Positions 1 to 64,000 of a stretch of 64,000 nucleotides of DNA are shown one piece after another. How positions within the stretch are numbered: position 1 is the first letter of the stretch; every line of letters begins with the position of its first letter. Source of the stretch: Blastocatellia bacterium (GTDB lineage Bacteria > Acidobacteriota > Blastocatellia > UBA7656); contig JBBWZK010000135.1 of assembly GCA_039648975.1 (NCBI GenBank), positions 753 to 64,752 on the forward strand, read 5' to 3'. A program made the translations under genes and the position numbers. The notes under the pieces are model-generated. The model worked only from the letters and a program-made list of their open reading frames with translations, was not told the origin of the DNA and did no database searches.

Positions 1-1664
1 CGCTCGTTCAGCATGGGGTCGCGCTGATACAGTTGCGCATCGGTTTCCCAGTGGCGCAGGTCTTCGAGAAAAGCGTCTACCTGACCGCGCGCCGCCGTCA
101 TCGTCTCTGGATAAACGGTGTTGAGATAATCGTAATACCACGAGCGCCGCAGTTGCTGTATATCCATCGCGACCACGTCTTTTCTGAGGCCCTCGACTTC
201 GCGCAGGTAAAGCAGCGGCGAGTAAACTTGCCAGTCGTCCGTCAGCAGCAAGCCTTTCGGCTCCATCGTCTTCAGGATATTCTCGACATAATCGCGGGCA
301 ATAAAATAGGAATGGCGATTATTAAAGTCAAAGTTGCCGGCCACCGCGATTGCCGGAACCAGCAGCGCCACGATTATCGCGATGCTCATTGCCACCTTCA
401 CAGGCAGTCGCGGATTGCGCAGCTTATTGAGGAGCCAGGCGAGGCCATAGCCTGCGGCAATCGCTAAGGTCAGGAACGTCGGCAGGTAATAAGCGTCTTT
501 GTCTTCGGCAATTTCGTAATTCAGCGCCCAGGTCATATCAAAGATGATGACCAGAACGAAACACCAGAACAGCGTCCGGTCACGCTTGAAGATGGCGACC
601 AGTCCGGTGATCGCCATCAACAGGGCGAGCGGCAGCCAGACGAAACCAAACTCGCGCCCGGCCAGTGTAAGAAATACTTTGAACTGTCTGCCGATGATCT
701 GCGGCGAGAACTCGAAAAAGGTCTGGTACTGTTTCCCTGTAACGTGCCACCAGAGCCTTTCCAGCGTGCGCGGATCGCCCCAGTTCATCAGCGGCCTGGC
801 GCTCGCCGCAAGCGGCAGGCACAGGTAAACGGCAAGTCCTGCGAATGCGAACAGCGCCGCTTTGAGCAATCGCTTGCTGGCAAAAAAACCGAAGCCTTCC
901 GTAGCGAAAACAAGATAGGCAAATGCCGGAAGCGTCACGGCGACGCTGATGTGATGCACGCCCATTGCCAGCCCGAAGACCAGGGCTGCGCCGTAGAGCC
1001 AGCGGTCGTGCCGGCTGGCTCGGTCGCCGCTGCGTATCGCCTTGCTGCTCTTGACTCGCTCGTCGAGGATGCGCCGCCGCCAGCCGAACATCAGGAAAAA
1101 GATGACGACGATGAGCAGCGTATTCAACGTATAAACTTCGGTAATCGTCGCGTAAGCCCAGAGCGTCCGCGAGAAGGCAAACAGCAGCCCGGCCAGAATG
1201 CAGGGCGCAATGGCGATTACCCATCGCTCGACGCGGCTGGCGTGGTCTGCGCTGCGCTCTATGCCTGTAGATGGCTTCTTCGCTTTGCGCTCGGCCTTTT
1301 TGGATTTGTCTTTGATGAAGGGCAGGGCGTCGAAGCTCAACAGCATTTCCGCAAGCACCAGCGTCAGCATGGCGGCGGCAAGCGCCGCAAACAACGCCGA
1401 GGCGAAATTGACGCGCGCCGCGACCGAGCCGATTGGCAGCCACGTGAAGGCGTGCGCCAATAGCACGTATAGAGGAAATCCCGGCGGATGCGCGACGCCG
1501 AACGTCTTAGCCGCAAGCGCCAGTTCACCGCTATCGACGAGCGTCACCGTCGGCGCTAGCGTCGAAAGGTAAAGTGTAATTGCCGCTATAAAGACGAAAG
1601 CGGCGCAGATCATGCGAACCCTGACAGAGGCGAGCGGGCTGGCGGCTGGCGTTGGCGCAGTCAT
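1..1664 (-). CDS. DUF2723-type polytopic membrane glycosyltransferase (GT117/TMEM260-like); C-terminus lies beyond the left edge
   Basis: Absent from the ORF track because it runs off the window. Hand translation of the minus strand from ATG 1664 gives MTAPTPAASPLASVRVRMICAAFVFIAAITLYLSTLAPTVTLVDSGELALAAKTFGVAHPPGFPLYVLLAHAF... The stretches I translated (1664 to ~1300 and 59 to 3) are stop-free. The DSGEL...HPPGFPLY N-terminal block and many hydrophobic segments fit DUF2723. ATGA start/stop overlap with the upstream gene at 1661-1664. Track ORFs 580..1443(-) and 744..1463(+) are Arg/Ala-rich shadow frames. Confidence 0.7.
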   Translation of the reverse strand, partial: MTAPTPAASPLASVRVRMICAAFVFIAAITLYLSTLAPTVTLVDSGELALAAKTFGVAHPPGFPLYVLLAHAFTWLPIGSVAARVNFASALFAALAAAMLTLVLAEMLLSFDALPFIKDKSKKAERKAKKPSTGIERSADHASRVERWVIAIAPCILAGLLFAFSRTLWAYATITEVYTLNTLLIVVIFFLMFGWRRRILDERVKSSKAIRSGDRASRHDRWLYGAALVFGLAMGVHHISVAVTLPAFAYLVFATEGFGFFASKRLLKAALFAFAGLAVYLCLPLAASARPLMNWGDPRTLERLWWHVTGKQYQTFFEFSPQIIGRQFKVFLTLAGREFGFVWLPLALLMAITGLVAIFKRDRTLFWCFVLVIIFDMTWALNYEIAEDKDAYYLPTFLTLAIAAGYGLAWLLNKLRNPRLPVKVAMSIAIIVALLVPAIAVAGNFDFNNRHSYFIARDYVENILKTMEPKGLLLTDDWQVYSPLLYLREVEGLRKDVVAMDIQQLRRSWYYDYLNTVYPETMTAARGQVDAFLEDLRHWETDAQLYQRDPMLNE

Positions 1665-2410
1665 CCTTTCTTCGTCACTCTCTTGTAGCTGGTGAAGTGG
1701 GCTTTCACAACAACGCGGGTCGAATACTTGCCCATGCGAACGCTGTCATCGGCGGCGACAAAGGCGGGAAACCAGAACTGCTCGACATTCTGAAAAATGG
1801 TTTCAAACTTCGGCGTGCGATGCGCGCTCTGTTCGGGCAGGGCTTCGCCGGCGACTTTGACGACGCACATATCCTGATCATCAATCCAGACGCGGCCTCG
1901 CAGGTAACGTTCGCTGCTCTTGTCCGGATCGGGTAATTTGATCTTCGGCTTCACGTCGAAGACATACGTATTCAACTCGTCGACGCGCTCGCGCCCGATA
2001 TAGGTGAATTCGTAATCATTCAGAGTTTCAGGCGAGATGATGAATTGATAGACCCGCGTCAAATTGTTCGCCGCGTTCGTGCCGATGTGCATCTCGTCCG
2101 GCAGCGTCGAGGTATTCTCAAGAATGCGCTCCTGCCGCTTGCCTGTCGGGTCAAAAGAGATTTGCGAGAAGCGATAAAACTTGCCGGTAATCGTATCGCT
2201 CTGGCTGACGGTTTGAATCGTCAACTCGGCATAGTAAGTATACTCGCGCAGCGCCGCCAACAGCGATTTGCCTTTCTCGGCGCTCGCTGCAAGAATCTCG
2301 GTCGGCGTTGGTTTAGCCGTTGCCTGTGCGTGTGCCGCGCCGCCGAGCCTTGCCGTCGCGGCCAGCGCGACTGCTGCCATAAGCAAGGCAGCGCACAAGC
2401 GCGCGCGCAT
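1661..2410 (-). CDS. secreted protein, paralog 1 of 3 (LolA-like / lipoprotein-sorting-like fold suspected)
   Basis: Track ORF 1661..2443. I prefer ATG 2410 (MRARLCAALLMAAVALAATARLGGAAHAQ, signal-peptide-like) over GTG 2443. It shares the blocks VDELNTYVF.VKPK, GR(V/I)W(I/V)DD.D..VVKV.G.A.P, (F)P.FE and Y/FKRV/F with the next two ORFs. The fold guess comes from memory of similar annotations and is unverified. Confidence 0.6.
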   Translation of the reverse strand: MRARLCAALLMAAVALAATARLGGAAHAQATAKPTPTEILAASAEKGKSLLAALREYTYYAELTIQTVSQSDTITGKFYRFSQISFDPTGKRQERILENTSTLPDEMHIGTNAANNLTRVYQFIISPETLNDYEFTYIGRERVDELNTYVFDVKPKIKLPDPDKSSERYLRGRVWIDDQDMCVVKVAGEALPEQSAHRTPKFETIFQNVEQFWFPAFVAADDSVRMGKYSTRVVVKAHFTSYKRVTKKG

Positions 2411-2439
2411 TGGTTGGCGGTTGATCTGCGGCTGGTTGC

Positions 2440-3198
2440 TCACTTCTTATTCTTCACGCGCTTGAAATTGCTGTAATTGATCTTCATGCGAACGGGCAGA
2501 TCGTAGCGCGGGAAATCGAGCACGTCATCGGCCATGACCATGGCGGGCAGCCATATGCCGCTGTCGACGTTTTCGCGATAACACTCGAACTTCGGAAATC
2601 GCGCGCGGTCTTCTTTAACGGTGACGGCGCGGCCCTCGATTTTGACGATCTCATAGTCCTGTTCATCAATCCAAACTTTGCCGGCGAACAGATGCTCGCC
2701 CTTGTCGCGCAGTTGCGCCGCCGTTTTTGCGTCTGCCGGCTGCAAGGCGAAGACCAGGGTTTGCAGTTCATCGAGTTTTTGGCGCTCGACAAATTTCACC
2801 GCATAAAGCGGCAGCGTGGTTGTCGTCAGGAAGAACGGCTCGACGCCAAGCAGGTTTTTGAAATCCACCTGCAACAGACCGAGCGCCGCCACCAGATTTG
2901 ACGGCGGATATTCAAGAATTTTTTCAACGCGCTTGCCGAGATCGTCATAGGTTACCTCGGAGACGCGATGCAATTGCGCGCGCACGGTGCCGGCTTCGCC
3001 TATCGCCTGAACCAGAATCTCTTGCCGGTAGGTGAAGTTACTTTCAGCCAGCTTCAGTTGTGCTTCATTGGCAATCGCGCGTTTCAGCGCCTCGTCCGGC
3101 GACAGCGCCGCGCGCGTTTGCGCAAGCCCCTGCGCGCCAGAGAGAAAAAACACCGACGACAAAAAGAGAAGCGCTGAACGCCGGGACATGATCATCAT
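2440..3198 (-). CDS. secreted protein, paralog 2 of 3
   Basis: Track ORF of 252 aa. N-terminus MMIMSRRSALLFLSSVFFLSGAQGLAQ looks like a signal peptide. Collinear similarity to 1661..2410 and 3377..4270 (LDELQTLVF, GKVWIDEQDYEIVKIEGRAV, FPKFECYRENVD, NFKRV). Exact start among the first Met codons is uncertain. Confidence 0.65.
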   Translation of the reverse strand: MMIMSRRSALLFLSSVFFLSGAQGLAQTRAALSPDEALKRAIANEAQLKLAESNFTYRQEILVQAIGEAGTVRAQLHRVSEVTYDDLGKRVEKILEYPPSNLVAALGLLQVDFKNLLGVEPFFLTTTTLPLYAVKFVERQKLDELQTLVFALQPADAKTAAQLRDKGEHLFAGKVWIDEQDYEIVKIEGRAVTVKEDRARFPKFECYRENVDSGIWLPAMVMADDVLDFPRYDLPVRMKINYSNFKRVKNKK

Positions 3199-3321
3199 TC
3201 GTCTCGCATTGAAGGAAGTATGGAGCGCGTATTACTTATCATTTCAGCGTGATTCTTTCAAGCGCCAGAGCCAGATGATGGCGGGCGGCAGACGCCCGAT
3301 TGTCCGGCGTAAGCGCAGATG

Positions 3322-3353
3322 AAAAGAAGAGGAGCAAGCCGCTCCTCTTCTTC
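3322..3353 (-). terminator. putative intrinsic terminator after paralog 3
   Basis: gaagaggagc (3326-3335) / gctcctcttc (3341-3350) form a perfect 10-bp stem with a 5-nt loop. On the minus-strand RNA the stem runs into a U-rich stretch (CUUCUUUUC). It sits 25 nt downstream of the stop at 3377. Confidence 0.5.
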
Positions 3354-3376
3354 ACTGTAGACAAATGATCGACAGA

Positions 3377-4270
3377 TCAAGGCCGGTCGCCGGGGCGCTT
3401 CAGTTTCGGCGTCGGCTCCTGGTCCTGTGCCGGTGGCTTAGTCGGAGTTGGCGCGGGCTTAGTCTTGTCGGTGGCTTTCGTGTCATCTTCATTGGTGACA
3501 TCGCCCTCATCGAGAACCCGAATTCTGCCGCCGAACCGTTTATAATTCGTGAAGCGCACCGTCATTCGCATGTGAACGCTCGGGCCTTTTTTGAAATCCA
3601 GCACGTCGTCAGCGTAAATGTAAGTTGGAAACCAATACCGTCCGTCGATATTCTCGCGGTAGCTTTCAAAGTGCGGAAACTTTTGATTGCCGACTTCAGG
3701 AACCGCTTGTCCCTGAACTTTAACAACCTGCAAGTCTCGGTCGTCAACCCAGATGCGTCCTTCAAAATAACGCTCGCCTTTAGTGAACTGCTTCGGCTTG
3801 ACGTTAAAGACGTAGGTATTCAATTCATCGACCTTCTCCTTGCCGACATAATCGATCTGGTACTTCGGCAAGTCTTCGGTCGTCAGCGCGAACGGCTGCA
3901 CGCCGGCAAGGTCGCGCATATCTTCGGCAGTCAATTCCAGACCATCTCCGAGATGAGGCGGGGGAAAGTAGGTAATCTTCTCGATACGATTGCCGAGATC
4001 GTCATAGACAATCTCTGAGACGCGCTTGAAGCGACCCGTGATCGAGTCGGCAGCGCCCAGCGTCAACACGTCAAAATCCTGCACGAAGGTGTAGTTGTTG
4101 CGCGCGATCTTATTCTCGCTCTCGGCGGCGGCGAAGCGGCGAATGACATTGGCGATGTCATCTGATACAACCGACTTTGCCGGCTGCGCGACTGCCTTGG
4201 TCTGTTGCGCTAAAGCCGCCGGGCAACAGACCGCAAGCATCAAAAATACCGGAATCAATCTTCTTCTCAT
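3377..4270 (-). CDS. secreted protein, paralog 3 of 3, with C-terminal Pro/Thr/Lys-rich tail
   Basis: Track ORF 3377..4441. I trimmed it to ATG 4270 (MRRRLIPVFLMLAVCCPAALAQ signal peptide, AGGAG 6-10 nt upstream). Same conserved blocks as paralogs 1 and 2 (VDELNTYVFNVKPK, GRIWVDDRDLQVVKVQGQAVP, FPHFESYRENID, NYKRF). Unique tail ...TKATDKTKPAPTPTKPPAQDQEPTPKLKRPGDRP. Confidence 0.7.
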   Translation of the reverse strand: MRRRLIPVFLMLAVCCPAALAQQTKAVAQPAKSVVSDDIANVIRRFAAAESENKIARNNYTFVQDFDVLTLGAADSITGRFKRVSEIVYDDLGNRIEKITYFPPPHLGDGLELTAEDMRDLAGVQPFALTTEDLPKYQIDYVGKEKVDELNTYVFNVKPKQFTKGERYFEGRIWVDDRDLQVVKVQGQAVPEVGNQKFPHFESYRENIDGRYWFPTYIYADDVLDFKKGPSVHMRMTVRFTNYKRFGGRIRVLDEGDVTNEDDTKATDKTKPAPTPTKPPAQDQEPTPKLKRPGDRP

Positions 4271-4457
4271 TGCACATCTCCTGCTCAAGCATTCATCTAA
4301 TTTTAACGGTCTCTTGCTGAACCGCACAAGACGGGCTGAAGGTTTCGAGGGAATTGGATGTTTTGCGGCTGCCCTGGCGTTGGCAGGGTTGGCAGAAGTG
4401 ATCTTGGAAAATCGCGCAATCGTTACTCCACTGGAGAGCAAACAAATTCAGTGCGGA

Positions 4458-5129
4458 TTATTTCTTGCCAAACAAATGTCCCACCGAGTTAAACACATCT
4501 GTATAAAAATTACCGCCGATTTCGCGGACGATCTCGAATGGTAAACCGGGCGCACCAAAAAACGGTCTTAGCGTCCAGGCCAGTTGCGTCCCTACAAAAG
4601 CAAACAGCAGCAGCCAGAATCTGAGGAACATACGCCGGGACTGCATCGACTGTGAGCTATCTTCGGATAGCTGCACATACATGCGGTTGAAAAAGAGAAC
4701 GCCCAACAGGCCGGCAACCGCGAAAAATGCAACATTAAGAATCTTGAAAAACTGATAATTATGGGTTGTCACAATAAAAAATAGAGTGATTGGGGCAAAG
4801 CCGACCAGGGCCAGGCTAATGATGGTGCTACCTGTCGACAGCAAGACCAGGGTTTGCAGAACGGTCCGTTTGGAGCCGAAGAAAGAACTGAAGATGAACA
4901 GGGTCGGCATGCAAATGGCGGCGGTCAGCAAAAACAATATAGGCAGTTTGAAGCAAGACGAAACGGCTTGCAGCAGGCTGTGCTGGCTGCCGATAATCGC
5001 GCCGTACACACCGAATGAGGTAGCGGCAATTGCATTGAGATCAAGCAGTTTTCGTTTCAGGCCGAGCCCCTCTGCGATCTCCTTCACAAAGGCATCGCGA
5101 TCCTGGAGTATTGAAATAAGAGCCTTCAT
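4458..5129 (-). CDS. hypothetical polytopic membrane protein (about 5-6 TM segments)
   Basis: Track ORF of 223 aa with no competing ORF. Several long hydrophobic stretches (LPILFLLTAAICMPTLFIF, LVLLSTGSTIISLALVGFAPITLFFIV, ILNVAFFAVAGLLGVLFF, FLRFWLLLFAFVGTQLAW). AT-richer than its neighbours. Family not recognised. Confidence 0.6.
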   Translation of the reverse strand: MKALISILQDRDAFVKEIAEGLGLKRKLLDLNAIAATSFGVYGAIIGSQHSLLQAVSSCFKLPILFLLTAAICMPTLFIFSSFFGSKRTVLQTLVLLSTGSTIISLALVGFAPITLFFIVTTHNYQFFKILNVAFFAVAGLLGVLFFNRMYVQLSEDSSQSMQSRRMFLRFWLLLFAFVGTQLAWTLRPFFGAPGLPFEIVREIGGNFYTDVFNSVGHLFGKK

Positions 5130-5546
5130 AGACGCACCACCTGCAATGAATTGGGCAACCGGTCTAACCGCTGCCTGATCGGACGAAAAGGCGCATGGGC
5201 ATACGCACGTTCCGCCCTATAAGCCTGCGGCGCTTTCTCTACTTTGCTAATTTCCTGCGATGTACCGCAAAGCTGATTCGCTTCTGCGGCTCAACCCTGA
5301 AGGGCTTACACGGAAACCCGCCTGGCGCGTAGGTTATATCATTGCGGGAATGAGAAGTCTAGCAGTCCGCCCGCGCATCAAGGCACGGCAGTCAACATGT
5401 GCGCTGCTAACCGAGCTTGGATTCTTTTTGACACATATGTTTCTATAAACATTGCGTCCCTACTGCACTGGCCAAAGGCCGAGGGAACGATAGCGACGCG
5501 CAGTTGCCCATATTGACTGAGACGCAGGCCAGGTTTTGGAGATCTA

Positions 5547-7739
<2,193 letters not shown>

Positions 7740-7772
7740 GCTCGCAGTAAAGCAATAAAGACTACAGAGGAT

Positions 7773-9074
7773 ATGATGGCAAAACAATTTGAGATTGATG
7801 ATGAATTCATTGCTGATGAGAATCGCAAAGCCCATGCGTGGGTCGAAGAAGATTACGAGCATCTCGCCCGTGTGCTGCGGCGCAGGAATATAGAGATCGA
7901 AGACCTCACGGCCCGTGCGCAGGCGTTTCGAGTTGCCGTGCCGTCGTGGGGCGTCGGCACGGGCGGGACACGCTTTGCGCGATTTCCTGGCCTGGGCGAG
8001 CCGCGCGACATTTATGAGAAGCTCGAAGACTGCGCCGCGATCTTCAAGCTGGCGCGCGCGACGCCCGCCATATCGCTGCACATCCCCTGGGACAAGCCGG
8101 ATGACGCCGCCCAGTTGCGCGAGTTCGCCACGGAGCGCGGCCTGCACTTTGACGCGATGAACTCGAACACCTTTCAGGATCAGCCCTGGCAAAAACTCTC
8201 ATACAAGTTCGGCAGTCTCACGCACCCTGACCGGGAGGTGCGCCGCCAGGCCATCGAACACAACCTCGAATGTATCGAGATCGGCAAGCTGCTGGGCTCG
8301 AAAGCGCACACCGTGTGGATTGGCGATGGCGGCAACTTTCCCGGGCAGATGCACTTTCGCCGCGCGCTTGAGCGCTATCTCGAAAGCCTTGGCGAAATCT
8401 ACGCGGCGCTGCCAGACGACTGGCGCGTCTTCATTGAGCACAAATTATACGAGCCGGCTTTCTACTCAACGGTGATCAACGATTGGGGGACGAGCTATTA
8501 CTGCGCACGCGAACTGGGGCCAAAGGCCGCTTGCCTGGTTGACCTCGGCCACCATGCGCCGAACGTCAACATCGAGATGATCGTCGCCCGCTTGATTCAA
8601 TTCGGTAAGCTGGCGGGCTTTCATTTCAACGACAGCAAGTATGGCGACGACGATCTGGATGCCGGCTCGATCAAGCCGTTCCAGCTCTTCCTGATCTTCA
8701 ACGAACTGGTAGATGCCGAGTTGAATCAAGTGCCCGGCTTCGACCCGGCTTATATGCTGGATCAGTCGCACAACGTCACAGACCCTATCGAGTCCCTGAT
8801 GATGAGCGCCGGCGAACTCACGCGCGCTTACGTGCAGGCGCACCTCGTTGACCGGCAGGCATTGCAGGAAGCGCAGGAGAAGTGTGACGCGTTGATGGCG
8901 CTGGCGACGCTGAAGCAAGCCTTCACCGCCGATGTCACACCGATACTGGCCGTGGCACGTGAACGTGCGGGCGGCGCGATTGATCCAATCGGCACGTACC
9001 GCAAGAGCGGCTATCGCCAGCAGAAGGCCGAAGAGCGACCGGCGCAAGTGGGCATCGCCGCCGGCATCGTTTGA
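7773..9074 (+). CDS. rhaI: L-rhamnose isomerase, TIM-barrel (Rhizobium/Pseudomonas stutzeri type)
   Basis: 433 aa. The block AVPSWGVGTGGTRFARFPGLGEPRDIYEKLED and the length match the xylose-isomerase-like L-RhI family as I remember it. Flanked by the aldolase and kinase genes. Confidence 0.8.
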   Translation: MMAKQFEIDDEFIADENRKAHAWVEEDYEHLARVLRRRNIEIEDLTARAQAFRVAVPSWGVGTGGTRFARFPGLGEPRDIYEKLEDCAAIFKLARATPAISLHIPWDKPDDAAQLREFATERGLHFDAMNSNTFQDQPWQKLSYKFGSLTHPDREVRRQAIEHNLECIEIGKLLGSKAHTVWIGDGGNFPGQMHFRRALERYLESLGEIYAALPDDWRVFIEHKLYEPAFYSTVINDWGTSYYCARELGPKAACLVDLGHHAPNVNIEMIVARLIQFGKLAGFHFNDSKYGDDDLDAGSIKPFQLFLIFNELVDAELNQVPGFDPAYMLDQSHNVTDPIESLMMSAGELTRAYVQAHLVDRQALQEAQEKCDALMALATLKQAFTADVTPILAVARERAGGAIDPIGTYRKSGYRQQKAEERPAQVGIAAGIV

Positions 9075-9078
9075 GGAA

Positions 9079-9166
9079 GGGGCTAGGGGCTAGGGGCTAG
9101 GGACTAGAGAGCAGAGGTTAGAGGTTAGTCCGGCCTGCCAGCCCCTAGCCCCTAGCCTCTAGCCTC
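9079..9166 (+). repeat. tandem heptamer array (GGGGCTA x3 decaying to GGGACTA GAGAGCA GAGGTTA GAGGTTA) plus downstream complementary C-rich arm; G4 motif and 17-bp hairpin
   Basis: Read directly. G-tracts at 9079-9082, 9086-9089, 9093-9096 and 9100-9102 are separated by CTA. ggctaggggctaggggc (9081-9097) is the exact reverse complement of gcccctagcccctagcc (9141-9157). The whole element fills the rhaI-kinase intergenic gap. Confidence 0.8.
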
Positions 9167-9169
9167 TTT

Positions 9170-10657
9170 ATGACGGAATCGCTATACATCGCGGTTGATC
9201 TTGGCGCAGGCAGCGGGCGTGTGTTCTTGGCTGGTGTCGAGCCGCAGGAGGCGCTGCTCGAAGAGGTGCGCCGCTTCCATTACCCGCCGCGCCGTTCCGC
9301 AGGGCATCTGCGCTGGGATTTGTCGCACATCTTCGCCGAGATCAAGGCCGGACTACGCGCCGCAGGCGAGCGAGCGCGACAACTTGGACGAAGGGTTGCG
9401 AGCCTTGGCGTTGATAGCTGGGGCGTCGATTACGGGCTGATTGATGGGAATGGCGAGGTTATCGAAGACCCTATCTGCTACCGCGATGAACGGACAGGAG
9501 GAATGATTGAACGAGTTGCCTCGCGATTGCCGTGCGCAGAGATTTATGCCCGTACAGGGATTCAGTTGCTCGACTTCAACACCCTCTTTCAACTCTGTGC
9601 GCATAGAGAGGCGGGCATTCCACCAACGGCGACGCGGCTGCTATTGATTCCCGATCTGCTCAACTTCTTGCTCACAGGCCGTGCCGTCACGGAATACACC
9701 AATGCTACGACGACACAACTCATCAACGCGGAGACCGGCGGCTGGGATCGAAGCTTGATCAGCTTGCTTGATTTGCCTGAGTATTGGTTTGCTGACCTCG
9801 TTCAACCAGGCACGGCACTCGGCCCGCTGAAGCCTGAACTAGCCACTGAACTGCAACTCGACGGCGTAAGGGTCGTCGCCCCGGCTACACATGACACAGC
9901 GAGCGCCGTGGCCGGCGCGCCGCTCGAAGACGGCTGGGCTTATATCTCTTCCGGCACATGGTCACTGGTCGGTGTCGAGCGCGACGGCGTGCTTATCAAC
10001 GCCGAAGCCGCGCGTCACAACTTCACGAATGAAGGCGGCGCTTTCGGCACCTTCAGGTTTCTCAAGAATGTCTGCGGTCTGTGGCTGCTTGAATCATGCC
10101 GTAAGGAATGGGCGGCGCAGGGCATCGCCGTCGATTACGATAGCCTGCTCGCGCAGGTCGCCGCCATTGAAGATGAGTCGGGATTGATCTTTCCCGATGA
10201 TCGGCGCTTCTTCAATCCGTCGAGCATGCTAACGGCGATAGCCGAACAGATGGCCGAAAGTAATCAGCCTTACTTCGACGCGCCAGCCGTCGTGGCCAGG
10301 GTCGTTCTCGATTCGCTGGCGCTGCGCTATGCCTCCGTGCTTCATACTATCGAGAAGCTCACCGCGCGAAAGATCGACGGCGTGCAGATTGTCGGCGGCG
10401 GCAGCCGCAACGATTATCTCAATCAAGCGACGGCAACGGCGACTGGCAAGCCTGTGCTGGCCGGGCCTGTAGAGGCGACCGTCACCGGCAATGTGCTGGT
10501 GCAGGCGATTGCCGCCGGTCGCTTCGCGTCATTGATCGATGCGCGGCGGCATATCGCGGAGAATCTGCGGCTGAAGCAGTTTCTGCCTCGACCTTCGGCG
10601 ATTTGGGAAAGACAGGTGCGGCGCTACGCGGCAATCGAAGCGCGCTATGTGAATTGA
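9170..10657 (+). CDS. rhaB: rhamnulokinase (FGGY carbohydrate kinase)
   Basis: 495 aa. N-terminal AVDLGAGSGRV, C-terminal IVGGGSRNDYLNQ, FGGY-type length, rhamnose-cluster context. Confidence 0.8.
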   Translation: MTESLYIAVDLGAGSGRVFLAGVEPQEALLEEVRRFHYPPRRSAGHLRWDLSHIFAEIKAGLRAAGERARQLGRRVASLGVDSWGVDYGLIDGNGEVIEDPICYRDERTGGMIERVASRLPCAEIYARTGIQLLDFNTLFQLCAHREAGIPPTATRLLLIPDLLNFLLTGRAVTEYTNATTTQLINAETGGWDRSLISLLDLPEYWFADLVQPGTALGPLKPELATELQLDGVRVVAPATHDTASAVAGAPLEDGWAYISSGTWSLVGVERDGVLINAEAARHNFTNEGGAFGTFRFLKNVCGLWLLESCRKEWAAQGIAVDYDSLLAQVAAIEDESGLIFPDDRRFFNPSSMLTAIAEQMAESNQPYFDAPAVVARVVLDSLALRYASVLHTIEKLTARKIDGVQIVGGGSRNDYLNQATATATGKPVLAGPVEATVTGNVLVQAIAAGRFASLIDARRHIAENLRLKQFLPRPSAIWERQVRRYAAIEARYVN

Positions 10658-10732
10658 CCCAAAGCCATGCGACTCGCTTTATTCATCACCGGCCCGTAGA
10701 AGTTTAGGTCATCAGAATTGAAGGGTGAGAAC

Positions 10733-12268
10733 ATGACGGATAGCGCCTTGCTCCGTGTTATCGACATCACGAAAGCTTACGCAGGGGTGCAGGCGCTCAA
10801 GAGCGTGTCGTTCGAACTGCGCGCCGGTGAAGTGCATGCGCTGATTGGCGAGAACGGCGCGGGAAAATCGACGCTCATCAAGATCATCACAGGCGCGGTC
10901 GAAGCCGACAGCGGTGAGATTCAGCTCAACCATCAGACGATCACGCACCCTTCTCCGCGCCTGGCGAAATCCCTGGGCATTGCGGCGATCTATCAACAGC
11001 CAGCGCTCTTTCCTGAACTAACAGTGGCGGAAAACATCGCCATCGGTCAGGAGAAGACCGGGCGATGGCGGCGCATCAACTGGCACGAGCGCCGCCGCCG
11101 CGCCGCCGAGTTGCTGGCGCAGGTGGGCGCACGCATTGATCCCGACCAGGAAGCTGGCGATCTGACTATGCCGCAGCAACAACTGGTTGAAATCGCCCGC
11201 GCTCTGGGAGCCGACGCACAGGTTTTGATTTTTGATGAACCGACTGCGTCGCTCTCTGAAGATGACACGCAGAACCTCTTCGGCGTCATTCGCCGTCTGC
11301 GCGCGCAGGGAGTCGGCATGATCTACATCTCACATCGGCTGGAAGAACTGCCCTTGATCGCCGACCGCGTCACGGTGCTGCGCGACGGCTGCGCCATCGG
11401 TACGCACACCATGTCGGAAGTCAGCCGTCAGCAGTTGATTCGACTGATGGTTGGGCGCGAACTGTCGGCGGTCTTCCCAAAACGAGCGGTCAGGTTAGGC
11501 GATGTCGTGCTGGAGCTTTGTCATCTAGGCTGCTCGGCAAACGGGATCAAGGAGATCAATCTACAGTTGCGCGCCGGCGAGATCGTCGGCCTTGCGGGAC
11601 TCGTCGGCGCAGGGCGCACGGAACTGGCGCGAATTATTTTCGGATTGACTCCGGCTGATCGAGGCGAAATTCGGCTCGGTGGCAAACTGGCGCGCTTTGA
11701 CAGCCCGGCAGCGGCAATTGCAGCGGGCCTCGCTTATCTGCCCGAAGACCGGCGGCGTCATGGCGTCATTCTGGAGATGGCTGTAAGCGCCAACATGACG
11801 CTCGCCTTGCTTGATCGGCTTACGCATTTCGGCGCGCTCGATCTTCGCCGCGAGCAAGAGATCGCTGCCGACTATACGCGGCGCTTGAGTATCAAGACGC
11901 CGGCGATCTTTGCGCCCGTCAAGACGCTGTCGGGCGGCAATCAACAAAAAGTCGCGTTGAGCCGCTGGCTGGCGACCAACCCCGCCGTGCTCATTCTCGA
12001 TGAGCCAACGCAGGGAATCGACATCGGCGCGAAGTCCGAGATTCATTCATTGATGGTTGATCTGGCGGCGCAGGGCGTGGCGATTCTGATGATCTCATCT
12101 GAGTTGCCTGAGATTCTCGGCATGAGCGACCGTATCGCCGTCATGCAGAGCGGAAAGATTGTCGGCATTCTGGATCGTATCGAAGCCTCGCCGCAAAGGA
12201 TACTGGCGCTGGCGCTGGGGCATGAAGACGGCGCGGCGGACGGCCCATCTCAAAGGCTGAATACATAA
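10733..12268 (+). CDS. rhaT: sugar (rhamnose) ABC transporter ATP-binding protein, duplicated ATPase
   Basis: Track ORF 10718..12268 starts at TTG; I prefer ATG 10733. Walker A GENGAGKST, degenerate second P-loop GLVGAGRTE, signature LSGGNQQK, Walker B ILDEPT. CUT2-type two-domain architecture. Confidence 0.85.
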   Translation: MTDSALLRVIDITKAYAGVQALKSVSFELRAGEVHALIGENGAGKSTLIKIITGAVEADSGEIQLNHQTITHPSPRLAKSLGIAAIYQQPALFPELTVAENIAIGQEKTGRWRRINWHERRRRAAELLAQVGARIDPDQEAGDLTMPQQQLVEIARALGADAQVLIFDEPTASLSEDDTQNLFGVIRRLRAQGVGMIYISHRLEELPLIADRVTVLRDGCAIGTHTMSEVSRQQLIRLMVGRELSAVFPKRAVRLGDVVLELCHLGCSANGIKEINLQLRAGEIVGLAGLVGAGRTELARIIFGLTPADRGEIRLGGKLARFDSPAAAIAAGLAYLPEDRRRHGVILEMAVSANMTLALLDRLTHFGALDLRREQEIAADYTRRLSIKTPAIFAPVKTLSGGNQQKVALSRWLATNPAVLILDEPTQGIDIGAKSEIHSLMVDLAAQGVAILMISSELPEILGMSDRIAVMQSGKIVGILDRIEASPQRILALALGHEDGAADGPSQRLNT

Positions 12269-12271
12269 GCG

Positions 12272-13249
12272 ATGAAGGTCAGTCGTTACAAACGAGAATT
12301 ATCGGCGGCGCTCGCCTTTGCGGCGCTGCTCGCCATTGTTGGCCTCTTCGCGTCGGCGTTTTTCGGCGCAGCCAATCTGCGTGACCTTGCGCTAAACAAT
12401 GCTCCAGTGCTGATTGTAGCGGTCGGCATGACGTTGGTCATCCTCGTCGGCGAGATAGACATCTCGGTTGGCTCGCAGTTCGCTGTCGCGAGCATCGCCG
12501 CCGCGTGGCTGGCCAAAGCAGGGATGCCTATGCCGCTATTGTTACCTTGCCTTCTTGTGATTGGCGCTACACTTGGCGCGGTGAACGGCCTGCTGATTGG
12601 CCGTTTTGGTCTGCCTTCGATTATCGTCACACTGGCGATGCTTGTGGCCTGGCGCGACGGCTTGCGATGGGTCACAGAGGGTGCATGGGTGCAGGACTTG
12701 CCGGCCAACTTTCAATGGTTCGGACTCGGACAGGCGTGGGGCCAATGGCTAATCGATGCCTTCGCGCTCATCGTCTTCTTGAGCCTTAACTGGATACTGC
12801 GCAACCTCAGAGATGGGCGGGCGGTCTATGCGGTCGGTTCTGACCGCGAAGCGGCGCGGCTCGCCGGCGTCGAACCCTCACGAGTGATCTTCGGCGTCTT
12901 CGTCTTGATGGGAATGCTAACCGGGCTTGCAGCGCTGCTGAATGCCGTGCGCTTTTCCAGTGTGCCGAGCAATGCCGGATCAGGGTTGGAATTGAAAGCG
13001 GTGGCGGCGGTCGTCGTCGGTGGAACGGCGATCACCGGCGGGCGCGGGCATCTGATCGGCACGCTGATAGGCGCGATGCTGCTGGGCGTCATTGGCACGG
13101 CGCTGACCTTTCTAGGGATCAATCCGTTTTGGGAGCGTAGCCTTCAGGGAGCGATTATCCTGGCCGCACTGGTTTCAGATACGGCGCTCAGCCGACTCGA
13201 CCAGTGGCGAATCGCCGGTCTCAGATTGCGGCGCGAGGGGGCGAAATGA
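12272..13249 (+). CDS. rhaP: sugar ABC transporter permease
   Basis: 325 aa, highly hydrophobic, ribose/rhamnose-type permease blocks (VGEIDISVGS, AVVVGGTAITGGRG). 4-nt ATGA overlap with the next gene at 13246-13249. Confidence 0.8.
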   Translation: MKVSRYKRELSAALAFAALLAIVGLFASAFFGAANLRDLALNNAPVLIVAVGMTLVILVGEIDISVGSQFAVASIAAAWLAKAGMPMPLLLPCLLVIGATLGAVNGLLIGRFGLPSIIVTLAMLVAWRDGLRWVTEGAWVQDLPANFQWFGLGQAWGQWLIDAFALIVFLSLNWILRNLRDGRAVYAVGSDREAARLAGVEPSRVIFGVFVLMGMLTGLAALLNAVRFSSVPSNAGSGLELKAVAAVVVGGTAITGGRGHLIGTLIGAMLLGVIGTALTFLGINPFWERSLQGAIILAALVSDTALSRLDQWRIAGLRLRREGAK

Positions 13250-15357
13250 ATCAAGCGATTCCGCGCGACCCGCACGCTGGCGCGGTAATCCCTGAGCCGC
13301 GATTGATTGCGCCGTGGCGCGAGCGCTGGTTTCCCAATAATGAATGGGTGTTGCTGCTCGTCCTGGTGATCGAGTGCGGCATCTTCAGTCTGACCGGCAA
13401 CCGTTTCTTGAGTTCAAGCAATGCCTTTGAAGTGACGCGGCTCGCCGTCGAAATTGGTTTGCTGGCGCTGGCGCTCACGCCGGTCATTGTCACGGGCGGC
13501 ATCGATCTTTCGGTCGGCTCGATGATGGGACTCGCGGCGGTCGTCCTGGGCGGCTTGTGGCGCGACGCACACTTGCCGATGCCTTTAGTTATATTGATCA
13601 CATTGCTGATCGGACTGCTCGGCGGCGGCTTGAACGCCCTGATGATCGCGCGGCTGCGGTTTCCGCCGCTGATCGTCACGCTCGGCACCTTCTCGCTTTT
13701 TCGCGGCATTGCCGAAGGGCTGACGCGCGGCGTCGAGAATTACTCAGGCTTCTCGACAGGATTCCTGTTTCTCGGACAGGGCTATATCGGCGGACGGGTT
13801 CCCACGCAACTCTTCATGCTGATCGCCGCCATCGTCGCGTATGCCTGGTGGCTACATCGCACAGGCTTCGGGCGCAGCCTTTACGCGATGGGGCATTCTG
13901 CTGAAGGCGCGCGCCATGCCGGCATTGCCGTTGCCCGGCGATTAAGCCTCATCTATATGCTGTCGGGACTGGCCGCCAGCCTCGCGGCCATCATCTATGT
14001 CGCTCATCTTGGACAAGCGAAATCGGATGCCGGCACCGGCTATGAATTGATCGCCATCACGGCGGTCGTCCTCGGCGGCACCTCAATCTTCGGCGGGCGT
14101 GGCACAGTGCTCGGCACGGTGCTCGGCTTGTTCGCTATCGTCATTTTACAAAACGGCTTGCGCTTGAGCGCACAGCCCGCCGAACTGGCAGGCATTCTCA
14201 CAGGCGTGCTGCTGGTCGCTGCCATCCTGCTTGATCGCCTCTCGACACAGGCGCAGGCGCGGCCTCGCCATCATCTTGCCATAGAGGAGAGGAAAGTGAA
14301 GAACTCGCAAATCGCCATGTTGAGCGGCGTCATTCTGGCCGCTGCGTTGATCGTTGCGGGCAGCAACTGGTATCTGGTGCGCTCATTGCGGCAGGAGTTC
14401 AGCGGTAAGGGCGGCGCACGCCAGTCATCTGCCGCCTCATCAGCCGGCAATCGCAAAACGGTGATCGCCATGATGCCGAAAGCGAAGGGCGATCCGTATT
14501 TCATCAGTTGCCGCAAGGGGGCTGAGGAGGCCGCGCGAGAATTGGACGTTGAGTTACTTTGGGATGGCCCGACCGATCTCGACCCGGCGAAGCAAAACGA
14601 AGTCGTCGAAGCCTGGATCACCCGTGGCGTCGATACGATTGCGGTGAGCGTTGAAAACCAGGTCGCCATCTCGACGGTGCTGCGCAAAGCCCGCGAGCGC
14701 GGCATCAAGGTGATTACCTGGGACGCAGATGCGGAGAAAGATGCGCGCGATTTCTTCATCAATCAAGCGACGCCGCAAGGTATCGGTTACACGCTGACAG
14801 ATGAGGCCGCCCGCATACTGGGCGGCAAAGGCGAGTTCGCCATCATCACGGCGTCCTTGAGCGCGGCGAATCAGAACGAATGGATCAAGCACATCAAAGC
14901 GCGGCTGGCGGAAAAGTATCCGGAGATGAAACTCGTGGCGATTCAACCGAGCGAAGGCGACCGCGACCGCGCCTTTGCCGAAACGCAGACGGTGTTGAAG
15001 GTCTATCCGAACGTCAAGCTGATTCTGGCCATTGCCGCGCCGGCGGTTCCCGGCGCGGCGGAAGCGGTCAAGCAATCAGGCCGCACCGATGTCAAAGTCA
15101 CAGGGCTGTCGCTGCCTAATATGTGCAAGCCTTATATCCATGACGGCGTGATCGAAAGCATCGTCTTATGGAACACAGTCGATCTGGGTTATCTAACGGT
15201 CTACGTCTCGCGCCGCCTGAGCACAGGAGAACTGAAACGCGGCGACCGCGAAATCGACGCAGGGCGATTGGGCAAGACCGTCGTGCAGGGCGAGCAGGTC
15301 ATGCTCGGCGCGCCTTTCATCTTCAACAAAGCGAATATTGACCAGTTCGACTTCTGA
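13246..15357 (+). CDS. in-frame fusion: second ABC permease (RhaQ-like) + membrane anchor + rhamnose-binding periplasmic protein (RhaS-like)
   Basis: Track ORF 13204..15357; I prefer ATG 13246 (ATGA coupling). The first ~350 aa are a permease (TGGIDLSVGS, VVLGGTSIFGGRGT). Then comes the anchor NSQIAMLSGVILAAALIVAGSNWYLV, then a periplasmic-binding-protein domain (KTVIAMMPKAKGDPYF...VITWDAD...NQNEWI...NIDQFDF). No stop codon at the junction. SD-like GAGGAGAGG (14284-14292) precedes an in-frame GTG at 14296. Confidence 0.75.
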   Translation: MNQAIPRDPHAGAVIPEPRLIAPWRERWFPNNEWVLLLVLVIECGIFSLTGNRFLSSSNAFEVTRLAVEIGLLALALTPVIVTGGIDLSVGSMMGLAAVVLGGLWRDAHLPMPLVILITLLIGLLGGGLNALMIARLRFPPLIVTLGTFSLFRGIAEGLTRGVENYSGFSTGFLFLGQGYIGGRVPTQLFMLIAAIVAYAWWLHRTGFGRSLYAMGHSAEGARHAGIAVARRLSLIYMLSGLAASLAAIIYVAHLGQAKSDAGTGYELIAITAVVLGGTSIFGGRGTVLGTVLGLFAIVILQNGLRLSAQPAELAGILTGVLLVAAILLDRLSTQAQARPRHHLAIEERKVKNSQIAMLSGVILAAALIVAGSNWYLVRSLRQEFSGKGGARQSSAASSAGNRKTVIAMMPKAKGDPYFISCRKGAEEAARELDVELLWDGPTDLDPAKQNEVVEAWITRGVDTIAVSVENQVAISTVLRKARERGIKVITWDADAEKDARDFFINQATPQGIGYTLTDEAARILGGKGEFAIITASLSAANQNEWIKHIKARLAEKYPEMKLVAIQPSEGDRDRAFAETQTVLKVYPNVKLILAIAAPAVPGAAEAVKQSGRTDVKVTGLSLPNMCKPYIHDGVIESIVLWNTVDLGYLTVYVSRRLSTGELKRGDREIDAGRLGKTVVQGEQVMLGAPFIFNKANIDQFDF

Positions 15358-15372
15358 AGCCTGGCGTCAGCG

Positions 15373-15996
15373 TCAAGCGACCTTTGCGCCGCAACTGGCG
15401 CAGAATTTCGCGGTCGGCGATACGGCGCTGCCGCAGTTCTCGCAGAAACGCGGCGCGAGTTGAGTCGCTGCCTCATTCGCCTGCGTCGGCGGTGTAGCCG
15501 ATGACGGCGGTGTGTAGGGCGTTGGCGGCGCTGGCGGCGTATACGGCGTTTGCGGATAAGGTGATTGCGGGTACGGTGGGGCCTGTTGATAAGGCGGCTG
15601 ATTGTGCAGCGCGCCGCCGCCGATGAACGCTTGAATGAACTCGAACGTGCGTTGCGGCAGGGCGCTTTGTTTCCACGCGCCATAAGCGGCAGTGAAGAAC
15701 AGCGGCCAGACGAACAACATGCCAACGCCTCCCGCCAGCGCCTTGTCCGTCCACTTGCCTGCGCCGATCTCGACAATCAGAGTCGTCTCTTTATAGCGCA
15801 GACCGATATTGAGCGCCGACGACATTCCCAGTGCGTTGCGCCAACCTTCCTGCTGGCGAGCCTGTACCACCATGCCTTCGCCGGGCACAGGAAAGACTTG
15901 CACCTCGAACCGCTGCGCGCGATACCAATCGCCGATGGCGTAAGCGAGATGATTGAGATCAAGGTTAGGTGCGTTGAAGACTTGTTGCTCTGACAT
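15373..15996 (-). CDS. hypothetical protein with Pro/Tyr-rich linker and C-terminal zinc-ribbon
   Basis: 207 aa. C-terminal CENCGSAVSPTAKFCASCGAKV (CxxC...CxxC). Linker PPYQQAPPYPQSPYPQTPYTPPAPPTPYTPP. Hydrophobic segment GGVGMLFVWPLFFTAAYGAW. Overlapping track ORFs in other frames are Arg-rich shadows. Confidence 0.6.
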   Translation of the reverse strand: MSEQQVFNAPNLDLNHLAYAIGDWYRAQRFEVQVFPVPGEGMVVQARQQEGWRNALGMSSALNIGLRYKETTLIVEIGAGKWTDKALAGGVGMLFVWPLFFTAAYGAWKQSALPQRTFEFIQAFIGGGALHNQPPYQQAPPYPQSPYPQTPYTPPAPPTPYTPPSSATPPTQANEAATQLAPRFCENCGSAVSPTAKFCASCGAKVA

Positions 15997-16143
15997 AATA
16001 ATACGCCTCCAATTCGCGCATTATACATCACCTGCCAGTTGCCGCCTAAAGGAATCGTTTGCTTTGCGTCAGGGATTGGCGATTGAGATGATGAGAGAGT
16101 CGTTGGTCCAACGACTCGTTCAGAGAGTTTGAGGAGCATAACC

Positions 16144-17016
16144 ATGCGCAAAGATGACTTCAGCAAAGTAGAGATCAAGATCAGCAAGGTGGGCGGCAAT
16201 GTTTACCTGCTGAAGGGCGCGGGCGGTAATATAGGCTTCTCTGTCGGCGACGACGGCATCGTCATGGTCGATGATCAGTTCGCGCCGCTCGCCGACAAGA
16301 TCAAAGCCGCGCTCCATACGATAACCGACAAACCGCTGCGCTTCGTCATCAATACCCATTACCATTTCGATCACATCGACGGCAATGCCAGCTTTCAAAG
16401 AGAGGCTCCGGTGATTGCCCATGACAATGTACGCAAGCGTCTGGAAAGCGGCGGCGCGCCCGGCAATCTAGGCTCTGTAAAACAGGAGTTGAAGCCTGCG
16501 GCCAGGGAAGCCCTGCCCATACTCACCTTCAGCCAGGATGTCACTCTTCACTTGAACGGCGAAGATATTCACGTTCTGCATTATCCCAGCGGCCATACAG
16601 ACGGCGATAGCATGATCTTCTTTCCGCAATCGAATGTCGTGCATATGGGCGACGATTTTGTCACCTATGGATTCCCGTTCATTGATCTGGCGGGCGGCGG
16701 CAGCGTCGCAGGGATGATTGTCGCGGCGGAATATGTGATCGCCAACCTGCCGGCTGATGTGAAGGTGATTCCCGGACACGGGCTGATCTCAAACCTGGAT
16801 GACGTTCGCCAATTCGTCGCCATGCTTCAGGAGACCCGCAGCGTCGTGGAGAAGGCGATCAAAGTGGGACAGCAGCTCGATGAGATGAAGCAGGCGAATA
16901 TTCTCGAAGCGTGGAAGACCTGGTCGGGGGATTTTATCTCCACGGCGGCGTTTATCGAAACGCTCTACAACGATCTGACGGGCAAGCAGGGCGGGGAATT
17001 TATCAAGCACAACTGA
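16144..17016 (+). CDS. MBL-fold metallo-hydrolase
   Basis: Track ORF 16129 starts at TTG; I prefer ATG 16144, 8 nt after GAGGAG. Motif NTHYHFDHIDGN (HxHxDH), later HTDGD and PGHG. Confidence 0.8.
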   Translation: MRKDDFSKVEIKISKVGGNVYLLKGAGGNIGFSVGDDGIVMVDDQFAPLADKIKAALHTITDKPLRFVINTHYHFDHIDGNASFQREAPVIAHDNVRKRLESGGAPGNLGSVKQELKPAAREALPILTFSQDVTLHLNGEDIHVLHYPSGHTDGDSMIFFPQSNVVHMGDDFVTYGFPFIDLAGGGSVAGMIVAAEYVIANLPADVKVIPGHGLISNLDDVRQFVAMLQETRSVVEKAIKVGQQLDEMKQANILEAWKTWSGDFISTAAFIETLYNDLTGKQGGEFIKHN

Positions 17017-17116
17017 AATCGATCAACCTGCGGCCAAAGCCGCACGCACGGCGAGACCTTTGCACCCGCAGCGCAAAGATATGAATTTTCAAAAAGCTTC
17101 GCAAGCTATCGTCACC

Positions 17117-18787
17117 CTATTTTTTTCGGGCTTTTTCATCGCCGAATAAAATATTGAAGACCAGGATGACCCCGCCGGTTGCGGCGGCAAGGAAAAACAT
17201 CATGGCCAATCCGGGATAGCCGAAAATCCGAAATGTGGTCGGCACACTCATCAACATCGCGGCGCTGACAATCAAGGCCGCCAGCACCAGACCGAGGGTG
17301 ATGCGATTGGCTATCTTTTGCAAGCCCTCCATCAACTTCACTTCATCTATCGCATCTACCTTTACCTGGATTTGATTGTTAGCCAGCTTATCCAGAATTT
17401 TGTTGAAGCGTCCCGGCAAACGCTGCATGAAATCCTTTATTTCGATTATGCTGCTGAACACATTTCCCGGCGACAGACTCTTCAACATACGCCGCTGCAT
17501 AATCGTTGCGGCATGACGGCGAATCGCTTCGTTGGGATTGAAATTGGGCGCCAGCGTATGACCGACCTGATCGAGATTGAGCAGCGTTTTGCCAAGCATC
17601 GTCAATTCCTGCGGCATGCGCAATCCGTTGTCGCCGGAAATCTTGGTGACTTCGAGAACGAGTCTGCCGACTTGAATCTCGACCAGATTGGCGTCCTGAT
17701 TTTGCGCGATGAGGTCGGCCACCTGACGACGGAACATCGGTTCATCGAAATCTGTTTTGATCTCGCCAATCTGTAGCGCCAGCGTCGCGGCTTCGTCCGG
17801 ATGGTTTTCGCTGATGGCCAGGAGCAGTTGCAGCAACTTCTCCTGTAAGCCCGGCGTAATGCGCGCCACCATGCCTAAATCGAGCAGCGCAATCTTGCCT
17901 TCATCGGTCAGCAGGACATTGCCCGGGTGCGGGTCGGCGTGAAAAAAACCATCAACCAGGAGTTGCTTCAAGTAGGCGTGAAAGAGTTGGTCTGCGAGTT
18001 TGTCGCCGTCCAGTTCTATTCTTTCAAGCGGACTGATCGCGGTAATCTTTTTGCCGCGAACATGCGCCATGGTCAACACGCGCGAGGTCGTAAAACCTTC
18101 GATGGGAAGCGGCACTTCGATGGTGTCAAACTCTGCAAGATTGCGATGCAGAGCGAGCAAATTGTTGGCCTCCAGGCGGTAGTCCAGTTCTCGAAGAATT
18201 GATTTGCGAAACTCTTCGAGCATGGTTTGGAATTCATAACGCCGTCCGACTTCCGTGTGACTGTCTATGAGTTCGGAAATTTCCGCCAGCGCTTCTAAAT
18301 CTTTGAGTATCTGTTCGCGAATGTTTGGGCGTTGCACTTTGACGACGACTTCGCGACCGTCGCGCATACGCGCGCGATGCACTTGCCCTATGGAGGCAGC
18401 GGCTATCGGTTGCGCGTCAAACTCTGAAAAGGCTTTCGAGATTCTCACGCCCAGTTCGCTCGTGATGATCTGCTCTACATCAGCAAACGAGAACGCTTCA
18501 ACATTGTCTTGCAGACGTGATAAGGCGAGCATATAGGCAGGCGATAACATGTCCGGGCGCGTCGAAAGAAGTTGACCCAGTTTAATAAAGGTGGGACCAA
18601 GTTTTTCTATATCCCTGGCGAGTTCTTCGGCTTCCGGCGTCTGTGCCTCATCTGTGACTACTTCTTCAACATCAAAAGAGGCATCAATGCCTGCCTGTTT
18701 GACGACATCCGAACGTCCGTACTTCAACAATAACCAGGCGATGTCTTTATAGCGCTTGAGATGCTCTGGCTTCAGTGAAATTCCCAT
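17117..18787 (-). CDS. ABC1/UbiB-family atypical kinase with C-terminal TM segments
   Basis: 556 aa. LGPTFIKLGQLLSTRPDMLSPAYMLALSRLQDNV, AAASIGQVHRA, FHADPHPGNVLL. Two hydrophobic helices at the C-terminus. Confidence 0.85.
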   Translation of the reverse strand: MGISLKPEHLKRYKDIAWLLLKYGRSDVVKQAGIDASFDVEEVVTDEAQTPEAEELARDIEKLGPTFIKLGQLLSTRPDMLSPAYMLALSRLQDNVEAFSFADVEQIITSELGVRISKAFSEFDAQPIAAASIGQVHRARMRDGREVVVKVQRPNIREQILKDLEALAEISELIDSHTEVGRRYEFQTMLEEFRKSILRELDYRLEANNLLALHRNLAEFDTIEVPLPIEGFTTSRVLTMAHVRGKKITAISPLERIELDGDKLADQLFHAYLKQLLVDGFFHADPHPGNVLLTDEGKIALLDLGMVARITPGLQEKLLQLLLAISENHPDEAATLALQIGEIKTDFDEPMFRRQVADLIAQNQDANLVEIQVGRLVLEVTKISGDNGLRMPQELTMLGKTLLNLDQVGHTLAPNFNPNEAIRRHAATIMQRRMLKSLSPGNVFSSIIEIKDFMQRLPGRFNKILDKLANNQIQVKVDAIDEVKLMEGLQKIANRITLGLVLAALIVSAAMLMSVPTTFRIFGYPGLAMMFFLAAATGGVILVFNILFGDEKARKK

Positions 18788-18859
18788 TGGCTTCTCCCAG
18801 GAAAGTGATTCGATGAAGCTTCTTTGAGTCGGATGAATATAGCAAATCTTCAGCAGTTC

Positions 18860-19309
18860 TCACTTCAAGGGCGAATAATCTGTCGCATCCACAAAGACTG
18901 ATTCCACCTTGTTGACGATCTTCCCATTCGCCTCCGACTCCTTGCGCACACGCTGCCAATCCGGGTCGTTGCCGAACGCTTCCCAGTTCTTCTTTGCGGC
19001 TTCTCTGCTTGGGTGAGCCAGGATATAAATCAGCGTATTGCGGGACAGGGGCGCATCCTCTGGCGTCCAATAGCCGATGTTGGTCATCCCATGCTTCGCA
19101 AACAACTGCATCGTGTGGTTGCGGAATCGCGCATGTAGCGCGTCCAGCTTGCCTTCCTCTGTCGTGTAAGTTCGTATCTCAAAGACTCGCCCTTGCGGCT
19201 GTGTATCGGCAGATGCGCGCGGATGAATATTGCCGATCCTGCCGAGTAAGAATCCTGAAGCGAATACCATCAGGATGAGCGGAATCATGATGAGCTTGTT
19301 TCGAGTCAT
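18860..19309 (-). CDS. NIPSNAP-family protein with N-terminal signal/anchor
   Basis: Track ORF 18860..19462. I trimmed it to ATG 19309 (AGGAGG upstream; MTRNKLIMIPLILMVFASGFLLG). RVFEIRTYTTEEGKLDALHARFRNHTMQLFAKHGMTNIGYW is NIPSNAP-like. Confidence 0.7.
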   Translation of the reverse strand: MTRNKLIMIPLILMVFASGFLLGRIGNIHPRASADTQPQGRVFEIRTYTTEEGKLDALHARFRNHTMQLFAKHGMTNIGYWTPEDAPLSRNTLIYILAHPSREAAKKNWEAFGNDPDWQRVRKESEANGKIVNKVESVFVDATDYSPLK

Positions 19310-19458
19310 GCGAGCCTCCTGGATCGGGAATAGAAAGTCGGAGTCTAACAAGTGATCTCCAGAAAGGCGAGATGATGAGGCCACATCTACACAAGCCGTA
19401 GCTGGCATATGCGATTCAAGCAGTCTGACACGCCAAATCAGCCGGCGCGAAACCGCTA

Positions 19459-20061
19459 TCAATGCCGTAGCTGGCTTTTCGGAGCCGATGATTTCTGCAA
19501 GCTGCCAAGTGAAGCAGGGAACTCCCAGGCCATCAGGGCCTTCTCTATCGAAGGGCCATTCGCTTTTAGCCAGGTGCTCATTTCCGGCCCTGCCGCTTTC
19601 CCATATATTCGGTAAGAATAAACGATGGAAACGCCTTTGCCATTGACCAGCTTAAACCTTGCCTGGACAGCTTCCAGAAAAGCGGGTCTGCCAAAGACTA
19701 CAGCGATCAGGTGTTCAGCGGGCTTTTCTCTGGTTCGCGGCACAGAGTCGGTTCTGAGAACGATTCCTTTTTGATTCTTATAGTTTTCAAGAACCTGGTT
19801 CGCGACGAGCGCCAGACCATCGCCGTCAGTAACCTGTGGGTAAAAGTTGATGGTCAGCATGTCTGTCCACTTCGCAAGATCTTCTTGACCCGCAGGGGTA
19901 AATTCATGCTGGTCATTCTGCGACCATCGATGAAGATACTCGGTTTGATTGAAATTCAGGGTCAGCTTGCTTGTGGTGTCGGCTTCTTTCTTTGCTGCCC
20001 CGCCTGCGGCACAAACAGGAAGGATGAAGATGAGAGCAAAATAGAGAGACCTGCTCGGCAT
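19459..20061 (-). CDS. hypothetical secreted protein or lipoprotein
   Basis: 200 aa. N-terminus MPSRSLYFALIFILPVCAAGG looks like a signal or lipobox-like sequence. No family recognised. Confidence 0.5.
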   Translation of the reverse strand: MPSRSLYFALIFILPVCAAGGAAKKEADTTSKLTLNFNQTEYLHRWSQNDQHEFTPAGQEDLAKWTDMLTINFYPQVTDGDGLALVANQVLENYKNQKGIVLRTDSVPRTREKPAEHLIAVVFGRPAFLEAVQARFKLVNGKGVSIVYSYRIYGKAAGPEMSTWLKANGPSIEKALMAWEFPASLGSLQKSSAPKSQLRH

Positions 20062-20275
20062 TATTTAATCTCCTGATAAAACATTGGCCTGACTATGCAG
20101 AATAAGGCTGCCCCGCAGCATATTCCCACACGTCTTACATTGCAAGCGGGCCGCGCATCCGGCATCAATAGCGCCCCGATTTTCCTATGAGCACGGCACA
20201 ACGCAGTTGTCACCTACACATCACACAACGGGATTCTGGAAATGAATGCCGTATCTAATGGCCCACTCCCCTTGC

Positions 20276-20311
20276 TTACCGAGAGGAGTGCTTGTATCAT
20301 ACCCTCGGTAA
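20276..20311 (+). promoter_or_regulatory. 8-bp perfect inverted repeat TTACCGAG-N20-CTCGGTAA just upstream of padR start (candidate operator or 5' hairpin)
   Basis: Read directly: ttaccgag at 20276-20283 and ctcggtaa at 20304-20311. Followed by the SD GAGGAGAGG and ATG 20326. PadR regulators commonly autoregulate through inverted repeats (general knowledge). Function here is untested. Confidence 0.3.
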
Positions 20312-20325
20312 CCGAGGAGAGGAAT

Positions 20326-20661
20326 ATGAGCAAACCATTAGACCTGGTCCAGGGCACTCTGGGCCTGCTTATTTTGAAGATACTGGCTCTGGAAGCGCAG
20401 CATGGTTGGGCCATCAGCCAGCGCTTGAAACAAGTCTCCGGCGATGTCTTACAGGTCAGCGACGGGTCACTCTACCCGGCGCTGCACAAGCTTGAGCAAG
20501 AGGGCTGGATCATGGCTGAGTGGAAGCCCAGTGAGAACAACCGCCGCGCCAAGTATTACGCTTTGACGCCACTCGGACGCCAGGAGTTGAAAAGAGAAGC
20601 AGCCAACTGGCGGCGACTGTCGGCGGCCATTTCACTGGTTGTCGAGTTGGAAGGAATTTAG
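20326..20661 (+). CDS. PadR-family transcriptional regulator
   Basis: Track ORF 20242..20661, trimmed to ATG 20326. LILKILALEAQHGWAISQRL...SDGSLYPALHKLEQEGWI...RRAKYYALTPLGR is a winged-helix PadR signature. Confidence 0.9.
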   Translation: MSKPLDLVQGTLGLLILKILALEAQHGWAISQRLKQVSGDVLQVSDGSLYPALHKLEQEGWIMAEWKPSENNRRAKYYALTPLGRQELKREAANWRRLSAAISLVVELEGI

Positions 20662-20663
20662 AG

Positions 20664-23333
20664 ATGCGCCTTGTACGCTGGTTTTATATAGTGCCGCTTC
20701 GCCTGCGGTCGCTATTGCGTCGTGGGCGAGTCGAGCAGGAGTTGGACGAGGAACTCCGCTATCACCTGGAGCGGCAAATAGAGGAAAACCTCGGCAAAGG
20801 AATGACCGCCGCAGAGGCGCGCTATGCGGCGCTGCGGGCGATGGGCGGGATTGAGCAACAAAAGGAGGAGTGCCGCGATATGCGACGTGTACATTTTATC
20901 GAAGACTTAATGCAGGACTTGCGCTACGGCTTGCGTGTACTTGCGAAGAGCCCGGTTTTTACAGCCGTCGCGGTGCTCACACTGGCGCTGGGTATCGGTG
21001 CGAACACTGCCATCTTCTCGGTCGTCAACGAACTGCTCCTGCGCCCGCTGCCCTTTCGCGACGCCGAGCGGCTTGTCACGCTGTGGGAGGTCAGCCCGGA
21101 GGGTCGGCATCAGAACACGACCTCGCGGGCCAACTTCCGCGCCTGGCGCGAGCAAAGCACGACCTTCGAGGGCATGGCGGCCTTCTCAGATCAGCGTCTC
21201 AACCTGACCGGCGACCGAGAACCGGAGGAGGTGTCGGTTCAGTTGGCGACGCCTGAACTGTTCCAGGTCCTCGGCGTCGAGCCGCTGCTCGGGCGGACAC
21301 TAAATGAAGATGACGGGCGCGCACGCTCGGCGGGCGTCGTCCTGGCCTACGGCATCTGGCAGCGGCGGTTTGGCGGCGACCCAGAGATCGTCGGCAAGCC
21401 CATCACGCTTAACGGCATGCCTTTCAACATCGTCGGCGTCATGCCCGCCGGTTTCCAGTGGCATATCAGAGGCAGGTCGGGCACGGGTAAGCCCGCCGAG
21501 ATGTGGGCGGTGCTCGTGATGCCGACGGAAGGTCCCGCCACACTTGGCCGCTTCCTCTCTGTGGTGGCGCGCTTGAAACCCGGCGTCTCACGGGAGCAAG
21601 GCGAGGCCGAAATCAAGGCCATCGAGGCCCGCCTCGGACAGGATGCGCCGCAGTACAACAGAGGCTACGGCGCGGAGGCCATCCCGCTGCGCGAGCAATT
21701 CGTCGGCAACGTCCGGCCCGCCCTATGGATACTTCTCGGTGCGGTCGGCTTCGTCTTGTTGATCGCCTGCGCCAACGTCGCCAACCTGCTGCTCGCCCGC
21801 GCCGCCGCACGTCAGAAGGAGGTCGCCCTGCGCACGGCACTCGGCGCGCACCGCTGGCGAATCGTTCGACAACTTCTCACCGAGAGCCTGCTGCTTGCGC
21901 TACTGGGCAGCCTGCTTGGGCTCGGTCTAGCCTGGTGGGGTATTCCGGCGCTGGTGGCGATCAGCCCGCGCGATCTCGTGAACCTGCAGGGCGTCGGCAT
22001 CAATCTCAAGGTGCTCGCATGGACGCTGGCCATTTCGCTCGCGACCGGCATCATCTTCGGCATCGCCCCGGCCCTTGAGGCGACGCGGCTGAACCTCAAC
22101 GAAGCGCTCAATGAAGGCGGCAAAGGTGGCGGCGGGCAGGGGGCGCACAGCCGCCGCCTGCGGAGCGTCCTCGTGGTTGCCGAGGTCGCCCTGGCGCTCG
22201 TGCTGCTCGCGAGCGCCGGGCTGATGGTGAAGAGCTTCGCCCGCCTGCGGAACATTGACACAGGATTCAACCCGGAGAATGTGCTAACCATGGTCGTGCG
22301 TCTGGCGGGCGCCAAGTACAGGGAAGACCCGCAGGTGGTCGGCTTCTTTCGTCAGGCGACGGAACGCATCGGCGCGCTTCCCGGCGTCCGCTCAATCGGG
22401 ATAGTCAACTACCTGCCGCTCTACGGCGGGCTCGGCTCCAGTACAGGCTTCACGATTGAGGGCCAGCCCGAACTGCCGCCAGGCGAAGGGCCAGGCGCGA
22501 ACGTGCGCGTCAGCGACGCGGGCTATTTCAGCGCCATAGGCATCCCTTTGCTGCGCGGTCGCAATTTTACCGACGTCGAGGACCGCCAGGCGAAACACGT
22601 CGTCCTCATCAGCGAGTCATTAGCGCGGCAGTACTTCCCCGGCGAAGATCCGCTGGGTAAGCACATCAGCGTCGAGATGTTCGATAAACCCAACCCGACG
22701 GAGATCATCGGCATCGTCGGCGACGTCAGGTACGACAGCTTGACGGATGCAGCAGAGCCTACCGTTTACTTCCCGCACCCGGACCTGACTTACGAGTTCA
22801 TGACGCTGGTCATCAGAACGGACAGCGACCCGGCGGCGATTGCTGCTGCGGTGCGGGGCGAGGTGCGTGAGATAGACCCGAATCAGCCGGTCTCTGACGT
22901 GCGGACGATGAAGCAGGTGATGGCCGACACGGTTGGCCGCGCCCGCTTCAACACGCTGCTGCTGGGGCTGTTCGCAGGTCTGGCCACGCTGCTGGCGGCA
23001 GTCGGAATCTTTGGTGTGATGAACTACTCAGTCACCGTGCGAACCCGCGAGATCGGCATACGTGTGGCACTCGGCGCACAGCCAAGCCAGGTGTTGATGC
23101 TCATTCTGAGGCAAGGGCTACTCCTGACGCTCACAGGCATCGGCATCGGCCTGGCCGGGGCGCTGGCCTTGACGCGCATCATGTCGAGCCTGCTCTTCGG
23201 AGTGGGTGCTACGGACCCGCTGACCTTTGCGGCCATCGTGGTGCTTTTGACGGTCGTGTCGGTCATCGCTTGCTACATACCGGCACGGCGGGCGACGAGA
23301 GTGGATCCGGTGACCGCCCTGCGGCATGAATGA
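20664..23333 (+). CDS. ADOP-type duplicated FtsX/MacB-like permease
   Basis: 889 aa. Starts 3 nt after the padR stop. N-terminal ELDEELRYHLERQIEENLGKGMTAAEARYAALRAMGG, two MacB-periplasmic + FtsX halves, C-terminal IPARRATRVDPVTALRHE. Confidence 0.85.
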   Translation: MRLVRWFYIVPLRLRSLLRRGRVEQELDEELRYHLERQIEENLGKGMTAAEARYAALRAMGGIEQQKEECRDMRRVHFIEDLMQDLRYGLRVLAKSPVFTAVAVLTLALGIGANTAIFSVVNELLLRPLPFRDAERLVTLWEVSPEGRHQNTTSRANFRAWREQSTTFEGMAAFSDQRLNLTGDREPEEVSVQLATPELFQVLGVEPLLGRTLNEDDGRARSAGVVLAYGIWQRRFGGDPEIVGKPITLNGMPFNIVGVMPAGFQWHIRGRSGTGKPAEMWAVLVMPTEGPATLGRFLSVVARLKPGVSREQGEAEIKAIEARLGQDAPQYNRGYGAEAIPLREQFVGNVRPALWILLGAVGFVLLIACANVANLLLARAAARQKEVALRTALGAHRWRIVRQLLTESLLLALLGSLLGLGLAWWGIPALVAISPRDLVNLQGVGINLKVLAWTLAISLATGIIFGIAPALEATRLNLNEALNEGGKGGGGQGAHSRRLRSVLVVAEVALALVLLASAGLMVKSFARLRNIDTGFNPENVLTMVVRLAGAKYREDPQVVGFFRQATERIGALPGVRSIGIVNYLPLYGGLGSSTGFTIEGQPELPPGEGPGANVRVSDAGYFSAIGIPLLRGRNFTDVEDRQAKHVVLISESLARQYFPGEDPLGKHISVEMFDKPNPTEIIGIVGDVRYDSLTDAAEPTVYFPHPDLTYEFMTLVIRTDSDPAAIAAAVRGEVREIDPNQPVSDVRTMKQVMADTVGRARFNTLLLGLFAGLATLLAAVGIFGVMNYSVTVRTREIGIRVALGAQPSQVLMLILRQGLLLTLTGIGIGLAGALALTRIMSSLLFGVGATDPLTFAAIVVLLTVVSVIACYIPARRATRVDPVTALRHE

Positions 23334-23437
23334 ACAGGAGGACATCCTATACAAGAACCGTTTCGTTTACCGTAATCATCCGTTGTCAGCACATCACGGC
23401 CTGCCAATGAGACCTTCGGCTTTGGGGCTCTCAAATT

Positions 23438-25696
23438 TCAGATCCGAACCTCTGACTGGCGCGAAGGAGCAGGAATGTTTTTGGTGCTCGGATCTCCGGT
23501 AGGCGGCGGGGCGTGATCTTCTTTCGCGGGCGGCCCCAGCAATTCGGTGAAGATCGGTTTCAACGCGTCCGCCCACACCTGATAGCCTTTGACATCCAGG
23601 TGCAGCCCGTCGGGATTGGCCATGCCCTCGAACCACTTGCCATCTTTATCAGCCAGCCTGTCGTTGATGTTCAAGTACTTGATCTTTTTGCCGTCGGCGA
23701 ATCTCGCGATATGGTCGTTGATCTGGTTAATGATCGGCATCACGGCCAGGTTGTCGTTGCGGGGAGTTATTCCCATTAGCACAATCGTGGCATTGGGAGC
23801 CTTCTGTAGGAAAACGTCCAAAATGGCCTTGATCCCGCGAGTGATGTCCGCGACCCTAGGGTCTTCGCTACCTTCAGGAGACCGCTTGCCGACATTGTTG
23901 GTGCCGGCCATTATAACGATGATTTTCGGATTGACGTGATCGAGTTCGCCGTTCTTGAGACGCCAGAGGATGTTTTGGGTCGTGTCACCGCCCCAGCCAA
24001 AGTCTGCGGCATTCCAGCCGAAGAAATTCTGCTGCCAATTCGCCAGGAATGCCTTGTATTGCTCGTCGCTGGTGCCCCACCGCCGGGTAATGGAGTCGCC
24101 TTCAAAATAAATGTCAATGCCGCCCTTCCTGGCTTTTTCGAGCAACTGGGCATGGGCGATCTGAGAGTTCTGATCGGTCCGGGGCGTCGGCTGGTCGGCG
24201 GCTGGCGCGGTGCCGACGCCGAGTTGACCGGGCTTCTCGCCAGCGGCGTAATGGTCGCTGGTTCCAGATGGCATAATCTGAGCGCCCTGCGGCACGGCGC
24301 GCAGGCGTTGTCCTTTGATGAACTGGCTGACCCATTCGATGAACGCCGGCCAGTTCTCGGCGACGCTGTGGCCGCCGTTGTGTTGCCTCCAGGCGAGCTC
24401 ACCCCCGATCAATTGACCGACCGGCGGCATCGCGTCTGTGAGGTAGTTGCCGGGTGTGCCAAGGTCTCGCTTGCCCAACAGCTTGTAGGCCGGCCCCGCC
24501 GCCACCGCCGCCATGAAGCTGCCGTGCGCATCCACCCATTTTGCATCGCCCTTTTCGACCACCCCGTAACTGATAAAGCAAGGCCGTGGAGCGCACAAGG
24601 CGATCAGTTCGTGCGAGTCGACGGGCAGGTCGCCGGCGGTCTTTGGGCCAAATATCGCGTCCGCAGCGCCGTACTTCATGAAATTGCCCGCCATCCAGTA
24701 GTATTCTCCGCCGGTCAAATTCTCTACCGTTTCGCCAAAGATGTGGCGATGTAGTTTCGCGCCGCCTTCGCCGGACGAGCCGATGAAGCCGACGGCGATG
24801 CGCGGTTCAAAAGCCTCCGTCACCAGGGCCGCCTTGCCATAACGGGAGAGACCTTCGATTCCGACCTGCCTGGCGTCGACTGCTTTGTCGGTCTCAAAGT
24901 AATCGAGCAGACGGCTGACGCCCCACTGCCAGGCGCGCAACGCCCCCCAATCTTCCGGCTTGCGCGGCTGGCCTTTGTTGGTCAGGCCGATGATTCCCGA
25001 AGTCAACGCCGGCCCATCCGCCTGAATGCTAGTCGGGTTGATGCTCGCATAGCCCCAGCCCCTGGCGACGAGTTGCTGTTGCCATGCCGGCGGGGTCGGC
25101 CCTCTTCTAAACCCCCAATCAAATTCGACTATCACTGGCACAGGCCCTGTGACATTAGCCGGCGTCGTCACGCTCGCCTGAATATCTACCGTGATCAGCG
25201 GGTAAGCGGAATGATCCACATGACCCACCAGGGTCTTGCTGATCGTCGGGATGCCGCCGATGTTTCCGTTACTCGTATTCGTCACTTCCCAGTTCACCTT
25301 CGGAACATGCTTAGGGATACGGCCATACACTTCGCGCTCAAAATCCTCCTGGATTTCGGCCCGCCGTGCCGGCCATTGTTTGGCCTTAGTCACCTTCGTG
25401 CCGTTCTTTCTGACCATCATCTCTGGCAAGGGGTATCGATTGGCGGTGGCTTCGTCAAACGTGCTCTGGTCGTTTGGATTCGCACCGGGTCGCAAGGCTT
25501 TGATGCCGAGCTGATCCATCATGTTCTGATGATCCCCGTCCCCACTGAATTTTACCTGCGGAGGAAACCTGCTCAGGTCAGACTGGGCGGCCATCGCCGC
25601 CATGCTAGCTGTCAGGATTAACGGCACAATCGAGACCAGCGACAAAACGGCGACAACGGATACGGCCAACCATCGAACTGAACGATTGAAATGCAT
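23438..25696 (-). CDS. secreted two-domain esterase: CE15-like (glucuronoyl esterase-like) alpha/beta hydrolase + C-terminal SGNH/GDSL hydrolase
   Basis: Track ORF 23438..25759. Likely start is ATG 25696 (MHFNRSVRWLAVSVVAVLSLVSIVPLILTASMAAMAAQ). The nucleophile context GIEGLSRYGKAAL resembles the CE15 G-x-S-R-x-GK motif. The C-terminal half has SGNH blocks FEGDSITRRWG, GWGGDTTQN, IMAGTNN, DGLHLDVKGY. Confidence 0.65.
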   Translation of the reverse strand: MHFNRSVRWLAVSVVAVLSLVSIVPLILTASMAAMAAQSDLSRFPPQVKFSGDGDHQNMMDQLGIKALRPGANPNDQSTFDEATANRYPLPEMMVRKNGTKVTKAKQWPARRAEIQEDFEREVYGRIPKHVPKVNWEVTNTSNGNIGGIPTISKTLVGHVDHSAYPLITVDIQASVTTPANVTGPVPVIVEFDWGFRRGPTPPAWQQQLVARGWGYASINPTSIQADGPALTSGIIGLTNKGQPRKPEDWGALRAWQWGVSRLLDYFETDKAVDARQVGIEGLSRYGKAALVTEAFEPRIAVGFIGSSGEGGAKLHRHIFGETVENLTGGEYYWMAGNFMKYGAADAIFGPKTAGDLPVDSHELIALCAPRPCFISYGVVEKGDAKWVDAHGSFMAAVAAGPAYKLLGKRDLGTPGNYLTDAMPPVGQLIGGELAWRQHNGGHSVAENWPAFIEWVSQFIKGQRLRAVPQGAQIMPSGTSDHYAAGEKPGQLGVGTAPAADQPTPRTDQNSQIAHAQLLEKARKGGIDIYFEGDSITRRWGTSDEQYKAFLANWQQNFFGWNAADFGWGGDTTQNILWRLKNGELDHVNPKIIVIMAGTNNVGKRSPEGSEDPRVADITRGIKAILDVFLQKAPNATIVLMGITPRNDNLAVMPIINQINDHIARFADGKKIKYLNINDRLADKDGKWFEGMANPDGLHLDVKGYQVWADALKPIFTELLGPPAKEDHAPPPTGDPSTKNIPAPSRQSEVRI

Positions 25697-25825
25697 GGGC
25701 TTAACTCTCTTTGATAAGCGGAGAGCTTGTTTATACATTCGCTGATTTAACGGAGTCAATCGTTCCGCCCGGCTCGTACAGGCGGGGCCGGCGGTCTACA
25801 TCAGCGTTGCTCCGTTCAATTCCGA

Positions 25826-27430
25826 TTAGTAAAGCTCCAGCACCACGATTGACTTCGGCGGGATGCTCAGGATCACTTGGGAGTCTTGAATCTTGTAACC
25901 GCTGAACGGCGTTGGCTTGATCGCGTTCGGATTGTCGAACGTGTTCATGGCGTTCATCATCGGAGCGGTAAGCACTTCTCCTATAATGTTCCTGACCGTT
26001 GAGCCTGCGACCTTCGTTGTGATCTCGGCTGGTCGGTTCGGGTCGAGATTGACGATTGACAGGTGAAGTTTCCCGTCTTTGTCGCGCGAAGCCGAGGCGC
26101 TCACTGATGGCACGGATGCTTGATCTATCCTATACTCCGGCGCATTGAGTTCGATTGGGATCAACGTCGCTGCTTGATGAACCTTGTACATTTTGAATGC
26201 GTAGTAGGTTGGCGTAAGAACCATCTTCTCCTTATCCGTCAGCACCATGGCCTGTAACACGTTCACCATCTGTGCGATGTTGGCCATCTGCACGCGGTCA
26301 GCATGGTTGTTGAAGATGTTCAGGTTGATGCCCGCGACGACCGCGTCGCGCAGGGTGTTCTGCTGGTACAGCGCGCCCAGATTGTTGCCCGGCTCTGCGT
26401 CATACCACGTGCCCCATTCATCCACCATCAATCCGACACGCTTTTGCGGGTCATGCTTATCCATGATCGCGCTATGCTTCTGGATAAACTCCTCCATGCG
26501 CAAGGTGCGGACGAGCGTCGCATGCCACTCCTTCTCGACGAACTCAGTCGCCGAACCCTTTCGTTGCCAGTTGCCTGTCGGCAACGTGTAGTAATGCAGA
26601 GACAGGCCCTGCATATGCTTCGCCGCCTGTGCCATGAGCACTTCGGTCCAGGCGTAATAATCGTCATGTGACCCGACCGCCAGCTTTTGAATATGGTTGC
26701 CGGAATAGTCTTTGATGAATGTAGCGTAGCGGCGATACTCGTCGGCATAGTATTCTGGGCGCATCTCGCCGCCACAGCCCCAGCTTTCGTTGCCGACGGC
26801 GAAGTAAGGCACCTTCCAAGGTTTGTCGCGCCCGTTCTGGCGGCGCAGACGGGCCAGGGTGGAATCAGAATCTGATGTCATGTATTCGATCCATTCCATC
26901 ATCTCCTGCGGCGACCCGCTGCCGAGGTTGCCATTGATGTAGGGCTCGGCTCCCAGCATCTCACACAAGTCCAGGAATTCGTGCGTGCCAAAGGCGTTCG
27001 CATCGACGCCGCCCCAACTGGCGTTGGGCCGCCGCGGGCGTCGGTCGCGAGGGCCAATGCCATCTCGCCAGTGATACTCGTCAGCGAAGCAGCCGCCGGG
27101 CCAGCGTAAAACGGGTATGCGTAGCTCTTTTAGCGCGCCGACCACGTCATTGCGGAGCCCCCGCGTATTCGGGATAGGTGAGTCTTCGCCTACCCAGAGG
27201 CCCTCGTATATCAAGCGGCCCAGGTGTTCGGCAAACTGCCCCTGGATGTTGCGGTTGATAATTCCTTTGGGCTGATCGGAACGGATCACCAATGAGGCTT
27301 TATTCGGTTCGGAAATCTGAGCTTGTGCGCGATAACAAGCGGGAGCGGTTAGAAAGCCTATCGCTAACGCAGCGAACCCCAATGCCCGTCCGCGCTTCAG
27401 AAACATCCGCTGGTTTTTCATCAGTATCAT
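25826..27430 (-). CDS. alpha-L-arabinofuranosidase, GH51
   Basis: 534 aa with a signal peptide. [19 protein letters not shown], acid/base context [12 protein letters not shown], nucleophile context MVDEWGTWY. Confidence 0.85.
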
Positions 27431-27439
27431 CTCCTCTAA

Positions 27440-27655
27440 CTATAGCGGTGTTCAAATCGGTTTAGCATGTAGGGGCGACCCTGCGGTGGCCGCCCCAGTG
27501 TAGGCCGGCGCAGTCTGGGGAGGCCACCGCAGGGCCTCCCCTACATGATGGCGGCTTAATCCAATTGATATCTGCTCTAGAGCGGTTTTCAATTGAATGT
27601 AGCGCAAGCTAACAGCTTGCGCTACATGGCAAACGCATTTGAAAATCGCTCTAAG
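27440..27655. repeat. composite palindromic element, copy A (TIR-like end + double GC-hairpin module 27466-27547 + GTAGCGCAAGC hairpin element 27577-27655)
   Basis: Read directly. Near-identical, in reverse complement, to 56198-56480. Starts 10 nt upstream of the GH51 ATG. Track ORF 27452..27889 is a translation artefact of this DNA. Confidence 0.85.
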
Positions 27656-27894
27656 CCGCACGAGATTAGCATACTCAAGCAGCTTAGAGTAGCTGTTGTT
27701 CTTGAATTCCTTACTGGCGCGAAACCACCGGCTAGAACGCCGGCAGTGCGATGTAGGAGAAGAAAAACGAACCGGAGCTGCCGAGTTCAGTGTGTGACTG
27801 AGTGAAGCCGACATAAGACGCGTCGATGGCTCCGGCGCAGGCGATTGAAGGTGGCGTGAAGAGGGCGTGCGGTTCTCTTCATTGACCATGGCCG

Positions 27895-29385
27895 TTATCT
27901 AACCAGCGTCACTTCAGTCAGGATCGCTTTGAAACTTTCCAAACCGGCTTCTAAATTTTCAATGATTTCCTCCGCCAATTCGTCGGGATTCGGCAGGTTG
28001 TCCAAATCGGCCAGCGATTTGTCTTTAATCCAGGTGATGTCCAGACTCGTCTTGTCACGGTTGATGATCTCTTCGTAAGTAAACTTCCGCCAGCGTCCGT
28101 CGGGGTTGCTTGCCGCATGATAGGTTTCGCTGCGTTTGTGGCGGTTGAGCGGTTGGTAACACTCGATGAACTCTTTCAAATCGCCTAGCCGCAAAGGATT
28201 CTTCTTCAGCGTGTGATGAATGTTGGTGCGGTAATCGTAGTACCAGACTTCTTTCGTCCATGGCGCTTTTGCGGCGGGCCTGGCGTCAAAGAAGATCACG
28301 TTTGCCTTAACGCCGTGAGCGTAAAAGATGCCCGTCGGCAATCGCAGAATCGTATGTAAATCTGCGGTTTCGAGCAATCGCTTGCGGACGGTTTCGCCGG
28401 CTCCGCCTTCAAACAAAACATTGTCCGGCACGACGACAGCCGCTTGCCCCGTCGTCTTGAGCATCGTCTTGATGTGCTGCACGAAGTTGAGTTGTTTGTT
28501 GCTGGTCGTCGCCCAGAAATCCTGCCGGTTATAAGTTAAGTCTTCCTTTTCCTGCTCGCCTTCTTGGTTGGTAAAAGTCTGGCTGCTCTTTTTACCGAAA
28601 GGCGGATTGGCCAGCACATAGTCGAAGCGCCTGCCATCGTCCGCCACCAGCGCATCGGTGGACGAGATGAAATTTTCGCTGTCAATGTCGCCGATGTTAT
28701 GCAGAAACAAATTCATCAAGGCCAGCCGCCGCGTCGAAGCGACGATTTCATTACCGAAAAAGGTTTTGTATTTGAGGAATTGCTTTTGCTCTTTGTCCAG
28801 CTTGGAATTGGCGACTAGAAAATCATAGACGCCGAGAAAGAAACCGCCCGTGCCGCAAGCCGGATCGGCGATGGTTTTTGCGGGTTCGGGCCGGATGCAT
28901 TCGACCATCGCGCGTATCAGGGCGCGCGGCGTGAAGTATTGGCCCGCGCCGCTTTTCGTGTCTTCGGCATTCTTTTCTAGTAGCCCTTCGTAAATCTGGC
29001 CTTTCACATCCGCGCCCATAATGCTCCACTGTTCTTTGTTGATCATGTCGATCAACTTGTAGAGCTTCGCCGGGTCTTGAATCTTGTTCTGGCTTTTGGT
29101 GAAGATTTGTCCGAGGGTGCCTTTCTGGTGGCCGAGTTCACGCAGCAGTGTCGTGTAATGGATTTCGAGTTGCGCGCCGCGTTTGGCGGTCAGGCTTTCC
29201 CAGTTGTATTCGGGCGGCACCGGCAAGGCGCGATTGTGCGGCGGTCGGCTGTATTCATCGGCCATCTTCAGAAACAACAGATAAGTGAGTTGTTCGAGAT
29301 AATCGCCGTAGCTGACGCCGTCGTCGCGCAGCGTATTGCAGAAGCTCCAGACTTTACTGACGATGCTGTTGGTGGTTGCGTCCAT
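27895..29385 (-). CDS. hsdM: type I restriction-modification system, DNA methyltransferase subunit
   Basis: Track ORF 27895..29643 is extended through REP DNA; the true start is ATG 29385 (MDATTNSIVSKVWSFCNTLRDDG). Motif I DPACGTGGFF, motif IV LANPPFG. Confidence 0.9.
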   Translation of the reverse strand: MDATTNSIVSKVWSFCNTLRDDGVSYGDYLEQLTYLLFLKMADEYSRPPHNRALPVPPEYNWESLTAKRGAQLEIHYTTLLRELGHQKGTLGQIFTKSQNKIQDPAKLYKLIDMINKEQWSIMGADVKGQIYEGLLEKNAEDTKSGAGQYFTPRALIRAMVECIRPEPAKTIADPACGTGGFFLGVYDFLVANSKLDKEQKQFLKYKTFFGNEIVASTRRLALMNLFLHNIGDIDSENFISSTDALVADDGRRFDYVLANPPFGKKSSQTFTNQEGEQEKEDLTYNRQDFWATTSNKQLNFVQHIKTMLKTTGQAAVVVPDNVLFEGGAGETVRKRLLETADLHTILRLPTGIFYAHGVKANVIFFDARPAAKAPWTKEVWYYDYRTNIHHTLKKNPLRLGDLKEFIECYQPLNRHKRSETYHAASNPDGRWRKFTYEEIINRDKTSLDITWIKDKSLADLDNLPNPDELAEEIIENLEAGLESFKAILTEVTLVR

Positions 29386-29410
29386 AGTTTTGTTGTTCTG
29401 CCTTTTTCGC

Positions 29411-29740
29411 GGCTTTGCCGCCCGATGGACGGCGATGGCTTTGAGGATTCGCTTTTTCGTGGCTCTGCCGCCTGATCTGCGGAAAGGCTCCGCCTTTCCG
29501 GGCCAGAGCCTCCATAACAGAGACTCCCCCTTACATCGGCGGCTCTGCCGCCTGATCTGCGGAACAGAACCTCCACGAACCGATGCCCGCGAACAAGTGA
29601 AAGCGAAAAGTAAGAAGCCTGATCTGCGGAACAGAACCTCCACGAACCCTCATTGGCGGCTCTGCCGCCTGATCTGCGGAAAGGCTCCGCCTTTCCGTGT
29701 AGAGCCTCCCCCCTTAACCCGCATTGGCGGCTGCGCCGCC
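29411..29740. repeat. cluster of 4-5 REP units (GGCGGCTCTGCCGCC-TGATCTG-CGGAAAGGCTCCGCCTTTCCG and variants)
   Basis: Read directly: full or partial units start near 29411, 29461, 29538, 29617 and 29655, plus GGCGGCTGCGCCGCC at 29726-29740. Each unit is two short GC hairpins. Spacing is irregular (about 40-80 nt). Confidence 0.85.
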
Positions 29741-30382
29741 GTTTATGCCCTGCGCCAATCGATTTTCTCTATATCAACCGCGAGCGGCTCATCTTCCAGT
29801 GCGCGGCGTTGCCAGATTCGCGCGCTTGAATATAAATAATCCGGCGCGCTTTCGACCAATCCGGCGCGCACCGGGTTGAGGTGAATATAATTGACTTTCT
29901 CCATAAACATCGCTTCGCTGAGAATCAGAAAGGCGTTTGAATGATGTTCCCACAAGGAGTATTGGTATTGCCGAGATTTCACTTCCTGCCGCAACTTTTC
30001 CAGCGAACTGGCATACGCTTTTTCTTTCAGGTAATCGATCACGCGCCGGGCCGCGATGCCATTGATAAACCGCAAAACCTCTTTCGGCAGGCGCGCGCCA
30101 TCGGTGATCAAATGAACATGGTCGGGCATGATGACATAGGCGAAAATCAGAATATTCGCCGACCGCCGCGCTTCATTGAAGGCATTGGCGACGATGGCCT
30201 TGATCTGGTTGGTCTGAAAAACCGGCAACCGATCTTTTGCCACACAGGTCAAATAATAGCAGGGCGCGTCTCTGGAAATTCTGACCATGTTGTTTGATCC
30301 TACGGCGGCGCAGCCGCCAACCTTAAAGAGCCCAGCTATCGGAAAGGCCGAGCCTTTCCGCACATCGGGCGGCAGAGCCGCC
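29655..30382 (-). mobile_element. REP-RAYT-REP unit (REP-associated tyrosine transposase flanked by inverted REPs)
   Basis: The left flank (29655-29740) and right flank (30304-30382) carry the same two hairpin motifs in opposite orientation. These are ggcggctgcgccgcc / ggcggcgcagccgcc and cggaaaggc(t/c)c(c/g)gcctttccg with ggcggctctgccgcc / ggcggcagagccgcc. This is the arrangement described for RAYT loci. Confidence 0.75.
29743..30288 (-). CDS. REP-associated tyrosine transposase (RAYT; IS200/IS605 TnpA-like HUH Y1 enzyme)
   Basis: Track ORF 29743..30363, trimmed to ATG 30288 (MVRISRDAPCYYL). HUH motif MPDHVHLI. Tyr motif YIHLNPVRAGLV. 181 aa. Confidence 0.85.
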   Translation of the reverse strand: MVRISRDAPCYYLTCVAKDRLPVFQTNQIKAIVANAFNEARRSANILIFAYVIMPDHVHLITDGARLPKEVLRFINGIAARRVIDYLKEKAYASSLEKLRQEVKSRQYQYSLWEHHSNAFLILSEAMFMEKVNYIHLNPVRAGLVESAPDYLYSSARIWQRRALEDEPLAVDIEKIDWRRA

Positions 30383-30404
30383 GAGTCAACCGCTGCCGCG
30401 CTTG

Positions 30405-31703
30405 TTAATCCGCGCTCTCGGGCGCGACCAGCTTGCCTTCAAACGCCTTTTTCAAGATGCTCTGCCGCAACGCTTCGGCCTGTCGCAAAGAGGCGGCGAT
30501 GGTTTCTTCGAGCTTATCGCAGACGCTCAGACGGCTTTCGATCTCCTGCACAATGCGTTGTTGTTCTCCGAGTAAGCAAAGAGGCAGTTCTAGTTTTGAG
30601 ATTTTGCCTAAACTTAAAGTATGCAATCCCGAAGTCGAGCTTGCTTGTTCCTTGATTTTATCTCTTCCAATTCTTGAACAAAAAAAATGCAAAGCATATG
30701 CAGGTGCTATTCGTTCTGATAGCCGAGCCTTTATCAAATGATTTTGATGAACGCAATTTTCAATAGCGCCATTCCAAATTGCCACACGGCCAATCTGCTC
30801 AATACTGCCATTACCTTCGACAAAAAGTAGATCATTCTTTTTAAGCTTTACTCGCTCTACTTCATTCGCATTCAAACCAATCGTATGAATATCAGTTAAA
30901 TTGAGTGAGTTGAAATAGACATTAGCCACTCTAAGAAAAGGCAATTTCAATTCAAGCTTTTCTCTTTTACTATTCTTTGTAAGTCCGCCTGAAACCTTTG
31001 CAACATCACTCAGTTTTACCCATGTCCAGCCGTTCGGCAACTCGCCGTCGGACACATTTTCATTCGTCAGCTTGCCTTCAAAAGCCCACTTCAACACGGC
31101 CTGGCGGTAGGTCTTTAATTGAGCTTGCGCGATTTTGAGGCTTGCCACACCTGCTTCCAATTCGCTGAAGAGTTCTTCGATCTTGGCGACAATGCGTTGT
31201 TGCTCGGCAAGCGGCGGAAGTGGGAATAGGATGGTTGCCAAATTTTTTCTAGATATTCTTTTTCTTGTCGTCCCGCTTTGAAGTTTTTCAATTTCATTTC
31301 TAAATACAGGGCAATTAATTGCATACATCAAGAACTTATTATTGACTGCGTTCAATCCAGTGCGAATGATAGCAACATCAACTGCCGTTACATATTTGTT
31401 TTCACCTTTCAGGGGGAAAATACAAGCCCTACCAATAGGGTCAGGCATACGAGCAACAAGGACATCACCTTCTTTTAGAAAAGTACAATTTAGTTCGTTG
31501 GCTCTTTGCAAAGTTAGAAATCTTGCGGATTTATTTTTGAAACTTCCATCGCCAATATCAGCCAATTGTATTAGTCGGACTTCGCCATTAGGATTTTGAT
31601 CCTTGGTTTCAATCCAATCTCCATCAACAAACATTCCATCACGGGAAATCAGTTTATCGATAGTCCCAACATCCCAATTTTTCGGTAATCCATTCAAGGC
31701 CAT
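30405..31703 (-). CDS. hsdS: type I restriction-modification system, specificity subunit
   Basis: Track ORF 30405..31793 is extended through a REP; the true start is ATG 31703 (MALNGLPKNWDV). There are two AT-rich target-recognition regions. They are separated and followed by conserved helical repeats: LPPLAEQQRIVAKIEELFSELE...AFEGKL and LPLCLLGEQQRIVQEIESRLSVCD...AFEGKL. Confidence 0.9.
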   Translation of the reverse strand: MALNGLPKNWDVGTIDKLISRDGMFVDGDWIETKDQNPNGEVRLIQLADIGDGSFKNKSARFLTLQRANELNCTFLKEGDVLVARMPDPIGRACIFPLKGENKYVTAVDVAIIRTGLNAVNNKFLMYAINCPVFRNEIEKLQSGTTRKRISRKNLATILFPLPPLAEQQRIVAKIEELFSELEAGVASLKIAQAQLKTYRQAVLKWAFEGKLTNENVSDGELPNGWTWVKLSDVAKVSGGLTKNSKREKLELKLPFLRVANVYFNSLNLTDIHTIGLNANEVERVKLKKNDLLFVEGNGSIEQIGRVAIWNGAIENCVHQNHLIKARLSERIAPAYALHFFCSRIGRDKIKEQASSTSGLHTLSLGKISKLELPLCLLGEQQRIVQEIESRLSVCDKLEETIAASLRQAEALRQSILKKAFEGKLVAPESAD

Positions 31704-31726
31704 AAATTTTAATCGATCCTCAAGCA

Positions 31727-31772
31727 ACCGGCGGCTCTGCCGCCTGATGTGCGGAAAGGCTCGGCCTTTCCG
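31727..31772. repeat. single REP unit (same family as 29411-29740) between hsdR stop and hsdS start
   Basis: ccggcggctctgccgcctgatgtgcggaaaggctcggcctttccgg, read directly. Confidence 0.85.
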
Positions 31773-31817
31773 GCAAGTGGATAATAAATTCATTGAGGCT
31801 GCGCCTCAATGTCTTAA

Positions 31818-34604
31818 CTACACCGCCAAAGCCTCATTCATCTCTTCGATAATCGCATCCATTTCGCTGCCGAAAAGCTGATACATTTTGCCGAGTCCGC
31901 CCGCCGGGGCAAACGGCTCATACTCGAAATCGTCGCGCTCGATGTGAAACGAATTCGCGACGTGGTCTTTGATCATTCTGAGCCATGCCATCTGTTCTTC
32001 GTTGAATTTCAAGGCTCCGGCCTGTTTGCCGAAAACCCACGTCTGAAAATTGCGGTCAACCGTTCTGCCGTATTCGGTCAACGTCGCGTCAATGCCGCAG
32101 ACACGGCGCACCAGCGACACCATAGCAATCAATTCGTTGCCGGGCGAACCGTTCACCGTTTCCAATTGCTGATACGCCCGCCAGACGTTGAGCGGCGCCA
32201 GGTGCGGTCGCCCGCTACGCAATTTGTCGCACAGTTCGCGAATCATCGCGTAAGTCAATTCGCGGCGGCGAACGGGCTGGCTATAAAAAATCTGCAACGC
32301 GGTGATTTCGTCTTTATGCTCGGCGATCCACACGGCGAAATCGCTGATCATCGCCGTCGCCTGTTCCTGATTGTCGGCGTTCCATCCGGCGTTGATCAGC
32401 TTGTCGGGATTGATGATGTCGATAATCTGATCGAGCGCTTTGCGCAGGTTGACGACCAGTTCATTCAGTTCGCCTGTAAAAACTTCGGCGGCCTGTTCAA
32501 TGATCTCCGCGTGCCGGGCATTGAGCTTTTCTTCGACTTGTTCAGGCGCAAGCGGCGGCGACTGGCGGTTGATTTGCTCGCGCAATGCGTCGAGTTGATC
32601 GGCATCATAGGCGGTCAGCAAATTTCTGGCGACTTCCTTGATCGACCGGCCACCGGATTTGTCCTTGAACTGCTCGCGCTGTTTGTCGCTGATCTGTTTA
32701 TCGAGACGAATCAAGCGATTGGCCAGCGAAGAAAAAACGTCTTCGTCGCGCACGCCGACGGCGACCGCCGCGAGCAAATCTTTCAGCGCCACGCCCGGAT
32801 TTCTTTCGAGCGGCTGGCTGTCGGTCTTACAGCTTCGAGTGACGCCGACGGCATCGACGATGACGAAATGGTCTTTGGTAAACTTGGCGGTCCTGGAAAC
32901 TTTGCGCAGATCATCAAGCTCAATCGTTCGCGTGCCGCGCCCTTTCATCTGCTCGAAATAGTTGCGGCTGCGCACGTCGCGCATAAAGAGCAGACACTCC
33001 AGCGGCTTCACATCGGTTCCCGTCGCAATCATATCGACGGTGACGGCAATGCGCGGGTGATAATCGTTGCGAAATTGCGCGAGAATCGATTTCGGGTCTT
33101 CATCGGTTTTGTAGGTCACCTTTTTGCAGAAGCGATTGCCTTCGCCGAACTCTTCGCGGACGATCTGAATAATGTCGTCGGCGTGGCTATCGGTCTTGGC
33201 AAAGATCAGCGTTTTGGGAATCTCGAACTCGCCGTTCTCGTCCCGCCGGTCGGGAAACATTTCGGGCAGACGCGCTTTGAAGGTGCGAATCACCAGCCGT
33301 ATTTGATTGGGATTGACGACGGAATTATCCAGATGAGTCGCCGTGTAGGTTGTGTCTTCGTCAAGCTGTTGCCATCGTTTCTTGCGCGAGAGTTTGTCGC
33401 GGCGGTCTATGAATTCGCCCATCTTCAGCGTCGCGCCTTGTTTTGTGATTTCGGTTTCGATGAGGTAATTGTTGAAGCCGACATTGACGCCGTCAATCAC
33501 GGCTTGCTCGTGGGTGTATTCGCTGACGATGTTTTGATTGAAATAACCGAAGGTGCGATTGTCGGGCGTCGCAGTCAAGCCGATTTGAAAGGCGTCGAAG
33601 TATTCCAAGACCTGTTTCCAGAGGTTGTAAATGCTGCGGTGGCATTCGTCAATCACGACGAAATCGAAAAACTCAATCGGCAGTTTCTCGCTATAAGCAA
33701 CCGGCACAGGTTCTTTCGGTAGCCAGTGCTCGTTGGGGTTTTCGAGCTCGGCGGATTCGTCCAGTTCCGTGCCTCGCAGAATCGAATACAACCGCTGAAT
33801 GGTGCTGATGTAAACCTGATTGTCGGTCGGGATGTAGGCGGATTTCAAGCGATGCACGCCGTAAAGTTCGGTGAATTTGCGATTGTCGTCATTCGGCAGG
33901 TAGGCCATGAATTCCTGCTCGGCCTGTTCGCCGAGATTCTTCGTATCGACCAGGAACAGGATGCGTTTGGCGTTGGTGTATTTCAGCAGACGGTAAATGA
34001 AAGTGATCGCGGTGAACGTCTTGCCTGAACCCGTCGCCATTTGAATCAAGGCTTTCGGCTGATTCTTCCTGAAAGATATTTCAAGATGATTGATCGCAAT
34101 GATCTGGCAGTCGCGCAAATACGCAATCGGTAACTCAGGCAACTTCTGCAAATCGTTCCGCAAAGTACACGGCTGTTTCAACCAATCGCGCAAAGTCTCG
34201 GCACGGTGAAAGGAAAAGACGGGGCGCGAACGCGGTTTCAAATCGCGGTAATCGGTAAAGCGTGTCAGTTCTCCCGTGCTCTCATAAACAAACGGCAGTG
34301 GGTCGTTGTTAAGGTATTTGAGCTTTGCCTGTGCGTAATCTGTTGATTGATCTTCAATCTGGGTCAGTCGGAATCCTTCGCCTGCTTTTTTGGCTTCGAT
34401 TACTCCAACGGGCTTTTTATCAACAAACAAAACGTAATCGGCAGGCCCCACATCGGTTTGATATTCGCGCACCGCGACGCCTGGCGAAGCGCCGAGATTG
34501 ATTTGCTTCTTGCTCTGCACCGCCCAACCGCAAGCGCGGAGTTGCTTATCAATCTGGTCGCGAGCAAGCTGTTCCGGGTTTTGGTTTGTCGTCTTGTCTG
34601 GCAT
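31818..34604 (-). CDS. hsdR: type I restriction enzyme, restriction (helicase/nuclease) subunit
   Basis: 928 aa. N-terminal nuclease-like region. Helicase motif I QMATGSGKTFTA, motif II VIDECHRS, later TATPDNRT and QMKGRGTR. The 592-aa antisense ORF 31944..33722 is a shadow. Confidence 0.9.
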   Translation of the reverse strand: MPDKTTNQNPEQLARDQIDKQLRACGWAVQSKKQINLGASPGVAVREYQTDVGPADYVLFVDKKPVGVIEAKKAGEGFRLTQIEDQSTDYAQAKLKYLNNDPLPFVYESTGELTRFTDYRDLKPRSRPVFSFHRAETLRDWLKQPCTLRNDLQKLPELPIAYLRDCQIIAINHLEISFRKNQPKALIQMATGSGKTFTAITFIYRLLKYTNAKRILFLVDTKNLGEQAEQEFMAYLPNDDNRKFTELYGVHRLKSAYIPTDNQVYISTIQRLYSILRGTELDESAELENPNEHWLPKEPVPVAYSEKLPIEFFDFVVIDECHRSIYNLWKQVLEYFDAFQIGLTATPDNRTFGYFNQNIVSEYTHEQAVIDGVNVGFNNYLIETEITKQGATLKMGEFIDRRDKLSRKKRWQQLDEDTTYTATHLDNSVVNPNQIRLVIRTFKARLPEMFPDRRDENGEFEIPKTLIFAKTDSHADDIIQIVREEFGEGNRFCKKVTYKTDEDPKSILAQFRNDYHPRIAVTVDMIATGTDVKPLECLLFMRDVRSRNYFEQMKGRGTRTIELDDLRKVSRTAKFTKDHFVIVDAVGVTRSCKTDSQPLERNPGVALKDLLAAVAVGVRDEDVFSSLANRLIRLDKQISDKQREQFKDKSGGRSIKEVARNLLTAYDADQLDALREQINRQSPPLAPEQVEEKLNARHAEIIEQAAEVFTGELNELVVNLRKALDQIIDIINPDKLINAGWNADNQEQATAMISDFAVWIAEHKDEITALQIFYSQPVRRRELTYAMIRELCDKLRSGRPHLAPLNVWRAYQQLETVNGSPGNELIAMVSLVRRVCGIDATLTEYGRTVDRNFQTWVFGKQAGALKFNEEQMAWLRMIKDHVANSFHIERDDFEYEPFAPAGGLGKMYQLFGSEMDAIIEEMNEALAV

Positions 34605-35205
34605 CCGCTTTGTGCAGCCCGAACAATTTCCAGGCCGATTTTAGCCCATAAGTTTGCTATGCGCTATGCCGTGCTAATTTCTTTATCGTTTCTTTTGCGA
34701 TAAGGCTGGGGCGGGCAACTCGCCTGAATAATAACCACTGACGATCCGCCTACGAGCAGAAGTTCATATCCGCATATTGATTTGCCGTTGCCCTTACGCT
34801 ATCCCCACGATGTAGGGCATGACATCAAACGCCGATCTCTACGCGAAATCAAAAAGCCAGAAGTTGCACACGCTATTTCAGGGCTATGGAGTTAATCTTA
34901 TGATGGGCATGGGTGGACTAAAGACCTTTGCGGAAGCGGAAAGAATATAATGAGCCGCGGCATCTACTTAATTCAAAGCGACGGTCAACTCGTTGAAATG
35001 ACCGAACGGGCGTATGACTCCGAGGACTTGCTGCATATCATTGCTCCGCCTATCCCTGTAAGAGCAGGGCATCGTCGTTTCGTCTCTCCTCTAAAATCAG
35101 GTTGGCAATCAATTCTTTGTGGTATATTTCTGTTCGGGTTACCACTTCAAAGTAAAGACAGTTTAGCTCTGGTAAGTCTTGCCGTTTCTGCGAACAGAAT
35201 AGCGA

Positions 35206-35315
35206 CTTAGAGCGGTTTTTAATCGGATGTAGCGCAAGCGGTTAGCTTGCGCAGCGACTCGCGCAAGCTAACCGCCTTGCGCTACATGGCAAACGCATTT
35301 GAAAATCGCTCTAAG
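35206..35315. repeat. palindromic GTAGCGCAAGC-type element, two-hairpin copy
   Basis: cttagagcggtttttaatcggatGTAGCGCAAGCggttaGCTTGCGCagcgactcGCGCAAGCtaaccgccTTGCGCTACatggcaaacgcatttgaaaatcgctctaag. The ends are inverted repeats of each other. Confidence 0.85.
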
Positions 35316-35632
35316 GTAAATACTCGCTCTGGTTTTTATGAGTGAGTTGGTTAAGGATAAGTGGCTTTGGAATCTGCTTTGAAAGTTTCCAGACCCGCAG
35401 TTCACCAAACTGTCGCTTAACCGCCGATGATAGTTTTGCTGTCCGTTTGGTGCGTATAACAGTTGGGGGAGCAAGCGAAAACAAAATTCTTGATCCCAAG
35501 GCAGGGGTAATTTTGAAAAGTAATCCTTAGTTCAAAAGTTGCTCTGTAGCGTGGGGCAGTCGGTTGCCGTCGAAGCACCGGCTCTCCGTTTACATCAGCT
35601 CGGCAGAACAATGTCGTTTGAGGAGTGGGAAT

Positions 35633-37210
35633 ATGCAAAGCCCTCAAGGGGAGGCTGAAAACCTCATCGAAGGAAAGAATTCTGTTCCAGTCGAAGCCGG
35701 CGCGGCAAACCCTGCACCCGGAAACGGCGTCGCCGGGACACCGCCGGCCATCAAGTTTGGCCGCATGTTTGCCGACCTCACGCGTTTCAGACCTGACAAT
35801 AAAAAACTGATAGAACTGGGTAAAGCGATGCTACATGGGCCAGACCTTGGCGAACATCCTGATCTGCTCGCCGGTTATACGTACCTGGGCCAGTTCATCA
35901 CGCATGACATGACGTTCGACCATAAGCGGGAGATGCTCCCTGAGCCGGTTGATGAGGTGACGAAAATCCAGCAAGATCGAACGCTTGCTCTTTCCCTGGA
36001 AACCCTCTACGGGATCGGTAAACCTTCGGACAATGCCTCATTGTATGATGATCACGCGGCGCTCCCCGAGCGAACATATTTTAAGGTCGGCGTTACAGAC
36101 CCAGAGACCGAGGGCGGGGCTAGTTGCTCATACCGGAATGACCTGCCGAGAGTCAAAAACCAGAACAAGGCGATGATCGGTGACGAGCGCAATGATGCGA
36201 ACTTGGCGCTCGCGCAACTGACCGTGGCATTTCTCAGATTTCATAATCGGGTTGTAGATCACCTCAAATCGAATAACCACCTCAATGAGGATACGTTATT
36301 TGAGAAGGCGCGCAAGATGGTGGTCCAGCATTTTCAATGGATTGTTCTGAAAGATTTCCTGCCAAAAATCATCGAGACAGAGGTGTTGGAATCGGTATTG
36401 GAACCCGTACTAAAGGATGCTCGTGAAAATCGGCCCAGAAACCTCGATGGCAAATGGCCTTTTATACCGGTCGAGTTTTCAGTCGCGGCCTTCCGCCTGG
36501 GTCATAGCATGGTGCGCAGCGCATACGAATGGAATCGCAATTTTCAGACTCCGAACCCTAAGTCTCGTAACGGCGCCGTGCCGCCCTCTGACCTCTTTCT
36601 ACTTACAGGCCGTGACGGAACGATGGGCGAAGGTGGCGGGGCCTTACCGAGCCGGTGGATTATTGATTGGACTCGCTTTTTCGATTTCAACGGCTTTAAC
36701 GGCATCGCCAATAATCCGAAATTCAACCTGGCGAGAAAGATTGATACGAGCCTTTCTCCTGGTCTAAGAAGCTTCAAGGATTTCATTAGCACGGTTATCG
36801 CGGACCCTGACCTCCGGTCGCTGCCCGTGCTGGACTTGATCCGTGGGAGCCGGCTGGGGCTGCCGACCGGGCAGGACGTTGCAGGCGCGCTAAAAGTAGA
36901 TCCACTTGCGGCGACCAAGATTGCCAATGGCCCTCACCAGGAGATCTTGAAAACCCATCATTTCGATGAGCAAACACCGCTGTGGTACTACATCTTGAAA
37001 GAGGCGGAGGTGCTTCACGAAGGGAAATGTTTGGGGCCGGTTGGCAGTCGCATCGTCGCGGAAACGGTCATCGAACTCATGTGGGTGAGCCAGCATTCCA
37101 TTCTCAAAGAGCCCAATTGGAGACCCGAGTTGTGGCAAAAAAAAGAAGGGGAATTTGGCATGGCTGACCTGCTAGTTTTTGCGAATGTCGTCAATCCTCT
37201 GGGCTGTTAA
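35633..37210 (+). CDS. animal-haem-peroxidase-family protein (cytoplasmic; no signal peptide seen)
   Basis: Track ORF 35564..37210, trimmed to ATG 35633 (AGGAG upstream). Distal-His block YLGQFITHDMTFD, then ERNDANLALAQLTVAFLRFHNRVV, proximal-His block FSVAAFRLGHSMV. Confidence 0.8.
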   Translation: MQSPQGEAENLIEGKNSVPVEAGAANPAPGNGVAGTPPAIKFGRMFADLTRFRPDNKKLIELGKAMLHGPDLGEHPDLLAGYTYLGQFITHDMTFDHKREMLPEPVDEVTKIQQDRTLALSLETLYGIGKPSDNASLYDDHAALPERTYFKVGVTDPETEGGASCSYRNDLPRVKNQNKAMIGDERNDANLALAQLTVAFLRFHNRVVDHLKSNNHLNEDTLFEKARKMVVQHFQWIVLKDFLPKIIETEVLESVLEPVLKDARENRPRNLDGKWPFIPVEFSVAAFRLGHSMVRSAYEWNRNFQTPNPKSRNGAVPPSDLFLLTGRDGTMGEGGGALPSRWIIDWTRFFDFNGFNGIANNPKFNLARKIDTSLSPGLRSFKDFISTVIADPDLRSLPVLDLIRGSRLGLPTGQDVAGALKVDPLAATKIANGPHQEILKTHHFDEQTPLWYYILKEAEVLHEGKCLGPVGSRIVAETVIELMWVSQHSILKEPNWRPELWQKKEGEFGMADLLVFANVVNPLGC

Positions 37211-37270
37211 AAAATGGCTTCAGAGCGCACACGTGCAGTTCCTGAAAATAAATCGAAAAGGAGAGCGACC

Positions 37271-37675
37271 ATGGCTAAAAAGATCATTGCTAAGTTGAGA
37301 GCAATAAATGCTCAGGTAGAATTGGAATTGGCCGAGGCGAAATTGGCCAATCTTGAAGATCCGACGATATCGACAGAGTCAGATCTTGCCAAAATCCTGT
37401 CCGACCTCGCTTTGCAGGCGATCCAGGGGGGCCGCGATTCTGCTGCCTGGAAAGCCTATATGCGTAAAATCGTCGGCACGGACAACCCTGACTCTCTGCA
37501 ATTCAAGCGGCTGACCTTTCAGGATGACCTGCGAGGTCAAGACTACGTAGTAAAAAGTAATGTCTACATCGTTGCTAACGCGGTTTGTGGCAGCAACACG
37601 CGGACCAATACCCTGGCAAACGTAGAGACCGAAGGTACAGACATTATCGACAAAGATCTGGCTGCGGAGGCCTGA
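37271..37675 (+). CDS. 134-aa hypothetical protein with helical N-terminal half ending in a double-glycine-leader-like motif
   Basis: Track ORF 37214..37675. ATG 37271 has AAGGAG 7-8 nt upstream; ATG 37214 (3 nt after the peroxidase stop) is the alternative. ...DLAKILSDLALQAIQGG at residues 38-54. Stop TGA 37673-37675 lies 1 nt before the next ATG. Confidence 0.6.
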   Translation: MAKKIIAKLRAINAQVELELAEAKLANLEDPTISTESDLAKILSDLALQAIQGGRDSAAWKAYMRKIVGTDNPDSLQFKRLTFQDDLRGQDYVVKSNVYIVANAVCGSNTRTNTLANVETEGTDIIDKDLAAEA

Positions 37676-37676
37676 G

Positions 37677-39128
37677 ATGAACCGGGAAGCAGGTGAAATT
37701 GAACGACCATCTGATGCTGCCCGCCGCGATGCGAATGCCATTGCGCAATCGCTATCGCGGTTGTGGCAGCGTCTTTGTAAAACTTATTTGCCTGTAGCGC
37801 CGGAAGATTCAATCTGGAGCTTCAGCCGCGCCATAAAGGCGAGCGACCCGGAGCAGGGCTGGAAGCTTCATGTTTCGGCAAACCTGCTGACGGCCTGCGA
37901 AGTCCTCGAACGGGTTGCCCCATTTCTACAGGCCCGCGAGGTTCTCTTTAAGGCCCCTTCGACATTGCAATGGCTCAGTCAACTCAACTGCGGCCTTGAT
38001 CGGGAGTATAGCCAGGTCGGGAAGTTCATTACCGTCTATCCTGGCAGTGACGAAGAGGCGGTTTTTCTGGCGCGGCGGTTGCACAAAATGACTCTTGGCC
38101 GATCCGCTCCCGCCGTGCCGTTTGATCTGAAGTTCCGGCCCGATAGCTCTGTTTATTATCGCTATGGGGGCTTCAAGGCATTGGAAATCATTAACCCTGA
38201 CGGCACCCGCACGCCGGCCATCCGAAATCAGAATGGCGAGCTGATCTCGGACTTATGCAAAGACGGAGCTGCGAGGCCCGTCTGGATATCTGATCCTTTT
38301 ATTAATCAACAGACGCGACGCAAACCAAAGATGATTGAGAATCCGTTCAGCACCAATCTTCTGGTGCTTCGCGCCTTGAGCCAGAGGGGAAAAGGAGGCG
38401 TCTACCAGGGCATTGATCTGAGCGATTCGAAGCCGCGCCTTTGCATCATAAAAGAAGGGCGTCATGGTGGCGAGATAGGCTGGGATGGCCGCGACGGCAA
38501 CTGGAGAGTACGAAATGAAGAATGGGTACTGCGGAGCTTGCGAGTTGCGGGCCTCAACGTTCCGCGTACTTACTCTTCCTTTGAACTCGAACGCAATTAC
38601 TATCTGGTGACAGAATTCATTGAGGGCGACACGCTCCAGAGGCGGCTGAACAAGAGAAAGCGGCGGTTGAGCATCACTCAAGCGCTGCGCTATGGCCATG
38701 AGATTGCGCGCCTTATATCCAAGATCCACGCCGCCGGTTGGGCATGGCGCGATTGTAAGCCGGCCAATCTGCTGGTGACGACGAAAGGCGAATTAAGGCC
38801 GGTCGATTTTGAAGGGGCTTGTCCCTTGGATAAGCCGGATCCTTTGCCCTGGAATACGCCGGAATTCTCTCCTCCGGAATGGCAAGATGCGTGTGCGCCG
38901 CAATCGAGAATAGCTGAAGATATTTATGCGGTCGGGGCGGTCATGCATTATTTATTAACCGGCAGATGGCTTGATGCTTCAAGCCGTGTACGACTATCTG
39001 AATTGCGCCCAAACGTACCTGCTTTCGTGTGCGCACTGGTCTCCGACATGGTGGCTAGCGACCCTCAGCAAAGACCCAGCGCCAGGTGCTTGACAGACAA
39101 ATTCAAAGCAGCTTTATCGTTGGCCTAG
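37677..39128 (+). CDS. LanKC/LanL-like phosphoSer/Thr-lyase domain + Ser/Thr kinase domain, no cyclase domain
   Basis: 483 aa, GGAGG 8 nt upstream. N-terminal blocks QGWKLHVSA, FKAPSTL, QVGKFITVYP, VYYRYGGF, ISDPF resemble my memory of the RamC/LabKC N-termini. Kinase motifs GKGGVYQG, CIIKEG, WRDCKPANLLV, VDFEGA, FSPPEW. The protein ends about 60 aa after the kinase core. Confidence 0.65.
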   Translation: MNREAGEIERPSDAARRDANAIAQSLSRLWQRLCKTYLPVAPEDSIWSFSRAIKASDPEQGWKLHVSANLLTACEVLERVAPFLQAREVLFKAPSTLQWLSQLNCGLDREYSQVGKFITVYPGSDEEAVFLARRLHKMTLGRSAPAVPFDLKFRPDSSVYYRYGGFKALEIINPDGTRTPAIRNQNGELISDLCKDGAARPVWISDPFINQQTRRKPKMIENPFSTNLLVLRALSQRGKGGVYQGIDLSDSKPRLCIIKEGRHGGEIGWDGRDGNWRVRNEEWVLRSLRVAGLNVPRTYSSFELERNYYLVTEFIEGDTLQRRLNKRKRRLSITQALRYGHEIARLISKIHAAGWAWRDCKPANLLVTTKGELRPVDFEGACPLDKPDPLPWNTPEFSPPEWQDACAPQSRIAEDIYAVGAVMHYLLTGRWLDASSRVRLSELRPNVPAFVCALVSDMVASDPQQRPSARCLTDKFKAALSLA

Positions 39129-39202
39129 CCGAACCCCCATTCTCTACAGCCAGCTATCCGGGCAGGCTCAAGTCTGTCCATGTGTTGGATGTCGCCATCG
39201 TC

Positions 39203-41674
39203 TCATGACGAAAGTTTAGCGCATTTAACCAGCTCGATAATTCCAGGGTCTGTGCGAATGGAGTCTAGAAACGGCTCCATCATCAAGAAGGGGAAGGTTG
39301 CAAATTTATCGCTGCAAGCTTGCTGTAATAATGCATACGCTCGCTCTTTTTCGCCAAGCCCGATGTAAATAAGCGCCTTTTCCTGAGGCGGTATATCAGG
39401 TTCCTTTGATAGTTTATCAAGGATTTCCAGCGCCTCGCTTTTTCTTCCGGCCCTTCCATAAGCAAAGCCCAGCGGGGCAGCGCCGTAGAAGTTATCTGCG
39501 GCGTAGAGCTTTTGAAACACCTTTATAGAGTCTTGCAACATCCCTTTTTGCAGGTAGGCCAACCCCAGTACGTTCAGCGTCGCAAGGTGATCGGGATTTC
39601 TTTCAAGATTCATCCGGCAGTATTCGATAGCTTTGTCATAGTGTCGCGAGTAGTAGTAGGCAAGCCCCACATTCATGATTGAGGGCGGGGCAAACGGCTC
39701 AAGGTCCCAGGCGATTTCGCTTTCCCTTATCGCTTCATCCTCCCGCCCTTTCAGCCCCAGGAGGCGGGAATACCAGAAATGTGCCGGGGAGTATTCAGGG
39801 TTTAGCTCAATCGCCCGCTTAAACTCTTTTTCAGCCGCTTGCCAATCCCATTCGTACTTTAATAGGTAAACCGCCTTAGAGGTATGCGCTTCTGCAAGCG
39901 TGTCATCAATCTCTATAGCCTTATTCGCAGCCCATTTCGCATTATTCATGGCCTCTCTGGTGGATATTGGACGACCAAAAGTAACCGCGCTCAACAAGAC
40001 GTAGGAATCCGCCAGCCCGGCGTAGGCCTTGGCGTAGTACGGATCCAGCTTGACCGCCCGGTCAAAGAAATTGATGGCTTTCTTAATATTCTCTTTGTTT
40101 CTATCGTTCCAATAATACCGTCCGTAGAAATACATTCTGCAAGCTTCCTCATTTTCGGTGGGGCGGGCAAATAAAAGCCGCTTTTCGTCTTCGCTGAGCG
40201 AGAGATGTAATTTAGAGGCCAGTTTATAAGCAAGGTCAGATTGAAGACTTAGCAATTCGCCGGGCGCGATGATGTACTTATCCTCCCAAATCGGCAACCC
40301 GTCCGCCGAATCGACCAGCTTGACTTCAAGCGCAAGGGCTTCATTCTCTGTTGTCAGCGTTCCAAAAAGCACCGCCTGGACGTTGAAATCACTCAGTATC
40401 CGCCGCTGCGCCTCCTGATCATCCTCGTAAGCCGGGATCACGGTCGGCGCTTTAACCTTCAGCTTTGACAGACTGGAAAGCCGGTTGGTGATCCCCTCGG
40501 TCAGCCCTTTGCTCAGAATTTCAGCGTTCGCATCCTTGCTTTTGTTGACTATCGGAAGCACCGCGAGCGTCTGAATCCTTGATGGTTTTAAATAAACCAT
40601 CAAGATGGCGAGGACGAGCAGCAAAAGCAGAACGGCGGCAACATAGTTGCGGATCTGATAGCGGGCTGGCCGCCTCGGGCTGAGTCGGGCCACTTCTGGG
40701 GGATTGTCGAGGTCCAGGAGAAGCTCACTCGCGGATTGGTATCGTAGCTCTCTATCTCTCTGCAAGCACTTCTGAACGATGGAGGTCAGCCCCGGCTGAA
40801 TATGGGTTGAACAACTGATCATTTCGTAAAGGACAATCCCGAAGCTGAAGATGTCACTACGATAGTCCAGCCTCTCGGACCTCAGTTGCTCCGGGGACAT
40901 ATAAGCTATGGTGCCGACCACCAATCCCAATTTGGCGCTTTCACTTTCAGCCATGTTGAGCGCATCCGGTTTTTGCTGAACGTGTTTTGCCAGCCCGAAA
41001 TCGAGAACCTTCACCTGCCCGGTGGCCGTCACCATGATGTTTTGCGGCTTTATGTCACGGTGGATGATGCCATGAGAGTGGGCTTCGATGAGGGCGCTGA
41101 CGATCTGAATAGCTAAGTGAGAAATCTTTTCAGATGGGAACGTCCCATTGCGTATCAGCGAGGCCAGCGTTTCGCCTTCGATATACTGCATCACGATGAA
41201 GTTATATCCGTCGTGTTCTTCAAAATCATGCACGACGCAGATGTTCGGGTGATCCAGTCGCCCTATGGCCTGGGCCTCTTTCTTCAGTTGTCTTTTGGCC
41301 CATGCATCATCGGTAAATGGGTGAGAGAGAAATTTTAGAGCAACTTTGCGGTCGAGCCGGTCATCTTGCGCAAGATAAACTTCCCCCATGCCGCCCCGGC
41401 CCAACAACACCTGAATCTGATATGAGCCGATCTGTTTTCCGACCAGCGACTCTTTTTCCGGCTCCTCGGCCAGCACCTTCATTCCGAGGCTGAAGGCAGG
41501 CCGTTCCATGAACTCTCGTTTATTCTCGAAGGCGGCGATTAAGGACTCAACCTCCCTGCGCAGCGATGCATCATCCACGCAAACCTTGGCCAGATACACG
41601 GCTCTCTCTTCGGCGCTAAGGCCCATCGCTTCATGGAACAGGACTTCGGTGCGCTGCCAGTTCTTAGGCTTCAT
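39203..41674 (-). CDS. membrane-spanning Ser/Thr protein kinase with TolB-N-like and TPR sensor region
   Basis: 823 aa. GRGGMGEVYLA, VALKF, HRDIKPQNIMV, DFGLA, YMSPEQ. TM segment YVAAVLLLLLVLAILMVYL. LAVLPIVNKSKDANAEILSKGLTEGI module followed by multiple TPR-like repeats. Start overlaps the sigma-factor stop by 11 nt. Confidence 0.85.
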   Translation of the reverse strand: MKPKNWQRTEVLFHEAMGLSAEERAVYLAKVCVDDASLRREVESLIAAFENKREFMERPAFSLGMKVLAEEPEKESLVGKQIGSYQIQVLLGRGGMGEVYLAQDDRLDRKVALKFLSHPFTDDAWAKRQLKKEAQAIGRLDHPNICVVHDFEEHDGYNFIVMQYIEGETLASLIRNGTFPSEKISHLAIQIVSALIEAHSHGIIHRDIKPQNIMVTATGQVKVLDFGLAKHVQQKPDALNMAESESAKLGLVVGTIAYMSPEQLRSERLDYRSDIFSFGIVLYEMISCSTHIQPGLTSIVQKCLQRDRELRYQSASELLLDLDNPPEVARLSPRRPARYQIRNYVAAVLLLLLVLAILMVYLKPSRIQTLAVLPIVNKSKDANAEILSKGLTEGITNRLSSLSKLKVKAPTVIPAYEDDQEAQRRILSDFNVQAVLFGTLTTENEALALEVKLVDSADGLPIWEDKYIIAPGELLSLQSDLAYKLASKLHLSLSEDEKRLLFARPTENEEACRMYFYGRYYWNDRNKENIKKAINFFDRAVKLDPYYAKAYAGLADSYVLLSAVTFGRPISTREAMNNAKWAANKAIEIDDTLAEAHTSKAVYLLKYEWDWQAAEKEFKRAIELNPEYSPAHFWYSRLLGLKGREDEAIRESEIAWDLEPFAPPSIMNVGLAYYYSRHYDKAIEYCRMNLERNPDHLATLNVLGLAYLQKGMLQDSIKVFQKLYAADNFYGAAPLGFAYGRAGRKSEALEILDKLSKEPDIPPQEKALIYIGLGEKERAYALLQQACSDKFATFPFLMMEPFLDSIRTDPGIIELVKCAKLSS

Positions 41675-42227
41675 TGGTCAACTCGCGCGCAAGCCACGCT
41701 TTGGCTAAGTTCCAATCGCGCATAACTGTGACGGGAGAGACCTTCAGCACCTCTGCGGTCTCCTCGACGCTGAGGCCGCCAAAAAAACGCAACTCGACGA
41801 CCTGACTCTTTCGCTCGTCTATCGAGGCCAGTCGGTTCAACGCTTCATCAAGAGCGATCAACTCGGCGGATCGCTCGGTTGATATAATGGCTTCCGAGAG
41901 CGATACGTGGATTGCGCCGCCACCGCGCTTGATGCGGTTCTGGTCTCGCGCATAATTGAGTAGAATGCGGCGCATGATCCGCGCCGAAATGGCGATAAAG
42001 TGCGCCCGATTTTGCCAGCGCACCCGGGTCTGGTCCATCAGCCGGACAAACGCCTCGTTGACCAGGGCCGTAGTCTGTAACATGTGGCCGGGATACTCAT
42101 GATGCATATATTGGTGTGCCAGACGATGAAGCTCTTTTTCGACTAAAGGGATCAGCCGCTCCAAGGCATTCTGATCTCCATTGCACCATGCGATGAGTAG
42201 ACCTGTAACTTCTGTGGAAGAGTGCAT
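41664..42227 (-). CDS. ECF-type RNA polymerase sigma factor (kinase-associated subgroup)
   Basis: Track ORF 41664..42263 starts at TTG; ATG 42227 (MHSSTEVTGLLIAWCNGDQNALERLIPLV) is the alternative I list. Region 2 ALVNEAFVRL; region 4 LSVEETAEVLKVSPVTVMRDWNLAKAWL. Start is uncertain. Confidence 0.8.
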   Translation of the reverse strand: MHSSTEVTGLLIAWCNGDQNALERLIPLVEKELHRLAHQYMHHEYPGHMLQTTALVNEAFVRLMDQTRVRWQNRAHFIAISARIMRRILLNYARDQNRIKRGGGAIHVSLSEAIISTERSAELIALDEALNRLASIDERKSQVVELRFFGGLSVEETAEVLKVSPVTVMRDWNLAKAWLARELTNEA

Positions 42228-42509
42228 AGCGTTTGAATCTGCGGCGTAACCTTCTCCTATCAAGAAAGCCTCACTACAACAAGACTGTTCTTAAATCAGA
42301 AGATAGTTTTTGACCCGATCTGGTGCGTTATGTCATGAAGGCGAAAATTGAGTCGCGTGAGTCTCAACCGGTCGTCTTCTGTTTTTAAGCTTAGGGCACC
42401 AGTGCAGTAGGTTATATATCGATTCTTACTGATATTGCAATCTCTTTTTTGGGATACCAGGCCATTTATGAAAGCTAAATTTACCGCTGATTCGGGCAGG
42501 AAAACTGTA

Positions 42510-42947
42510 ATGGCAAACACGATTAGAAGCTGGATGATGGTGGCTCTGGCCACAGTCGTTGCGCTCCTTTATGGCGGCGCGGTGCTGGGCATCGTCAAGC
42601 CGCAGGCCGACGAGAGAATGATTGAACGCATTGAGCCGATTATTTTTGTGATCATCGGATATTACTTTGGCAGGCTGCCTGCCCAGCAGAATGAAAACAC
42701 ATTGCGAGAAGAGATCAACCGTCAAGCTCAAAAGGCCGATGCGGCGCAGCATACTAAGGAGCAGGCGCAGCAGGCCAGAGAGTCGTTTGAAGAGAAGATG
42801 AAAAGCGTCAGGACGGTGTTGATGGCTTCGGTGTTGGGGCTTGAGAAAAAGCGGCAGACCGATAATCACGATAAGCCGGGCGGGCCGGTCTATGACGATT
42901 CTGTGCGCCAGTCAATGGCTGCTGCCATAAACATTCTGAACTCGTAA
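42510..42947 (+). CDS. hypothetical membrane-anchored coiled-coil protein
   Basis: Track ORF 42435..42947; starts at 42468 or 42510 are both possible. Two hydrophobic segments (WMMVALATVVALLYGGAVLGIV, IIFVIIGYYFG), then a charged helical stretch QQNENTLREEINRQAQKADAAQHTKEQAQQARESFEEKMK. Confidence 0.5.
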   Translation: MANTIRSWMMVALATVVALLYGGAVLGIVKPQADERMIERIEPIIFVIIGYYFGRLPAQQNENTLREEINRQAQKADAAQHTKEQAQQARESFEEKMKSVRTVLMASVLGLEKKRQTDNHDKPGGPVYDDSVRQSMAAAINILNS

Positions 42948-43019
42948 CGGAAATAGATGACCGGAATACTTGATCCGGTCGTCAACTCAACAACCAAAAA
43001 CCAAACATGGAGCAAACAA

Positions 43020-43676
43020 ATGCGGAAATATTTTCTCATGGCCGTCCTCTTACTCATCGGGGAAAGCTCTGCGCTGGCGCAGGAATGCTGCCCTTCCAAG
43101 GAAATCTTTTTGGGATACTCGTATTTTAATGCGAGCGCGACCGGGGATCGCATTTCGTCCAATCAATTCACCTCCCGCTATGGTCTTAACGGAACCGGCG
43201 CGAGCTTCGCCTGGAACCGATCTCCCAAGCTCGGCTTTATCGGGAACTTCAGCTACAACGCTAGAAAGTCGACCATCGGCGAAGCGGTCATAGGCGGAGT
43301 GACGATAGGCGAAGCGAAATCGAAGCTGAGAAATTACACCCTTTTGTTTGGGCCGCAGTTTTCTGCGCGCAGCAGCGACACCAATTATTTCCTGCATGTG
43401 ATGGCCGGGATGATTATTAAACAGGCCGAACTGTCGGGAGCCATTAATCCCGACAACCCGGCCATGACGGTGAACTTAAAATCAACCAGCACCAATCTGG
43501 CTCTGGGGATTGGCGGCGGCTTCGACATGCATGTCGCCAGGCATCTGAGCTTGCGGTTGTTTCAGTTGGACTACATACCCTCGCGGGTCGAGAAAGATAC
43601 ATTGGATGGCAAGGCATGGAATCATAACTTCAGATTGCAGGCGGGAATTCTGATTAGCTGGGGCTTGGCTAAATAG
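43020..43676 (+). CDS. small outer-membrane beta-barrel protein
   Basis: Track ORF 42957..43676, trimmed to ATG 43020 (GGAG upstream; MRKYFLMAVLLLIGESSALAQ signal peptide). Alternating hydrophobic/polar strands (LGYSYFNASA, GASFAWN, GFIGNFSYN, LALGIGGGFDMHV, FRLQAGILISW). Confidence 0.6.
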   Translation: MRKYFLMAVLLLIGESSALAQECCPSKEIFLGYSYFNASATGDRISSNQFTSRYGLNGTGASFAWNRSPKLGFIGNFSYNARKSTIGEAVIGGVTIGEAKSKLRNYTLLFGPQFSARSSDTNYFLHVMAGMIIKQAELSGAINPDNPAMTVNLKSTSTNLALGIGGGFDMHVARHLSLRLFQLDYIPSRVEKDTLDGKAWNHNFRLQAGILISWGLAK

Positions 43677-43791
43677 TCATGCTCGCACCTTGCCCGCCGA
43701 ACCGCCTCTGCCGCAACGCGCAATTCCAGCAGCGCCAGTTGTGCCAGAACCCGTTCGCTGAAACCGAGACGAAACTTTCGGAGGATAAAAA

Positions 43792-46700
43792 ATGAAAATG
43801 AAGAATGCTGTCAATCGCCTGTTTGCCCTGTTTGTCTCTATTGCGCTCTTATCCCCCCTGTTCGCATTGAGAGCCGAGGCCGGAGACAACAAGGGGAACA
43901 AGGATAGAGTAATCATTCACATCGGCGCGCCGGCAGTCTGGTCATTGGGACAGGCGCATTACCTGTTGGCGAAGATGCAAAAGAACAACCTGCAACTTGA
44001 AACCAACACGCCCGGTAAAGAGGCTCTGGATCCCAACGCCATCAATGCGACGAAAATCCAGATACTGCGAACGCTACTCGATGTTGAGGCGCAGTTCAGC
44101 GAAAAGATCGGCGCTGAAAACCGAGCGGAGCTCGATGCCTTCAAAGATAAGCTTAAGCGCAGGGAAGAGCAGCGGACCGAACTCAGGCGCAAGCAGGCAG
44201 AACTCGATGACCTGGATACGGAATTGAGAACGCTGCGACAAAGACAAGCCCGAATGCAGAAGGAATTAGAGCAGATACAGACTGAGCGCAAGCGGCCAAA
44301 GCCGGACCCACAAGACCCATCGAAGACGCTGCCTACTCCGCCGCCCAGCGCTGATGAGAATGAGTTAGAGCAGGACCTGGCCGCAATGGGCCAGAAGATA
44401 AATGAAAAGCAGAAAGAGCGGGATAAGGTAAAAGGCGAAGTTGATGAACTGGAGAAGCAAGCTAATACGGATGTGGCGGGGCCGAAACTGTCAGAGGTTC
44501 AGCTTGGCAACGGCGCGTCATTGCCCAGTGCTACCAAGTCCATCTCAGATCGTATAGATAAAGTCATAACTAACATGAATGACCCGCGCTTTGCGGCCTC
44601 AATCGTGCTGGATAATTTCATCGGCATGCAATATGAGATCATCGCCAAGCAATTGACGCTTTTGCGAGACGAGGTCGGCCCGGACGAGCGCATTGTGTTT
44701 CTCGAACTCCCCTCATCGATCTACACGGTGGCATGTAAGGGGGATGAGTATATTGCGCAGGTTCAGTGGGCCGTCACGGAGTATTATGATGATCCCGATA
44801 TTCACGAGGCGACTGAAGACCGTGAAACGACCATGAATAAGGCGGCTCGCCTGGCAGAGGCGTTCAGGCAATCCAACCTTAAATCAGACAGCAACAGAAC
44901 CGACGACCCGGATAAAAAGAAGCCGGAAGGCGAACCCGTAACTGTACAGCTTAACCATTTAACCGAAAATGAACAGAACTACATAGGCCGTCAAGACTAC
45001 ATCGCTCTCAGGAATCGAAAAATCGCATTGATTAAAAATCAGCAAGCGGTTAAAAGCATTGATCCCCGCGATGCCAACTGGACGACGGCTGATTCCAGCA
45101 CGGTGAGAGCCGTTGATGTCATCCCGCGCCAGAGCGCCCTGAATGTCAATGAAGTTCAATCGACCACCAGCCAGAAAAATTTTCTCGGCGTCATGAAGCT
45201 GCTGATCGGTCTCGGTGTCAGGGTGAATTATCAAAGGCAACAGGAATTGTATGAGCAGTATCTTCAGCAGGAGGTTTTCGCTTCTGGCTTTGGCAAAGGC
45301 CGCAACGCCTTCGGATGGACCTTTGGCCCGCTGCCGGGCACCGACCGCATCTCGCCGGGCGTTCGCACGACCTTTGCCGCGCTAGTCATCCCGCGCAGCG
45401 CCTCGCTCTTGCGATTGGAGGCCAGGGGCGTCGCCTTCCACAGAAAAGAGGCCCCCGCCCTGGAAGAGCCGGACTTGGCGACCGGGAATGACATACCGAT
45501 TTACAAGAATGGATCTCGTCATCTGGTCTTTAAGGACGATTTTGCCATCATTATTCCTAATGAGACGACCGAGAAGTTCGAGGTCAGCAGCATTAATTAC
45601 ACACCGGCTAGAAAGGGAGAGCCGGTAACGGTCGTTGTCAAAGGAAGCTATTTCTCGCCGCAGTCAGGCATACTGGTCGACGGCGTGCCGCTAGTCAGAA
45701 GCCTGTCGCTCGGTAATACGGCCACTTCAGAAGCCATCAAGGACCCGGATGGGGCCGGTGTTCGCGGCCAGTATGAACAGGTCAGCTCGCACGAGATCGT
45801 CATGAAGTTCTCGATGCCCGATAACTTTGCCGGCACTCCTAACATAACGCTTGTCACCCCGGAAAAATCATCGGCGTTGAACTTCATCACTCTGTTAATC
45901 AATGATCACAGGCCGAATACGACGCTCCGCGACCTGGTTGTGACCGAACCTATGTTTATGCCCTCTTTCAGTCTGCAAACGAAATTCACTGATATGCGGG
46001 ATGACGGCAGTACGGGTTTCAAGTTCGCGCTGCTTAGAGGGACGGGGCTGAGACGCAAAGCGGAGGTGTGGGTGAACGGCGAGGAATTGAAGCTTTTCAG
46101 AAAGACAGAAAGTCAGATGAAGCTTCTGAGAGATTATACGCCCAGACGCACTCTCGATGATCTGGACTTGCGCGAACTCCGGCGAAGTATTGCTTACGCT
46201 TATCAGCAGGATATCTGTGCCAGGCTTGGCGGTTGCACCCCCGAAGATAGCTGGCGACTATTCAGACAGAAGGAGTTGCAGTTGTTGGATAGTAACGAGC
46301 TATACAAGGCCGTCAAAGAAATGGAAATCGCCAGGCTCAAAAATCTCCCTGCCGCCAAGCCTGAAAGTCAGATCACGCAGGACATAGAGGACAAGTACGA
46401 GAAGCCGCAAGTGCCTCAATACATCATTGAACAGAATGTCGGCGAGTATCAGCTACGGTTTAAGAAAACCAACCCGGAAAAATACGCGGTCAGGTACGGG
46501 CAGAACGCCATCAATAATTACGAAGCAAGCGACTTCACTCAGGTAGAAATTACCGAAGACGCGACGCTGATGAATTACGCCCCCAACTACGAAAAGTCCG
46601 TGGCTCGCGTAGACGTAAGATTCAAGGTTCCTGATAAGGCGGTCGTCAAAGCTGTAGAGGTTTCACCGAGTGACAAAGAGGACAAAGCGATCAGCCTCCA

Positions 46701-47169
46701 TGCCGAGGGCAATAATTACTATCGAGCCCTCCTCAATGTCAAGTTCGACGATCTTGGTAACAACACGCAAGTCGAAAAAGAGAAGATCTCTGTGACTGTG
46801 ATCTATGCAGACGGCAGGTTGAAGACTTATGACTTAAGTCCCCCCCTACGCCCGCGTATTACAAAGATCACGCTCGATCAGCCGACAGTCGCCGATAATG
46901 ATGGCCCTGTGGTTTCGGTCGAAGGCAACAATCTCAAGGGCATTAAAAAGGTGAAGGTCGGCGACAAGGAAGCCGACATTGTTGGCTGGCAAAGTCCGAA
47001 CACTCTGTTGATCAAACTGAAAGGCATAGAGATTAAGAAAGATACGCCTGTGCAGGTCCCGCTTGTCCTGGAAGCCGAAGACGGCACCAAGCTAACCGTA
47101 ATAGTAACTGTAGGCGAGACGAAAAAGAAGAAGGAGCAATCCGCCGACCAGGCACCCGAAAAGAAGTGA
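43792..47169 (+). CDS. 1125-aa secreted orphan protein: signal peptide, long coiled coil, central unknown region, IPT/TIG-like domains
   Basis: GGAGG upstream. MKMKNAVNRLFALFVSIALLSPLFALRAEA signal peptide. Heptad-rich charged region (DAFKDKLKRREEQRTELRRKQAELDDLDTELRTLRQRQARMQKELEQIQ). IPT-like segments (VSSINYTPARKGEPVTVVVKGSYFSPQSGILVDGVPL; ITKITLDQPTVADNDGPVVSVEGNNLKGIKKVKVGDKEADIV). Lys-rich tail. Confidence 0.7.
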   Translation: MKMKNAVNRLFALFVSIALLSPLFALRAEAGDNKGNKDRVIIHIGAPAVWSLGQAHYLLAKMQKNNLQLETNTPGKEALDPNAINATKIQILRTLLDVEAQFSEKIGAENRAELDAFKDKLKRREEQRTELRRKQAELDDLDTELRTLRQRQARMQKELEQIQTERKRPKPDPQDPSKTLPTPPPSADENELEQDLAAMGQKINEKQKERDKVKGEVDELEKQANTDVAGPKLSEVQLGNGASLPSATKSISDRIDKVITNMNDPRFAASIVLDNFIGMQYEIIAKQLTLLRDEVGPDERIVFLELPSSIYTVACKGDEYIAQVQWAVTEYYDDPDIHEATEDRETTMNKAARLAEAFRQSNLKSDSNRTDDPDKKKPEGEPVTVQLNHLTENEQNYIGRQDYIALRNRKIALIKNQQAVKSIDPRDANWTTADSSTVRAVDVIPRQSALNVNEVQSTTSQKNFLGVMKLLIGLGVRVNYQRQQELYEQYLQQEVFASGFGKGRNAFGWTFGPLPGTDRISPGVRTTFAALVIPRSASLLRLEARGVAFHRKEAPALEEPDLATGNDIPIYKNGSRHLVFKDDFAIIIPNETTEKFEVSSINYTPARKGEPVTVVVKGSYFSPQSGILVDGVPLVRSLSLGNTATSEAIKDPDGAGVRGQYEQVSSHEIVMKFSMPDNFAGTPNITLVTPEKSSALNFITLLINDHRPNTTLRDLVVTEPMFMPSFSLQTKFTDMRDDGSTGFKFALLRGTGLRRKAEVWVNGEELKLFRKTESQMKLLRDYTPRRTLDDLDLRELRRSIAYAYQQDICARLGGCTPEDSWRLFRQKELQLLDSNELYKAVKEMEIARLKNLPAAKPESQITQDIEDKYEKPQVPQYIIEQNVGEYQLRFKKTNPEKYAVRYGQNAINNYEASDFTQVEITEDATLMNYAPNYEKSVARVDVRFKVPDKAVVKAVEVSPSDKEDKAISLHAEGNNYYRALLNVKFDDLGNNTQVEKEKISVTVIYADGRLKTYDLSPPLRPRITKITLDQPTVADNDGPVVSVEGNNLKGIKKVKVGDKEADIVGWQSPNTLLIKLKGIEIKKDTPVQVPLVLEAEDGTKLTVIVTVGETKKKKEQSADQAPEKK

Positions 47170-47364
47170 CTCACCTGACCTGAAGAGCCGAAGGGGGCGG
47201 ATGGAAATGCAAATAATCAGGGATTCTATTTTCAGATGCCGGACTCGATTGATTCACAGAATCCTTGCATCCTGAGATAGCGGCGGCGACGGTTGTCGAT
47301 TAATCTCGGGCGAAAGAAAACAGGTCCATCTCACAGGTCAAAATCTGGAAAGGAAGTTTAGATC

Positions 47365-50250
47365 ATGACCATTGACAATCAACAAATCGCAGCGACGACC
47401 GAACGGTATAACAAGCGTGAGCGACACCGTCAACGCAACGAGCGGCTGATTAAACAACGGCGTTATCTGGAAGCCGACTCGCCGGCGCGCGTAGAGAAAT
47501 TTCTTGAGCGGCGCGGCATCAGCCGACAGGAAGCTGCCGAAATCCTGCATGAGTCTGCGCCGACAATGATGCCGAGGGCGGGGCGAAACGAGGGGGAGGG
47601 AGTCCCCGCCGCCTTTGAACGCATACTCGGCACCAACGATTTGATGGGGGTTGCCTTCCTCGAACGAGGGCTTCAAGTCGCGCGAACGGTCGGGCGAGTC
47701 TGGATTGCCGTTGCCAGCGGGCGACCGCTTGGGTACGGCACTGGCTTTATGATCTCGCCGCGCCTGCTAATGACCAATAACCATGTTCTCAGCAGTGCGG
47801 TCGACGCGCGAAAGTCTCTCGTAGAGTTCAATTATCAACTCGGTATCGACGGCAATGTCTTGGCGACGACGTCCTTTAGTCTCGATCCGGACACTTTCTT
47901 TTTCACAGATCAGCACCTGGACTATGCGGTGGTTGCTGTGCGGTTGAACAGAGCCGACAACGCAAGCTTGAGCGGCTTTGGCTGGAACCCTCTCTTTGAG
48001 GAGGAGGGCAAGGCCATCATCTCACAACAACTGAATATCATTCAGCACCCGAATGGAGAAGTGAAGCAACTGTGCCTGCGCGAGAACCAGTTGGTGGATG
48101 TTTTTGACGATTTTCTCCAGTACCGGACCGACACAGCACCGGGGTCGTCAGGCTCACCCGTTTACAATGATCGCTGGGAGGTCGTCGGGCTGCATCATTC
48201 AGGTGTAAGAGCCAAGAATGCCGCTGGTCAGATATTAGCGGTTGATGGGCGAATCTGGGACCCGAGCATGGGTGAACATCGCATCAAATGGATTGCCAAT
48301 GAAGGGATTCGTGTCAGTCGGCTCATCAATCACTTGCGCAATCAGCCGATGAATCAGGATCAAAGGCGACTCTGCGATGAGATTCTAACCAAGACGCCGC
48401 CCGCCCCTGGCGAGGCAAGCCCGCTGCCTGTAGCGCCCGTCTCTAGTCAGGTCTTTAGTAATAATGATCATTCAGCACAGGTCGCTGTCGCCTCTGACGG
48501 CACCGCCACATGGACTATCCCGCTATCGGTTTCAATCAGATTGGGCGCCGCCGCCACCCCGGCTACCGTCGCGCAGCCGAAAACCGACGTGGTCACGCCG
48601 CCGGCGATCCTCTCCTCTACGCCGACGCCCGTTCCCCCGCCAGTTTCAAGCGACCCGCAATCAATTCTTTCCGCGGCCCGACGTGAGTTGGGGGCGCGCG
48701 CTGATGTGCTGAGCGTCAGGCTTGGCTATGCATTCAAGGAAGGCTGGATCACCAATGAACGGGCGCTGGTCATCACTGTCCGGCAGAAGCATAGCCCGGC
48801 GGCGTTGCGTGAGGCAGGCATTTCTCCGCTGCCAGAAACCTATATGGGCTTGCCAATCGAAGTAACCAATCCGGCAATCGAGGAACTCGTCACTTTAGCC
48901 CGTGGAACGGCAGCGACTGAAGCCGCTTTTGCCGCACCTGCGACCATGCGCGAGGAGATTGCTTACACGTCTCCGGTTGGAGTTTCTCTCAAACAGCTTC
49001 ATGCGCAAATGCGTGTGATTGCGCATGTCAGCCCCGACGCCGGGTGGCCCAGGTTATCAACATTTTTAGCGGCAACGAAAAAGCGCCTGGTGGTTGGCAT
49101 GTATGACTTTGGCGCTCCTCACATTGCCGACGCGGTGGCGGCTGCCGGAAAGCAAGTCTCATTTAAGAAATTGACGCTGGTGATGCAACACGGTGAAGAT
49201 GTCGGAGACGGAACGAAGGCCAACGACCTGACCGATGATCAGGTCGTTGAGAAATTCAGCGAGGCCTTTCCGAATAAGTTTGAAAACGCCTGGGTCAAAA
49301 TCGGAAGGGTTAATGGCTGGGTGGCTTCATCCTATCATATAAAAGTTGCCGTGCAGGATCAGCGGGTCTTTTGGCTGTCTAGCGGCAACTGGCAATCATC
49401 AAATCAGCCGAATGGTGATCCGCTTAATGAAAACCCACAACGCCGGATGTGGCTTGAGAAGTTCAATCGGGAGTGGCATGTCGTCGTAGAGAATCCTGAC
49501 CTGGCTAAGGTCTTCGAAGCGCATTTGCTCCATGATTTCAACAACAACCTTGGGGTAAGCGAACATGAGAGACAACCGGCGGTCGACCTACCTGACCTGT
49601 TGATTCCCGATGAATTTTTCATGCCCAGTCCACATGAGAGAACGTCACCATTTCAGTACTTCAAGCCGTTTGACGAAAACCGGGTATTTACCGTCAAGCC
49701 ACTGCTGACGCCGGATAATTATCATCAAGAGGTTCTGAAACTGGTGGAAAGCGCCAAGGAAGAATTGCTCATTCAGAACCAGACCTTCAACGCGCCCAAG
49801 CCAGACCATGAGAAACTTCGCGAGTTGCTTGACGCCGTCAAGGCCAGACAGCGTGCGGGCGTCGATGTCCGGGTCATCTTTCGCATCCTTTTCCCCTCAA
49901 AAGCCCGGCAGGTGATCGAGGAGTTGAAGGATTTCGGGTTTGACGTAAGCAACGTGAAGGTGCAGAAGAATTGTCACACCAAAGGCATCATCGTCGATCA
50001 CAAACGTGTGCTACTGGGTAGCCAGAATTTGTCCAACGACGGCGTCTCCGTGAATCGTGATGCCAGTCTGTTGTTTGAGGACGTGTCGCTCGCTAAGTAC
50101 TTCGCTGCTATTTTCGAACACGATTGGAGCAACCTCGCCAAACAAAACATTGGCATGGAGGAGATGCCCATCGAATGGGCCGAGCCCCATGAAAAGACCC
50201 CATCAGGATTTGTCCGACTAAATTGGAAGGAGTATCTGGAGATGTTATAA
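47365..50250 (+). CDS. fusion protein: basic helical N-terminus + trypsin-like serine protease + Pro/Thr linker + two-HKD phospholipase-D-superfamily domain
   Basis: 961 aa, GGAAAGGAAG upstream, no signal peptide. Triad contexts LMTNNHVL, LDYAVVAV, TAPGSSGSPVY. Linker TPPAILSSTPTPVPPPVSS. HKD motifs SYHIKVAVQD...SSGNWQSSN and CHTKGIIVDHKRVLLGSQNLSNDG. Confidence 0.8.
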   Translation: MTIDNQQIAATTERYNKRERHRQRNERLIKQRRYLEADSPARVEKFLERRGISRQEAAEILHESAPTMMPRAGRNEGEGVPAAFERILGTNDLMGVAFLERGLQVARTVGRVWIAVASGRPLGYGTGFMISPRLLMTNNHVLSSAVDARKSLVEFNYQLGIDGNVLATTSFSLDPDTFFFTDQHLDYAVVAVRLNRADNASLSGFGWNPLFEEEGKAIISQQLNIIQHPNGEVKQLCLRENQLVDVFDDFLQYRTDTAPGSSGSPVYNDRWEVVGLHHSGVRAKNAAGQILAVDGRIWDPSMGEHRIKWIANEGIRVSRLINHLRNQPMNQDQRRLCDEILTKTPPAPGEASPLPVAPVSSQVFSNNDHSAQVAVASDGTATWTIPLSVSIRLGAAATPATVAQPKTDVVTPPAILSSTPTPVPPPVSSDPQSILSAARRELGARADVLSVRLGYAFKEGWITNERALVITVRQKHSPAALREAGISPLPETYMGLPIEVTNPAIEELVTLARGTAATEAAFAAPATMREEIAYTSPVGVSLKQLHAQMRVIAHVSPDAGWPRLSTFLAATKKRLVVGMYDFGAPHIADAVAAAGKQVSFKKLTLVMQHGEDVGDGTKANDLTDDQVVEKFSEAFPNKFENAWVKIGRVNGWVASSYHIKVAVQDQRVFWLSSGNWQSSNQPNGDPLNENPQRRMWLEKFNREWHVVVENPDLAKVFEAHLLHDFNNNLGVSEHERQPAVDLPDLLIPDEFFMPSPHERTSPFQYFKPFDENRVFTVKPLLTPDNYHQEVLKLVESAKEELLIQNQTFNAPKPDHEKLRELLDAVKARQRAGVDVRVIFRILFPSKARQVIEELKDFGFDVSNVKVQKNCHTKGIIVDHKRVLLGSQNLSNDGVSVNRDASLLFEDVSLAKYFAAIFEHDWSNLAKQNIGMEEMPIEWAEPHEKTPSGFVRLNWKEYLEML

Positions 50251-50415
50251 ATAACCTGACGTGAATGGTTGTGCTGCTTTTAGCTGCTGCGTAATTTCAG
50301 TCGACTATCAAGGGCCGTATTTGGCGGCTCCATATCCAGTTCGCTCCCCATCCTCAATAATCGACCGGGGACTGAAAAGTGAGCGGCGCAAAGGAAAAAC
50401 CTGATCTTTCAGCTA

Positions 50416-50578
50416 TTAGATCGGCTTGCGATGGGATGTAGGGCAAGCGGTGCAATATGGAGTGCGGTGACTGGTCACCGCTGTGCAGCATTCGATTGCA
50501 ACAAAGCGGCGACCAGTCTCAGCACTCCAAAACAGGCCGCTTCTCCTATGCCCTACACCGATCTGAAATCCGATCTAA
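50416..50578. repeat. nested-palindrome REP-like element (ATGTAGGGCA ... TGCCCTACAC with internal GGAGTGC-N-GCACTCC arms)
   Basis: Read directly. Outer arms ttagatcgg / ccgatctaa. Then atgtagggca (50436) / tgccctacac (50549-50558). Inner arms ggagtgcggtgactggtcaccgct / agcggcgaccagtctcagcactcc. Track ORF 50457..50831 (MECGDWSPLCS...SGDQSQHSK) is its translation artefact. Confidence 0.75.
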
Positions 50579-50601
50579 ATCCACTCATGACATGCGCCGG
50601 T

Positions 50602-51831
50602 TTATAGATAGCTCAACCACCAATCCCGGCGGCGACGCTTCAATTCGGCAAACCAACGGCAAAGCGGATAGAGCAACAAGAGGCCCACTAACCAGAACAC
50701 ATACACCACCCATAACGAAAAGCCCAGATTGCCTGGGTTGGGGCGTGGCTGATCCATTGGCCCGACGAATAGCCAGCCAGTCGGCTGCCCCGCAAGGTAA
50801 CCAACCAGCACGGCCAGCCCGTGTGCCGTGAGCCACTGCCCCACATAAAAAATCAGCGGCACGCGCCCGAACGTAATCAAGACGCTTGAGAGAGTTCCTT
50901 CTCTCTCCCGCTCAACCCAAGAAAGGACAAGCATCGCCGGGCCCAGGGTCATCAGCAAGAATAACAACGAGGGCGGATATTTCGAGACGTTGAGAAAGGA
51001 AAGCACAGTGAACCACCCATTCTCTTGCACGCTCCAGCGGCTCGGATCGCCGTATACGTTCAAGCCTCGCAGCACAACGAAACCGAGTAACAAGCCCGCG
51101 CCCAGTCTGAATAGCATGCGCCGTCGTCGTGCTGCTTCCCATTGATAAAATGCGCCGAAGCAGTAGCCCGCCGCTAACACGCCAACCCAGGGAATCAACG
51201 GATAAAGCAGAAGTCCATACACGTTGGCCGTCAATAAGACCATGCCCTGCTGATGCAATAACATCCAAAACGCATCCGAGACGCCCGACAGCGAGTTGAC
51301 CGAAACCGTAAACGACTGAACCCTGATATGGTCGAGCAGGTTATGCAGCGCGATCATGGCGATACTGCCCACGGCAATGACGCGCAGCGGCAGGTAAATC
51401 AAGCCCGCGAGCAAGATCATCGAAACGCCAATGACCCAGATGACCTGCAACATGAAGGCGAAGTGAAAGTCGAGATTGAACCAGACGATGACGCGAAGGA
51501 CGGTAAGTTCTAGCAGAATTAACCAAAGCCCGCGCGTGATGAGAAACCTCGATAACTCGGCTTTGCTCTTGCAGCGGGCCGCCCGCAGGAACGCGCCAGT
51601 ACCTGCGAGAAAGACAAAGACCGGCGCACAAAAATGAGTCACCCAGCGCGTGAAGAAGAGTAGCGTGTGGGTTTTCGTGAGATCAGTAGGATCGAAATTT
51701 AGCGCCTCGCGATGAAAGTATTCGCGTGTGTGATCGAGCATCATAACGACCATCACAGCCCCGCGCAGCAGATCAATAGCATTGACGCGCCCCCTTCGTT
51801 CGCTCAGATCATTTTGCAGAGCACTTTGCAT
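50602..51831 (-). CDS. DUF1624 / heparan-alpha-glucosaminide N-acetyltransferase-like membrane acyltransferase
   Basis: 409 aa. N-terminal [25 protein letters not shown], about 10 hydrophobic segments. Confidence 0.75.
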
Positions 51832-52171
51832 GACAATCTTCCTTCCGTTCCGTCATCTGTGACAGGCCGTTGACTTGAAGGCTCCAGGTAATCTGGCCGA
51901 CCATAGCCTGCCGCCTCAACAGTAGAGTGATTGTTGAGGTTGGGCAATAATTATGGCACGAACACGCTGAAGGAGGGTGCGAGTTTCTCCGAAAGCGGAA
52001 CGAGTTGTAATTTTGCAGAACACAAATTAGCTATGAGAGCAGCGTCACATGCATTCCCTGCATTTGCAAACTGTATTAAACTCTGTAGCGAGCTATAGGA
52101 TTTGAACTAATAACAACCATGCTCACACGACCTGGCCAAACCAATCAACCCACAGCGTGAAAGTTAGTCCT

Positions 52172-52327
52172 ATGACCGAAATCACCTCCAGACAAGAGCG
52201 CGCCATGCTTGCCAGGCTCACCCTGCCGACTATCAAAGGTGCGGCGGCACAGGCGAACGTCACCGAGCAGACGCTACACCGCTGGCTCAAAGAGGAGGAG
52301 TTGTCTGTCTTGATGGCGCAGAATTGA
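52172..52327 (+). CDS. possible 51-aa helix-turn-helix ORF (below ORF-track cutoff); may be a transposase/terminase-type HTH remnant
   Basis: Hand translation: MTEITSRQERAMLARLTLPTIKGAAAQANVTEQTLHRWLKEEELSVLMAQN. The GAAAQANVTEQTLHRWLK segment looks like an HTH. No clear SD. Ends 20 nt before a REP. Confidence 0.25.
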   Translation: MTEITSRQERAMLARLTLPTIKGAAAQANVTEQTLHRWLKEEELSVLMAQN

Positions 52328-52347
52328 CTTTTGAGCGTTCGGACGTT

Positions 52348-52455
52348 CTAGAGCGATTTTCAAATGCGTTTGCCATGTAGCGCAAGCGGTTAGCTTGCGC
52401 AGTATCGGGCGCAAGCTAACCGCTTGCGCTACATTCAATTGAAAACCGCTCTAAG
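52348..52455. repeat. palindromic GTAGCGCAAGC-type element, two-hairpin copy (opposite orientation to 35206-35315)
   Basis: ctagagcgattttcaaatgcgtttgccatGTAGCGCAAGCggttaGCTTGCGCagtatcggGCGCAAGCtaaccGCTTGCGCTACattcaattgaaaaccgctctaag. Confidence 0.85.
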
Positions 52456-52535
52456 CCTCGACTGACCGCATGAATTGCTTCCTACAGTCTAAGCAGCGCG
52501 TAAGGTGAGGGGTTACCAAGGAACTGCCTGATTAT

Positions 52536-54056
52536 TCATCTGCAAGCGCAAGAGTTATTCGTGATGTTTCTGTCGGTGATGCTGAACATCCGCCCCTGCG
52601 ATAAGAGTTGGATGGAAGCCGTCGCTCGCTTAGCCGAAGTATCAAGGCTCGCCATCACTCTTCTATCCGCCGCGTTGTGCTGAAGGGTGATCTGGCTGCC
52701 GCGCTTCGTAAGTGTGCCGATGCCACCTATAGTCAACCCTGCACAGTTGGTGAATTGGTAATCACCCGTGGTGCTGTTGATCTGTAGGAGGTTGCCGTTG
52801 CTTTCGTCCTGGATGCATAGGTCGAACGGAGGGGGGGCTTCATAGGCACCCATATCCACAACGGCTATCCCATCATGATTTCCATCCTGGATTCGCGGCT
52901 TGCCTTCCAAATCTAGCGATGGAAGATTCGGAGCTGAATTATCACCGGTGTCAATACTTGGAGACGTTAGTTTGAGATGGTAATCGCCCGCTGCTGCATT
53001 GACGAATAGAGGATCAGCCGAAATGTTGCCGTTTATGCCTGTCAAGTTGGGGCAACCTCCACCATATGCGCTCCCGCCCGAGCTATAGATATTATTATTC
53101 ATCAGCATTAACCCGCTGTTGTCGCCGAATCCCATATAGGCAGCATCTTGTCCAGCCTTCGCCACTATTAGATTGTTGACCCATTTATTTTGCGTATTGA
53201 AGGCTCCATTCACACCAGAGCCTTGCTGGCTGTCATTATCGGCAATTGTATTGTTGATGACATCTCCAACATACCCATAAATACCACCGCCAGCTTGCGC
53301 ACTATTGCGTGCAATTAGGTTTTGAATGATGGAGAAGGGGTATCCCGTGCCGAAGATACCTCCACCATAATAAAAAGCGGTGTTCTCTTGGATTCGATTA
53401 TTGCGTATAGCAAGCCGTTCAGCTAGATAAACGTAAAGCCCGCCGCCAAAGTCTGCGGTGTTACGCGAAATGACATTATCAACAACCTCGACATCAGAAC
53501 TGAACGAAACAATTATTCCACCACCGGATGTGCCGCTGAACTCGGTGCGATTGTTCGTTATCACATTTCCCTGGATAAGGGCCGAACTGGCTATCATCCC
53601 AATTCCGCCACCGGTCGCCATACCGATATTGTTGGTTATGATGTTGTTTCTAACTGTCGCAGAGGAACGCTCAATATGCACTCCTCCACCTGAGTAACCG
53701 AAGTCAAATGTTGCTCTTCCATTTCGGATTGTAAAACCGCTGAGGATAGACGAGCGGCTCTCTCCAGATCGAAAGGTAACCACCGAGCCAGCGTGGTTGC
53801 CATCAATGATGGTTATCCCAGGCCCACTTTCCGAAGACACTGTGATGGCCTTCCCCAGAAAGTTGATATTCTCCAAATAGGTTCCTGGCGACACAAGCAC
53901 CGTATCGCCATTCACGGATGCATTAATGGCCTGCTGAATCGTTGGATAATCTGTCGGAACTCTTCTGATGGCGGCACTCGCGTCCACGATGCCCAGGGCG
54001 CAGAAAGCAAGCATGAACAAGAAGACAATGAATCGGCTCGGCAAGGAAATCCTCAT
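52536..54056 (-). CDS. secreted right-handed parallel beta-helix repeat protein
   Basis: 506 aa with a signal peptide (MRISLPSRFIVFLFMLAFCALGIVDASA). Then VPTDYPTIQQAINASVNGDTVLVSPGTYLENINFLGKAITV and many NN.I..N....GGGI-type coils. Confidence 0.75.
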   Translation of the reverse strand: MRISLPSRFIVFLFMLAFCALGIVDASAAIRRVPTDYPTIQQAINASVNGDTVLVSPGTYLENINFLGKAITVSSESGPGITIIDGNHAGSVVTFRSGESRSSILSGFTIRNGRATFDFGYSGGGVHIERSSATVRNNIITNNIGMATGGGIGMIASSALIQGNVITNNRTEFSGTSGGGIIVSFSSDVEVVDNVISRNTADFGGGLYVYLAERLAIRNNRIQENTAFYYGGGIFGTGYPFSIIQNLIARNSAQAGGGIYGYVGDVINNTIADNDSQQGSGVNGAFNTQNKWVNNLIVAKAGQDAAYMGFGDNSGLMLMNNNIYSSGGSAYGGGCPNLTGINGNISADPLFVNAAAGDYHLKLTSPSIDTGDNSAPNLPSLDLEGKPRIQDGNHDGIAVVDMGAYEAPPPFDLCIQDESNGNLLQINSTTGDYQFTNCAGLTIGGIGTLTKRGSQITLQHNAADRRVMASLDTSAKRATASIQLLSQGRMFSITDRNITNNSCACR

Positions 54057-54402
54057 AAGATAACTCCTTAACCATTATGGGTAAATTGCGGTCTTACGCA
54101 TGGAACGTATCTCATACTGCATCGACTATCTGTGGATCATTGACAGCCATCACAGCTCGACGTGACAGCGGACACAGTATAGAAATCATCTGAAAAGAGC
54201 AAGCCCTTGCTAGGGCGTCGGAATCCCCTCTCTATTCCCTCTGGAACATCTTGTCGTCATTCGGTGTCCAAAGCATTAGCACACTTTGAGTCTTTTGAGC
54301 GCCCGCCGATTCGTTATGTCTACTTGCTGAATTGGAATCACGCCGGCTTTTTGCGCGATTCCCAAGAGAGCGCCTTATACCATAGTCAGGAGGATATGAC
54401 TC

Positions 54403-55182
54403 ATGTCAATACCCATCGCTCTTTATCTGGCTTCTAGCCAGGCCGCTTTGCTTATCGCTCAAGCCTCAGTCGGGCCGGATGGCCCAGCCGCCGGTGAGAA
54501 CTTGTCACTGCTCGAAATGCTTCACCGGATGCAGTGGCCAGCCAGAATGGTCGCGATCATTCTAGCCATTATGAGTATCTACTCGATCAGCGTGATGATC
54601 GAGCGATGGCTTACATTTAATGCTGCACGGAACCAGTCAAGGCAGTTTATACCTAAAGCCGCGGCGGCGCTCCGCGATCAGGAAATAAACAACGCCCTAA
54701 CGGTTTCTGAACAACATAAGAAATCCCACCTGGCAATTGTCATCAACGCCGGCTTGCAAGAATATCTTTTACAACAAGAAGTAGACAATCCTGGCGAGCT
54801 TACTGAAGCACTACACGAGGCACTGGATCGCGCCAGGGCACTGAAGATGGCTGAACTGAGTCGGGGGTTATCTGGACTTGCGACGATTGGCTCAACCGCT
54901 CCATTCGTGGGACTGTTGGGCACAGTCATTGGAATCATCAATGCTTTTCAAGGGATGAGAGTGGCTGAAGGAACCGGTATTGGTGCAGTCGCAGGAGGAA
55001 TTTCCGAAGCCCTCATTGAGACAGGATTTGGTCTGATCGTCGCGATTCCTGCGGTTTGGACGTTCAACCATTTCAATCATCGCCTTGAATCATTCAGAGT
55101 TGAAATGAATAACTCATCATCTGAATTGCTGGCCTATCTGAAGAAGCATTGGAGAAACAGAGCAAAAAGCGCCAGTGAGTAG
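54403..55182 (+). CDS. MotA/TolQ/ExbB-family proton-channel protein (no ExbD/TolR/MotB partner adjacent)
   Basis: 259 aa, three TM segments. LATIGSTAPFVGLLGTVIGIINAF and ISEALIETGFGLIVAIPAV are family signatures. Confidence 0.8.
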   Translation: MSIPIALYLASSQAALLIAQASVGPDGPAAGENLSLLEMLHRMQWPARMVAIILAIMSIYSISVMIERWLTFNAARNQSRQFIPKAAAALRDQEINNALTVSEQHKKSHLAIVINAGLQEYLLQQEVDNPGELTEALHEALDRARALKMAELSRGLSGLATIGSTAPFVGLLGTVIGIINAFQGMRVAEGTGIGAVAGGISEALIETGFGLIVAIPAVWTFNHFNHRLESFRVEMNNSSSELLAYLKKHWRNRAKSASE

Positions 55183-55423
55183 AAATATAGGCAAATGAAA
55201 TCAACAAAGCCGCCGTTAAAGTGAAAAGAATTGCTTGCTTTGTCATTACTCAAGTCCTGCGCACTGTCTGACGCAGGTGGGCCGAACGCTTCCGTTCAGG
55301 AAGCGGGCGACCGGTCTCGCAAGTAATCAATCGAAGCGCGCTGCGGCGGCTCCGGTGAAATGTAGAGTCAGGTTCAGCCGTGGCTTAATATTAAGCGGTG
55401 GAGATGAAAGAAGCTGAAGCTGC

Positions 55424-55600
55424 TTATCGAGTGGTAAGCCGATCTATGACTCCTTTGGCAATTTCAAGTGCGGTTTCTCTTTTTGAGTACAACATGGGCG
55501 GTCTATAACCGAGTATTCTAGGAATCTGGTATTTCCACCCTTTGCCAGTTTTCGTAAGCTGAATTTCGTGTCCCTTGTAATCTTCTTTGTAATCTACCAT
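55424..55600 (-). CDS. possible 58-aa ORF (hand-found), second gene of a small AT-rich pair
   Basis: MVDYKEDYKGHEIQLTKTGKGWKYQIPRILGYRPPMLYSKRETALEIAKGVIDRLTTR. Its ATG lies 12 nt after the stop of the upstream small ORF. Below the ORF-track size cutoff. No family recognised. Confidence 0.3.
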   Translation of the reverse strand: MVDYKEDYKGHEIQLTKTGKGWKYQIPRILGYRPPMLYSKRETALEIAKGVIDRLTTR

Positions 55601-55612
55601 AACTACTTTCGA

Positions 55613-55777
55613 CTAAGTTCCCCCGCCAGTTACCAAAACACGCACCTTATGTTCAGGATATTTTTTAAGATGATCATTCACTTCTTGTTTGGACTGGGCC
55701 TGTTCCTGACACCTCTTCCCGTTCCACTTGCAGGTTTGGCAAAGCGCGAGCCATTCTTTCTTCACTTCCTTTTTCAT
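55613..55777 (-). CDS. possible 54-aa Lys/Cys-containing ORF (hand-found), first gene of a small pair
   Basis: MKKEVKKEWLALCQTCKWNGKRCQEQAQSKQEVNDHLKKYPEHKVRVLVTGGGT. Strong SD AAGGAG 5 nt upstream of the ATG. CxxCx6C. Confidence 0.35.
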   Translation of the reverse strand: MKKEVKKEWLALCQTCKWNGKRCQEQAQSKQEVNDHLKKYPEHKVRVLVTGGGT

Positions 55778-56197
55778 TTATCTCCTTTAGGAGAATAATT
55801 GTAACACACTGATAGCCTCCGAAGCTCTCCTATAAGCAGAAGAAAAGGTCAGACTGCGAATCAAGCGCTCTTTCAAATTTCTCTTGGCTTCCTCTTCTAC
55901 ACCTCTCTTCTTGTAGTATGCTGCTCTGCGTCAGGCTGTTTTTCGTTTGTTCTACGAACGCCTGGCAGTCGGGCATGCCGCAGCCTCTGCACGAGAAATG
56001 CCATAGCCACCTGACTTCCTCGAACAGAGAGAGTTAGTGGACAGGCTTTCACTACATGACCCGAAAATATGTCTGATGGTATCTCGGATTGAAGTCAATC
56101 GAGGGATTGAACTCCACGTGGACGTTTTGAAAGTCCACATCAGGGTCAGTTTGGAATTCGTGTTTTCTTCTTACAAAACAACCCAGGTCAGGGATAT

Positions 56198-56480
56198 TAT
56201 AGCGATTTTCAAATGCGTTTGCCATGTAGCGCAAGCTGTTAGCTTGCGCAGCGACTCGCGCAAGCTGTTAGCTTGCGCAGCGACTCGCGCAAGCTGTTAG
56301 CTTGCGCTACATCCGATATTCAAAGCACGGCTGACAGAACACTAGAGCAGATTTCAATTGGATTAAGCCACAATCATGTAGGGGAGGCCCTCTGTGGCCT
56401 CCCCAGACTGCGCCGGCGGACTCTGGGGCGACCACAGAGGGTCGCCCCTACATGCTAAACCGATTTGAAAACCGCTATAG
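56198..56480. repeat. composite palindromic element, copy B (inverted relative to copy A; hairpin core triplicated)
   Basis: The reverse complement aligns end to end with 27440-27655. Differences are compensatory substitutions in the GC hairpins (56375-56454), a ~15-nt divergent stretch next to the first hairpin arm, and three tandem GCGCAAGCTGTTAGCTTGCGC(AGCGACTC) units at 56229-56307 instead of one. Confidence 0.85.
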
Positions 56481-56604
56481 GATTGGGTAATTGCAAAATC
56501 GATTCGATTGGGAACATGAGTTTCTCCTTTCATGAGGTGGTTATCTTGAACCGGATTGATAATCCACTATTGCTTGTTTAGCTTCGCTCGATGAAAACGT
56601 CCGG

Positions 56605-59600
56605 TCATGGAATACCTGAAATGGGCACATCACCACTCGTGCCCCAACCAACTACAACGAACGCGCCATTGGAACTCTGCTGAATGTACCAGGTGCCATT
56701 ACTCGGTCGCCAAACCACCACATCAGCTTTGCCATCGCCGTCATAATCAGCCGCTGCCGGCTTATCCGTATTAATGCCCCAGCCAGCTAATTGCAATGCG
56801 CCGTTGCTACTCTTCTGGATATACCAGGTGCCGTTCGACGGTCGCCACACCGCCACATCGGTCTTGCCATCACCGTCATAATCGGTAGCCACCGGCACAT
56901 CGCCGTTCGTCCCCCAGGCGACCACTGTGGTCGTGCCATTGGAACTGTTGTTGATATACCATAGGCCAGTCGAGGGCCGAAACACCGCCGCATCCGCCTT
57001 GCCGTCGCCGTCGAAGTCGCCAGCTATTGGTACATCGCCACTCGCGCCCCAGCCGACCACAATGAGTGCGCCGTTAGAACTCTGCTGGATGTACCAAGTG
57101 CCGTTTGAGGGCCGCCAGACCGCCACATCGGCTTTGCCGTCACCATCATAATCGGCGGGCGCAGGTTTATCCGTAGAGATGCCCCAACCAGCCAACAGCA
57201 ATGTGCCATCGGAACTCTTGAGGATGTACCAGGTGCCGTTTGAAGGTCGCCAGACCGCAATATCAGTCTTGCCGTCGCCGTCATAATCGGCGGCCACCGG
57301 CACATCACCGCTCGTCCCCCAGACCTCCACAGTCGTCGAGCCGTTTGAACTGTTATTGATGTACCAGGTGCCGGTCGAGGGGCGAAACACCGCGACATCG
57401 GCTTTGCCATCGCCATCAAAGTCGAAAGCTTTCTTGCCGCTAGCAGCCTGATTGACGGTGAAGGTCTGGCCAGCGATGGTCAAGGTGCCGCTACGGGAAG
57501 CACCATTGATGTTCTGGTCGACCGAGTAGCTGACCGTGCCGTTGCCGCTGCCGCTGCCGCCTCCGGTCACCGTGATCCAGGTGTTGTTGCTGGTGGCTGT
57601 CCAGGTGCAGCCGGCGTTGATCGTCACCCCTACCGTGTCGGAGCCGCCTTGAGCGCCAAACGACTGTTGCGACTTGCTCAAGCTCGCGCCACAGGAATTG
57701 ACCGTGAGCATGAAGATGCGCGTCGTGGTCGCGTTGCAGTTGTCGGTCAGCGTGACGGTGACCTTGTAAGTGCCGAGCGGGTTGGCATTCATGACGGTCA
57801 CGCCGCCGCTTGAGACATTACCGGTGAAGCTGCCCGTAAAGCCGGCGGGCTCGGCCACCGCCGTCACGCTGGTGACGCTGTTATTATCGGCGGGCGCGAC
57901 GTCTGGGATAGCCGTGACGGTGCCGCCCGGCTGAACGACGGTGTCGGGATAGTTGCCGACGGCTGGCGGGCTGTTGGCGGAGACGGTCACGAAGAGGTAA
58001 TCGTTGGCCGTGGCTGAGGCGCTGTCGGTCACCGTCAGCATGAAGAAGGCGTCGGTCGCGCTGCACCCAGCTACGACATCAGCCGTCACCACCCCAGCCG
58101 CGCTGACGCTGATGTTCGAGACGGTGACGCCATTGACGGTGGCGCTAGTCGCGCCGTTGACGGTGACGATCAGCGTGTTCAAGGGCTGATGTAGGGCAGT
58201 CACGTTGGCGATGGTCGAATTGCTGGCCGGGCTGCCCTGCTGGCGGCTGACCGCCACGGCGCTGATCGTCAGCGGGTCGTCGTCAAGAATCCGCACAGTC
58301 GAAATGATTCCTATGGTCGCGTTGACGGGGTTCGACAGCGTGACCCTGAACGTCTCGTCTAATTCGTGGAGGGTGTCGCCGATGATCGAGACCGTGATCC
58401 CTTGCGTGCTCACTCCGGGCGCAAAGGTAAGATGGCCCGACGCCGCCACGAAGTCTACTCCACTCGTCGCCGAAAGGGCGATTGTATTGTAGTCGACGCT
58501 CACCGTCCTTCCCGTTTCCGCCGACAAGCTCACGGTGACGACTACATCCTTAGTTCCGCTGTCTCCCTCCGGTACATCGATGTTACTTGCGGTCAGGACC
58601 AGGGGCGTGCTGCTATCCTGGATGATCATGGTTGCCGTGGGCGGGTATCCCAGCGTCTCCAAATTGGTAACAGCAGCCAGTGCCAGTTGCACGGTTTCAT
58701 CCGGTTCGGTTACTCCGTCATTCGCGATGGGAATGTTGATCGTCTTGGTGATCTCTCCATCCGCAAACACGAGGGTTCCTGAAACTGCCGTGTAGTCGGA
58801 CCCGGCGGTCGCGGTACCGTTCGCGGTGCTGTAGTTGACCGAAAGCGTGCCCTTGCTGCCGCCGACGCGAATCACAGTGATCACGGCACTGCCAACGTCT
58901 TCGAGCACCTTGTAGGTTGCGCTGCTGAATTGGGCGCTTCCAGTCGCGTTGCTTGAGTCGCAAGGCGAAAACTCAGAGGTGTTGCCGGCGGAGTCGGTGG
59001 CCGTCGCGGTAATGACTCTGCCGGACGCCAGAGTCATTGAGGAGATGAAATTAATTATCGCGTTGCCGTTGGCATCGGTCGTGACGCTGGTCGTGTCGAA
59101 GAAGCGCGCCCCTTCGCCATTCCCCGAAGGATCGCCCGCCGCGTTCGAATAGAAATCGATTCGGAAGCTCGTACTTGGCATAGAGTTAAGCGTTCCTTGA
59201 ATCGTCGTGCCGCCGCCGTTTGGAGTCACGGAAGTCAATACAGGGAAGTTCTGAAGGTTGTTCGCGCCGTCGTCTGCGTCCCCTGGGTCATTGGCCGTCA
59301 CTCCTGTGAGGCCAAGATCGATACCCAGGGCACCATTGGAAAAGATGGAGTTCCTGAGAATCCGATTGCCCGTGCCTGATGAGATAGCAATCCCGTTCCT
59401 GCCGTTGAAAGCGATGGTATTCCCCGCCGTGCCCTCGCCGCCTATCGTATTGTCGGAGGCGACAGAGATGGCCACGCCATCCAACCGATTTGGCAGCGGC
59501 GCATCGCCTGTCGCGTTAAGACCTATGAGATTGCCTTGCACCAGATTCCCTGTGAGGGTTGCCGTGGTGCTGCCGCCTATTTCTATACCTGACTTGTTTC

Positions 59601-62600
59601 CCGCTATCACATTGCCGGCCCCGGGCGCCGTGCCGCCGATCAGATTGTTGATCGAATAGACGACGATGCCACTTGTCGGATTGGCCAGGGCGAATTTTCC
59701 GGTCACGTCGGTGCCGATATAGTTCCCTTGTATCGTGGCCGTATCGCCGCCGCTGTAGCCCAATAAAACATTGGCCCCGCCATTGCCGGAAATGATATTG
59801 CGCGCCTCGGGGGCGGTCCCGCCGATTAGCGCGTGATCTCCAGTCGACACTCCGCCGGCAGTATTTCCGAGCGCGACCGTTCCGGTGATGTCGGTGCCGA
59901 TGAAATTGCCCTGGAGCCGACTTTGCGCGCCGGAAATCTGGACTCCCATGTAGTTGCCCGATATAACGTTGCGTGCGCCAGGGGCCGTTCCGCCGATAAG
60001 CGTGTCCGAGCCGCCCGCCGAAATGCCTGTGCTAGTATTGCCAATCGCCGCCGTGCCGGTTGCGTCCGTGCCGATCAGGTTTCCCTGAATCACCGTGCCT
60101 GAAGAATCGCTATTGATGCCACGCTGATTTCCTGAAATGAGATTGCCCTCGCCCGGCGCTGTCCCGCCAATAATATTGTTGGTGTTTGGAGGAATGCCCG
60201 AAAAATTGACGAACTCGATGCCGTTGATCCCATTAAACACCGCCGCGCTGCCACTCGCATTCGTGCCTATGAAATTCCCCTGGACACGATTTCCCGAACC
60301 GTTCATCTCCATTCCGTGAAAGTTGTTCCCGGAAATGACATTGCGCGCCGCCGGGCTCGCGCCGCCGATCAAATTGTTTGAGGAGTTGTAGATCGATATC
60401 CCTGTGTGATTGCCTAGATCCAGGGTCCCTGTCGAATCGAGGCCGATGTAGTTTCCCTGAATCACATTGCCGTTGCCGCCATTCAACGAAATCCCCGCCC
60501 CCGAGTTAAGCCGGTTGATGGTGAAACCGCGAATGGTACTGCCGCCGGCACTGATGGCGAAGCCGGCATTGGCATTTGTCGCCGCCCCATTGAGTTCGAC
60601 CAGCGGCGTGCCTGCATAGCCGGGCTGCGTGCTCGCATCGATCACGACCGGGCTTGTAATTTCCGGCAGCGCCAATTGCAGGTTGATGGCATGAACTCCA
60701 GCGCCGGGAATGTTGAATACGATCATGTCCAGGCCAGGGCTGGCGTTCGCATCCATAATCGCCTGCCGTAACGTTCCCGGCCCGTGATCGTTGGCGCTGG
60801 TCACCACGAAGTTCTGGCGGGTCGATGCGAAGTCGGCAGCCTGATCGGCGCTCAGGTTGTTGAGGGTCCGATTCGCCGGACTAAACGTGAAACCGAACAG
60901 CGAAGGCGTCAGGGTGTAGTTGCCGCCGCCGGCGAGCGTGAATGAGTAAACGCCGTTGCCGTCGGTCGTCGTGACATTCTGCTGTGAGCCGCTCAGCGTC
61001 ACGGTCACGCCACTCAACGCCGCACTGTTATTGGTGACGTGGCCGCTAACGGTATAAAAAGGCGTGCTCGTCGGGGTGGCGATGAAGGTAACGGTCTGGT
61101 TGCCGTGCAGATTGCTGAAGCTCTGCGACGCCGGCGTCATGGTGAAGGTGGGCTTCGCCGCGCTTACCGTAAAGTTTCCGCCCTCGCGCAAGTGCGAGAA
61201 CTGGTAAGCGCCATCGCTCTCCGTCACGACCGAGCTAAAAGACACGCCATCGCTCAGGGTGACGCTTGCGCCGCTCACCGGGGCATTGTTTCCATCGAGC
61301 ACGTGACCACTGATGAGGTAGGACATCGTCAGCTTCGAGATGAAGGCGTCGGCGAAGCCGCGGTTGAACGGCTGATAGGCATTGGGGGTGACAGGAAAGT
61401 CCGGCGAGCGGGTTTGCCCGGCGACGTAAGCGCTCCCCGCCGCATCCACCGCGATGGCATAGCCCTCGTCGTTGAGGTAGAACGAATCGTTAGCGGCGCG
61501 ATTGCCGCCAAGCAGAGTCGAATAGAGCAGGGCAGTGCCCGAAGGATTGAGCTTGACGACGAAGGCGTCATCATCACCCGGAAACACGTTCACCCCCGCG
61601 TAGAGTTTCGCCGGCGCCTTCGGGTCGATGATCACGGACGAGACGAATGGATACGTCAGCCCCCTGTTTACCGGGGCCCAGGTATTACCACCGTCGGTGC
61701 TCTTAAAGATACCCCCGCCAAAGGTGCTGGAGGTGGTGTAAAGAGTGGTCGGAGTCACCGGGTCGATGATGATCGGGCCGCTGAAGCTCGTAGTGAGGGA
61801 CGTCCAACTCGTTGCGCCGTTCACGCTCTTGAATATCCCGTTGCCCGTGCTGGCATAGAGCGTCGAAGTGGTGAACGGATCGATCACTATTCTTTTTATG
61901 AAGGTAGATGTCAGCCCGTTGTTGATTCCTTGCCAATTGACCCCGCCATCGGTGGACTTGAACGCGCCTCCTGGGGAACTGTCAACGCCCGCATAGATTG
62001 TTGTTGGTGTCCCGGGGTCGATGGCGATTGTGTCAACGAACACGAGGGTCTGACTGCCCTGGACCGTCCAGTTGGCGCCTCCGTCCACGCTCTTGAACAC
62101 GCCATTGCCATAAACGCCTGCATACAGAGTTGAAGGTGTCACCGGATCGATAGCGAGTGACAGCACATCCGTGACGCTCAGGCCCGTGTTCGCGGCGTTC
62201 CAGGTGTTGCCGCCATTCGTGCTCTTGTAAACCCCCCTGCTGTTATTGAAATCGGTGAACCTGGCGGCCAGGTATACGGTCGACGGCGTTGCCGGATCGA
62301 CTACCAGCGCCACGACCGTAGGCTGCGCGAGCCCGTTGTTGCTCGCGCTCCAACTTTGCCCGCCATCCGTGCTCTTGTAAACGCCGCTTCGTGTTCCCGC
62401 ATAAATCGTAGACGATTTAACCGGGTCCAAAGTGAGAACGGTCACAATGTCACTCTTCAACCCGTAGTTGTCGTTGTTCCAATTGCCGCCCCCATCCGCG
62501 CTCTGAAAGAAGGGGCTCTTGGTTCTGAGCGCCCCGGGCATGACCGGGAAATCCGCCGAGTCTGTATAGCCGGTCACGTAAGCGTTGCCCGCCGAATCGA

Positions 62601-64000
62601 CGGCAATGCCCCGACCGACCTCCGGGCTTGACCCGCCGATATAGGTCGAATAGATCAGGCCGGAGCCCGCGCTGTTCAACTTGGTGACAAAGGCGTCTCC
62701 GCCGACATTGGTCGGCTGAATGGGATTGGCCAGGGGAAAGTTGAAACCTGCCTGACCCGTGACGTAGGCGTTGCCCGTCGAATCGACCGCTATGCCCCAG
62801 CCAATGTCCATGTCCGCGCCACCAAGAAAAGTGGAATAGGCGAGTGTCCCGCTGCTGTTCAGCTTGGTCACGAAGGCATCCCCGGCGAACGTGTCTCCGA
62901 TGATCGGCTGAAACGCGTTGAGAGTAGGGAAATTGGCCGAGGTAGTCGTTCCCGTGACATATGCATTGCCCGCGCCATCCACAGCCACACCATACGCGAT
63001 GTCTATGGAGCCGCTGCCACCCAGATAAGTCGAATACAGCAGCGCATTGCCCGTCGCATTGAATTTCGTGACGAACGCGTCATTGGCCCCGGACAAAGTT
63101 GACTGGTACGCATTGACATTGGGGAAGCTCGACGAGGTGGTTTGGCCAACGACGACAGCACTGCCACTGGAATCGACCGCGATGCCGTTGGCAAAGTCGT
63201 CGCCGCCGCCGCCCAGGTAAGTTGAATAAACCAGACCGGAGCCGTTCGCGTTTAGCTTGGAGACAAACCCTTCATAGTCGTTAAGCGATCCCCCGGAAAG
63301 ATATGCGCCCGCATATACGGTCGCCGCCACCGGATTGATCGCCAATGCCGTAAAGCTGGTCCGCGTCAGCGTCTCATACACTTTGGTCCAATTGTTTCCA
63401 CCATCGATGGTTTTGAAAATCTTTCCGTCTCCAGTGCCTAAATAGAGTGTCGATGAAGCGGAGGAACTGAGCGCCAGTGAGCTAACCTGAATGTAGCCGG
63501 AGATGCCGTTGTTGAACGGAGTCCAACTTCCCCCTCCGTTCGTGCTCTTGAAGACGCCGCCGCCAGACGTGCCGGCGTAGATAGTCGAGGCGGGATCAAT
63601 GGTCAGCGTGTGAACCGTCGTTGTCGTGAGCCCGGTGTTCACTTGGCCCCAATTGGCACCGCCGTTCGTGCTCTTAAACACTCCGCCCCCACCGGCGCAG
63701 ACATAAAGTGTCTGAGGGGTCATGGGATCGACGGCAATCGCGCTAGGCCCTCCGTAAGTGAGACCGGCGGTGTATTTCGTCCAGGACGCGCCTCCATCGG
63801 TGCTTTTGTACACGCCATCAAACGACCCACCTGCATAAACAGTAGTCGGCGATGTAGGGTCAATCGCTAGCGCGCTCACGGTAACTCCACTCAAACCGTT
63901 TGTGAGTATCGTCCAGCTACTTCCTCCATCAGTGCTCTTGTAAAGTCCGCCACCGGGCGACCCATTCGTAACTAAGCTCGCATAAAGCGTGGTTGGCGAC
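56605..64000 (-). CDS. giant surface/secreted multidomain protein (BNR/Asp-box propeller repeats, SBBP repeats, CarboxypepD_reg-like, parallel beta-helix, Calx-beta, BACON-like, 6 FG-GAP/VCBS-like repeats); N-terminus beyond right edge
   Basis: Track ORF 56605..63894 begins at an internal TTG. Hand translation of 63895-63999 in the same frame is stop-free (SPTTLYASLVTNGSPGGGLYKSTDGGSSWTILTNGL-) and continues the YKSTDGG..W repeat. Motifs seen: YSTYLGG...G.GIAVDS.GNAYVTG (SBBP), NVISGN...IQGNYIGTD.TG (beta-helix), ANGTATAGSDYTAVSGTLVFADGE (Calx-beta), DYDGDGK.D.AVWRPSNGTWY. Confidence 0.9.
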   Translation of the reverse strand, partial: SPTTLYASLVTNGSPGGGLYKSTDGGSSWTILTNGLSGVTVSALAIDPTSPTTVYAGGSFDGVYKSTDGGASWTKYTAGLTYGGPSAIAVDPMTPQTLYVCAGGGGVFKSTNGGANWGQVNTGLTTTTVHTLTIDPASTIYAGTSGGGVFKSTNGGGSWTPFNNGISGYIQVSSLALSSSASSTLYLGTGDGKIFKTIDGGNNWTKVYETLTRTSFTALAINPVAATVYAGAYLSGGSLNDYEGFVSKLNANGSGLVYSTYLGGGGDDFANGIAVDSSGSAVVVGQTTSSSFPNVNAYQSTLSGANDAFVTKFNATGNALLYSTYLGGSGSIDIAYGVAVDGAGNAYVTGTTTSANFPTLNAFQPIIGDTFAGDAFVTKLNSSGTLAYSTFLGGADMDIGWGIAVDSTGNAYVTGQAGFNFPLANPIQPTNVGGDAFVTKLNSAGSGLIYSTYIGGSSPEVGRGIAVDSAGNAYVTGYTDSADFPVMPGALRTKSPFFQSADGGGNWNNDNYGLKSDIVTVLTLDPVKSSTIYAGTRSGVYKSTDGGQSWSASNNGLAQPTVVALVVDPATPSTVYLAARFTDFNNSRGVYKSTNGGNTWNAANTGLSVTDVLSLAIDPVTPSTLYAGVYGNGVFKSVDGGANWTVQGSQTLVFVDTIAIDPGTPTTIYAGVDSSPGGAFKSTDGGVNWQGINNGLTSTFIKRIVIDPFTTSTLYASTGNGIFKSVNGATSWTSLTTSFSGPIIIDPVTPTTLYTTSSTFGGGIFKSTDGGNTWAPVNRGLTYPFVSSVIIDPKAPAKLYAGVNVFPGDDDAFVVKLNPSGTALLYSTLLGGNRAANDSFYLNDEGYAIAVDAAGSAYVAGQTRSPDFPVTPNAYQPFNRGFADAFISKLTMSYLISGHVLDGNNAPVSGASVTLSDGVSFSSVVTESDGAYQFSHLREGGNFTVSAAKPTFTMTPASQSFSNLHGNQTVTFIATPTSTPFYTVSGHVTNNSAALSGVTVTLSGSQQNVTTTDGNGVYSFTLAGGGNYTLTPSLFGFTFSPANRTLNNLSADQAADFASTRQNFVVTSANDHGPGTLRQAIMDANASPGLDMIVFNIPGAGVHAINLQLALPEITSPVVIDASTQPGYAGTPLVELNGAATNANAGFAISAGGSTIRGFTINRLNSGAGISLNGGNGNVIQGNYIGLDSTGTLDLGNHTGISIYNSSNNLIGGASPAARNVISGNNFHGMEMNGSGNRVQGNFIGTNASGSAAVFNGINGIEFVNFSGIPPNTNNIIGGTAPGEGNLISGNQRGINSDSSGTVIQGNLIGTDATGTAAIGNTSTGISAGGSDTLIGGTAPGARNVISGNYMGVQISGAQSRLQGNFIGTDITGTVALGNTAGGVSTGDHALIGGTAPEARNIISGNGGANVLLGYSGGDTATIQGNYIGTDVTGKFALANPTSGIVVYSINNLIGGTAPGAGNVIAGNKSGIEIGGSTTATLTGNLVQGNLIGLNATGDAPLPNRLDGVAISVASDNTIGGEGTAGNTIAFNGRNGIAISSGTGNRILRNSIFSNGALGIDLGLTGVTANDPGDADDGANNLQNFPVLTSVTPNGGGTTIQGTLNSMPSTSFRIDFYSNAAGDPSGNGEGARFFDTTSVTTDANGNAIINFISSMTLASGRVITATATDSAGNTSEFSPCDSSNATGSAQFSSATYKVLEDVGSAVITVIRVGGSKGTLSVNYSTANGTATAGSDYTAVSGTLVFADGEITKTINIPIANDGVTEPDETVQLALAAVTNLETLGYPPTATMIIQDSSTPLVLTASNIDVPEGDSGTKDVVVTVSLSAETGRTVSVDYNTIALSATSGVDFVAASGHLTFAPGVSTQGITVSIIGDTLHELDETFRVTLSNPVNATIGIISTVRILDDDPLTISAVAVSRQQGSPASNSTIANVTALHQPLNTLIVTVNGATSATVNGVTVSNISVSAAGVVTADVVAGCSATDAFFMLTVTDSASATANDYLFVTVSANSPPAVGNYPDTVVQPGGTVTAIPDVAPADNNSVTSVTAVAEPAGFTGSFTGNVSSGGVTVMNANPLGTYKVTVTLTDNCNATTTRIFMLTVNSCGASLSKSQQSFGAQGGSDTVGVTINAGCTWTATSNNTWITVTGGGSGSGNGTVSYSVDQNINGASRSGTLTIAGQTFTVNQAASGKKAFDFDGDGKADVAVFRPSTGTWYINNSSNGSTTVEVWGTSGDVPVAADYDGDGKTDIAVWRPSNGTWYILKSSDGTLLLAGWGISTDKPAPADYDGDGKADVAVWRPSNGTWYIQQSSNGALIVVGWGASGDVPIAGDFDGDGKADAAVFRPSTGLWYINNSSNGTTTVVAWGTNGDVPVATDYDGDGKTDVAVWRPSNGTWYIQKSSNGALQLAGWGINTDKPAAADYDGDGKADVVVWRPSNGTWYIQQSSNGAFVVVGWGTSGDVPISGIP
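56614..57423 (-). repeat. in-gene tandem repeat: six 135-nt (45-aa) FG-GAP/VCBS-like units organised as two 405-nt three-unit blocks
   Basis: The protein units pair 1~4, 2~5 and 3~6. For example DYDGDGKTDIAVWRPSNGTWYILKSSDGTLLLAGWGISTDKPAPA pairs with DYDGDGKTDVAVWRPSNGTWYIQKSSNGALQLAGWGINTDKPAAA. The blocks are 56614-57018 and 57019-57423. Confidence 0.85.

Follow-up and report, generated by a model that had tools for sequence, protein, structure and literature searches.

Paired IS630-type MITEs with REPIN interiors at the borders of a low-GC mosaic region in an acidobacterial genome

The two long inverted repeats that flank an unusual segment of the 64-kb window (the whole stretch of DNA analysed here) were very probably independent clusters of two IS630-type MITEs each, which edge a low-GC mosaic region and neither delivered nor delimited it. 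The evidence came from the structure of the two border elements, the insertion sites and genome-wide census of their family, the kinship of the individual copies, and the comparison of the segment with congeners.

Structure of the border elements

Copy A (27440-27655) and copy B (56198-56480) were each composed of a unit X and a unit Y, and the composite in B was inverted relative to that in A. The mutual reverse complementarity that a sequence-only reading had proposed was confirmed at these coordinates, with a mean column identity of 81% in the MAFFT alignment. The inverted arms of A and B were 43-55 nt long and complementary at 82-98%; the longest exact run shared between them was 49 nt, and a further one was 32 nt. 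Furthermore, every unit folded well beyond shuffled sequence, with z values of -6 to -13.

The same reading described one composite element with the same module in both copies, which did not hold on either point. Each border consisted of two adjoining units, and A and B were assembled differently, since the inner junction and the hairpin number of Y differed between them. In copy A, unit X (27441..27579, + strand) consisted of TA, an IRR-like terminus TAGCGGTGTTCAAATCGGTTTAGC, a REPIN, an IRL-like terminus, and TA. Its REPIN contained two GC hairpins tagged GTAG, and the TAGCGGTGTTCAAATCGGTTTAGC terminus resembled the IRR of IS630. The adjoining unit Y (27578..27653, + strand) was of the S class, with one GTAGCGCAAGC hairpin and a DNA fold energy of -29.5 kcal/mol (z = -10), and X and Y were joined at a single common TA (CTGCTC-TA-GAGCGG). 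In copy B, the inverted unit X (56343..56479, - strand) carried the loop alleles CTCTGT/ACAGAG. The Y-type unit of copy B (56198..56342, - strand; Y itself extending to about 56317) retained an intact outer IRR-like terminus and possessed three GCGCAAGC hairpins in tandem with a period of 29 nt. Its inner terminus was missing and was replaced by a 25-nt motif (56318-56342) between Y and X; the same motif was present at contigs C140 and C397. In addition, the hairpin substitutions, once read as compensatory, turned out to be two alternative loop alleles that combine freely among family members: 10 of the combinations were matched and 8 mismatched.

Copy A was also said to end 10 nt from the start codon of the GH51 gene. 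This distance applies to the ATG at 27430; measured from an in-frame ATG at 27421, possibly the real start of the gene, it is 19 nt. A search of copy A for a sigma-70-like promoter was negative, and no match to an Rfam family was obtained.

IS630-type termini, TA insertion and the size of the family

The units followed a common plan: TA, a terminus of ~26 nt, one to three GTAG-tagged REP hairpins (REPIN), an inverted terminus of ~26 nt, and TA. An IS630-family insertion sequence of 1016 bp was located at C126:7511-8526, with the terminal inverted repeats TATAGCGGTTTTCAATTGCATTTAGCC and GGCTAAACTGATTTGAAAACCGCTATA. It was identified by NCBIfam transpos_IS630 (121.5 bits, cut-off 100) and by Pfam DDE_3 and HTH_Tnp_IS630, and it was the only IS630 copy found in the assembly. 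Its two ORFs overlapped at an A8 run, and this split reading frame could reflect either programmed frameshifting or a defect. The MITE termini matched the ends of this element, as is expected of IS630-derived MITEs. The outer end of X agreed with the right end of the insertion sequence at 25 of 26 compared bases in the consensus copies, and at 24 of 26 in copy A of the window.

Insertion of the units was accompanied by duplication of TA in five filled/empty comparisons. One of the five was an M unit nested within an X terminus at C365; in the other four, a unit had entered the same TA of a different repeat family, ACATTGCGCTCC-TA-ACGGAGCTT (496 strand hits). A separate empty-site search with blastn-short was informative at 5 loci, where the gaps were mostly of 2 nt. 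The target was Y-TA-R at 81 of 83 insertions, compared with about 11 expected. Moreover, the inserted ends all read ...GCTC-TA-R, which constitutes a new Y-TA-R site. This regeneration of the target at the element ends would explain the abutment of MITEs at eight loci, where pairs share a single TA, the X and Y of copy A among them. The units would be mobilised in trans by the IS630 DDE transposase of C126. New copies would tend to land exactly next to resident ones, and X and Y pairs would thereby have been formed more than once.

Two known families are close to this arrangement. RUP of pneumococcus is a MITE of ~107 bp with ~100 copies, the termini of which resemble an IS630-family element of the same genome (IS630-Spn1), and it inserts at TA, often into other repeats or insertion sequences (PMC2229807). 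RUP and the present family are multicopy MITEs with IS630-like termini, TA insertion, and landing in other repeats. However, RUP has no GTAG REP hairpins, whereas a complete REPIN forms the interior here; several interiors occur per pair of termini here, and the termini are ~26 nt long compared with 9 bp in RUP. The Correia/NEMIS elements of Neisseria possess a terminal TA with duplication and terminal repeats of ~24-26 bp, vary in length through an internal segment, and often lie just upstream of genes (PMC2229807); Correia elements are listed as IS630-derived (PMC2817692). TA duplication, long terminal repeats, length variants, and gene-upstream positions were likewise found here, but Correia elements have an IHF site as well as promoter and RNase III roles, and they carry no REP cargo.

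The sequence-only reading proposed that the repeats could mark island edges or allow inversion, and the genome-wide count revealed dispersed repeats, which is essentially the outcome that this reading had itself set against its proposal. The terminus core gave 515 hits, compared with 142 in the reversed-genome control. At least 95 clean paired elements were counted genome-wide and fell into length classes near 76, 105, and 138 nt, and related repeat loci numbered about 350 in the 6.9-Mb draft. As in other MITEs, the units were small (76-160 nt), non-coding, and multicopy. X was present in 27 full-length copies at 88-98% identity, several unrelated interiors carried common termini, and framed M units also occurred in the congeners G004 and G001. 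A side observation was that MITE elements interrupted the assembly at many contig ends.

The kinship of the X units was examined by ranking the copies. X of copy A shared 91.4% identity with X of copy B, and it was 96-98% identical to copies on C7, C325, C17, and C24; the closest copy to X of copy B was on C476 (95.7%). The border X units were not mutual closest relatives, as they ranked 15th and 11th of 24 for each other (A being the 11th for B). Because the X units were closer to copies on other contigs and the X-Y junctions differed, the A and B clusters appear to have arisen separately. They would be separate products, and the position of their two intergenic spacers at the edges of a MITE-rich variable region would be coincidental.

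REPIN interiors and the RAYT gene

REP sequences and REPINs are characterised by a GTAG tag and a GC stem, and they form inverted doublets with a short spacer in hundreds of copies (PMC3116915, PMC3733652). The interiors of the present units were alike. The GTAGCGCAAGC and GTAGGGGCGACC/GTAGGGGAGGCC hairpins were imperfect palindromes with the GTAG tag and a 7-9-bp GC stem, inverted doublets were found in the M and X units, and free copies existed in the same genome. The difference was that about half of the copies here lay within IS630 termini flanked by the TA duplication. GTAG hairpins were unframed at about half of their occurrences in this genome, and unframed hairpins were also found in relatives and in MAGs labelled as other phyla. 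The GGGGCGACC-type REPIN was free in related genomes and was framed by IS630 termini only in this genome (27 full-length copies, 88-98% identical), a pattern suggestive of capture in the recent past and a subsequent burst. These frames also enclose the GCGCAAGC-type REPIN, which points to one or more additional captures. No description of REPIN-carrying IS630 MITEs was found in the searchable literature, and this chimera of IS630 frames and REPINs appears to be undescribed. The chances seem about even that the units are true chimeras, in which a REPIN (a HUH/RAYT substrate) is enclosed in IS630 termini (a DDE substrate) and which are possibly mobile by either enzyme.

The RAYT gene (29743..30363, - strand; NCBIfam NF047646, 91.4 bits, cut-off 80) was inserted between hsdM and hsdS and was a single copy in the assembly by tblastn. 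It was flanked by its own double-hairpin inverted repeats, which were confined to the locus and were not the GTAG hairpins borne by the MITEs. This resembled the TIR-flanked "TIRYT" arrangement, which has been reported for Acidobacteria (PMC3733652). A cognate RAYT would be flanked by the same REPs, which was not observed for this gene, and another RAYT could be missing because the assembly is only 85% complete.

It could be supposed that the units are simply large REPINs moved by the RAYT, a HUH tyrosine transposase, with frames that are part of the REPIN itself instead of IS630 termini. TA duplication and TA-site targeting are hallmarks of the IS630/Tc1 group, and IS200/IS605-type transposition produces no target duplication. 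The TA duplication and the Y-TA-R preference of the units therefore argue against RAYT-driven movement, as do the match of the frames to the IS630 element, the unrelated interiors within the same frames, and the different, locus-confined repeat around the RAYT. Despite the typical GTAG-tagged doublets of the interiors, the occurrence of unframed hairpins here (about half), in relatives, and in MAGs labelled as other phyla, and the location of a RAYT gene in the segment, this explanation was considered very improbable.

The low-GC segment and its comparison with congeners

The segment between the borders (27656..56197, unstranded) was annotated as a low-GC mosaic variable region from Pfam hits, GC, GC3, and conservation in congeners. 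It contained a type I R-M locus with the RAYT, a peroxidase/RamC-kinase cassette, an STK/ECF pair, an envelope gene set, a protease-PLD gene, an HGSNAT-like gene, a beta-helix protein, and ExbB. The interior had been described as AT-richer, and the measurement agreed: its GC was 0.5176 compared with a mean of 0.569 (sd 0.018), the lowest of 305 29-kb windows drawn only from contigs of at least 29 kb. GC3 was at or below the 28th percentile of the genome in all 16 of the 16 genes at 27.9-55.2 kb, and at the 46th-54th percentile in GH51, CE15-SGNH, and the giant gene. In GC and GC3, the segment thus showed the deviating composition of a genomic island. No tRNA was found in the window, and no integrase, site-specific recombinase, or invertase family was detected among the 20 ORFs that were scanned within the segment or next to it. 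The border repeats were inverted, not direct, and were not accompanied by the integration machinery of an island. Similarly, the pairing of an invertase or recombinase gene with short inverted repeats, typical of invertible segments, was absent among the annotated ORFs. No second genomic copy of any interior stretch was found.

Three additional units of the same superfamily were located inside the segment. The first (35208..35313, + strand) was of the M class, with two hairpins forming a complete REPIN; it lay in the hsdR-peroxidase spacer and had about 150 genome hits. The second (50417..50577, unstranded), a MITE of about 160 nt from a third subfamily, had TAGATCGG-type termini and GGAGTGCGGTGAC hairpins, was present in more than 30 copies at 88-98% identity in the genome, and directly adjoined the 3' end of the conserved HGSNAT-like gene. 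The third (52349..52453, + strand) was again of the M class, with two hairpins and a DNA fold energy of -47.3 kcal/mol (z = -12.9). All dispersed MITE units of the 64-kb window were confined to 27.4-56.5 kb, and the density of 5-6 loci, compared with a mean of 1.14, was the top among the sampled 29-kb windows. The sole two X units of the window occupied exactly the two spacers of GC3 change, and in both cases a Y unit lay inward of X, the two pairs being oriented as mirror images. Given five MITE loci in the region, the chance of this mirrored arrangement was roughly estimated at about 0.05. A preference of MITEs for low GC was tried as an explanation and rejected (0.580 around MITE loci and 0.576 at random sites, p = 0.17). 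As there was no such genome-wide bias, "permissive intergenic DNA" is the sole account of the clustering here.

Against four congeners, the R-M, peroxidase, 1125-aa, and protease-PLD genes had no nucleotide match. Conserved portions comprised a block of five genes, an acetyltransferase gene, and a short stretch. Some interior genes were kept in 4/4 congeners at 75-78% identity, equal to core genes, and the five-gene block sat elsewhere in G004; parts of the interior thus occupied other locations in congeners. Judged by this pattern, the segment is an apparent mosaic and not one unit. Around GH51, the surroundings (40-60 kb) in G003, G002, G014, and G005 had GH51 alone in common, with no conserved neighbour on either side, and the giant gene had no nucleotide match in congeners over most of its length. 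No empty site was found in relatives. Gene order was heavily rearranged across the genus, and one gene-order break relative to congeners adjoined the MITE at 50417-50577. Outside this genome, the exact GH51 protein was not on record with either of two alternative starts, ExbB was found in one 1.5-kb Logan contig only, and metagenome scans for the GH51 5' junction and for the junction of the X frame and REPIN gave no matches.

The acquired-island reading therefore stood in part. The inverted repeats and a distinct interior, much of it unmatched in congeners, were upheld; the repeats as island edges were not, in view of the dispersed family, the non-sister X units, the mosaic interior, and the lack of an integrase or tRNA. 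A precedent for such edges is offered by integron mobilisation units, in which two near-identical MITEs bracket accessory genes and a target duplication surrounds the whole unit. Two MITE copies bracket an accessory block here too, but they are 91% identical and not sisters. The TA flanks are uninformative on movement of a whole unit, because they are common to every insertion. We give very little credence to a MITE-bounded composite transposon or acquired island, in which the transposase would have moved the 29 kb between the X units to a TA site that separated GH51 from the giant gene. The outer ends are both IRR-like and each is followed by TA, and the interior is compositionally distinct with much of it unmatched in congeners. 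However, the X units are not sister copies, the inner structure of B is unlike that of A, interior genes are conserved in all four congeners at 75-78% with the five-gene block elsewhere in G004, and neither a second copy of the interior nor an empty site in relatives was found.

We also weighed whether homologous recombination between the composites repeatedly inverts the whole segment, with two isomers in the population; this seems most unlikely. No contig with the alternative junction was present in the assembly, no invertase gene was found, the homology was short and interrupted, and more than 100 similar copies would be equally good partners. These points stand against the exact runs of 49 and 32 nt between the inverted arms and the rearranged gene order of the genus, including the break at the MITE at 50417-50577. 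Under the preferred reading of independent two-MITE clusters, the A and B pair, like any dispersed repeats, could occasionally support RecA-dependent inversion, and nothing marks out this pair.

For annotation, long inverted repeats that edge an odd region are no evidence of an island if they come from a dispersed MITE family; the deciding tests for such borders are the family census, the ranking of sister copies, and filled/empty sites. In this acidobacterial lineage, an IS630-type MITE family with a sharply defined Y-TA-R target is available as a clean natural example, and its tandem insertion is self-propagating because the inserted ends recreate the target. The contig-end breaks caused by MITEs bear on MAG quality in soil Acidobacteriota. 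Moreover, REPINs, normally ascribed to RAYT transposases, are found here inside the termini of a DDE transposon. The question of which enzyme moves REP sequences would be testable in this lineage, with two candidate enzymes and natural substrates.

Architecture and relationship of the two inverted elements

The elements at 27440–27655 (copy A) and 56198–56480 (copy B) were checked on the sequence and were positioned and mutually inverted as the sequence-only reading had stated. The repeat search gave inverted arms of 43–55 nt with 82–98% complementarity (pairs I1, I3, I4, and I7), and the longest exact runs common to A and B were 49 and 32 nt. Each was taken at first for a single composite element, and each proved to be two separate units, X and Y, of IS630-type MITEs. 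In single-strand folding, the units were far better than shuffles (z = −6 to −13). Unit X, at 27441–27579 in copy A and inverted at 56343–56479 in copy B, consisted of a TA, a 24-nt terminus, two GC hairpins with a GTAG tag on each, a second terminus, and a TA. Unit Y (27578–27653) had X-like termini enclosing one GTAGCGCAAGC hairpin. In copy A, one TA was common to X and Y (CTGCTC-TA-GAGCGG). In copy B, no TA was common, the two units were set apart by a 25-nt motif, and Y possessed three tandem hairpins and no inner terminus. The motif (GTGTTCTGTCAGCCGTGCTTTGAAT, 56318–56342) stood in place of that terminus; it also occurred at C140:190–214 and on contig C397 of the same genome (as an inverted pair spaced about 60 nt), beside MITE ends, and may be the terminus of another tiny MITE. 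Further units in the segment between A and B lay at 35208–35313 and 52349–52453 (two hairpins each) and at 50417–50577 (a 160-nt subfamily). Outside 27.4–56.5 kb, the sole dispersed repeat of the window was 5391–5471, which belonged to another family.

A and B are not one duplicated composite. Among 24 aligned X copies, X of A and X of B were 91.4% identical and ranked only 15th and 11th in each other's similarity lists. X of A had 96.4% identity to copies on contigs C7, C325, C24, and C17, and the copy closest to X of B was on C476 (95.7%). Moreover, the X–Y junction of A was unlike that of B. The hairpin substitutions previously read as compensatory were really alternative loops, with two alleles at each hairpin (CTGCGG or CTCTG; CCGCAG or ACAGAG). 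In the X family as a whole, these were paired in 10 matched and 8 mismatched combinations, and pairing between the arms is therefore not enforced. The two discrete alleles of each hairpin were mixed in every combination, and the genome-wide alignment of X copies also held a third type of second stem, GGGGCGGGC. This free mixing suggests, from the alignment, recombination or conversion between copies or with free REPs (GTAG-tagged GC hairpins).

Abundance, probable mobilization and cargo of the MITE family

The 6.9-Mb draft genome (486 contigs, GC 57.7%) was searched with the 15-nt terminus core, allowing up to 3 mismatches. It held 515 occurrences, compared with 142 in the reversed-genome control, and 95 clean paired elements in size classes of about 76, 105, and 138 nt, all MITE counts being lower bounds because many copies sit at contig ends. 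The same termini also surrounded further interiors of unrelated sequence. Framed two-hairpin units, with the pair of about 26-nt IS630-like termini, were present in the congeners G004 and G001, with shorter matches in G003. Two MITEs abutted with exactly one common TA at 8 loci (on C3, C7, C17, C53, C154, C226, and C421, and window copy A).

The contigs were also searched for terminus pairs spaced 0.45–4 kb apart. This search turned up a 1016-bp element, C126:7511–8526, whose ends are TATAGCGGTTTTCAATTGCATTTAGCC and GGCTAAACTGATTTGAAAACCGCTATA and whose two ORFs overlap at an A8 run; the assembly contained no other IS630-family copy. The ORFs of this element matched NCBIfam transpos_IS630 at 121.5 bits (cut-off 100), as well as Pfam DDE_3 and HTH_Tnp_IS630. 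The split of the transposase into two frames at the A8 run (CGAAAAAAAAGTC) may reflect either programmed frameshifting or a slip that inactivates the enzyme. The X and Y termini corresponded to the two ends of this IS, so each unit has one IRL-like and one IRR-like end.

TA duplication was seen at two kinds of site. On C365, a unit of the M class was nested in an X terminus, reading TCAATTGGcT-TA-M-TA-AGCCGCAATC against TCAATTGGAT-TA-AGCCGCAATC in intact X. In addition, four units of different subfamilies were inserted at one TA of a second repeat, ACATTGCGCTCC-TA-ACGGAGCTT, and deleting the unit and one TA gave back the repeat consensus in all four. This second abundant family (ACATTGCGCTCC then TAACGGAGCTT; 496 strand hits) was a recurrent MITE target, always at the same TA; examples of the family are C114:4, C136:7319, C335:4062, C424:681, and window 5391–5471. 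The MITE target was Y-TA-R in 81 of 83 insertions (CTAA 32, CTAG 20, TTAG 18, and TTAA 11), against about 11 expected from the genome NTAN frequencies. All inserted ends read ...GCTC-TA-R, which is a Y-TA-R site again; together with the 8 abutting loci, this means that X + Y pairs can arise repeatedly and independently. TA duplication is a mark of the IS630/Tc1-mariner group, in which the target preference is centred on CTAG. Since the termini match the IS ends and TA is duplicated, it is a well-supported inference that the C126 transposase mobilizes the units in trans. The same two arguments were made for RUP and IS630-Spn1 (PMC2229807).

The hairpins in the units were ordinary GTAG REPs and REPINs (inverted REP doublets) of the kind catalogued in PMC3733652. 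In this genome, GTAGCGCAAGC occurred 103 times within an IS630 frame and 108 times unframed, and GTAGGGGCGACC 48 and 98 times, respectively. The GCGCAAGC hairpin was unframed in other Blastocatellia MAGs. In MAGs classed as Anaerolineae, Bellilinea, and Planctomycetota, GCGCAAGC recurred with no letter changed across its 24 specified bases, and ATGTAGCGCAAGCnnTTAGCTTGCGC was present there unaltered and unframed (stretches L028, L029, L031, L033, L035, and L038), two Anaerolineae copies of ATGTAGCGCAAGCnnTTAGCTTGCGC being at orthologous sites; horizontal spread of a REP/RAYT system or binning contamination could account for this. Full-length X, with frames and REPIN, was seen in this genome alone (27 copies, 88–98% identity). 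The related genomes G003, G008, and G018 had only the interior REPIN without a frame, and a search of the JGI metagenome collection for the frame/REPIN junction gave no exact match. Because full-length X was seen here alone and the REPIN is unframed in relatives, the most likely history is that IS630 termini came to enclose a REPIN in this lineage, with amplification afterwards. The literature searched contained no account of IS630 MITEs with a REPIN inside, which is no proof of novelty; the family is well supported as a variant, not found described, of a known kind of element.

The RAYT (HUH tyrosine transposase) at 29743–30363 was the sole one in the assembly (85% complete). It was flanked by inverted copies of the double hairpin GGCGGCTCTGCCGCC..CGGAAAGGCnnGCCTTTCCG at 29456–29697, 30340–30383, and 31728–31772. 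This combined motif occurred only in the R-M locus and was unrelated to the abundant GTAG REPs. The locus recalls the TIR-flanked tyrosine transposases ("TIRYT") that PMC3733652 reports for Acidobacteria.

Composition and conservation of the segment

The segment was compositionally distinct, as had been claimed: its GC of 0.5176 was the lowest of 305 29-kb windows drawn solely from contigs of at least 29 kb (mean 0.569, sd 0.018). Ranked by GC3 among 2713 long ORFs of the genome, none of the 16 genes between and including hsdM and ExbB exceeded the 28th percentile. In the flanks, GH51, the CE15-SGNH esterase gene, and the giant gene were at the 46th–54th percentile. Pfam and NCBIfam bore out the gene content named earlier: a type I R-M locus with the RAYT between hsdM and hsdS, a haem peroxidase with a RamC_N-kinase, an STK-TPR with an ECF sigma factor, an OMP and an 1125-aa protein, a trypsin-PLD fusion, an HGSNAT-like acyltransferase, a beta-helix protein, and ExbB. 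The hsdS gene (30405–31793; GC 0.43) had a GC3 of 0.40, percentile 0 of the 2713 ORFs and far below the 0.67 of hsdM and hsdR, which suggests a recently swapped specificity subunit. Its internal repeats D14 and D16, with 639-nt spacing, mirror its two target-recognition halves. Elsewhere in the window, an inverted pair (I17) of GGGGCTA heptamer tandem arrays lay at 9077–9168, with 9 hits to related sequences in the genome.

In nucleotide searches of four congeners, the left flank (7–27 kb) had matches of 65–83% identity, mostly 71–83%. Within the segment, the HGSNAT-like gene (50.6–51.8 kb; 74–78% identity) and 55.4–55.8 kb (75–78%) were matched in all four, and ExbB was 81% identical in G004. 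Five genes at 37.2–42.9 kb kept their order in G004:C64 with 36–76% amino-acid identity, namely a small ORF, RamC_N-kinase, STK-TPR, ECF sigma, and a small ORF (37211–42944 against 147–153 kb of that contig, L021). The R-M locus, peroxidase, OMP, 1125-aa gene, and trypsin-PLD had no nucleotide match in the four congeners. By these comparisons, the segment is a mosaic, with conserved genes beside variable ones. The peroxidase upstream of the five-gene block may be a later addition to the RamC_N-kinase/STK/ECF cassette, because no tblastn hit was obtained in 60 kb of G004:C64.

The repeats had been proposed as the edges of an acquired island. Instead, A and B belong to the dispersed MITEs and sit in spacers of a variable region, and the finding as first framed is ordinary. 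In the comparison of flank adjacency that had been proposed, GH51 orthologues in G003, G002, G014, and G005 (77–84% amino-acid identity) had no window neighbour on either side, and the giant gene was without a nucleotide match in the congeners over most of its length. There was no tRNA in the window and no Rfam match, and none of the scanned ORFs matched an integrase or invertase family. MITE density in the segment was the highest among the sampled 29-kb windows (5–6 loci, against a mean of 1.14), and genome-wide the MITEs had no bias toward low-GC surroundings. The simplest reading of the high density is that the segment has long, permissive spacers, because 5 of its 6 spacers longer than 350 bp contain a unit. 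The compositional anomaly is real, yet unexplained by the repeats.

Inversion and rearrangement

Copies A and B could recombine, as could any of at least 100 copies; the assembly held no alternative-junction contig, and searches for contigs of the same species yielded none of use. In G001 (C234; L040/L041) and G004 (C4; L042/L043), the HGSNAT orthologue was 1.75 kb upstream of the 5517–7736 orthologue. In the window, the HGSNAT-like gene (50602–51831) and gene 5517–7736 stood 43 kb apart in opposite orientations, and dispersed repeats adjoined both breakpoints (5391–5471 and 50417–50577). This layout fits a rearrangement of about 45 kb, by inversion or translocation, at coordinates and with repeat families other than those proposed in the sequence-only reading. 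Judging from these comparisons, the genus has clearly been rearranged, and the position of the repeats suggests repeat-associated rearrangement in this lineage.

Follow-up and report, generated by a model that had tools for sequence, protein, structure and literature searches.

A REP-associated tyrosine transposase gene between hsdS and hsdM of a type I restriction-modification cassette in a Blastocatellia bacterium

Introduction

Why does a gene for a REP-associated tyrosine transposase (RAYT) separate the specificity gene from the methylase gene in a type I restriction-modification (R-M) operon? The question is raised by a 64,000-nucleotide stretch of DNA from a Blastocatellia bacterium (the window), for which an earlier note proposed an R-M locus with REP hairpins in its intergenic gaps and a RAYT using the operon as a safe harbour. 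Accessory genes inside type I R-M operons include prrC, an anticodon nuclease gene of the EcoprrI hsd locus, and, in Campylobacter hsd loci, the rlo genes. As in those loci, a foreign gene lies here at an hsd junction in the same direction as the hsd genes. Whereas prrC and rlo are toxin or defence modules, the cargo here encodes an HUH enzyme that mobilises hairpins and has a repeat population of its own.

Results

The proposed order of four minus-strand genes, hsdR-hsdS-[REP-RAYT-REP]-hsdM, was borne out by the ORFs and their domain matches. The hsdR gene (31818..34604, minus strand) encodes an intact 928-aa restriction subunit of the EcoAI/EcoEI type (type IB-like), as identified by Pfam (ResIII, EcoEI_R_C, HSDR_N, and Helicase_C domains), by NCBIfam (PRK11448 and the EcoAI family), and by alignment, in which its C terminus matches relatives up to the end. 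The 432-aa HsdS (30405..31703, minus strand) contains two AT-rich target-recognition domains (TRDs; two Pfam Methylase_S matches and PADLOC Specificity_I). The GC content of hsdS is 42% versus 52-53% for hsdM and hsdR, as it likewise is in relatives, and the protein lacks a C-terminal tail of 33-46 aa that relatives carry in the alignment. The intact hsdM (27895..29385, minus strand; 496 aa) combines HsdM_N and N6_Mtase domains (Pfam) with a PADLOC MTase_I match of 639 bits and the motifs DPACGTGGF and NPPF, and its N terminus (MDATTN) lines up with those of relatives. The EcoAI/EcoEI-like type I gene set is complete, comprising HsdR with PD-(D/E)xK, a DEAD helicase, and EcoEI_R_C, HsdM with an N6 methyltransferase (MTase) and NPPF, and HsdS with two TRDs. 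Judged by its sequence, the operon is intact, every hsd ORF being full length with its catalytic motifs; no decay of the kind that the earlier note had associated with a dead locus was seen in hsdR, hsdS, or hsdM. Three ORFs that had been suspected of being stretched by REPs are true artefacts: the versions of 582 aa (GTG at 29643), 206 aa (GTG at 30363), and 462 aa (ATG at 31793) contain the peptides RRQSRR and GKAEPFR, and, by alignment with relatives, the genuine start positions are 29385 and 31703. As to the note's proposal that the hairpins could reset the M:S:R stoichiometry, a promoter and terminator scan of the locus gave results no better than shuffles. The locus contains a single hsdS with no spare hsdS or TRD copies.

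The RAYT gene (29743..30288, minus strand) is intact and encodes a 181-aa class 2 TnpA-Y1 protein, as identified by profile, motif, and fold matches. The protein matches PF01797 at 29.5 bits (Pfam) and, at 91.7 bits, passes the cut-off of 80 for NCBIfam NF047646. In an alignment with 47 homologues, D56 and H59 of the HUH motif 'MPDHVHLI' are invariant and H57 is at least 90% conserved; the motif was found in 91 of 93 homologues. In the catalytic tyrosine motif Y-x3-NP ('YIHLNPVRAGLV'), Y134 and N138 do not vary among the 47 homologues, and conservation of P139 is at least 90%, so that the note's identification of both catalytic elements holds on alignment. Y-x3-NP is the class 2 signature (Quentin et al. 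2018, PMC6006769, Table 1). The AlphaFold model (pLDDT 93.4) had E. coli TnpA-REP (4ER8) as its top fold match (E value, 1.7e-8; TM, 0.62/0.68), followed at ranks 2 to 30 by IS200/IS605 transposases with the HUH/Y1 fold. On its sequence and predicted structure, the RAYT carries all catalytic and structural hallmarks of TnpA-REP. The gene is single copy in the genome (tblastn; the assembly is 85% complete), and the RAYT is without a match in PADLOC. A RAYT of another family (23% identical) lies on contig C266 of the same genome.

The best match in sequence and fold is the E. coli REPtron (TnpA-REP, or RayT/YafM, with REP/BIME; 4ER8; subclass 2.2 in PMC6006769 and Group 2 in PMC5581495). The two systems share an HUH and Y-x3-NP enzyme of ~165-180 aa with the motifs D-H-x-H, W-E, and Y-I-H-x-N-P, and a single-copy gene between inverted cognate hairpins, which are dispersed extragenically as inverted doublets (REPINs). 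Unlike in E. coli, the REP has two hairpins and lacks the GT[AG]G foot, with TGTG or TCTG before hp2; copies number tens, not hundreds; the host belongs to the Acidobacteriota; and an R-M operon harbours the gene, as is habitual in its sub-lineage. The IS200/IS605 enzymes (IS608 and ISDra2 TnpA) have in common with the RAYT the HUH/Y1 fold and recognition of single-stranded DNA (ssDNA) hairpins, whereas the element described here is without Y-x3-Q and TnpB, is not multicopy, and has symmetric inverted flanks. An IS200/IS605 insertion sequence was rejected on the lack of Y-x3-Q, of near-identical multiple copies, and of distinct end hairpins. In phase-variable type I systems, such as the S. pneumoniae ivr locus, a resident recombinase shuffles hsdS (Atack et al. 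2020, PMC7394358). There, too, a gene for a DNA-rearranging enzyme adjoins hsdS with inverted repeats close by. However, those systems employ tyrosine or serine site-specific recombinases, several partial hsdS copies, and repeats within coding sequence, unlike the single hsdS, extragenic hairpin repeats, and Y1 HUH ssDNA nuclease found here; with one hsdS and extragenic repeats, the locus does not qualify as a phase-variable hsdS shufflon.

The REP unit is a composite of a first hairpin (hp1, GGCGGCnnnGCCGCC), a linker of 7-8 nt, and a second hairpin (hp2, CGGAAAGGCnnnGCCTTTCCG). Full copies lie in one orientation at 29458-29500, 29655-29697, and 31729-31772 and in the opposite orientation at 30340-30383, with shortened copies at 29536-29564 and 29617-29648 and a lone hp1 at 29409-29423. 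The hp1 and hp2 patterns each occurred four times in the 64-kb window versus zero expected. The RAYT is closely flanked by an inverted 19-nt pair of 100% complementarity (29724-29742 and 30302-30320), and the flanking units at 29655-29697 and 30340-30383 are inverted and 93% complementary. Its 5' flank (30302..30383, by repeat search) consists of the inner hairpin and the composite unit at 30340-30383, running hp1>hp2 on the gene's strand. The 3' flank (29398..29742), which is also the REP array upstream of hsdM, contains the other inner hairpin, two full and two truncated units, and the lone hp1; its RNA fold reaches -166 kcal/mol (z = -5.2). The note's claim of REP hairpins in every intergenic gap was confirmed, two-hairpin units filling all three gaps. 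In the hsdR-hsdS spacer, the reported REP (31727-31772) was present, but repeat search and homology showed it to be not one hairpin but part of a whole half-REPIN (31729..31811), in which the unit at 31729-31772 is accompanied by a hairpin (TGAGGCnnnGCCTCA) at 31791-31811. This half-REPIN shares 85% identity over 79 nt with the 3' flank of the RAYT of locus L104 and has an RNA fold z of -4.0.

The layout [hp1-linker-hp2]-~20 nt-[hp1']-RAYT-[hp1']-~25 nt-[hp2-linker-hp1] also occurs in L029, L030, L104, and most of 90 homologues, among which the orientation of flanking units was consistent with it in about 85% (56/66 upstream and 55/66 downstream). The hairpins had 99.8% of cells paired versus 88% in shuffles and 9 of 14 pairs showed compensatory change, a level that none of 500 shuffles reached; by these alignments, the REP hairpins covary and are under selection. 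On its 5' side, hp2 is preceded by TGTG, TCTG, TGAG, or TTTG in place of the canonical GT[AG]G foot, which has been described for subclasses 2.2, 2.4, 2.5, 2.7, and 2.8 and is lacking in subclasses 2.6 and 3 (PMC6006769). As subclasses 2.6 and 3 are also footless, the missing foot is no bar to class membership; it does render the placement of this RAYT in subclass 2.2 uncertain.

The earlier note had held that absence of the REP family elsewhere in the genome would speak against a REP population, and a genome-wide census found the family elsewhere: 14 of the 18 hp2 sites lie on 10 other contigs. A laxer scan, in which the reversed control pattern gave 0 sites, detected 12 other extragenic sites between long ORFs, nine of them inverted doublets ~118 nt apart. 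The REP family of this RAYT is dispersed as a small REPIN population of tens of copies, not hundreds. The dispersed REPINs have the linker TTKGCTGTG and the four hsd-locus units CTGATCTG, CTGATGTG, or CCGATGTG. Given this mismatch, the dispersed REPINs may go with a different RAYT, encoded in the 15% that is missing from the metagenome-assembled genome; against such an origin, both linker types accompany a single RAYT in L198. Four congeneric genomes contain 0-1 REP sites each, and the RAYT, hsdM, and the hsd cassette are absent from these four. In the genome of L104, REP hairpins are confined to its hsd locus.

Comparison of hsd loci in relatives, which the note had suggested, showed that the closest hsd relatives have no RAYT, their slot being empty or holding other cargo. 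The mobile hsdR-hsdS-[slot]-hsdM cassette (27888..34702, minus strand) is delimited by blastn homology with loci L204 (87-89% nt identity) and L206 (81-85%), which covers 34702..31823, 29394..27888, and conserved parts of hsdS. HsdM proteins are 82-94% identical in aa across records from different phyla (Acidobacteria, Brocadia, Ignavibacteria, Nitrospirae, and Bacteroidota), and by these sequence comparisons the hsd cassette family is highly mobile and was horizontally acquired here. The cassette order across the family is R-S-[slot]-M. The slot is empty (35 nt) in a 92%-identical relative and elsewhere contains AbiEi/AbiEii, DUF4062 with a Schlafen-like ATPase, or a small ORF; on this evidence, the S-M junction of the R-S-M family is a general cargo slot. 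The note had described hsdS and hsdM as normally co-translated partners, which is contradicted by the 35-nt S-M spacer of the empty relative; the tight pair is R/S, with a spacer of 1-48 nt or a 4-nt overlap in relatives. Here, homology with L206 and L204 breaks at ~30420 and restarts at ~29394, and the whole REPtron cassette between these breakpoints (29395..30419) replaces the hsdS tail and spacer of the empty relative, 1,025 nt of REP-RAYT-REP standing in place of 125 nt.

Thirteen more examples show that a RAYT in an R-M operon is not a one-off. Of the 13 RAYTs that share at least 69% identity with this one, 10 lie at a methylase/specificity boundary, compared with 2 of 129 more distant relatives; by identity class, the R-M context falls to 1/12 at 65-69%, 1/61 at 60-65%, and 0/56 at 50-60%. 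Placements include M-S-^-R (L104; ^ marks the RAYT), M-^-S (L115 and L194), and type ISP-like MTase-^-TRD (L034, L043, L114, L122, L197-L199, and L201-L203). The ISP-like gene, usually a single ORF of 995-1,060 aa, is split by the RAYT at the MTase/TRD boundary. All R-M-embedded RAYTs (14/14) are co-directional with the R-M genes, and a control over 1.48 Mb of flanks yielded a single additional R-M-like match away from a RAYT. On the RAYT tree, the R-M label required 4 changes versus 13.6 in shuffles (0/500), with a polytomy among the deep branches of those RAYTs that are embedded in R-M loci. The sub-lineage is nearly always found co-directional at the methylase/specificity (TRD) boundary of an R-M system. 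As the ISP-like loci share synteny, they perhaps reflect one vertically inherited event, which would leave perhaps no more than 4-5 independent insertions into R-M systems.

Discussion

We consider it most probable (roughly 70%) that a REPtron lineage lodges at R-M specificity junctions and here occupies the cargo slot of an intact, horizontally acquired type I cassette. The safe-harbour idea has gained real support, since the closest RAYTs are nearly all in R-M systems. It is unlikely that the RAYT and its REPs are instead a selected part of the R-M system, acting in integron-like swapping of TRDs, hsdS, or cargo, in defence as an ssDNA nuclease specific for hairpins, or on subunit ratios through the hairpins. 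Such a partnership would fit the repeated finding of RAYTs, co-directional with the R-M genes, precisely where methylase and TRD meet (at least four different configurations), a slot otherwise hosting defence accessories (AbiE and the Schlafen-like ATPase), the stacking of L115 cassettes between repeats of the hsdM 3' end, the restriction of REPs to the hsd locus in the L104 genome, and the 98%-identical inverted REP units that bracket hsdS. However, the closest hsd relatives, as far as their sequences tell, work without a RAYT, the RAYT family is mostly found outside R-M loci with ordinary dispersed REPINs, and hsdS genes beside related RAYTs are unrelated in sequence; the missing PADLOC match and the single hsdS without spare TRDs also argue against a partnership.

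A neutral insertion by chance into a tolerant gap, with the R-M association reduced to one old vertical insertion plus sampling, is likewise improbable. The ISP-like loci do have flanking genes in common (ABC_tran downstream) and possibly represent one event, tree resolution is poor, and sister lineages occupy ordinary operons, for example between xdh subunit genes in L195. Yet the stray R-M match in the flanks is a single one, every embedded RAYT is co-directional, and several independent placements are required to account for the ISP-like gene plus three different hsd configurations, which are spread over two unrelated families (HsdM 28% identical). It is very improbable that the element is an autonomous insertion sequence of the IS200/IS605 type, or that such a sequence has disrupted an hsd locus now in decay, despite the weak match to PF01797 (IS200-like) and an insertion that takes away the hsdS C-terminal tail and uncouples R/S. 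The tyrosine motif is Y-x3-NP (class 2) and not Y-x3-Q; with 25.9 bits, the protein stays below the IS200 equivalog cut-off of 55, whereas it clears that of the RAYT equivalog; the gene occurs once, and its flanks are symmetric inverted repeats without distinct left and right end hairpins; full-length hsd ORFs with catalytic motifs speak against decay.

If the RAYT lineage lodges at specificity junctions, the RAYT-REP element would be a lodger outside the restriction machine proper. R-M cassettes may suit a RAYT, being difficult to lose and horizontally mobile and offering a recombination-prone junction beside the specificity gene, and by riding them an otherwise immobile RAYT could enter new genomes. 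As the RAYT family was found almost only in Acidobacteriota and the cassette relatives L204 and L206 are without a RAYT, this role as a vehicle would be at most short-range. Once in a new genome, the RAYT may use HUH/Tyr chemistry to cut and join single-stranded hairpins, as has been demonstrated for E. coli TnpA-REP, and so seed or maintain REPINs. A further half-REPIN has entered the R-S spacer. The REPtron cassette would uncouple R-S and lengthen S-M, and its stable hairpins may modulate the polycistronic mRNA. No description of RAYTs lodging in R-M operons was found in the papers searched, and neither Quentin et al. 2018 (PMC6006769) nor Bertels et al. 2017 (PMC5581495) mentions R-M placement. 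What is new for this transposase family is the recurrent placement of RAYTs at the methylase/specificity boundaries of R-M systems.

Gene content and anatomy of the hsd locus

The ORF list and a Pfam scan confirmed four co-directional genes on the minus strand: hsdR (31818-34604; ResIII, EcoEI_R_C and HSDR_N), hsdS (30405-31703; two stretches of Methylase_S), a 181-aa REP-associated tyrosine transposase (RAYT) gene (29743-30288; Y1_Tnp) and hsdM (27895-29385; HsdM_N and N6_Mtase). The hsd genes were assigned to the EcoAI/EcoEI-like type I group by NCBIfam and PADLOC. Alignment with relatives placed the true starts of hsdM at 29385 (MDATTN) and of hsdS at 31703 (MALNGLPKNW). As the earlier note had proposed, the ORFs of 582, 206 and 462 aa were artificial extensions, produced by read-through of repeats. 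In the same alignments, the hsdR, hsdS and hsdM products were all full length with their catalytic motifs kept; HsdS lacked a 33- to 46-aa C-terminal tail present in its relatives. The likeness between 'KKRILKAIAVHRAAKPRKRQ' and 'ERIRAERAIREAESKPAKPTRKKR' just upstream of hsdM was too weak to support a leftover of that tail.

The GC content of hsdS is 42%, and the gene lies between 98%-identical inverted REPs. Recent import as a REP-bounded segment was considered and dropped, because the hsdS genes of all relatives are likewise low in GC and combine AT-rich TRDs with conserved regions of normal GC; low GC is a general property of TRDs. A scan of the locus for sigma-70 promoters and intrinsic terminators gave counts not above those in shuffled sequences; the sole terminator-like candidate in that scan was a hairpin with a T-rich tail just after hsdR (31791-31811). 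Upstream of hsdR, an 86-aa ORF (MSRGIYLIQSDGQLVEMTERAYDSEDLL...; 34950-35210), possibly a truncated gene fragment, ends at the start of a GTAGCGCAAGC element. Palindromic elements of this type (GTAGCGCAAGC...GCTTGCGCTAC), present in about 100 copies in the genome, flank the hsd cassette on both sides (27577-27655 and 35206-35315).

Identity of the RAYT

The RAYT passed the NCBIfam equivalog model for REP-associated tyrosine transposases (91.7 bits; cut-off, 80) and failed that for IS200 (25.9 bits; cut-off, 55). No PADLOC model matched it. Conservation of the catalytic residues was borne out by alignment of 47 homologues, in which the HUH motif (D56, H57, H59) and the class-2 Tyr motif (Y134-x3-N138-P139) were invariant or nearly so. 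The best fold match of an AlphaFold model (pLDDT 93.4) was E. coli TnpA-REP with its REP hairpin (4ER8), followed by IS200/IS605 transposases, and TnpA-REP was also the top match in a sequence search. By its motifs (D-H-x-H, W-E, Y-I-H-x-N-P) and its length of 181 aa, the protein is closest to subclass 2.2 of Quentin et al. 2018 (PMC6006769), which corresponds to Group 2 of Bertels et al. 2017 (PMC5581495).

Relatives of the RAYT (about 170 in species genomes and 258 in metagenomes) were labelled nearly exclusively Blastocatellia, Pyrinomonadaceae or Chloracidobacterium. Most share a flank layout in which two hairpins, hp1 and hp2, run hp1>hp2 upstream (56/66) and hp2>hp1 downstream (55/66). 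Family model, motifs, fold and flank layout agree on the REP-RAYT-REP module that had been described between hsdS and hsdM, and the gene is a RAYT with cognate REPs, which together form a bona fide REPtron.

REP units at the locus

The REP unit is composite and consists of hp1 (GGCGGC-nnn-GCCGCC), a linker of 7 to 8 nt and hp2 (CGGAAAGGC-nnn-GCCTTTCCG). On the gene strand, the 5' part of the locus reads hsdR-[hp1''-spacer-hp2-linker-hp1]-hsdS-[hp1-linker-hp2]-20 nt-[hp1']-RAYT, and the 3' part continues as RAYT-[hp1']-26 nt-[hp2-linker-hp1], followed by a pair of truncated units, a further full unit and finally hsdM; the inner pair next to the RAYT lies at 30302-30320 and 29724-29742. Units were thus located in the R-S, S-RAYT and RAYT-M gaps, that is, in every intergenic gap, as claimed before. 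Each hairpin pattern occurred four times in the 64-kb window (0 expected), and folds were more stable than those of shuffled sequences in the array upstream of hsdM (z = -5.2) and in the R-S spacer (z = -4.0). A search of the REP regions against Rfam matched no family. As the canonical GT[AG]G foot is missing and hp2 is preceded by TGTG or TCTG, the unit is an atypical REP.

Covariation was assessed in 58 units gathered by pattern without a complementarity requirement. Their stems (CGGAAAGGC, CGGTGAGTC, CGGAAAAGC, CGGAAAGTC, CGGAGAGGC and others) vary together with exact complements. Pairing was observed in 99.8% of cells, compared with 88% in shuffles, and compensatory changes occurred in 9 of 14 stem pairs, a value reached in none of 500 shuffles.

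REP population in the genome

An exact-pattern and blastn-short census of the source genome, a metagenome-assembled genome (MAG), had suggested that the REP family is confined to the hsd locus; degenerate and fuzzy scans overturned this. The degenerate hp2 pattern, which did not demand complementarity, matched 18 sites, four of them at the hsd locus and the remaining 14 spread over ten further contigs (reversed-pattern control, 0). The genome-wide census for which the earlier note had called revealed, with a fuzzy composite scan, 12 sites outside the locus, lying between long ORFs, 9 of which are inverted doublets about 118 nt apart (REPINs). Closed genomes with a RAYT of the same family contain 15 to 29 dispersed hp2 sites, and among 40 relatives the hairpins are essentially restricted to genomes that encode a RAYT of this family or of its sister clade. 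Four genomes of the same genus contain 0 to 1 hairpins, no RAYT and no hsdM homologue. The RAYT, the REPINs and the hsd cassette all occur in the source genome, and none of the three occurs in these congeners. An empty site or synteny was sought in the same-genus genomes via the flanking peroxidase gene, which is missing there.

The linkers of the dispersed REPINs (TTKGCTGTG) differ from those of the four hsd-locus units (CTGATCTG, CTGATGTG or CCGATGTG). The dispersed REPINs may therefore be served by a second RAYT encoded in the missing 15% of the MAG; on the other hand, both linker types occur next to a single RAYT in a homologous locus (L198), so one enzyme may serve both. The contig also carries the abundant GTAG-footed repeat families of the genome and is therefore not mis-binned.

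Several other repeats were noted. At 27466-27547 lies a REP of the GTAGGGGCGACC type (about 130 copies genome-wide), present as an inverted doublet; its likely cognate is a RAYT-like gene (PDHLHLV, YVLLNPVRRGYV) at 29640-30203 of another contig of the genome (C266), with inverted GGGGCGACCCTCTGTGGTCGCCCC hairpins on both flanks (C266:29465-30267). The genome therefore contains at least two separate RAYT/REP systems. A k-mer count also returned very abundant heptamer tandem repeats (TGCGTGA, CGGCGAC-G, TGATGAA, TTGTCAC), together with a CTATAAACATTGCGCTCCTACGGAGC family numbering about 200 copies. In a genome of the same taxonomic family (G007), 51 hp2-type hairpins, mainly CGGAGAGTC...GACTCTCCG paired with CGGAAAGGC..., were found, although the one related RAYT there shares 35% identity and falls in a sister clade; the two-hairpin REP type therefore predates the clade studied here.

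Mobility of the hsd cassette and its S-M slot

HsdM is 82 to 94% identical to proteins of Acidobacteria, Brocadia, Ignavibacteria, Nitrospirae and Bacteroidota, and the cassette is therefore very mobile. Gene order in this hsd family is invariably R-S-[slot]-M. In the relatives, the slot is empty (L206; HsdM 92%; 35-nt spacer, with an R-S spacer of 1 nt) or holds DUF4062 and an SLFN_AlbA_2/HATPase_c_4 protein (L204; HsdM 94%), AbiEi/AbiEii (L027 of genome G021; HsdM 58%) or a 74-aa ORF (L026 of genome G011; HsdM 61%). In this hsd family, the S-M slot functions as a site for defence cargo. In the slot of L204 (5155-7175), the SLFN_AlbA_2/HATPase_c_4 protein also gave weak pAgo-associated and CARF/WYL-like PADLOC matches, and in that of L027 (9865-12197) WYL accompanies AbiEi/AbiEii.

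Homology of the window DNA to L206 and L204 falls into three blocks: 34702-31823, the conserved regions of hsdS as far as about 30420, and 29394-27888. These breaks show that the REP-RAYT-REP segment (29395-30419; 1,025 nt) occupies the place of 125 nt in L206. The R-S spacer is 116 nt long and contains a half-REPIN; its counterparts in relatives are 1 to 48 nt or a 4-nt overlap.

Association of the RAYT sub-lineage with R-M junctions

Close homologues of the RAYT were repeatedly found within R-M loci. These include a Pyrinomonadaceae MAG (L104; RAYT 72% identical), with the order hsdM-hsdS-RAYT-hsdR in an hsd family other than that of the window (HsdM 28% identical), and two loci with the orders hsdM-RAYT-hsdS-hsdR (L194; 74%) and hsdM-RAYT-hsdS (L115; 73%). 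In L115 (Ga0183260_10029353, 489-2712), a 47-nt repeat of the hsdM 3' end, including the ATGA junction, occurs four times (at 489, 1292, 1748 and 2666) and brackets every stacked cassette; one copy closes each cassette between hsdM and hsdS, and the cassettes comprise two small ORFs, a lone REPIN and the RAYT. By analogy, this stacking at the M/S junction can be described as integron-like.

In a further group (L034, L043, L114, L122, L197-L199 and L201-L203; 64 to 75%), the RAYT lies between an ISP_coupler+N6_Mtase ORF (582 to 587 aa) and a Type_ISP_C (TRD) ORF of about 445 to 490 aa, both of them open (e.g., L198, 2765-7491). Against a single PADLOC type IIG model, the two ORFs match positions 6-585 and 592-922, and homologues spanning the junction (65 to 78% identity) are one-piece 'type ISP restriction/modification enzyme' proteins of 995 to 1,060 aa that unite coupler, MTase and TRD. 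The RAYT and its REPs therefore split a normally single ISP-like gene exactly at the MTase/TRD boundary. The lone non-R-M case among these close RAYTs is L195 (72%; 5417-9931), where a co-directional RAYT with one REP unit per side lies inside a xanthine-dehydrogenase-type operon, separating the small/medium from the large subunit genes; the lineage therefore tolerates other operon-internal gaps too.

R-M association drops sharply with falling identity to the window RAYT: among loci with context, 10 of 13 are in R-M systems at ≥69% identity, 1 of 12 at 65 to 69%, 1 of 61 at 60 to 65% and 0 of 56 at 50 to 60%. On a tree of 170 proteins the R-M label required 4 changes, compared with 13.6 in shuffles (0/500 as low). 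In the tree of the closest 36, R-M-embedded lineages form a basal, unresolved grade that gives rise to non-R-M clades; the sister relationship of the window RAYT to L104 in a first tree (96/63) became a polytomy once more close homologues were added. All 14 R-M-embedded RAYTs are co-directional with the R-M genes, and in 13 of 14 loci, window included, the cassette lies between the methylase and specificity modules. As an internal control, 1.48 Mb of flanks yielded a single other R-M-like match away from a RAYT. Because the ISP-like loci share synteny, independent R-M placements probably number 4 to 5, not 14. The RAYT lineage is tied to R-M specificity junctions.

Interpretation

At the hsd locus, a bona fide REPtron occupies a slot already known to vary, within an hsd cassette that is mobile and intact. 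The interpretation in the earlier note is partly supported, and any function of the RAYT and REPs within the operon, including an effect of the hairpins on M:S:R expression, is putative. The suggestion in the note that the operon may serve as a safe harbour is supported by the position of the closest RAYTs, nearly all of them in R-M systems. The element is probably a lodger that profits from a host locus both addictive and horizontally transferred, and from a junction prone to recombination. HUH/Tyr-dependent cleavage and joining of single-stranded DNA has been demonstrated for E. coli TnpA-REP (PDB 4ER8), and by analogy the RAYT may act in trans on REPINs from the hsd slot.

A bolder alternative to the lodger is that the sub-lineage is a selected resident of the methylase/specificity boundary, where HUH/Tyr action at REP hairpins would actively move specificity genes or cargo into and out of the junction, integron-like. 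The mobile, addictive R-M cassette would then be the long-sought horizontal vehicle bringing the RAYT and founder REPINs into naive genomes such as the source genome. This would explain why cassettes bracketed by repeats are stacked in L115 and how a fused type ISP-like MTase-TRD gene came to be cleanly split into one M-like and one S-like gene; the nearest hsd relatives, in contrast, manage without a RAYT, and we consider the proposal as a whole improbable. In the favoured reading, the RAYT belongs to a lineage that appears from sequence comparisons to specialise on R-M specificity junctions. A literature search combining RAYT or REPIN with restriction-modification, type I restriction or hsdS found no linking paper, and R-M contexts go unmentioned in Bertels et al. 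2017 (PMC5581495) and Quentin et al. 2018 (PMC6006769).

RAYTs have been viewed as single-copy, vertically inherited and nearly housekeeping-like genes whose spread to new lineages and retention by hosts are unexplained (Bertels et al. 2017, PMC5581495). A RAYT lineage whose usual home is the specificity junction of R-M cassettes that are mobile and hard to lose offers a concrete, testable route for both spread and persistence, and the source genome resembles a natural case, as RAYT, REPINs and hsd cassette are all found there and all missing from the four congeners. For R-M biology, the junction next to the specificity gene emerges as a slot for cargo in general, and a fused MTase-TRD enzyme can be divided into two genes by a REP/RAYT cassette. 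These two points matter for the exchange of specificity modules and for the balance of subunit expression in R-M systems.

Follow-up and report, generated by a model that had tools for sequence, protein, structure and literature searches.

A conserved six-gene module of Blastocatellia as a candidate lanthipeptide-derived, haem-peroxidase-containing pathway for modification of its own small protein

Results

Overview

The cassette of haem peroxidase, small protein and cyclase-less lyase-kinase described here is part of a unit of six genes that is conserved throughout a class of soil Acidobacteria. In the explanation that we favour, to which we assign a probability of roughly 0.6, this unit is a sigma-controlled module for the post-translational modification of the small protein that it encodes, by a lanthipeptide-derived route including a haem-peroxidase step, where we infer the chemistry. 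Among the proposed steps, regulation is the best supported, followed by dehydration and then by the cross-link or peroxidase step. A protein-modification pathway combining such a dehydratase with a haem peroxidase was not found in the literature searched.

Architecture and conservation of the module

The window, i.e., the whole stretch of 64,000 nucleotides that was analysed, contains the three same-strand ORFs where a sequence-only reading had placed them, as evident from checking the ORF positions, and every motif string quoted in that reading was found in the translations. Its observation of a three-gene cassette is real, and its interpretation was partly supported. The boundary was drawn too narrowly, the conserved unit comprising six genes and a promoter motif that is present twice, as follows:

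35428..35457, + strand: promoter motif copy 1, ECF-type, TGATAGTTTTGCTGTCCGTTTGGTGCGTAT; an exact GATAG-N18-GCGT match about 180 nt 5' of the peroxidase ATG
35633..37210, + strand: gene 1, cytoplasmic haem peroxidase of the An_peroxidase (peroxidase-cyclooxygenase) superfamily (PF03098, E=1.2e-24)
37271..37675, + strand: gene 2, 134-aa putative substrate protein (deposited protein P0121)
37677..39128, + strand: gene 3, LanL/LanKC-type phosphoSer/Thr lyase plus Ser/Thr kinase, 483 aa (deposited P0001)
39203..41674, - strand: convergent membrane Ser/Thr kinase of 823 aa, TPR region at the C terminus (Pkinase, E=7.6e-48; TPR families also matched)
41664..42263, - strand: ECF sigma factor (PF07638, E=6.6e-51), overlapping the start of the kinase gene
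42301..42330, + strand: promoter motif copy 2, ECF-type, AGATAGTTTTTGACCCGATCTGGTGCGTTA; 5' of the P170 gene
42435..42947, + strand: P170, small membrane protein, divergent from the sigma factor (weak YtxH-like match only)

The order peroxidase, small protein, lyase-kinase, convergent receptor Ser/Thr kinase, ECF sigma factor and divergent membrane protein was found in about 77 Blastocatellia/Pyrinomonadaceae loci, and the neighbourhood survey revealed the first three genes to be syntenic in dozens of species. The outer flanks of the related loci vary and are not conserved. The survey yielded neither a protease or exporter conserved in the module nor a leader protease. The tight packing noted earlier holds for this genome, with a gap of 1 nt between genes 2 and 3, and is specific to it; the estimated median gap in relatives is about 69 nt, with values of ≤30 nt in 24 of 76.

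The cassette had further been placed in an AT-richer, repeat-bounded segment beside a type I restriction-modification (R-M) locus, with a defence or conflict function as one reading. The segment is indeed AT-richer (GC of about 0.45-0.55 over 30-56 kb of the window versus 0.56-0.62 outside) and REP/MITE-like repeats are present at 27.4-27.7, 35.2-35.3, 50.4-50.6, 52.3-52.5 and 56.2-56.5 kb; it is the R-M locus that they bracket, not the cassette, the bracket ending at 35315, just 5' of the cassette promoter. An anti-phage module in a defence island would fit the adjacency to hsdR/S/M in this genome and the matches of gene 3 to the PADLOC kinase models PD-T4-6 and mad6 (~E=1e-20), but these matches are confined to the generic kinase domain, and no match was obtained for gene 1 or gene 2. 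Moreover, an hsd gene occurred in 0 of 77 related loci, so that an R-M locus lies next to the module in this genome alone, while the fixed position beside the sigma/kinase pair and a phylogeny consistent with vertical descent also argue against a role in defence, which we regard as extremely improbable. Assignment to a known PADLOC anti-phage system was rejected, as neither a specific component match nor a recurrent defence-island context was found.

The cyclase-less lyase-kinase

Pfam analysis of gene 3 revealed a RamC_N domain (E=3.3e-39) followed by Pkinase (E=4.4e-21), bearing out the proposed lyase plus kinase without cyclase. The NCBIfam LanL model was matched only over positions 5-447 of 851, with 296 bits against a cut-off of 650, from which the cyclase is concluded to be absent; the protein stops at residue 483 and carries no C-terminal LanC-like cyclase. 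Both the lyase domain and a kinase domain with its catalytic residues, as expected of LanKC/LanL enzymes, are present: lyase residues K63, H65, K116, D150 and R162 are either invariant or conserved to ≥90%, and kinase residues K259, E281, D359, K361, N364 and D377 show no variation across 22 sequences. The closest solved structures by sequence were those of CuvL (class IV, the best match), ThurKC and SalKC, and the predicted fold matched all three across both domains with E-values from 1e-22 to 1e-31. The catalytic residues map to K51, H53, K80 and D137 of VenL (PMC8341899) and align with K65, K117 and R163 of ThurKC (PMC10604976), so that the assignment of the N-terminal half as a LanL/LanKC lyase is upheld by sequence, predicted fold and catalytic residues. 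At E≤0.001, the family comprised 1498 of 8000 scored candidates, and the best 120 homologues were all 444-562 aa long and without LanC.

The same OspF-like lyase and kinase are found in class IV (LanL: VenL, SgbL, CuvL) and class III (LanKC: RamC, ThurKC, SalKC) synthetases, with the same conserved catalytic residues and likewise with a Ser/Thr/Cys-bearing substrate gene immediately 5'. In contrast to these, gene 3 ends after the kinase without a LanC-type cyclase, the substrate has 100-145 aa with a predicted five-helix domain and one conserved Cys-x-x-x-Thr/Ser site, and the module, which occurs in Acidobacteriota, includes a co-transcribed haem peroxidase and a link to an ECF sigma/kinase pair. 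The architecture of gene 3 is that of VenL-deltaC and SgbL-deltaC (~480-510 residues), which fully dehydrated their precursors and formed no rings (PMC2843593, PMC8341899), VenL truncated before the cyclase being an active dehydratase (PMC2843593). Those are laboratory constructs, whereas the architecture of gene 3 is natural and shared by a large family. The lyase-kinase part of ThurKC, a class III enzyme, showed no activity when excised from the cyclase (PMC10604976), which implies that a natural enzyme lacking this domain need not be active.

As had been claimed, the window encodes no LanC-like domain, according to a Pfam scan that covered, apart from one 144-aa ORF (33-467), all non-overlapping ORFs of ≥90 aa. 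LanC was likewise not found within 10 kb in the approximately 77 loci, whose flanks were annotated through similarity to proteins of the window and through spot checks against Pfam, and this check gives no indication of an ordinary split cluster. A class III/IV-like pathway with stand-alone LanC, protease and exporter encoded elsewhere and an incidental peroxidase would accord with the ThurKC lyase-kinase, which needs a cyclase and can use one in trans (PMC10604976), and with known cases of unclustered lanthipeptide genes (PMC8960859). Against it stand, besides the missing LanC in the 64-kb window and the related loci, a conserved substrate of 100-145 aa with a folded domain and a single conserved Cys, which is unlike known class III/IV precursors, and the retention in the regulon of a haem peroxidase, drawn from either of two unrelated families. 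We consider such a split pathway very doubtful.

The small protein and its tail

A homologous small ORF was found directly 5' of the lyase-kinase in essentially every locus. The gene 2 product matched no Pfam or NCBIfam family, and its own family comprises 482 representative clusters. The AlphaFold2 model (pLDDT 87.7, pTM 0.83) showed five helices followed by coil, a predicted fold for which no match was found in the PDB. The helical N-terminal domain covers residues 1-105, and the tail begins with the invariant Cys106 and has Thr110 at Cys+4. This Cys-x-x-x-Thr/Ser motif is kept in 167 of 168 family representatives, in which Ser and Thr make up 24% of the tail versus 11% of the leader and Cys is rare elsewhere. 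The LanKC/LanL hallmark of an adjacent precursor with leader and Ser/Thr/Cys core is present here in a form that is atypically long and predicted to be folded. Given the invariant Cys four residues before a near-invariant Thr/Ser, the earlier expectation that no thioether rings would form without a cyclase was too strong. Actinobacterial relatives retain the N-terminal domain and the lyase-kinase, without peroxidase and without sigma factor, and carry poly-Thr/Cys tails, which, judged from sequence, read as a RiPP-like pattern.

The label "double-glycine" protein did not hold. A GG is present at residues 53-54, of which only the second Gly is conserved (the first at <80% in 60 sequences), and in the model the pair lies at the end of helix 2, within the folded domain. 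The TIGR01847 double-glycine leader profile scored 13.2 bits (cut-off 15.7), and no C39-peptidase ABC transporter was found among the scanned window ORFs or the related-locus neighbourhoods. Based on the sub-threshold profile, the non-conserved GG and the lack of this transporter, gene 2 was rejected as a double-glycine leader peptide. It shares with NHLP/Nif11-type leaders the concept of a large, protein-like recognition domain preceding a short modified C-terminus (PMC12537861), but not their sequence or fold, a conserved double-glycine site or the C39 peptidase transporter.

Regulation by the sigma/kinase pair

The motif TGATAG-N18-GCGT precedes both gene 1 and the P170 gene. Among peroxidase-containing loci it was found 5' of the peroxidase in 41 of 52 (background 5.6% per 470 nt) and 5' of the small gene in only 1 of 50, versus 11 of 16 loci without this peroxidase; 5' of P170, it occurred in 26 of 33 loci (shuffled controls ≤4). 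A scan of 1.33 Mb revealed 70 matches, almost all of them before P170, peroxidase or small gene, and the motif was not found before the sigma/kinase operon itself. From its co-localisation with these genes, the motif is probably recognised by the adjacent sigma factor.

The sigma factor scored 207 bits against TIGR02999 (cut-off 126), its gene overlaps that of the kinase by 11 nt, and it is present and paired with the kinase in 53 of 66 related loci. The kinase, with a single transmembrane stretch at about residue 350 as judged by eye, is convergent to the lyase-kinase in 63 of the 66 related loci with enough flank. P170, in which inspection by eye suggested two transmembrane helices plus a coiled coil, is conserved in 35 of 66 loci by phmmer or in 31 by clustering. 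An ECF sigma factor of a kinase-linked group next to a Hanks-type kinase, with no anti-sigma factor apparent, corresponds to ECF43 and related groups (EcfP/PknT, EcfK/PknS; PMC7826278, PMC13147305). In contrast to these groups, phosphorylation of the sigma factor is presumed for the module, and its motif and target genes were absent from the literature searched.

The proximity of a receptor kinase raises the alternative of an OspF/SpvC-like lyase that irreversibly strips phosphothreonine from this kinase or from the phosphorylated ECF sigma factor and so provides feedback, the small protein being an adaptor or regulator and not the substrate. This would agree with the linkage of lyase-kinase and kinase/sigma pair in 63 of 66 loci, even in the rearranged locus L080, with the homology of the lyase domain to OspF-family effectors acting on kinases (PMC8341899) and with the regulation of some ECF groups by Ser/Thr kinases (PMC7826278). 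We judge it improbable in view of the actinobacterial relatives, which keep small protein and lyase-kinase without the kinase/sigma pair, of the fused, catalytically intact kinase domain, which favours two-step dehydration of one dedicated substrate, and of the near-invariant Cys-x-x-x-Thr/Ser and RiPP-like variable tails, which fit a substrate and not an adaptor.

The peroxidases and the Cys+4 residue

Gene 1 was confirmed as a haem peroxidase, scoring 87.2 bits against PF03098 (cut-off 25) with only profile positions 205-329 of 530 aligned; a longer version is possible from a TTG start at 35564. Lactoperoxidase and myeloperoxidase were the best solved matches. Gln87, distal His91, Arg186, His204/Asn205, Arg288 and proximal His291 are invariant in 52 of 52 relatives, so that the distal Gln/His, catalytic Arg and proximal His of animal haem peroxidases are all present. 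In place of the mammalian-type Asp/Glu residues of the haem ester links, gene 1 has Thr90 and Ala189; among the relatives, position 189 is Glu in 45 of 52 and position 90 is Asp in 18 of 52.

An An_peroxidase gene lies directly 5' in 49 of 67 loci by ORF calling, with three more by tblastn. The cassette-linked enzymes form a subfamily of their own (nearest neighbour cassette-linked in 55 of 56) within a broader family, as, of 30 metagenomic relatives with sufficient flanking sequence, only 3 had the lyase-kinase. A DyP-type peroxidase, unrelated to An_peroxidase and carrying DyP_N and Dyp_perox_C domains, was found within 10 kb in 10 of 16 loci without An_peroxidase versus 0 of 56 with it; its unit stands behind the TGATAG-N18-GCGT motif in 7 of 10, and in one clade the gene directly follows P170. 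In five An_peroxidase-less loci (L038, L041, L043, L044, L080), neither type was found within 10 kb. The bacterial peroxidase-cyclooxygenase members share with the module's An_peroxidase subfamily the conserved haem-binding and catalytic residues; differently from other An_peroxidase and DyP enzymes, both types in the module are dedicated subfamilies within a protein-modification operon. The literature searches revealed no paper tying the An_peroxidase superfamily or the DyP family to RiPP or lanthipeptide pathways.

The gene 2 residue at Cys+4 is Thr in 47 of 49 An_peroxidase loci and Ser in 16 of 16 loci without An_peroxidase, the latter forming two separate clades on the lyase-kinase tree. 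Naive Fisher p-values of 2e-13 (Thr/Ser) and 1.5e-8 (An_peroxidase/DyP) overstate the support, because both correlations rest on about two evolutionary events. An_peroxidase accompanies Thr-type tails, and the DyP-type peroxidase was seen only in loci with Ser-type tails.

Stress regulons are often under the control of ECF sigma factors, and the peroxidases might be merely co-regulated in an oxidative or envelope-stress regulon, detoxifying H2O2 and not acting on the small protein, with small protein and lyase-kinase still acting as a modification pair. The weak match of P170 to the stress-protein family YtxH, the occurrence of the peroxidase family mostly outside the cassette and the replacement of An_peroxidase by DyP, which shows only a need for peroxidase activity in the regulon, are in line with this. 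The covariation of Thr with An_peroxidase and of Ser with its absence at one tail residue suggests a direct link instead, and the cassette-linked peroxidases are a dedicated subfamily and mostly the first gene of the small protein's transcription unit. A stress regulon is, on balance, unlikely, although it deserves serious consideration.

Discussion

The proposal of a RiPP-like pathway for modifying a peptide or protein, with a haem peroxidase among its enzymes, is supported; its chemistry is to be read as conditional. As judged from co-localisation and the shared motif, the TPR-containing membrane Ser/Thr kinase would activate the adjacent TIGR02999-type ECF sigma factor, which would transcribe two units behind the same motif, one of peroxidase, small protein and lyase-kinase and the other of P170. 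Homology, catalytic residues and the VenL-deltaC precedent suggest that the lyase-kinase recognises the 134-aa protein by its folded, helical N-terminal domain, phosphorylates Ser/Thr of the tail, above all the near-invariant Thr/Ser at Cys+4, and then removes the phosphate by elimination, leaving dehydrobutyrine or dehydroalanine. From its position, the invariant Cys could add to the dehydrated residue, forming a small ring of (methyl)lanthionine type with no need of a LanC cyclase, and the cytoplasmic haem peroxidase might either oxidise the same site further or aid ring closure, e.g., via a thiyl radical.

Class V lanthipeptide and thioamitide pathways likewise use phosphorylation and elimination without a LanC-fused synthetase, and their rings are made by other proteins (general knowledge and PMC9486802). 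They differ from the module in that kinase and HopA1-like lyase are separate, belong to other families than gene 3 and involve no peroxidase. Since the module has no conserved protease or exporter, its product may stay in the cell as a modified intracellular protein and not be secreted as a peptide.

The cassette and its cyclase-less lyase-kinase

The three same-strand ORFs that the sequence-only reading had combined into one cassette were all found in the window where it had placed them, and its assignment of peroxidase and lyase plus kinase domains was borne out by the Pfam matches of genes 1 and 3.

35633-37210, +, gene 1, haem peroxidase (An_peroxidase, E = 1.2e-24)
37677-39128, +, gene 3, lyase-kinase (RamC_N, E = 3.3e-39; Pkinase, E = 4.4e-21)

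Gene 2, encoding a small protein of 134 aa, and gene 3 correspond to P0121 and P0001, respectively, which are identical hypothetical proteins deposited from a Blastocatellia metagenome-assembled genome. The NCBIfam class IV synthetase model aligned with gene 3 only over positions 5-447 of 851 (296 bits, cut-off 650), showing that the cyclase domain is genuinely absent, as had been proposed. A Pfam scan of the non-overlapping window ORFs of at least 90 aa, except one 144-aa ORF (33-467), revealed no LanC-like domain, in agreement with the earlier statement that no LanC-like ORF is present.

By sequence, the solved structures nearest to gene 3 were CuvL (class IV; 8car/8cav; E = 1e-41) and ThurKC (class III; E~1e-28). 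The AlphaFold2 model of gene 3 (pLDDT 84, pTM 0.58) matched CuvL, ThurKC and SalKC over 450-495 columns with E-values of 1e-22 to 1e-31, plain kinases following at ~1e-15; TM-scores were low (~0.4), which we attribute to a poorly determined arrangement of the two domains with respect to each other, as reflected by the pTM value. Among 22 homologues (50-73% identity), five lyase residues were invariant or at least 90% conserved, the kinase catalytic residues being as well conserved. K63, H65, K116 and D150 correspond to VenL K51, H53, K80 and D137 (PMC8341899), and K63, K116 and R162 align to ThurKC K65, K117 and R163 (PMC10604976). The predicted-structure matches and the conserved catalytic residues support the suggested LanKC/LanL-type lyase fold in the N-terminal half.

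The lyase-kinase family is large, with 1498 of 8000 scored candidates at E ≤ 0.001. The best 120 of the 1498 homologues were all 444-562 aa long and contained RamC_N plus Pkinase and no LanC; their named sources were mostly Blastocatellia and Pyrinomonadaceae. A VenL construct of residues 1-513, from which the cyclase has been removed, is monofunctional and retains dehydratase activity (PMC2843593), yet the equivalent ThurKC fragment is inactive alone (PMC10604976), and for this reason activity of the gene 3 product is considered likely but not certain.

The small protein as a putative precursor

No family in Pfam or NCBIfam covers the small protein; with 38 family members, Pfam returned only spurious Serglycin matches (Ser-Gly repeats) and one weak Frankia_peptide match (E = 0.11). 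An exhaustive profile search yielded 482 representative clusters, nearly all of 100-145 aa; for 271 clusters, the E-value was ≤ 1e-10. AlphaFold2, based on the 38-sequence alignment, predicted a five-helix domain (residues 5-105; pLDDT 87.7, pTM 0.83) followed by a coil tail (residues 106-134), and Foldseek found no resembling solved structure in the PDB (best E = 4.9).

The family consensus is ...A.aAi.gG..S..W..YM..Fa....qL.rL......rAYlv.Ng.Cg..t......D. In 168 representatives, the Cys ending the last helix (Cys106) is invariant and Cys is rare elsewhere, at Cys+4 (residue 110) 122 have Thr, 45 have Ser and one has a different residue, and Ser/Thr make up 24% of the first 12 tail residues versus 11% of the helical part. 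A conserved, putative recognition domain joined to a variable tail bearing Ser, Thr and Cys is the hallmark of RiPP-type precursors. The (E/Q)L.RL motif is reminiscent of LELQL, the leader motif of ThurA1 (PMC10604976), a likeness that serves as a lead only. The description of gene 2 as a double-glycine protein did not hold: only the second Gly of the GG pair is conserved, sitting between helices 2 and 3 of the model, TIGR01847 scored below cut-off and a C39 transporter is missing, and a double-glycine leader was rejected.

Relatives labelled Solirubrobacterales retain the N-terminal region (FHFADGPEELARL) and have tails such as TTLTTTTTVTTGACTTTTTTTTTSNFC, with an overlapping lyase-kinase gene next and neither peroxidase nor sigma factor nor LanC. 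The minimal conserved pair is small protein plus lyase-kinase. The set comprises L084 (9651-11392), L086 (1812-3534) and P0155-P0158, with poly-Thr tails containing two Cys; in L086, a metallo-beta-lactamase-fold gene (Anti-Pycsar_Apyc1/Lactamase_B matches) follows the lyase-kinase. These actinobacterial relatives look like a distinct RiPP-like subfamily.

Conservation of the neighbourhood

Species-representative genomes were scanned with the lyase-kinase profile, giving 80 loci (43-73% identity), in which ORFs were called and labelled by similarity to the window proteins.

Neighbours of the lyase-kinase in loci with enough flank
Convergent Ser/Thr kinase with TPR: 63/66
ECF sigma factor behind the convergent kinase: 53/66
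Divergent membrane protein P170: 35/66
An_peroxidase upstream, same strand: 49/67, plus three by tblastn

Co-occurrence of the cassette genes was, therefore, confirmed across related loci; the proposed three-gene boundary was not, the conserved block being larger. Outside this block, gene content varies from locus to locus, which suggests that selection acts on the block itself. Two loci are rearranged with linkage kept: P170 is followed by the small gene and the lyase-kinase in L080, and by a peroxidase in L059. With the exception of DyP, no further gene beyond P170 was conserved in more than five related loci. Neither a protease nor an exporter forms a conserved part of the module, so that the final product may be a protein that stays inside the cell in modified form. 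With regard to a tRNA or integrase boundary, the window contains no tRNA; the long 5' leaders gave no Rfam match within 34.5-43.5 kb, and scans of 35-43 kb for sigma-70 promoters and intrinsic terminators stayed at chance level.

The TPR region (residues 563-789) of the receptor kinase (39203-41674, -) weakly matched TIGR04510, 'putative peptide modification system cyclase' (39.7 bits, cut-off 400), which probably reflects TPR similarity only.

The type I restriction-modification genes hsdR/S/M lie beside the cassette, and a defence or conflict function had been considered for the latter. Neither this reading nor a defence island was upheld, since hsd genes were found in none of the related loci and the restriction-modification locus forms a separate unit with REP/MITE-like repeats of its own on either side (40 nt with 100% identity at 27616-27655 and 35276-35315), ending just before the cassette promoter.

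27440-27655, 35201-35315, 50417-50577, 52349-52455 and 56197-56480, intergenic REP/MITE-like palindromic repeats, core ATGTAGCGCAAGC....GCTTGCGCTACAT
29743-30363, -, IS200-like Y1 transposase (206 aa) between hsdM and hsdS

The transposase is flanked by inverted repeats of its own (29655-29697 / 30340-30382) and is possibly REP-associated. Elsewhere in the window, the following genes were observed.

5547-15357, +, probable sugar (rhamnose-like) utilisation cluster: aldolase/short-chain dehydrogenase fusion, RhaA-like isomerase, FGGY kinase and parts of an ABC transporter, among them a fusion of permease and periplasmic binding domain
47365-50250, +, 961-aa protein, an unusual fusion of an N-terminal trypsin-like protease domain and two PLD-like (PLDc_2) matches, downstream of a 1125-aa protein without family
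56605-63894, -, 2429-aa surface-type protein with Calx-beta, FG-GAP, SBBP beta-propeller and carboxypeptidase-regulatory-like domains; five tandem copies of 135-nt period at the 3' end of the gene (56621-57460)

A shared promoter motif

An unbiased two-block word count revealed the motif TGATAG-N18-GCGT, extended TGATAGTTT-N13-GGTGCGTTA, in front of P170 (26/33 loci) and of the peroxidase (~20/53), versus at most four in shuffled sequences. Scanning 1.33 Mb on both strands with a weight matrix gave 70 matches in total.

Weight-matrix matches of the shared motif (n = 70)
Before P170: 26
Before the peroxidase: 19
Before the labelled small gene: 1
Other: 18, mostly an unlabelled gene at the P170 position, or the small gene in peroxidase-less loci
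Without called downstream gene: 6, two of which precede peroxidases missed by the ORF caller

The window itself contains exactly two sites.

35429-35455, shared motif
42302-42328, shared motif

When one mismatch was allowed (background 5.6% per 470 nt), the motif preceded the peroxidase in 41/52 An_peroxidase loci and the small gene in 1/50 of these, versus 11/16 small genes in loci without An_peroxidase. The motif moves with the first gene, from which we conclude that peroxidase, small protein and lyase-kinase constitute one transcription unit.

ECF promoters have a similar architecture with a CGT-containing -10 element, and the sigma factor adjoining the kinase, being TIGR02999-type, would be the obvious candidate to recognise the motif. 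Some ECF groups are linked to Ser/Thr kinases (PMC7826278). Judging from the shared motif and co-localisation, the adjacent sigma factor and the receptor kinase probably switch the module on.

In L036 (7521-8555, -), L047 (7544-8584, -) and L083 (7444-8706, -), loci of one clade, proteins of 344-420 aa without Pfam match are encoded between the motif and the DyP gene; those of L036 and L047 are 74% identical, that of L083 shows no similarity to either, and all three may be extra regulon members.

The peroxidase and its replacement

In 52 cassette-linked peroxidases (32-56% identity to the window protein), Gln87, the distal His91, Arg186, His204/Asn205, Arg288 and the proximal His291 are invariant. 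The Asp and Glu forming the haem esters of mammalian enzymes are replaced in the window protein by Thr90 and Ala189, and its haem is, therefore, probably not covalently bound, unlike in most relatives; position 189 is Glu, as the haem-ester Glu of lactoperoxidase, in 45/52 relatives and position 90 is Asp in 18/52. Among 30 metagenomic relatives with enough flank (34-45% identity), only three were followed by a lyase-kinase, so that the peroxidase family extends beyond the cassette. A distance tree set cassette-linked and unlinked peroxidases clearly apart: 55/56 of the former and 24/25 of the latter had a nearest neighbour of their own kind. By inspection, no signal peptide was evident in either the An_peroxidase or the DyP type.

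In L167 (161-2101; P0232), peroxidase and small protein form a single 646-aa ORF with the lyase-kinase next. As Rosetta-stone evidence this apparent fusion was treated as weak, since it lies on a lone 3.5-kb contig; its junction retains Shine-Dalgarno and ATG with the TAA one frame off, and it is probably due to a lost stop or an assembly frameshift.

Loci without An_peroxidase carry a DyP-type peroxidase (DyP_N + Dyp_perox_C), found within 10 kb in 10/16 such acidobacterial loci versus 0/56 An_peroxidase loci. The DyP gene lies directly after P170 in one clade and divergent from the small gene in the other, and the unit is behind the shared motif in 7/10 loci. A consistent replacement gene directly upstream of the small gene was rejected, the slot in peroxidase-less loci being filled by S1/P1 nuclease, GlmS, TIM or TPR genes; the actual replacement, DyP, is located elsewhere in the regulon. 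Neither peroxidase was found within 10 kb in L038, L041, L043, L044 and L080.

The first four of these loci form a tight subclade in which Ser-Gly repeats (SSSGSGSGSGSGY) are inserted into the small protein, with an S1/P1 nuclease gene upstream and the motif directly before the small gene (~9461-9862 in L041); in L045, a close relative, DyP is still present behind P170.

At Cys+4 of the tail, 47/49 An_peroxidase loci have Thr, and all loci lacking An_peroxidase (16/16) have Ser. Apparent Thr exceptions in the 'peroxidase-less' L029 and L046, and the '512-aa' gene of L026, were recognised by tblastn as antisense longest-ORF artefacts. In a neighbour-joining tree of the lyase-kinases, the Ser/DyP loci fall into two distinct clades, so that the correlation amounts to about two events and naive p-values overstate it. 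The displacement of An_peroxidase by DyP and the Thr/Ser covariation tie a peroxidase to the module.

Proposed mechanism and significance

The lyase-kinase is likely to bind the helical domain and turn Thr/Ser of the tail, chiefly at Cys+4, into dehydrobutyrine/dehydroalanine, as suggested by homology, the conserved residues and the VenL-deltaC precedent. The invariant Cys might then add to the dehydrated Cys+4 residue to give a five-residue thioether ring, for which motif conservation suggests roughly even odds. In thiol addition, dehydroalanine reacts readily and dehydrobutyrine less. Operon membership, the An_peroxidase/DyP displacement and the Thr/Ser covariation slightly favour a haem peroxidase that would act on the Cys/Cys+4 site; speculatively, a thiyl radical made by the peroxidase could close the ring, with sulfoxidation or other oxidation being equally possible. 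We assign a probability of about 0.35 to the full reading, in which the haem peroxidase would be an integral pathway enzyme acting on the dehydro residue or Cys, by radical ring closure or oxidation, within a new, kinase/ECF-switched RiPP-like class, and would be matched to the tail, An_peroxidase with Thr-type and DyP only with Ser-type tails.

The module parallels the dehydration steps of class III/IV lanthipeptide biosynthesis; as it has no cyclase, by which LanL and LanKC are defined, it is filed as neither, and it differs from the 'Class VI' synthetases, which are streptococcal LanKC-type enzymes. The open-access literature searched contained no cyclase-less LanL/LanKC family, no peroxidase in a RiPP cluster and no such module, consistent with the original claim of no described counterpart; nor did it contain the combination of a natural cyclase-less family, a folded recognition domain of ~100 aa, a single Cys-x-x-x-Thr/Ser, a replaceable co-transcribed peroxidase and a kinase-linked ECF regulon. 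Comprising three to six genes, the module is small enough for reconstitution in E. coli, which makes the question directly testable.

If this model is true, lanthipeptide-type phosphorylation/elimination would also exist as a natural stand-alone dehydratase, in a family of more than 1000 members in soil Acidobacteria for which 'protein kinase' is the only annotation at present. The enzymes known from ribosomal peptide/protein modification would come to include haem peroxidases, and the recruitment of two unrelated peroxidase families to one module would constitute a new partner for dehydroamino-acid chemistry. A promoter motif and a compact, testable regulon would have been defined for a kinase-linked ECF sigma factor from a phylum that has received little study.

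Follow-up and report, generated by a model that had tools for sequence, protein, structure and literature searches.

The locus studied here raises the question of what kind of protein is encoded by the small middle gene of a three-gene cassette, and whether this protein is the substrate of the enzyme encoded directly downstream. The original prediction had regarded the gene product as a candidate modified substrate in which a double-glycine leader of the type known from class II bacteriocins and lanthipeptides precedes a core of 80 residues. Within the window, i.e. the whole stretch of 64,000 nucleotides of Blastocatellia DNA that was analysed, the cassette is made up of the following genes.

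35633..37210, plus strand: PEROX, a cytoplasmic haem peroxidase (An_peroxidase, PF03098, E = 1.4e-24), with an alternative TTG start at 35564
37271..37675, plus strand: SMALL, a 134-aa folded relative of lanthipeptide precursors, running from ATG 37271 to TGA 37675
37677..39128, plus strand: LK, a RamC_N phospho-Ser/Thr lyase and protein kinase (PF25816, PF00069) that is devoid of a LanC-like cyclase domain

PEROX and SMALL lie in the same frame with one TAA and 60 nt between them, a GGAG is found 8 nt upstream of the SMALL start codon, and 1 nt separates the SMALL stop codon from the LK ATG at 37677. Everything that the original prediction had stated about the SMALL sequence holds, including the neighbours as named: residues 41-54 indeed read KILSDLALQAIQGG (G53 at 37427-37429, G54 at 37430-37432), and C106 (37586-37588), which is found within VCGSNTRTNTLANVETEGTD, is the sole cysteine of the protein. 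Pfam, NCBIfam and PADLOC assign SMALL to no family.

The enzyme encoded next to SMALL resembles one half of a lanthipeptide synthetase. LK (483 aa) matches PF25816 with an E-value of 3.3e-39 and PF00069 with an E-value of 4.4e-21, and it matches the models of class III and class IV lanthipeptide synthetases over their first halves only. The match to the LanL model NF038150 covers model positions 5-447 of 851 only and reaches 296 bits, the cut-off being 650; with this match stopping at position 447 of 851, no C-terminal cyclase domain was found in LK. The alignments with the class III/IV synthetases of known structure, 8car (1e-41) and 8sao (2e-28) in the PDB, are likewise confined to lyase and kinase. 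Nor does the genome encode a separate LanC (PF05147), and 8 of the 13 genomes that carry the cassette lack one as well. Both catalytic domains of LK are well preserved. The lyase residues K63, H65, K92, Y161 and R162 as well as the kinase residues K259, E281, D359, K361, N364 and D377-F-E are kept in 31 orthologues, GWK63-x-H65, K92, R162, K259, D359-x-K-P-x-N364 and D377-F-E are invariant, and the lyase residues align with those of 8car and 8sao. In PADLOC, both LK and the membrane kinase STK-TPR, which is described below, are recognised by generic kinase models only.

To place the pair in its genomic context, related loci were collected. A six-frame HMM scan across the phylum retrieved SMALL in only 2 of 401 genomes, so that the locus search was anchored on LK instead. 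When LK was used as the query against 301 genomes of its class, 30 loci with a cyclase-less LK were recovered, around each of which up to 19 kb were examined. A SMALL-family gene is located directly upstream of LK in all 30 loci, and the same pairing recurs in a distant metagenome member. The LK family is present in about 10% of the genomes of this acidobacterial class, and over 1,300 database clusters match it at E<=1e-10, full-length synthetases being counted among them. In a maximum-likelihood tree all cyclase-less LKs, including one that is adjacent to LanC, form a single clade with a support of 96/98, which is separate from the full-length LanKC/LanL enzymes of the same class and whose internal branching is unresolved. 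For SMALL itself, an exhaustive phmmer search (E<1e-3) defined a family of 88 representatives, almost all of which are between 105 and 165 aa in length, and 61 of the 88 were aligned (alignment A2). The residues G54, W60, L81, Y99 and C106 are invariant in this 61-member alignment. Matches of SMALL to the long repeat proteins P0129, P0139 and P0176, by which it would have been a repeat domain, were judged to be spurious helical matches, since the proteins hit are of the insect-allergen, Reelin/BNR and TPR types.

With this family at hand, the double-glycine motif can be assessed column by column.

37391..37432, plus strand: KILSDLALQAIQGG, residues 41-54 of SMALL, the reported double-glycine-like motif, at the end of helix 38-53 plus the following turn

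If the motif were a genuine leader end, residues 1-54 would be cut off after G54 by a C39 peptidase/exporter and the modified 80-aa core would be freed. The local sequence fits the pattern LSxxxLxxIxGG, and the window protein shares with class II bacteriocin and lanthipeptide leaders the hydrophobic residues at positions -12, -7 and -4 and the glycines at -2/-1. Across the family, the residue at -1 (G54) is Gly in 61 of 61 homologues, and hydrophobic residues prevail at positions -4, -7 and -12, albeit without any further specificity. Residues 41-54 also give a weak match to the NCBIfam model TIGR01847 ('bacteriocin_sig') of 13.2 bits (E = 0.11), which is, however, below the cut-off of 15.7 and is obtained for 1 of the 61 homologues, namely the window protein alone. 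At position -2 (G53), Gly is found in only 35 of the 61 homologues; 5 have Ala there and 4 have Ser, with K, D, H, E and N among the remainder. A Ser at position -11 (S44) is shared by 16 of 61. Hence only the second glycine of the motif is invariant.

The original prediction had proposed to align homologues and to look for a conserved LS..L..I.GG block followed by variable sequence. The alignment instead reveals conservation that is undiminished past the GG, with a mean information of 1.93 bits per column up to the GG and of 2.13 bits after it. S57 (56 of 61), W60 (61 of 61), Y63 (58 of 61) and M64 (58 of 61) are all kept immediately downstream, and the conservation is thus unbroken at the very point where a leader would have to end. 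As to the processing machinery, the original prediction was right that the window holds no C39 peptidase; the domain (PF03412) is also absent from the whole genome, which is 85% complete. None is present in 7 of the 12 near-complete cassette-bearing genomes, and in the other cassette genomes it is found more than 1 Mb from the cassette or on different contigs. No exporter is conserved across the 30 loci, and the 29 loci of the window type hold neither a LanC nor a protease nor an exporter.

The predicted structure of SMALL points in the same direction. The AlphaFold2 model, which was computed with the family alignment, is compact and consists of five helices (residues 5-29, 38-53, 58-68, 76-81 and 91-105) with a pLDDT of 91.7 and a pTM of 0.85. 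In this model the GG forms the turn after helix 38-53, inside a fold with a local pLDDT of 96-98. The C-terminal half, i.e. the supposed core, is predicted to be folded as well (pLDDT 74-97), the loop from C106 to T114 being the part of lowest confidence (pLDDT 74-80). This loop, which holds the cysteine and the threonines, sits between helix 91-105 and the conserved segment I126-D127-x-x-L130, which turns back and pairs with the N-terminus. A PDB fold search with the model gave a best E-value of 4.7 and none below 1. A uniformly conserved globular fold was the outcome that the original prediction had named as speaking against its reading, and the homologues are conserved over their whole length, with the model reaching the high confidence given above. 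Compared to double-glycine leaders as captured by TIGR01847 and handled by C39 peptidase-ABC exporters, SMALL thus stays below the cut-off, has no boundary at the GG and has no C39 peptidase at its disposal. We conclude that the GG of SMALL is a helix-turn within a leader-like domain and not a cleavage site, and that a match of this quality is roughly to be expected by chance when the consensus is overlaid on a conserved amphipathic helix. The reading as a double-glycine precursor with a core after G54 is therefore largely refuted already, and we regard it as highly improbable.

If SMALL is not a double-glycine precursor, the question remains where its leader-like character comes from. Two loci that contain LanC are informative in this respect. 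In L063, which is located in a genome of the same genus and is one of the 30 loci, LK is flanked by four small genes, and downstream of these a stand-alone LanC-like cyclase (PF05147, 1.8e-59), an NmrA-like reductase and ABC and HlyD genes are encoded. L153, a metagenome contig of 151 kb, has the same order with two precursors, LK, two further precursors and LanC (PF05147). The precursors of these two loci match the SMALL HMM at 1e-12 to 1e-17 (hmmsearch), and 34 precursors of the L063/L153 type are present in the database. A profile comparison of the SMALL family (A2) with these precursors (A5) by hhalign gives a probability of 99% and an E-value of 3e-18 over 92 columns. The N-terminal stretch of about 83 residues, e.g. 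KVHEVVARILTDPLFAAEVKRAAVAAVSGGAGSQEWRDYFERFASTPGELANMG in an L063 precursor, is common to the precursors and SMALL; the L063 precursors then run into Cys/Ser/Thr-rich cores (CTCNSNTYMTLSSLVTPVPTCCATTTTTTTSGNYF). On this basis the corresponding part of SMALL can be delimited.

37271..37519, plus strand: leader-like domain of SMALL, residues 1-83, ending in P73-x-QLxRL81, assigned by homology to the L063/L153 leaders

In a joint alignment (A4) of SMALL with the L063/L153-type precursors, A50, G54, S57, Y63, P73 and C106 are invariant, and C106-x-x-x-T of SMALL falls opposite the CC-A-T7 end of the lanthipeptide-type cores. The precursors, too, carry a GG (or AG) in the middle of the leader, with about 25 further conserved residues between it and the core, and they share with SMALL both this mid-leader GG and the block S..W..Y..F...P.EL. 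That some 25 conserved leader residues come after the GG even in these related true precursors is a further argument against cleavage at G54. For the L063/L153-type precursors AlphaFold2 predicts a helical leader with a pLDDT of 80-93 and a disordered core with a pLDDT below 50, as in the case of P0226. Taking together the homology, the mid-leader GG, the comparison of the folds and the LK phylogeny with L063 and L153, SMALL is a derived relative of a lanthipeptide precursor, the residues 1-83 of which constitute a putative leader-like recognition domain. All that is left of its 'core' is one Cys and one Thr/Ser, which sit in a loop of the folded protein.

The L063 and L153 clusters thus resemble the window cassette in that their LKs belong to the same clade and their precursors to the same leader family. 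Unlike the window, they contain LanC and four paralogous precursors with CTCNS...TCCATTTTTTTSG cores, L063 additionally contains the NmrA-like reductase and the ABC/HlyD export genes, and both are without the peroxidase, the sigma factor/kinase pair and the promoter motif that are described below.

Which part of SMALL would then be modified is suggested by the distribution of its most conserved residues.

37586..37612, plus strand: loop C106-G-S-N-T110-R-T112-N-T114 of SMALL, the proposed modification site, based on conservation, the AlphaFold2 model and the alignment with the cores

The top-conserved segment of the whole protein is A-Y99-I-V-A-N103-A-x-C106-G-x-x-T110. C106 is found in 61 of 61 members, and position 110 carries a hydroxyl amino acid in every one of them (56 Thr, 5 Ser), while T112 is kept in 32 and T114 in 38. 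That SMALL is always paired with LK, that its Cys-x-x-x-Thr/Ser element is invariant and that its N-terminal part is homologous to precursor leaders together support its reading as a modified substrate. These three lines of evidence bear out the first part of the original prediction, the candidate modified substrate; its second part, a double-glycine leader with the core after G54, does not stand. In other words, the comparative evidence gives good support to the substrate role of SMALL, and the narrow claim about the GG is wrong. We therefore consider it likely that SMALL, now of protein size, descends from a lanthipeptide precursor and serves the adjoining cyclase-less LK as its dedicated substrate. 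Two features call for caution. A compact, confidently folded and uniformly conserved protein is unusual and atypical of RiPP substrates, and the invariant Cys, Tyr and Trp of SMALL could have a structural or redox role instead of one related to LK. In addition, the usual order, in which Ser/Thr precedes Cys, is reversed in SMALL, where the Cys is N-terminal to the Thr (C-x-x-x-T).

The haem peroxidase that opens the cassette, PEROX, is of the animal type and has no Pfam, NCBIfam or PADLOC family besides An_peroxidase. It is found upstream of SMALL in 19 of 26 scorable loci and is missing from at least 7. Where the peroxidase is missing, unrelated genes (S1/P1 nuclease, TPR, glycosyltransferase, Crp) are found upstream, so that no enzyme takes the place of PEROX. 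The PEROX family is widespread elsewhere, in Bradyrhizobium, cyanobacteria, actinomycetes and myxobacteria; SMALL and LK stand beside it only in Acidobacteriota.

A lanthipeptide synthetase can be activated by a leader peptide that acts in trans. SMALL might accordingly be a degenerate precursor that has been kept as a non-catalytic partner, either as a leader-like activator in trans or an adaptor, by which LK or PEROX is directed to a different target, or as a subunit of the peroxidase. The globular and evenly conserved fold would suit such a role, as would the pairing of the N- and C-termini in the AlphaFold2 model. A natural fusion of PEROX and SMALL (P0154, 662 aa) provides weak evidence for a physical coupling of the two proteins; however, it occurs on a single metagenome contig, and it requires the loss of just one stop codon. 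The block Y99...C106...T/S110 is the best conserved part of the protein and the hydroxyl at position 110 is kept in 61 of 61 members, which is the pattern expected for the target of a kinase-lyase, and the loci share no other gene that could encode a substrate. We hence deem a purely non-catalytic role of SMALL unlikely.

Alternatively, SMALL could be a dedicated reducing or redox partner or an oxidation target of PEROX that acts via Cys106, Tyr99 or Trp60, with LK doing no more than regulating it by a reversible or irreversible phosphorylation of T110. Such a role would make use of the invariant Cys, Tyr and Trp and would be in line with the upstream position of the peroxidase in most scorable loci. 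It would likewise fit the resemblance of the module to an ECF-controlled stress regulon with a membrane protein, and a homologue of the peroxidase adjoins a methionine sulfoxide reductase in another lineage. The invariant residues of SMALL are, however, equally kept where the peroxidase is missing, the pattern of C106 and T/S110 being alike in peroxidase-plus and peroxidase-minus loci, and they are therefore independent of the peroxidase. The invariance of the catalytic lyase residues of LK favours elimination beyond phosphorylation, and the homology of SMALL to lanthipeptide precursors suggests dehydration. For these reasons, a function of SMALL that is confined to redox chemistry with PEROX appears quite improbable to us.

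The cassette does not stand by itself; it is accompanied by a conserved set of genes and promoter-like motifs.

35429..35463, plus strand: promoter-like motif P1, GATAGTTTT-N11-GGTGCGT, upstream of the peroxidase-SMALL-LK operon
39203..41674, minus strand: STK-TPR, a membrane Ser/Thr kinase with a TPR domain (Pkinase, E = 7.6e-48, plus TPR families), convergent on LK
41664..42263, minus strand: ECF sigma factor (PF07638, E = 6.6e-51), overlapping the start of the kinase gene by 11 nt
42302..42336, plus strand: promoter-like motif P2, with P1 one of just two copies in the genome, directed away from the ECF gene and at MEM
42510..42947, plus strand: MEM, a two-TM/coiled-coil protein of about 145-150 aa, the sixth conserved gene of the module

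A convergent STK-TPR gene is present in 29 of 29 window-type loci, and an ECF sigma gene (PF07638) lies beside it wherever the contig extends that far. In 21 related loci a MEM homologue is encoded divergently from the ECF gene; the one family match of MEM, to YtxH-like proteins (E = 7e-4), is weak and below the cut-off. The promoter-like motif, the short form of which is TGATAGTTT-N-GGTGCGTTA for P1 and P2, has 2 exact matches in the window with 0 expected, and P1 and P2 are the only matches with <=1 mismatch in the 6.9-Mb genome. From 41 sites at the same place in related loci the consensus TGATAGTTtt-N7-atTnGGtGCGTTA was derived. In loci without the peroxidase the motif is found directly upstream of SMALL. 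No copy that would serve the ECF gene itself was found on the strand of that gene. ECF groups that are associated with kinases are known (PMC7826278). That the ECF sigma factor recognises the promoter-like motif is suggested by adjacency, and the operon together with MEM appears to be the private regulon of the adjacent STK/ECF-sigma pair. An anti-sigma role for SMALL was also considered and is without support.

Drawing on gene linkage, homology, conservation, the predicted fold and the promoter motif, we infer the following series of chemical steps for the cassette. LK would bind residues 1-83 of SMALL as a helical, leader-like recognition domain, in which the 'GG' would serve as the cap and turn between the second and third helices. 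The C-terminal half of SMALL would be folded onto this domain and would thereby expose the loop C106-x-x-x-T110(-x-T-x-T). LK could then phosphorylate Thr110, perhaps T112 and T114 too, and the OspF-type lyase domain of the same enzyme would remove the phosphate to yield dehydrobutyrine. With no LanC at hand, Cys106 might add to the dehydrobutyrine without a dedicated cyclase and form a small methyllanthionine ring, or it might stay free beside the electrophile. PEROX, where present, may subsequently oxidise the modified SMALL, a role that is a guess. Since neither a protease nor an exporter is conserved with the cassette, modified SMALL probably remains in the cell. Altogether, a lanthipeptide precursor would have turned into a folded intracellular protein, the Cys106...Thr110 loop of which is converted by LK to a dehydrobutyrine or thioether and processed further by PEROX under the control of a private STK/ECF-sigma regulon. 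In this full detail the scheme is a tentative one, which we consider possible but short of probable.

Several known systems offer themselves for comparison. Class III/IV lanthipeptide systems (RamS/RamC and VenA/VenL, with 8car and 8sao as structures) likewise have a small gene upstream of an enzyme with lyase and kinase. The likeness extends to SMALL itself, the N-terminal part of which is helical and leader-like, the Cys and Thr/Ser of which are located C-terminally, and which is homologous to the precursors that adjoin LK and LanC. In contrast to these systems, LK is without a cyclase domain and the genome without a LanC, and the window cassette includes no protease or exporter. Instead of a disordered, Cys/Ser/Thr-rich core as in class III/IV LanA peptides, SMALL is folded and offers one Cys and one invariant Thr/Ser, and the cassette comes with a haem peroxidase, an ECF sigma/Ser-Thr kinase pair and a membrane protein. 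As reconstructed here, the window system works like class III/IV lanthipeptide dehydration, minus the cyclase, the disordered core and the export.

The NHLP/Nif11 leaders of proteusins and prochlorosins follow the same concept, as a long (about 80 aa) and structured leader precedes the modified segment. None of the 61 SMALL members, however, matches an NHLP or Nif11 family of Pfam or NCBIfam at E-values up to 1, and the partner enzyme in those systems is of another type than LK. The proposed chemistry, an irreversible elimination of phospho-Thr to dehydrobutyrine in a loop, is the same as that of OspF/SpvC on folded MAP kinases; here, one polypeptide unites kinase and lyase, and instead of a host kinase it would act on a bacterial protein that is encoded alongside it and dedicated to it. 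The published 'class VI' LanKCb enzymes are distinct from the LK system of the window. In the literature no description of the peroxidase-SMALL-LK cassette was found. Genome mining for lanthipeptides is anchored on the LanC-like domain (e.g. PMC7268733), and cyclase-less lyase-kinases are therefore missed.

In conclusion, a double-glycine motif that is convincing locally turned out to be a structural turn, and the narrow claim built on it has been corrected. The evidence joins a normal but split lanthipeptide pathway, composed of four precursors, LK and LanC, to a derived module with a folded-protein precursor, to which a haem peroxidase and a sigma/kinase regulon of its own are attached. If our reading is true, the cassette would be a bacterial case of programmed conversion of Thr to dehydrobutyrine on the cell's own folded protein, and it would provide a tractable system for studying the action of a haem peroxidase on dehydrated or thiol-bearing proteins. 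For soil Acidobacteriota, it would mean a new type of enzyme-installed protein modification or cofactor in a stress response, and not a secreted natural product.

The small membrane protein (MEM) encoded next to the ECF sigma gene has about 145 residues and combines two transmembrane segments with a coiled coil, giving only a weak YtxH-like match that remains below the cut-off. In 21 related loci MEM is kept divergent from the ECF gene, and we therefore assign it to the module formed with the haem peroxidase operon and the convergent Ser/Thr kinase, and not to the set of envelope genes that lies downstream. A promoter-like motif, GATAGTTTT-N11-GGTGCGT, is found exactly twice in the 6.9-Mb genome, both times on the plus strand, with one copy before the peroxidase operon and the other before the MEM gene. 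The ECF sigma gene carries no copy on its own strand.

Window 35429-35455, plus strand: motif copy 1, before the peroxidase operon
Window 42302-42328, plus strand: motif copy 2, before the MEM gene
Window 42510-42947, plus strand: MEM
Window 37325-37357, plus strand: helical insertion in SMALL, residues 19-29

SMALL, the folded lanthipeptide-precursor relative encoded in this operon, contains an 11-residue helical insertion (ELAEAKLANLE) that is limited to the window protein and its three nearest homologues and is missing from 57 of the 61 family members. Some members of the family possess a second cysteine near the C-terminus (position 132 and nearby tails) in a C-(Q/D/E/P)-P context, e.g. 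LACQPEP, GQCDPEP or VVCPP; the window protein lacks this residue.

Two related loci carry gene sets that resemble lanthipeptide clusters of the class III/IV type in a split form.

L063:7359-12071: split cluster, genome G419, same genus as the window
L153:9001-13215: split cluster
L153:1297-8834: second RiPP-like gene set, directly 5' of the L153 cluster

Both clusters show the same order, i.e. a cyclase-less lyase-kinase between four paralogous precursors, followed by a stand-alone LanC, and the precursor core reads CTCNS...TCCATTTTTTTSGNYF. L063 additionally contains an NmrA-like reductase and ABC/HlyD genes. We found no account of this split precursor/lyase-kinase/LanC architecture. The gene set adjoining the L153 cluster comprises a gasdermin-protease-like gene, a P450, an MbnB/TglH-family gene and a B12-binding radical SAM gene.

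Two further loci concern the peroxidase.

L065:2127-4115: P0154, peroxidase and small protein fused, 662 aa
L134:4720-11337: peroxidase homologue locus, Thermoanaerobaculia MAG

Peroxidase and SMALL form one polypeptide in a single metagenome contig only (P0154). In the window both genes lie in one reading frame with just a TAA and 60 nt between them, so that losing this single stop codon would be enough to fuse them. In L134, the peroxidase homologue has a methionine sulfoxide reductase (PMSR) as 3' neighbour, with a sigma-54 activator and a TPR Ser/Thr kinase on its 5' side. These neighbours hint that in further lineages, too, the peroxidase family is linked both to the oxidation chemistry of proteins and to regulation involving kinases.
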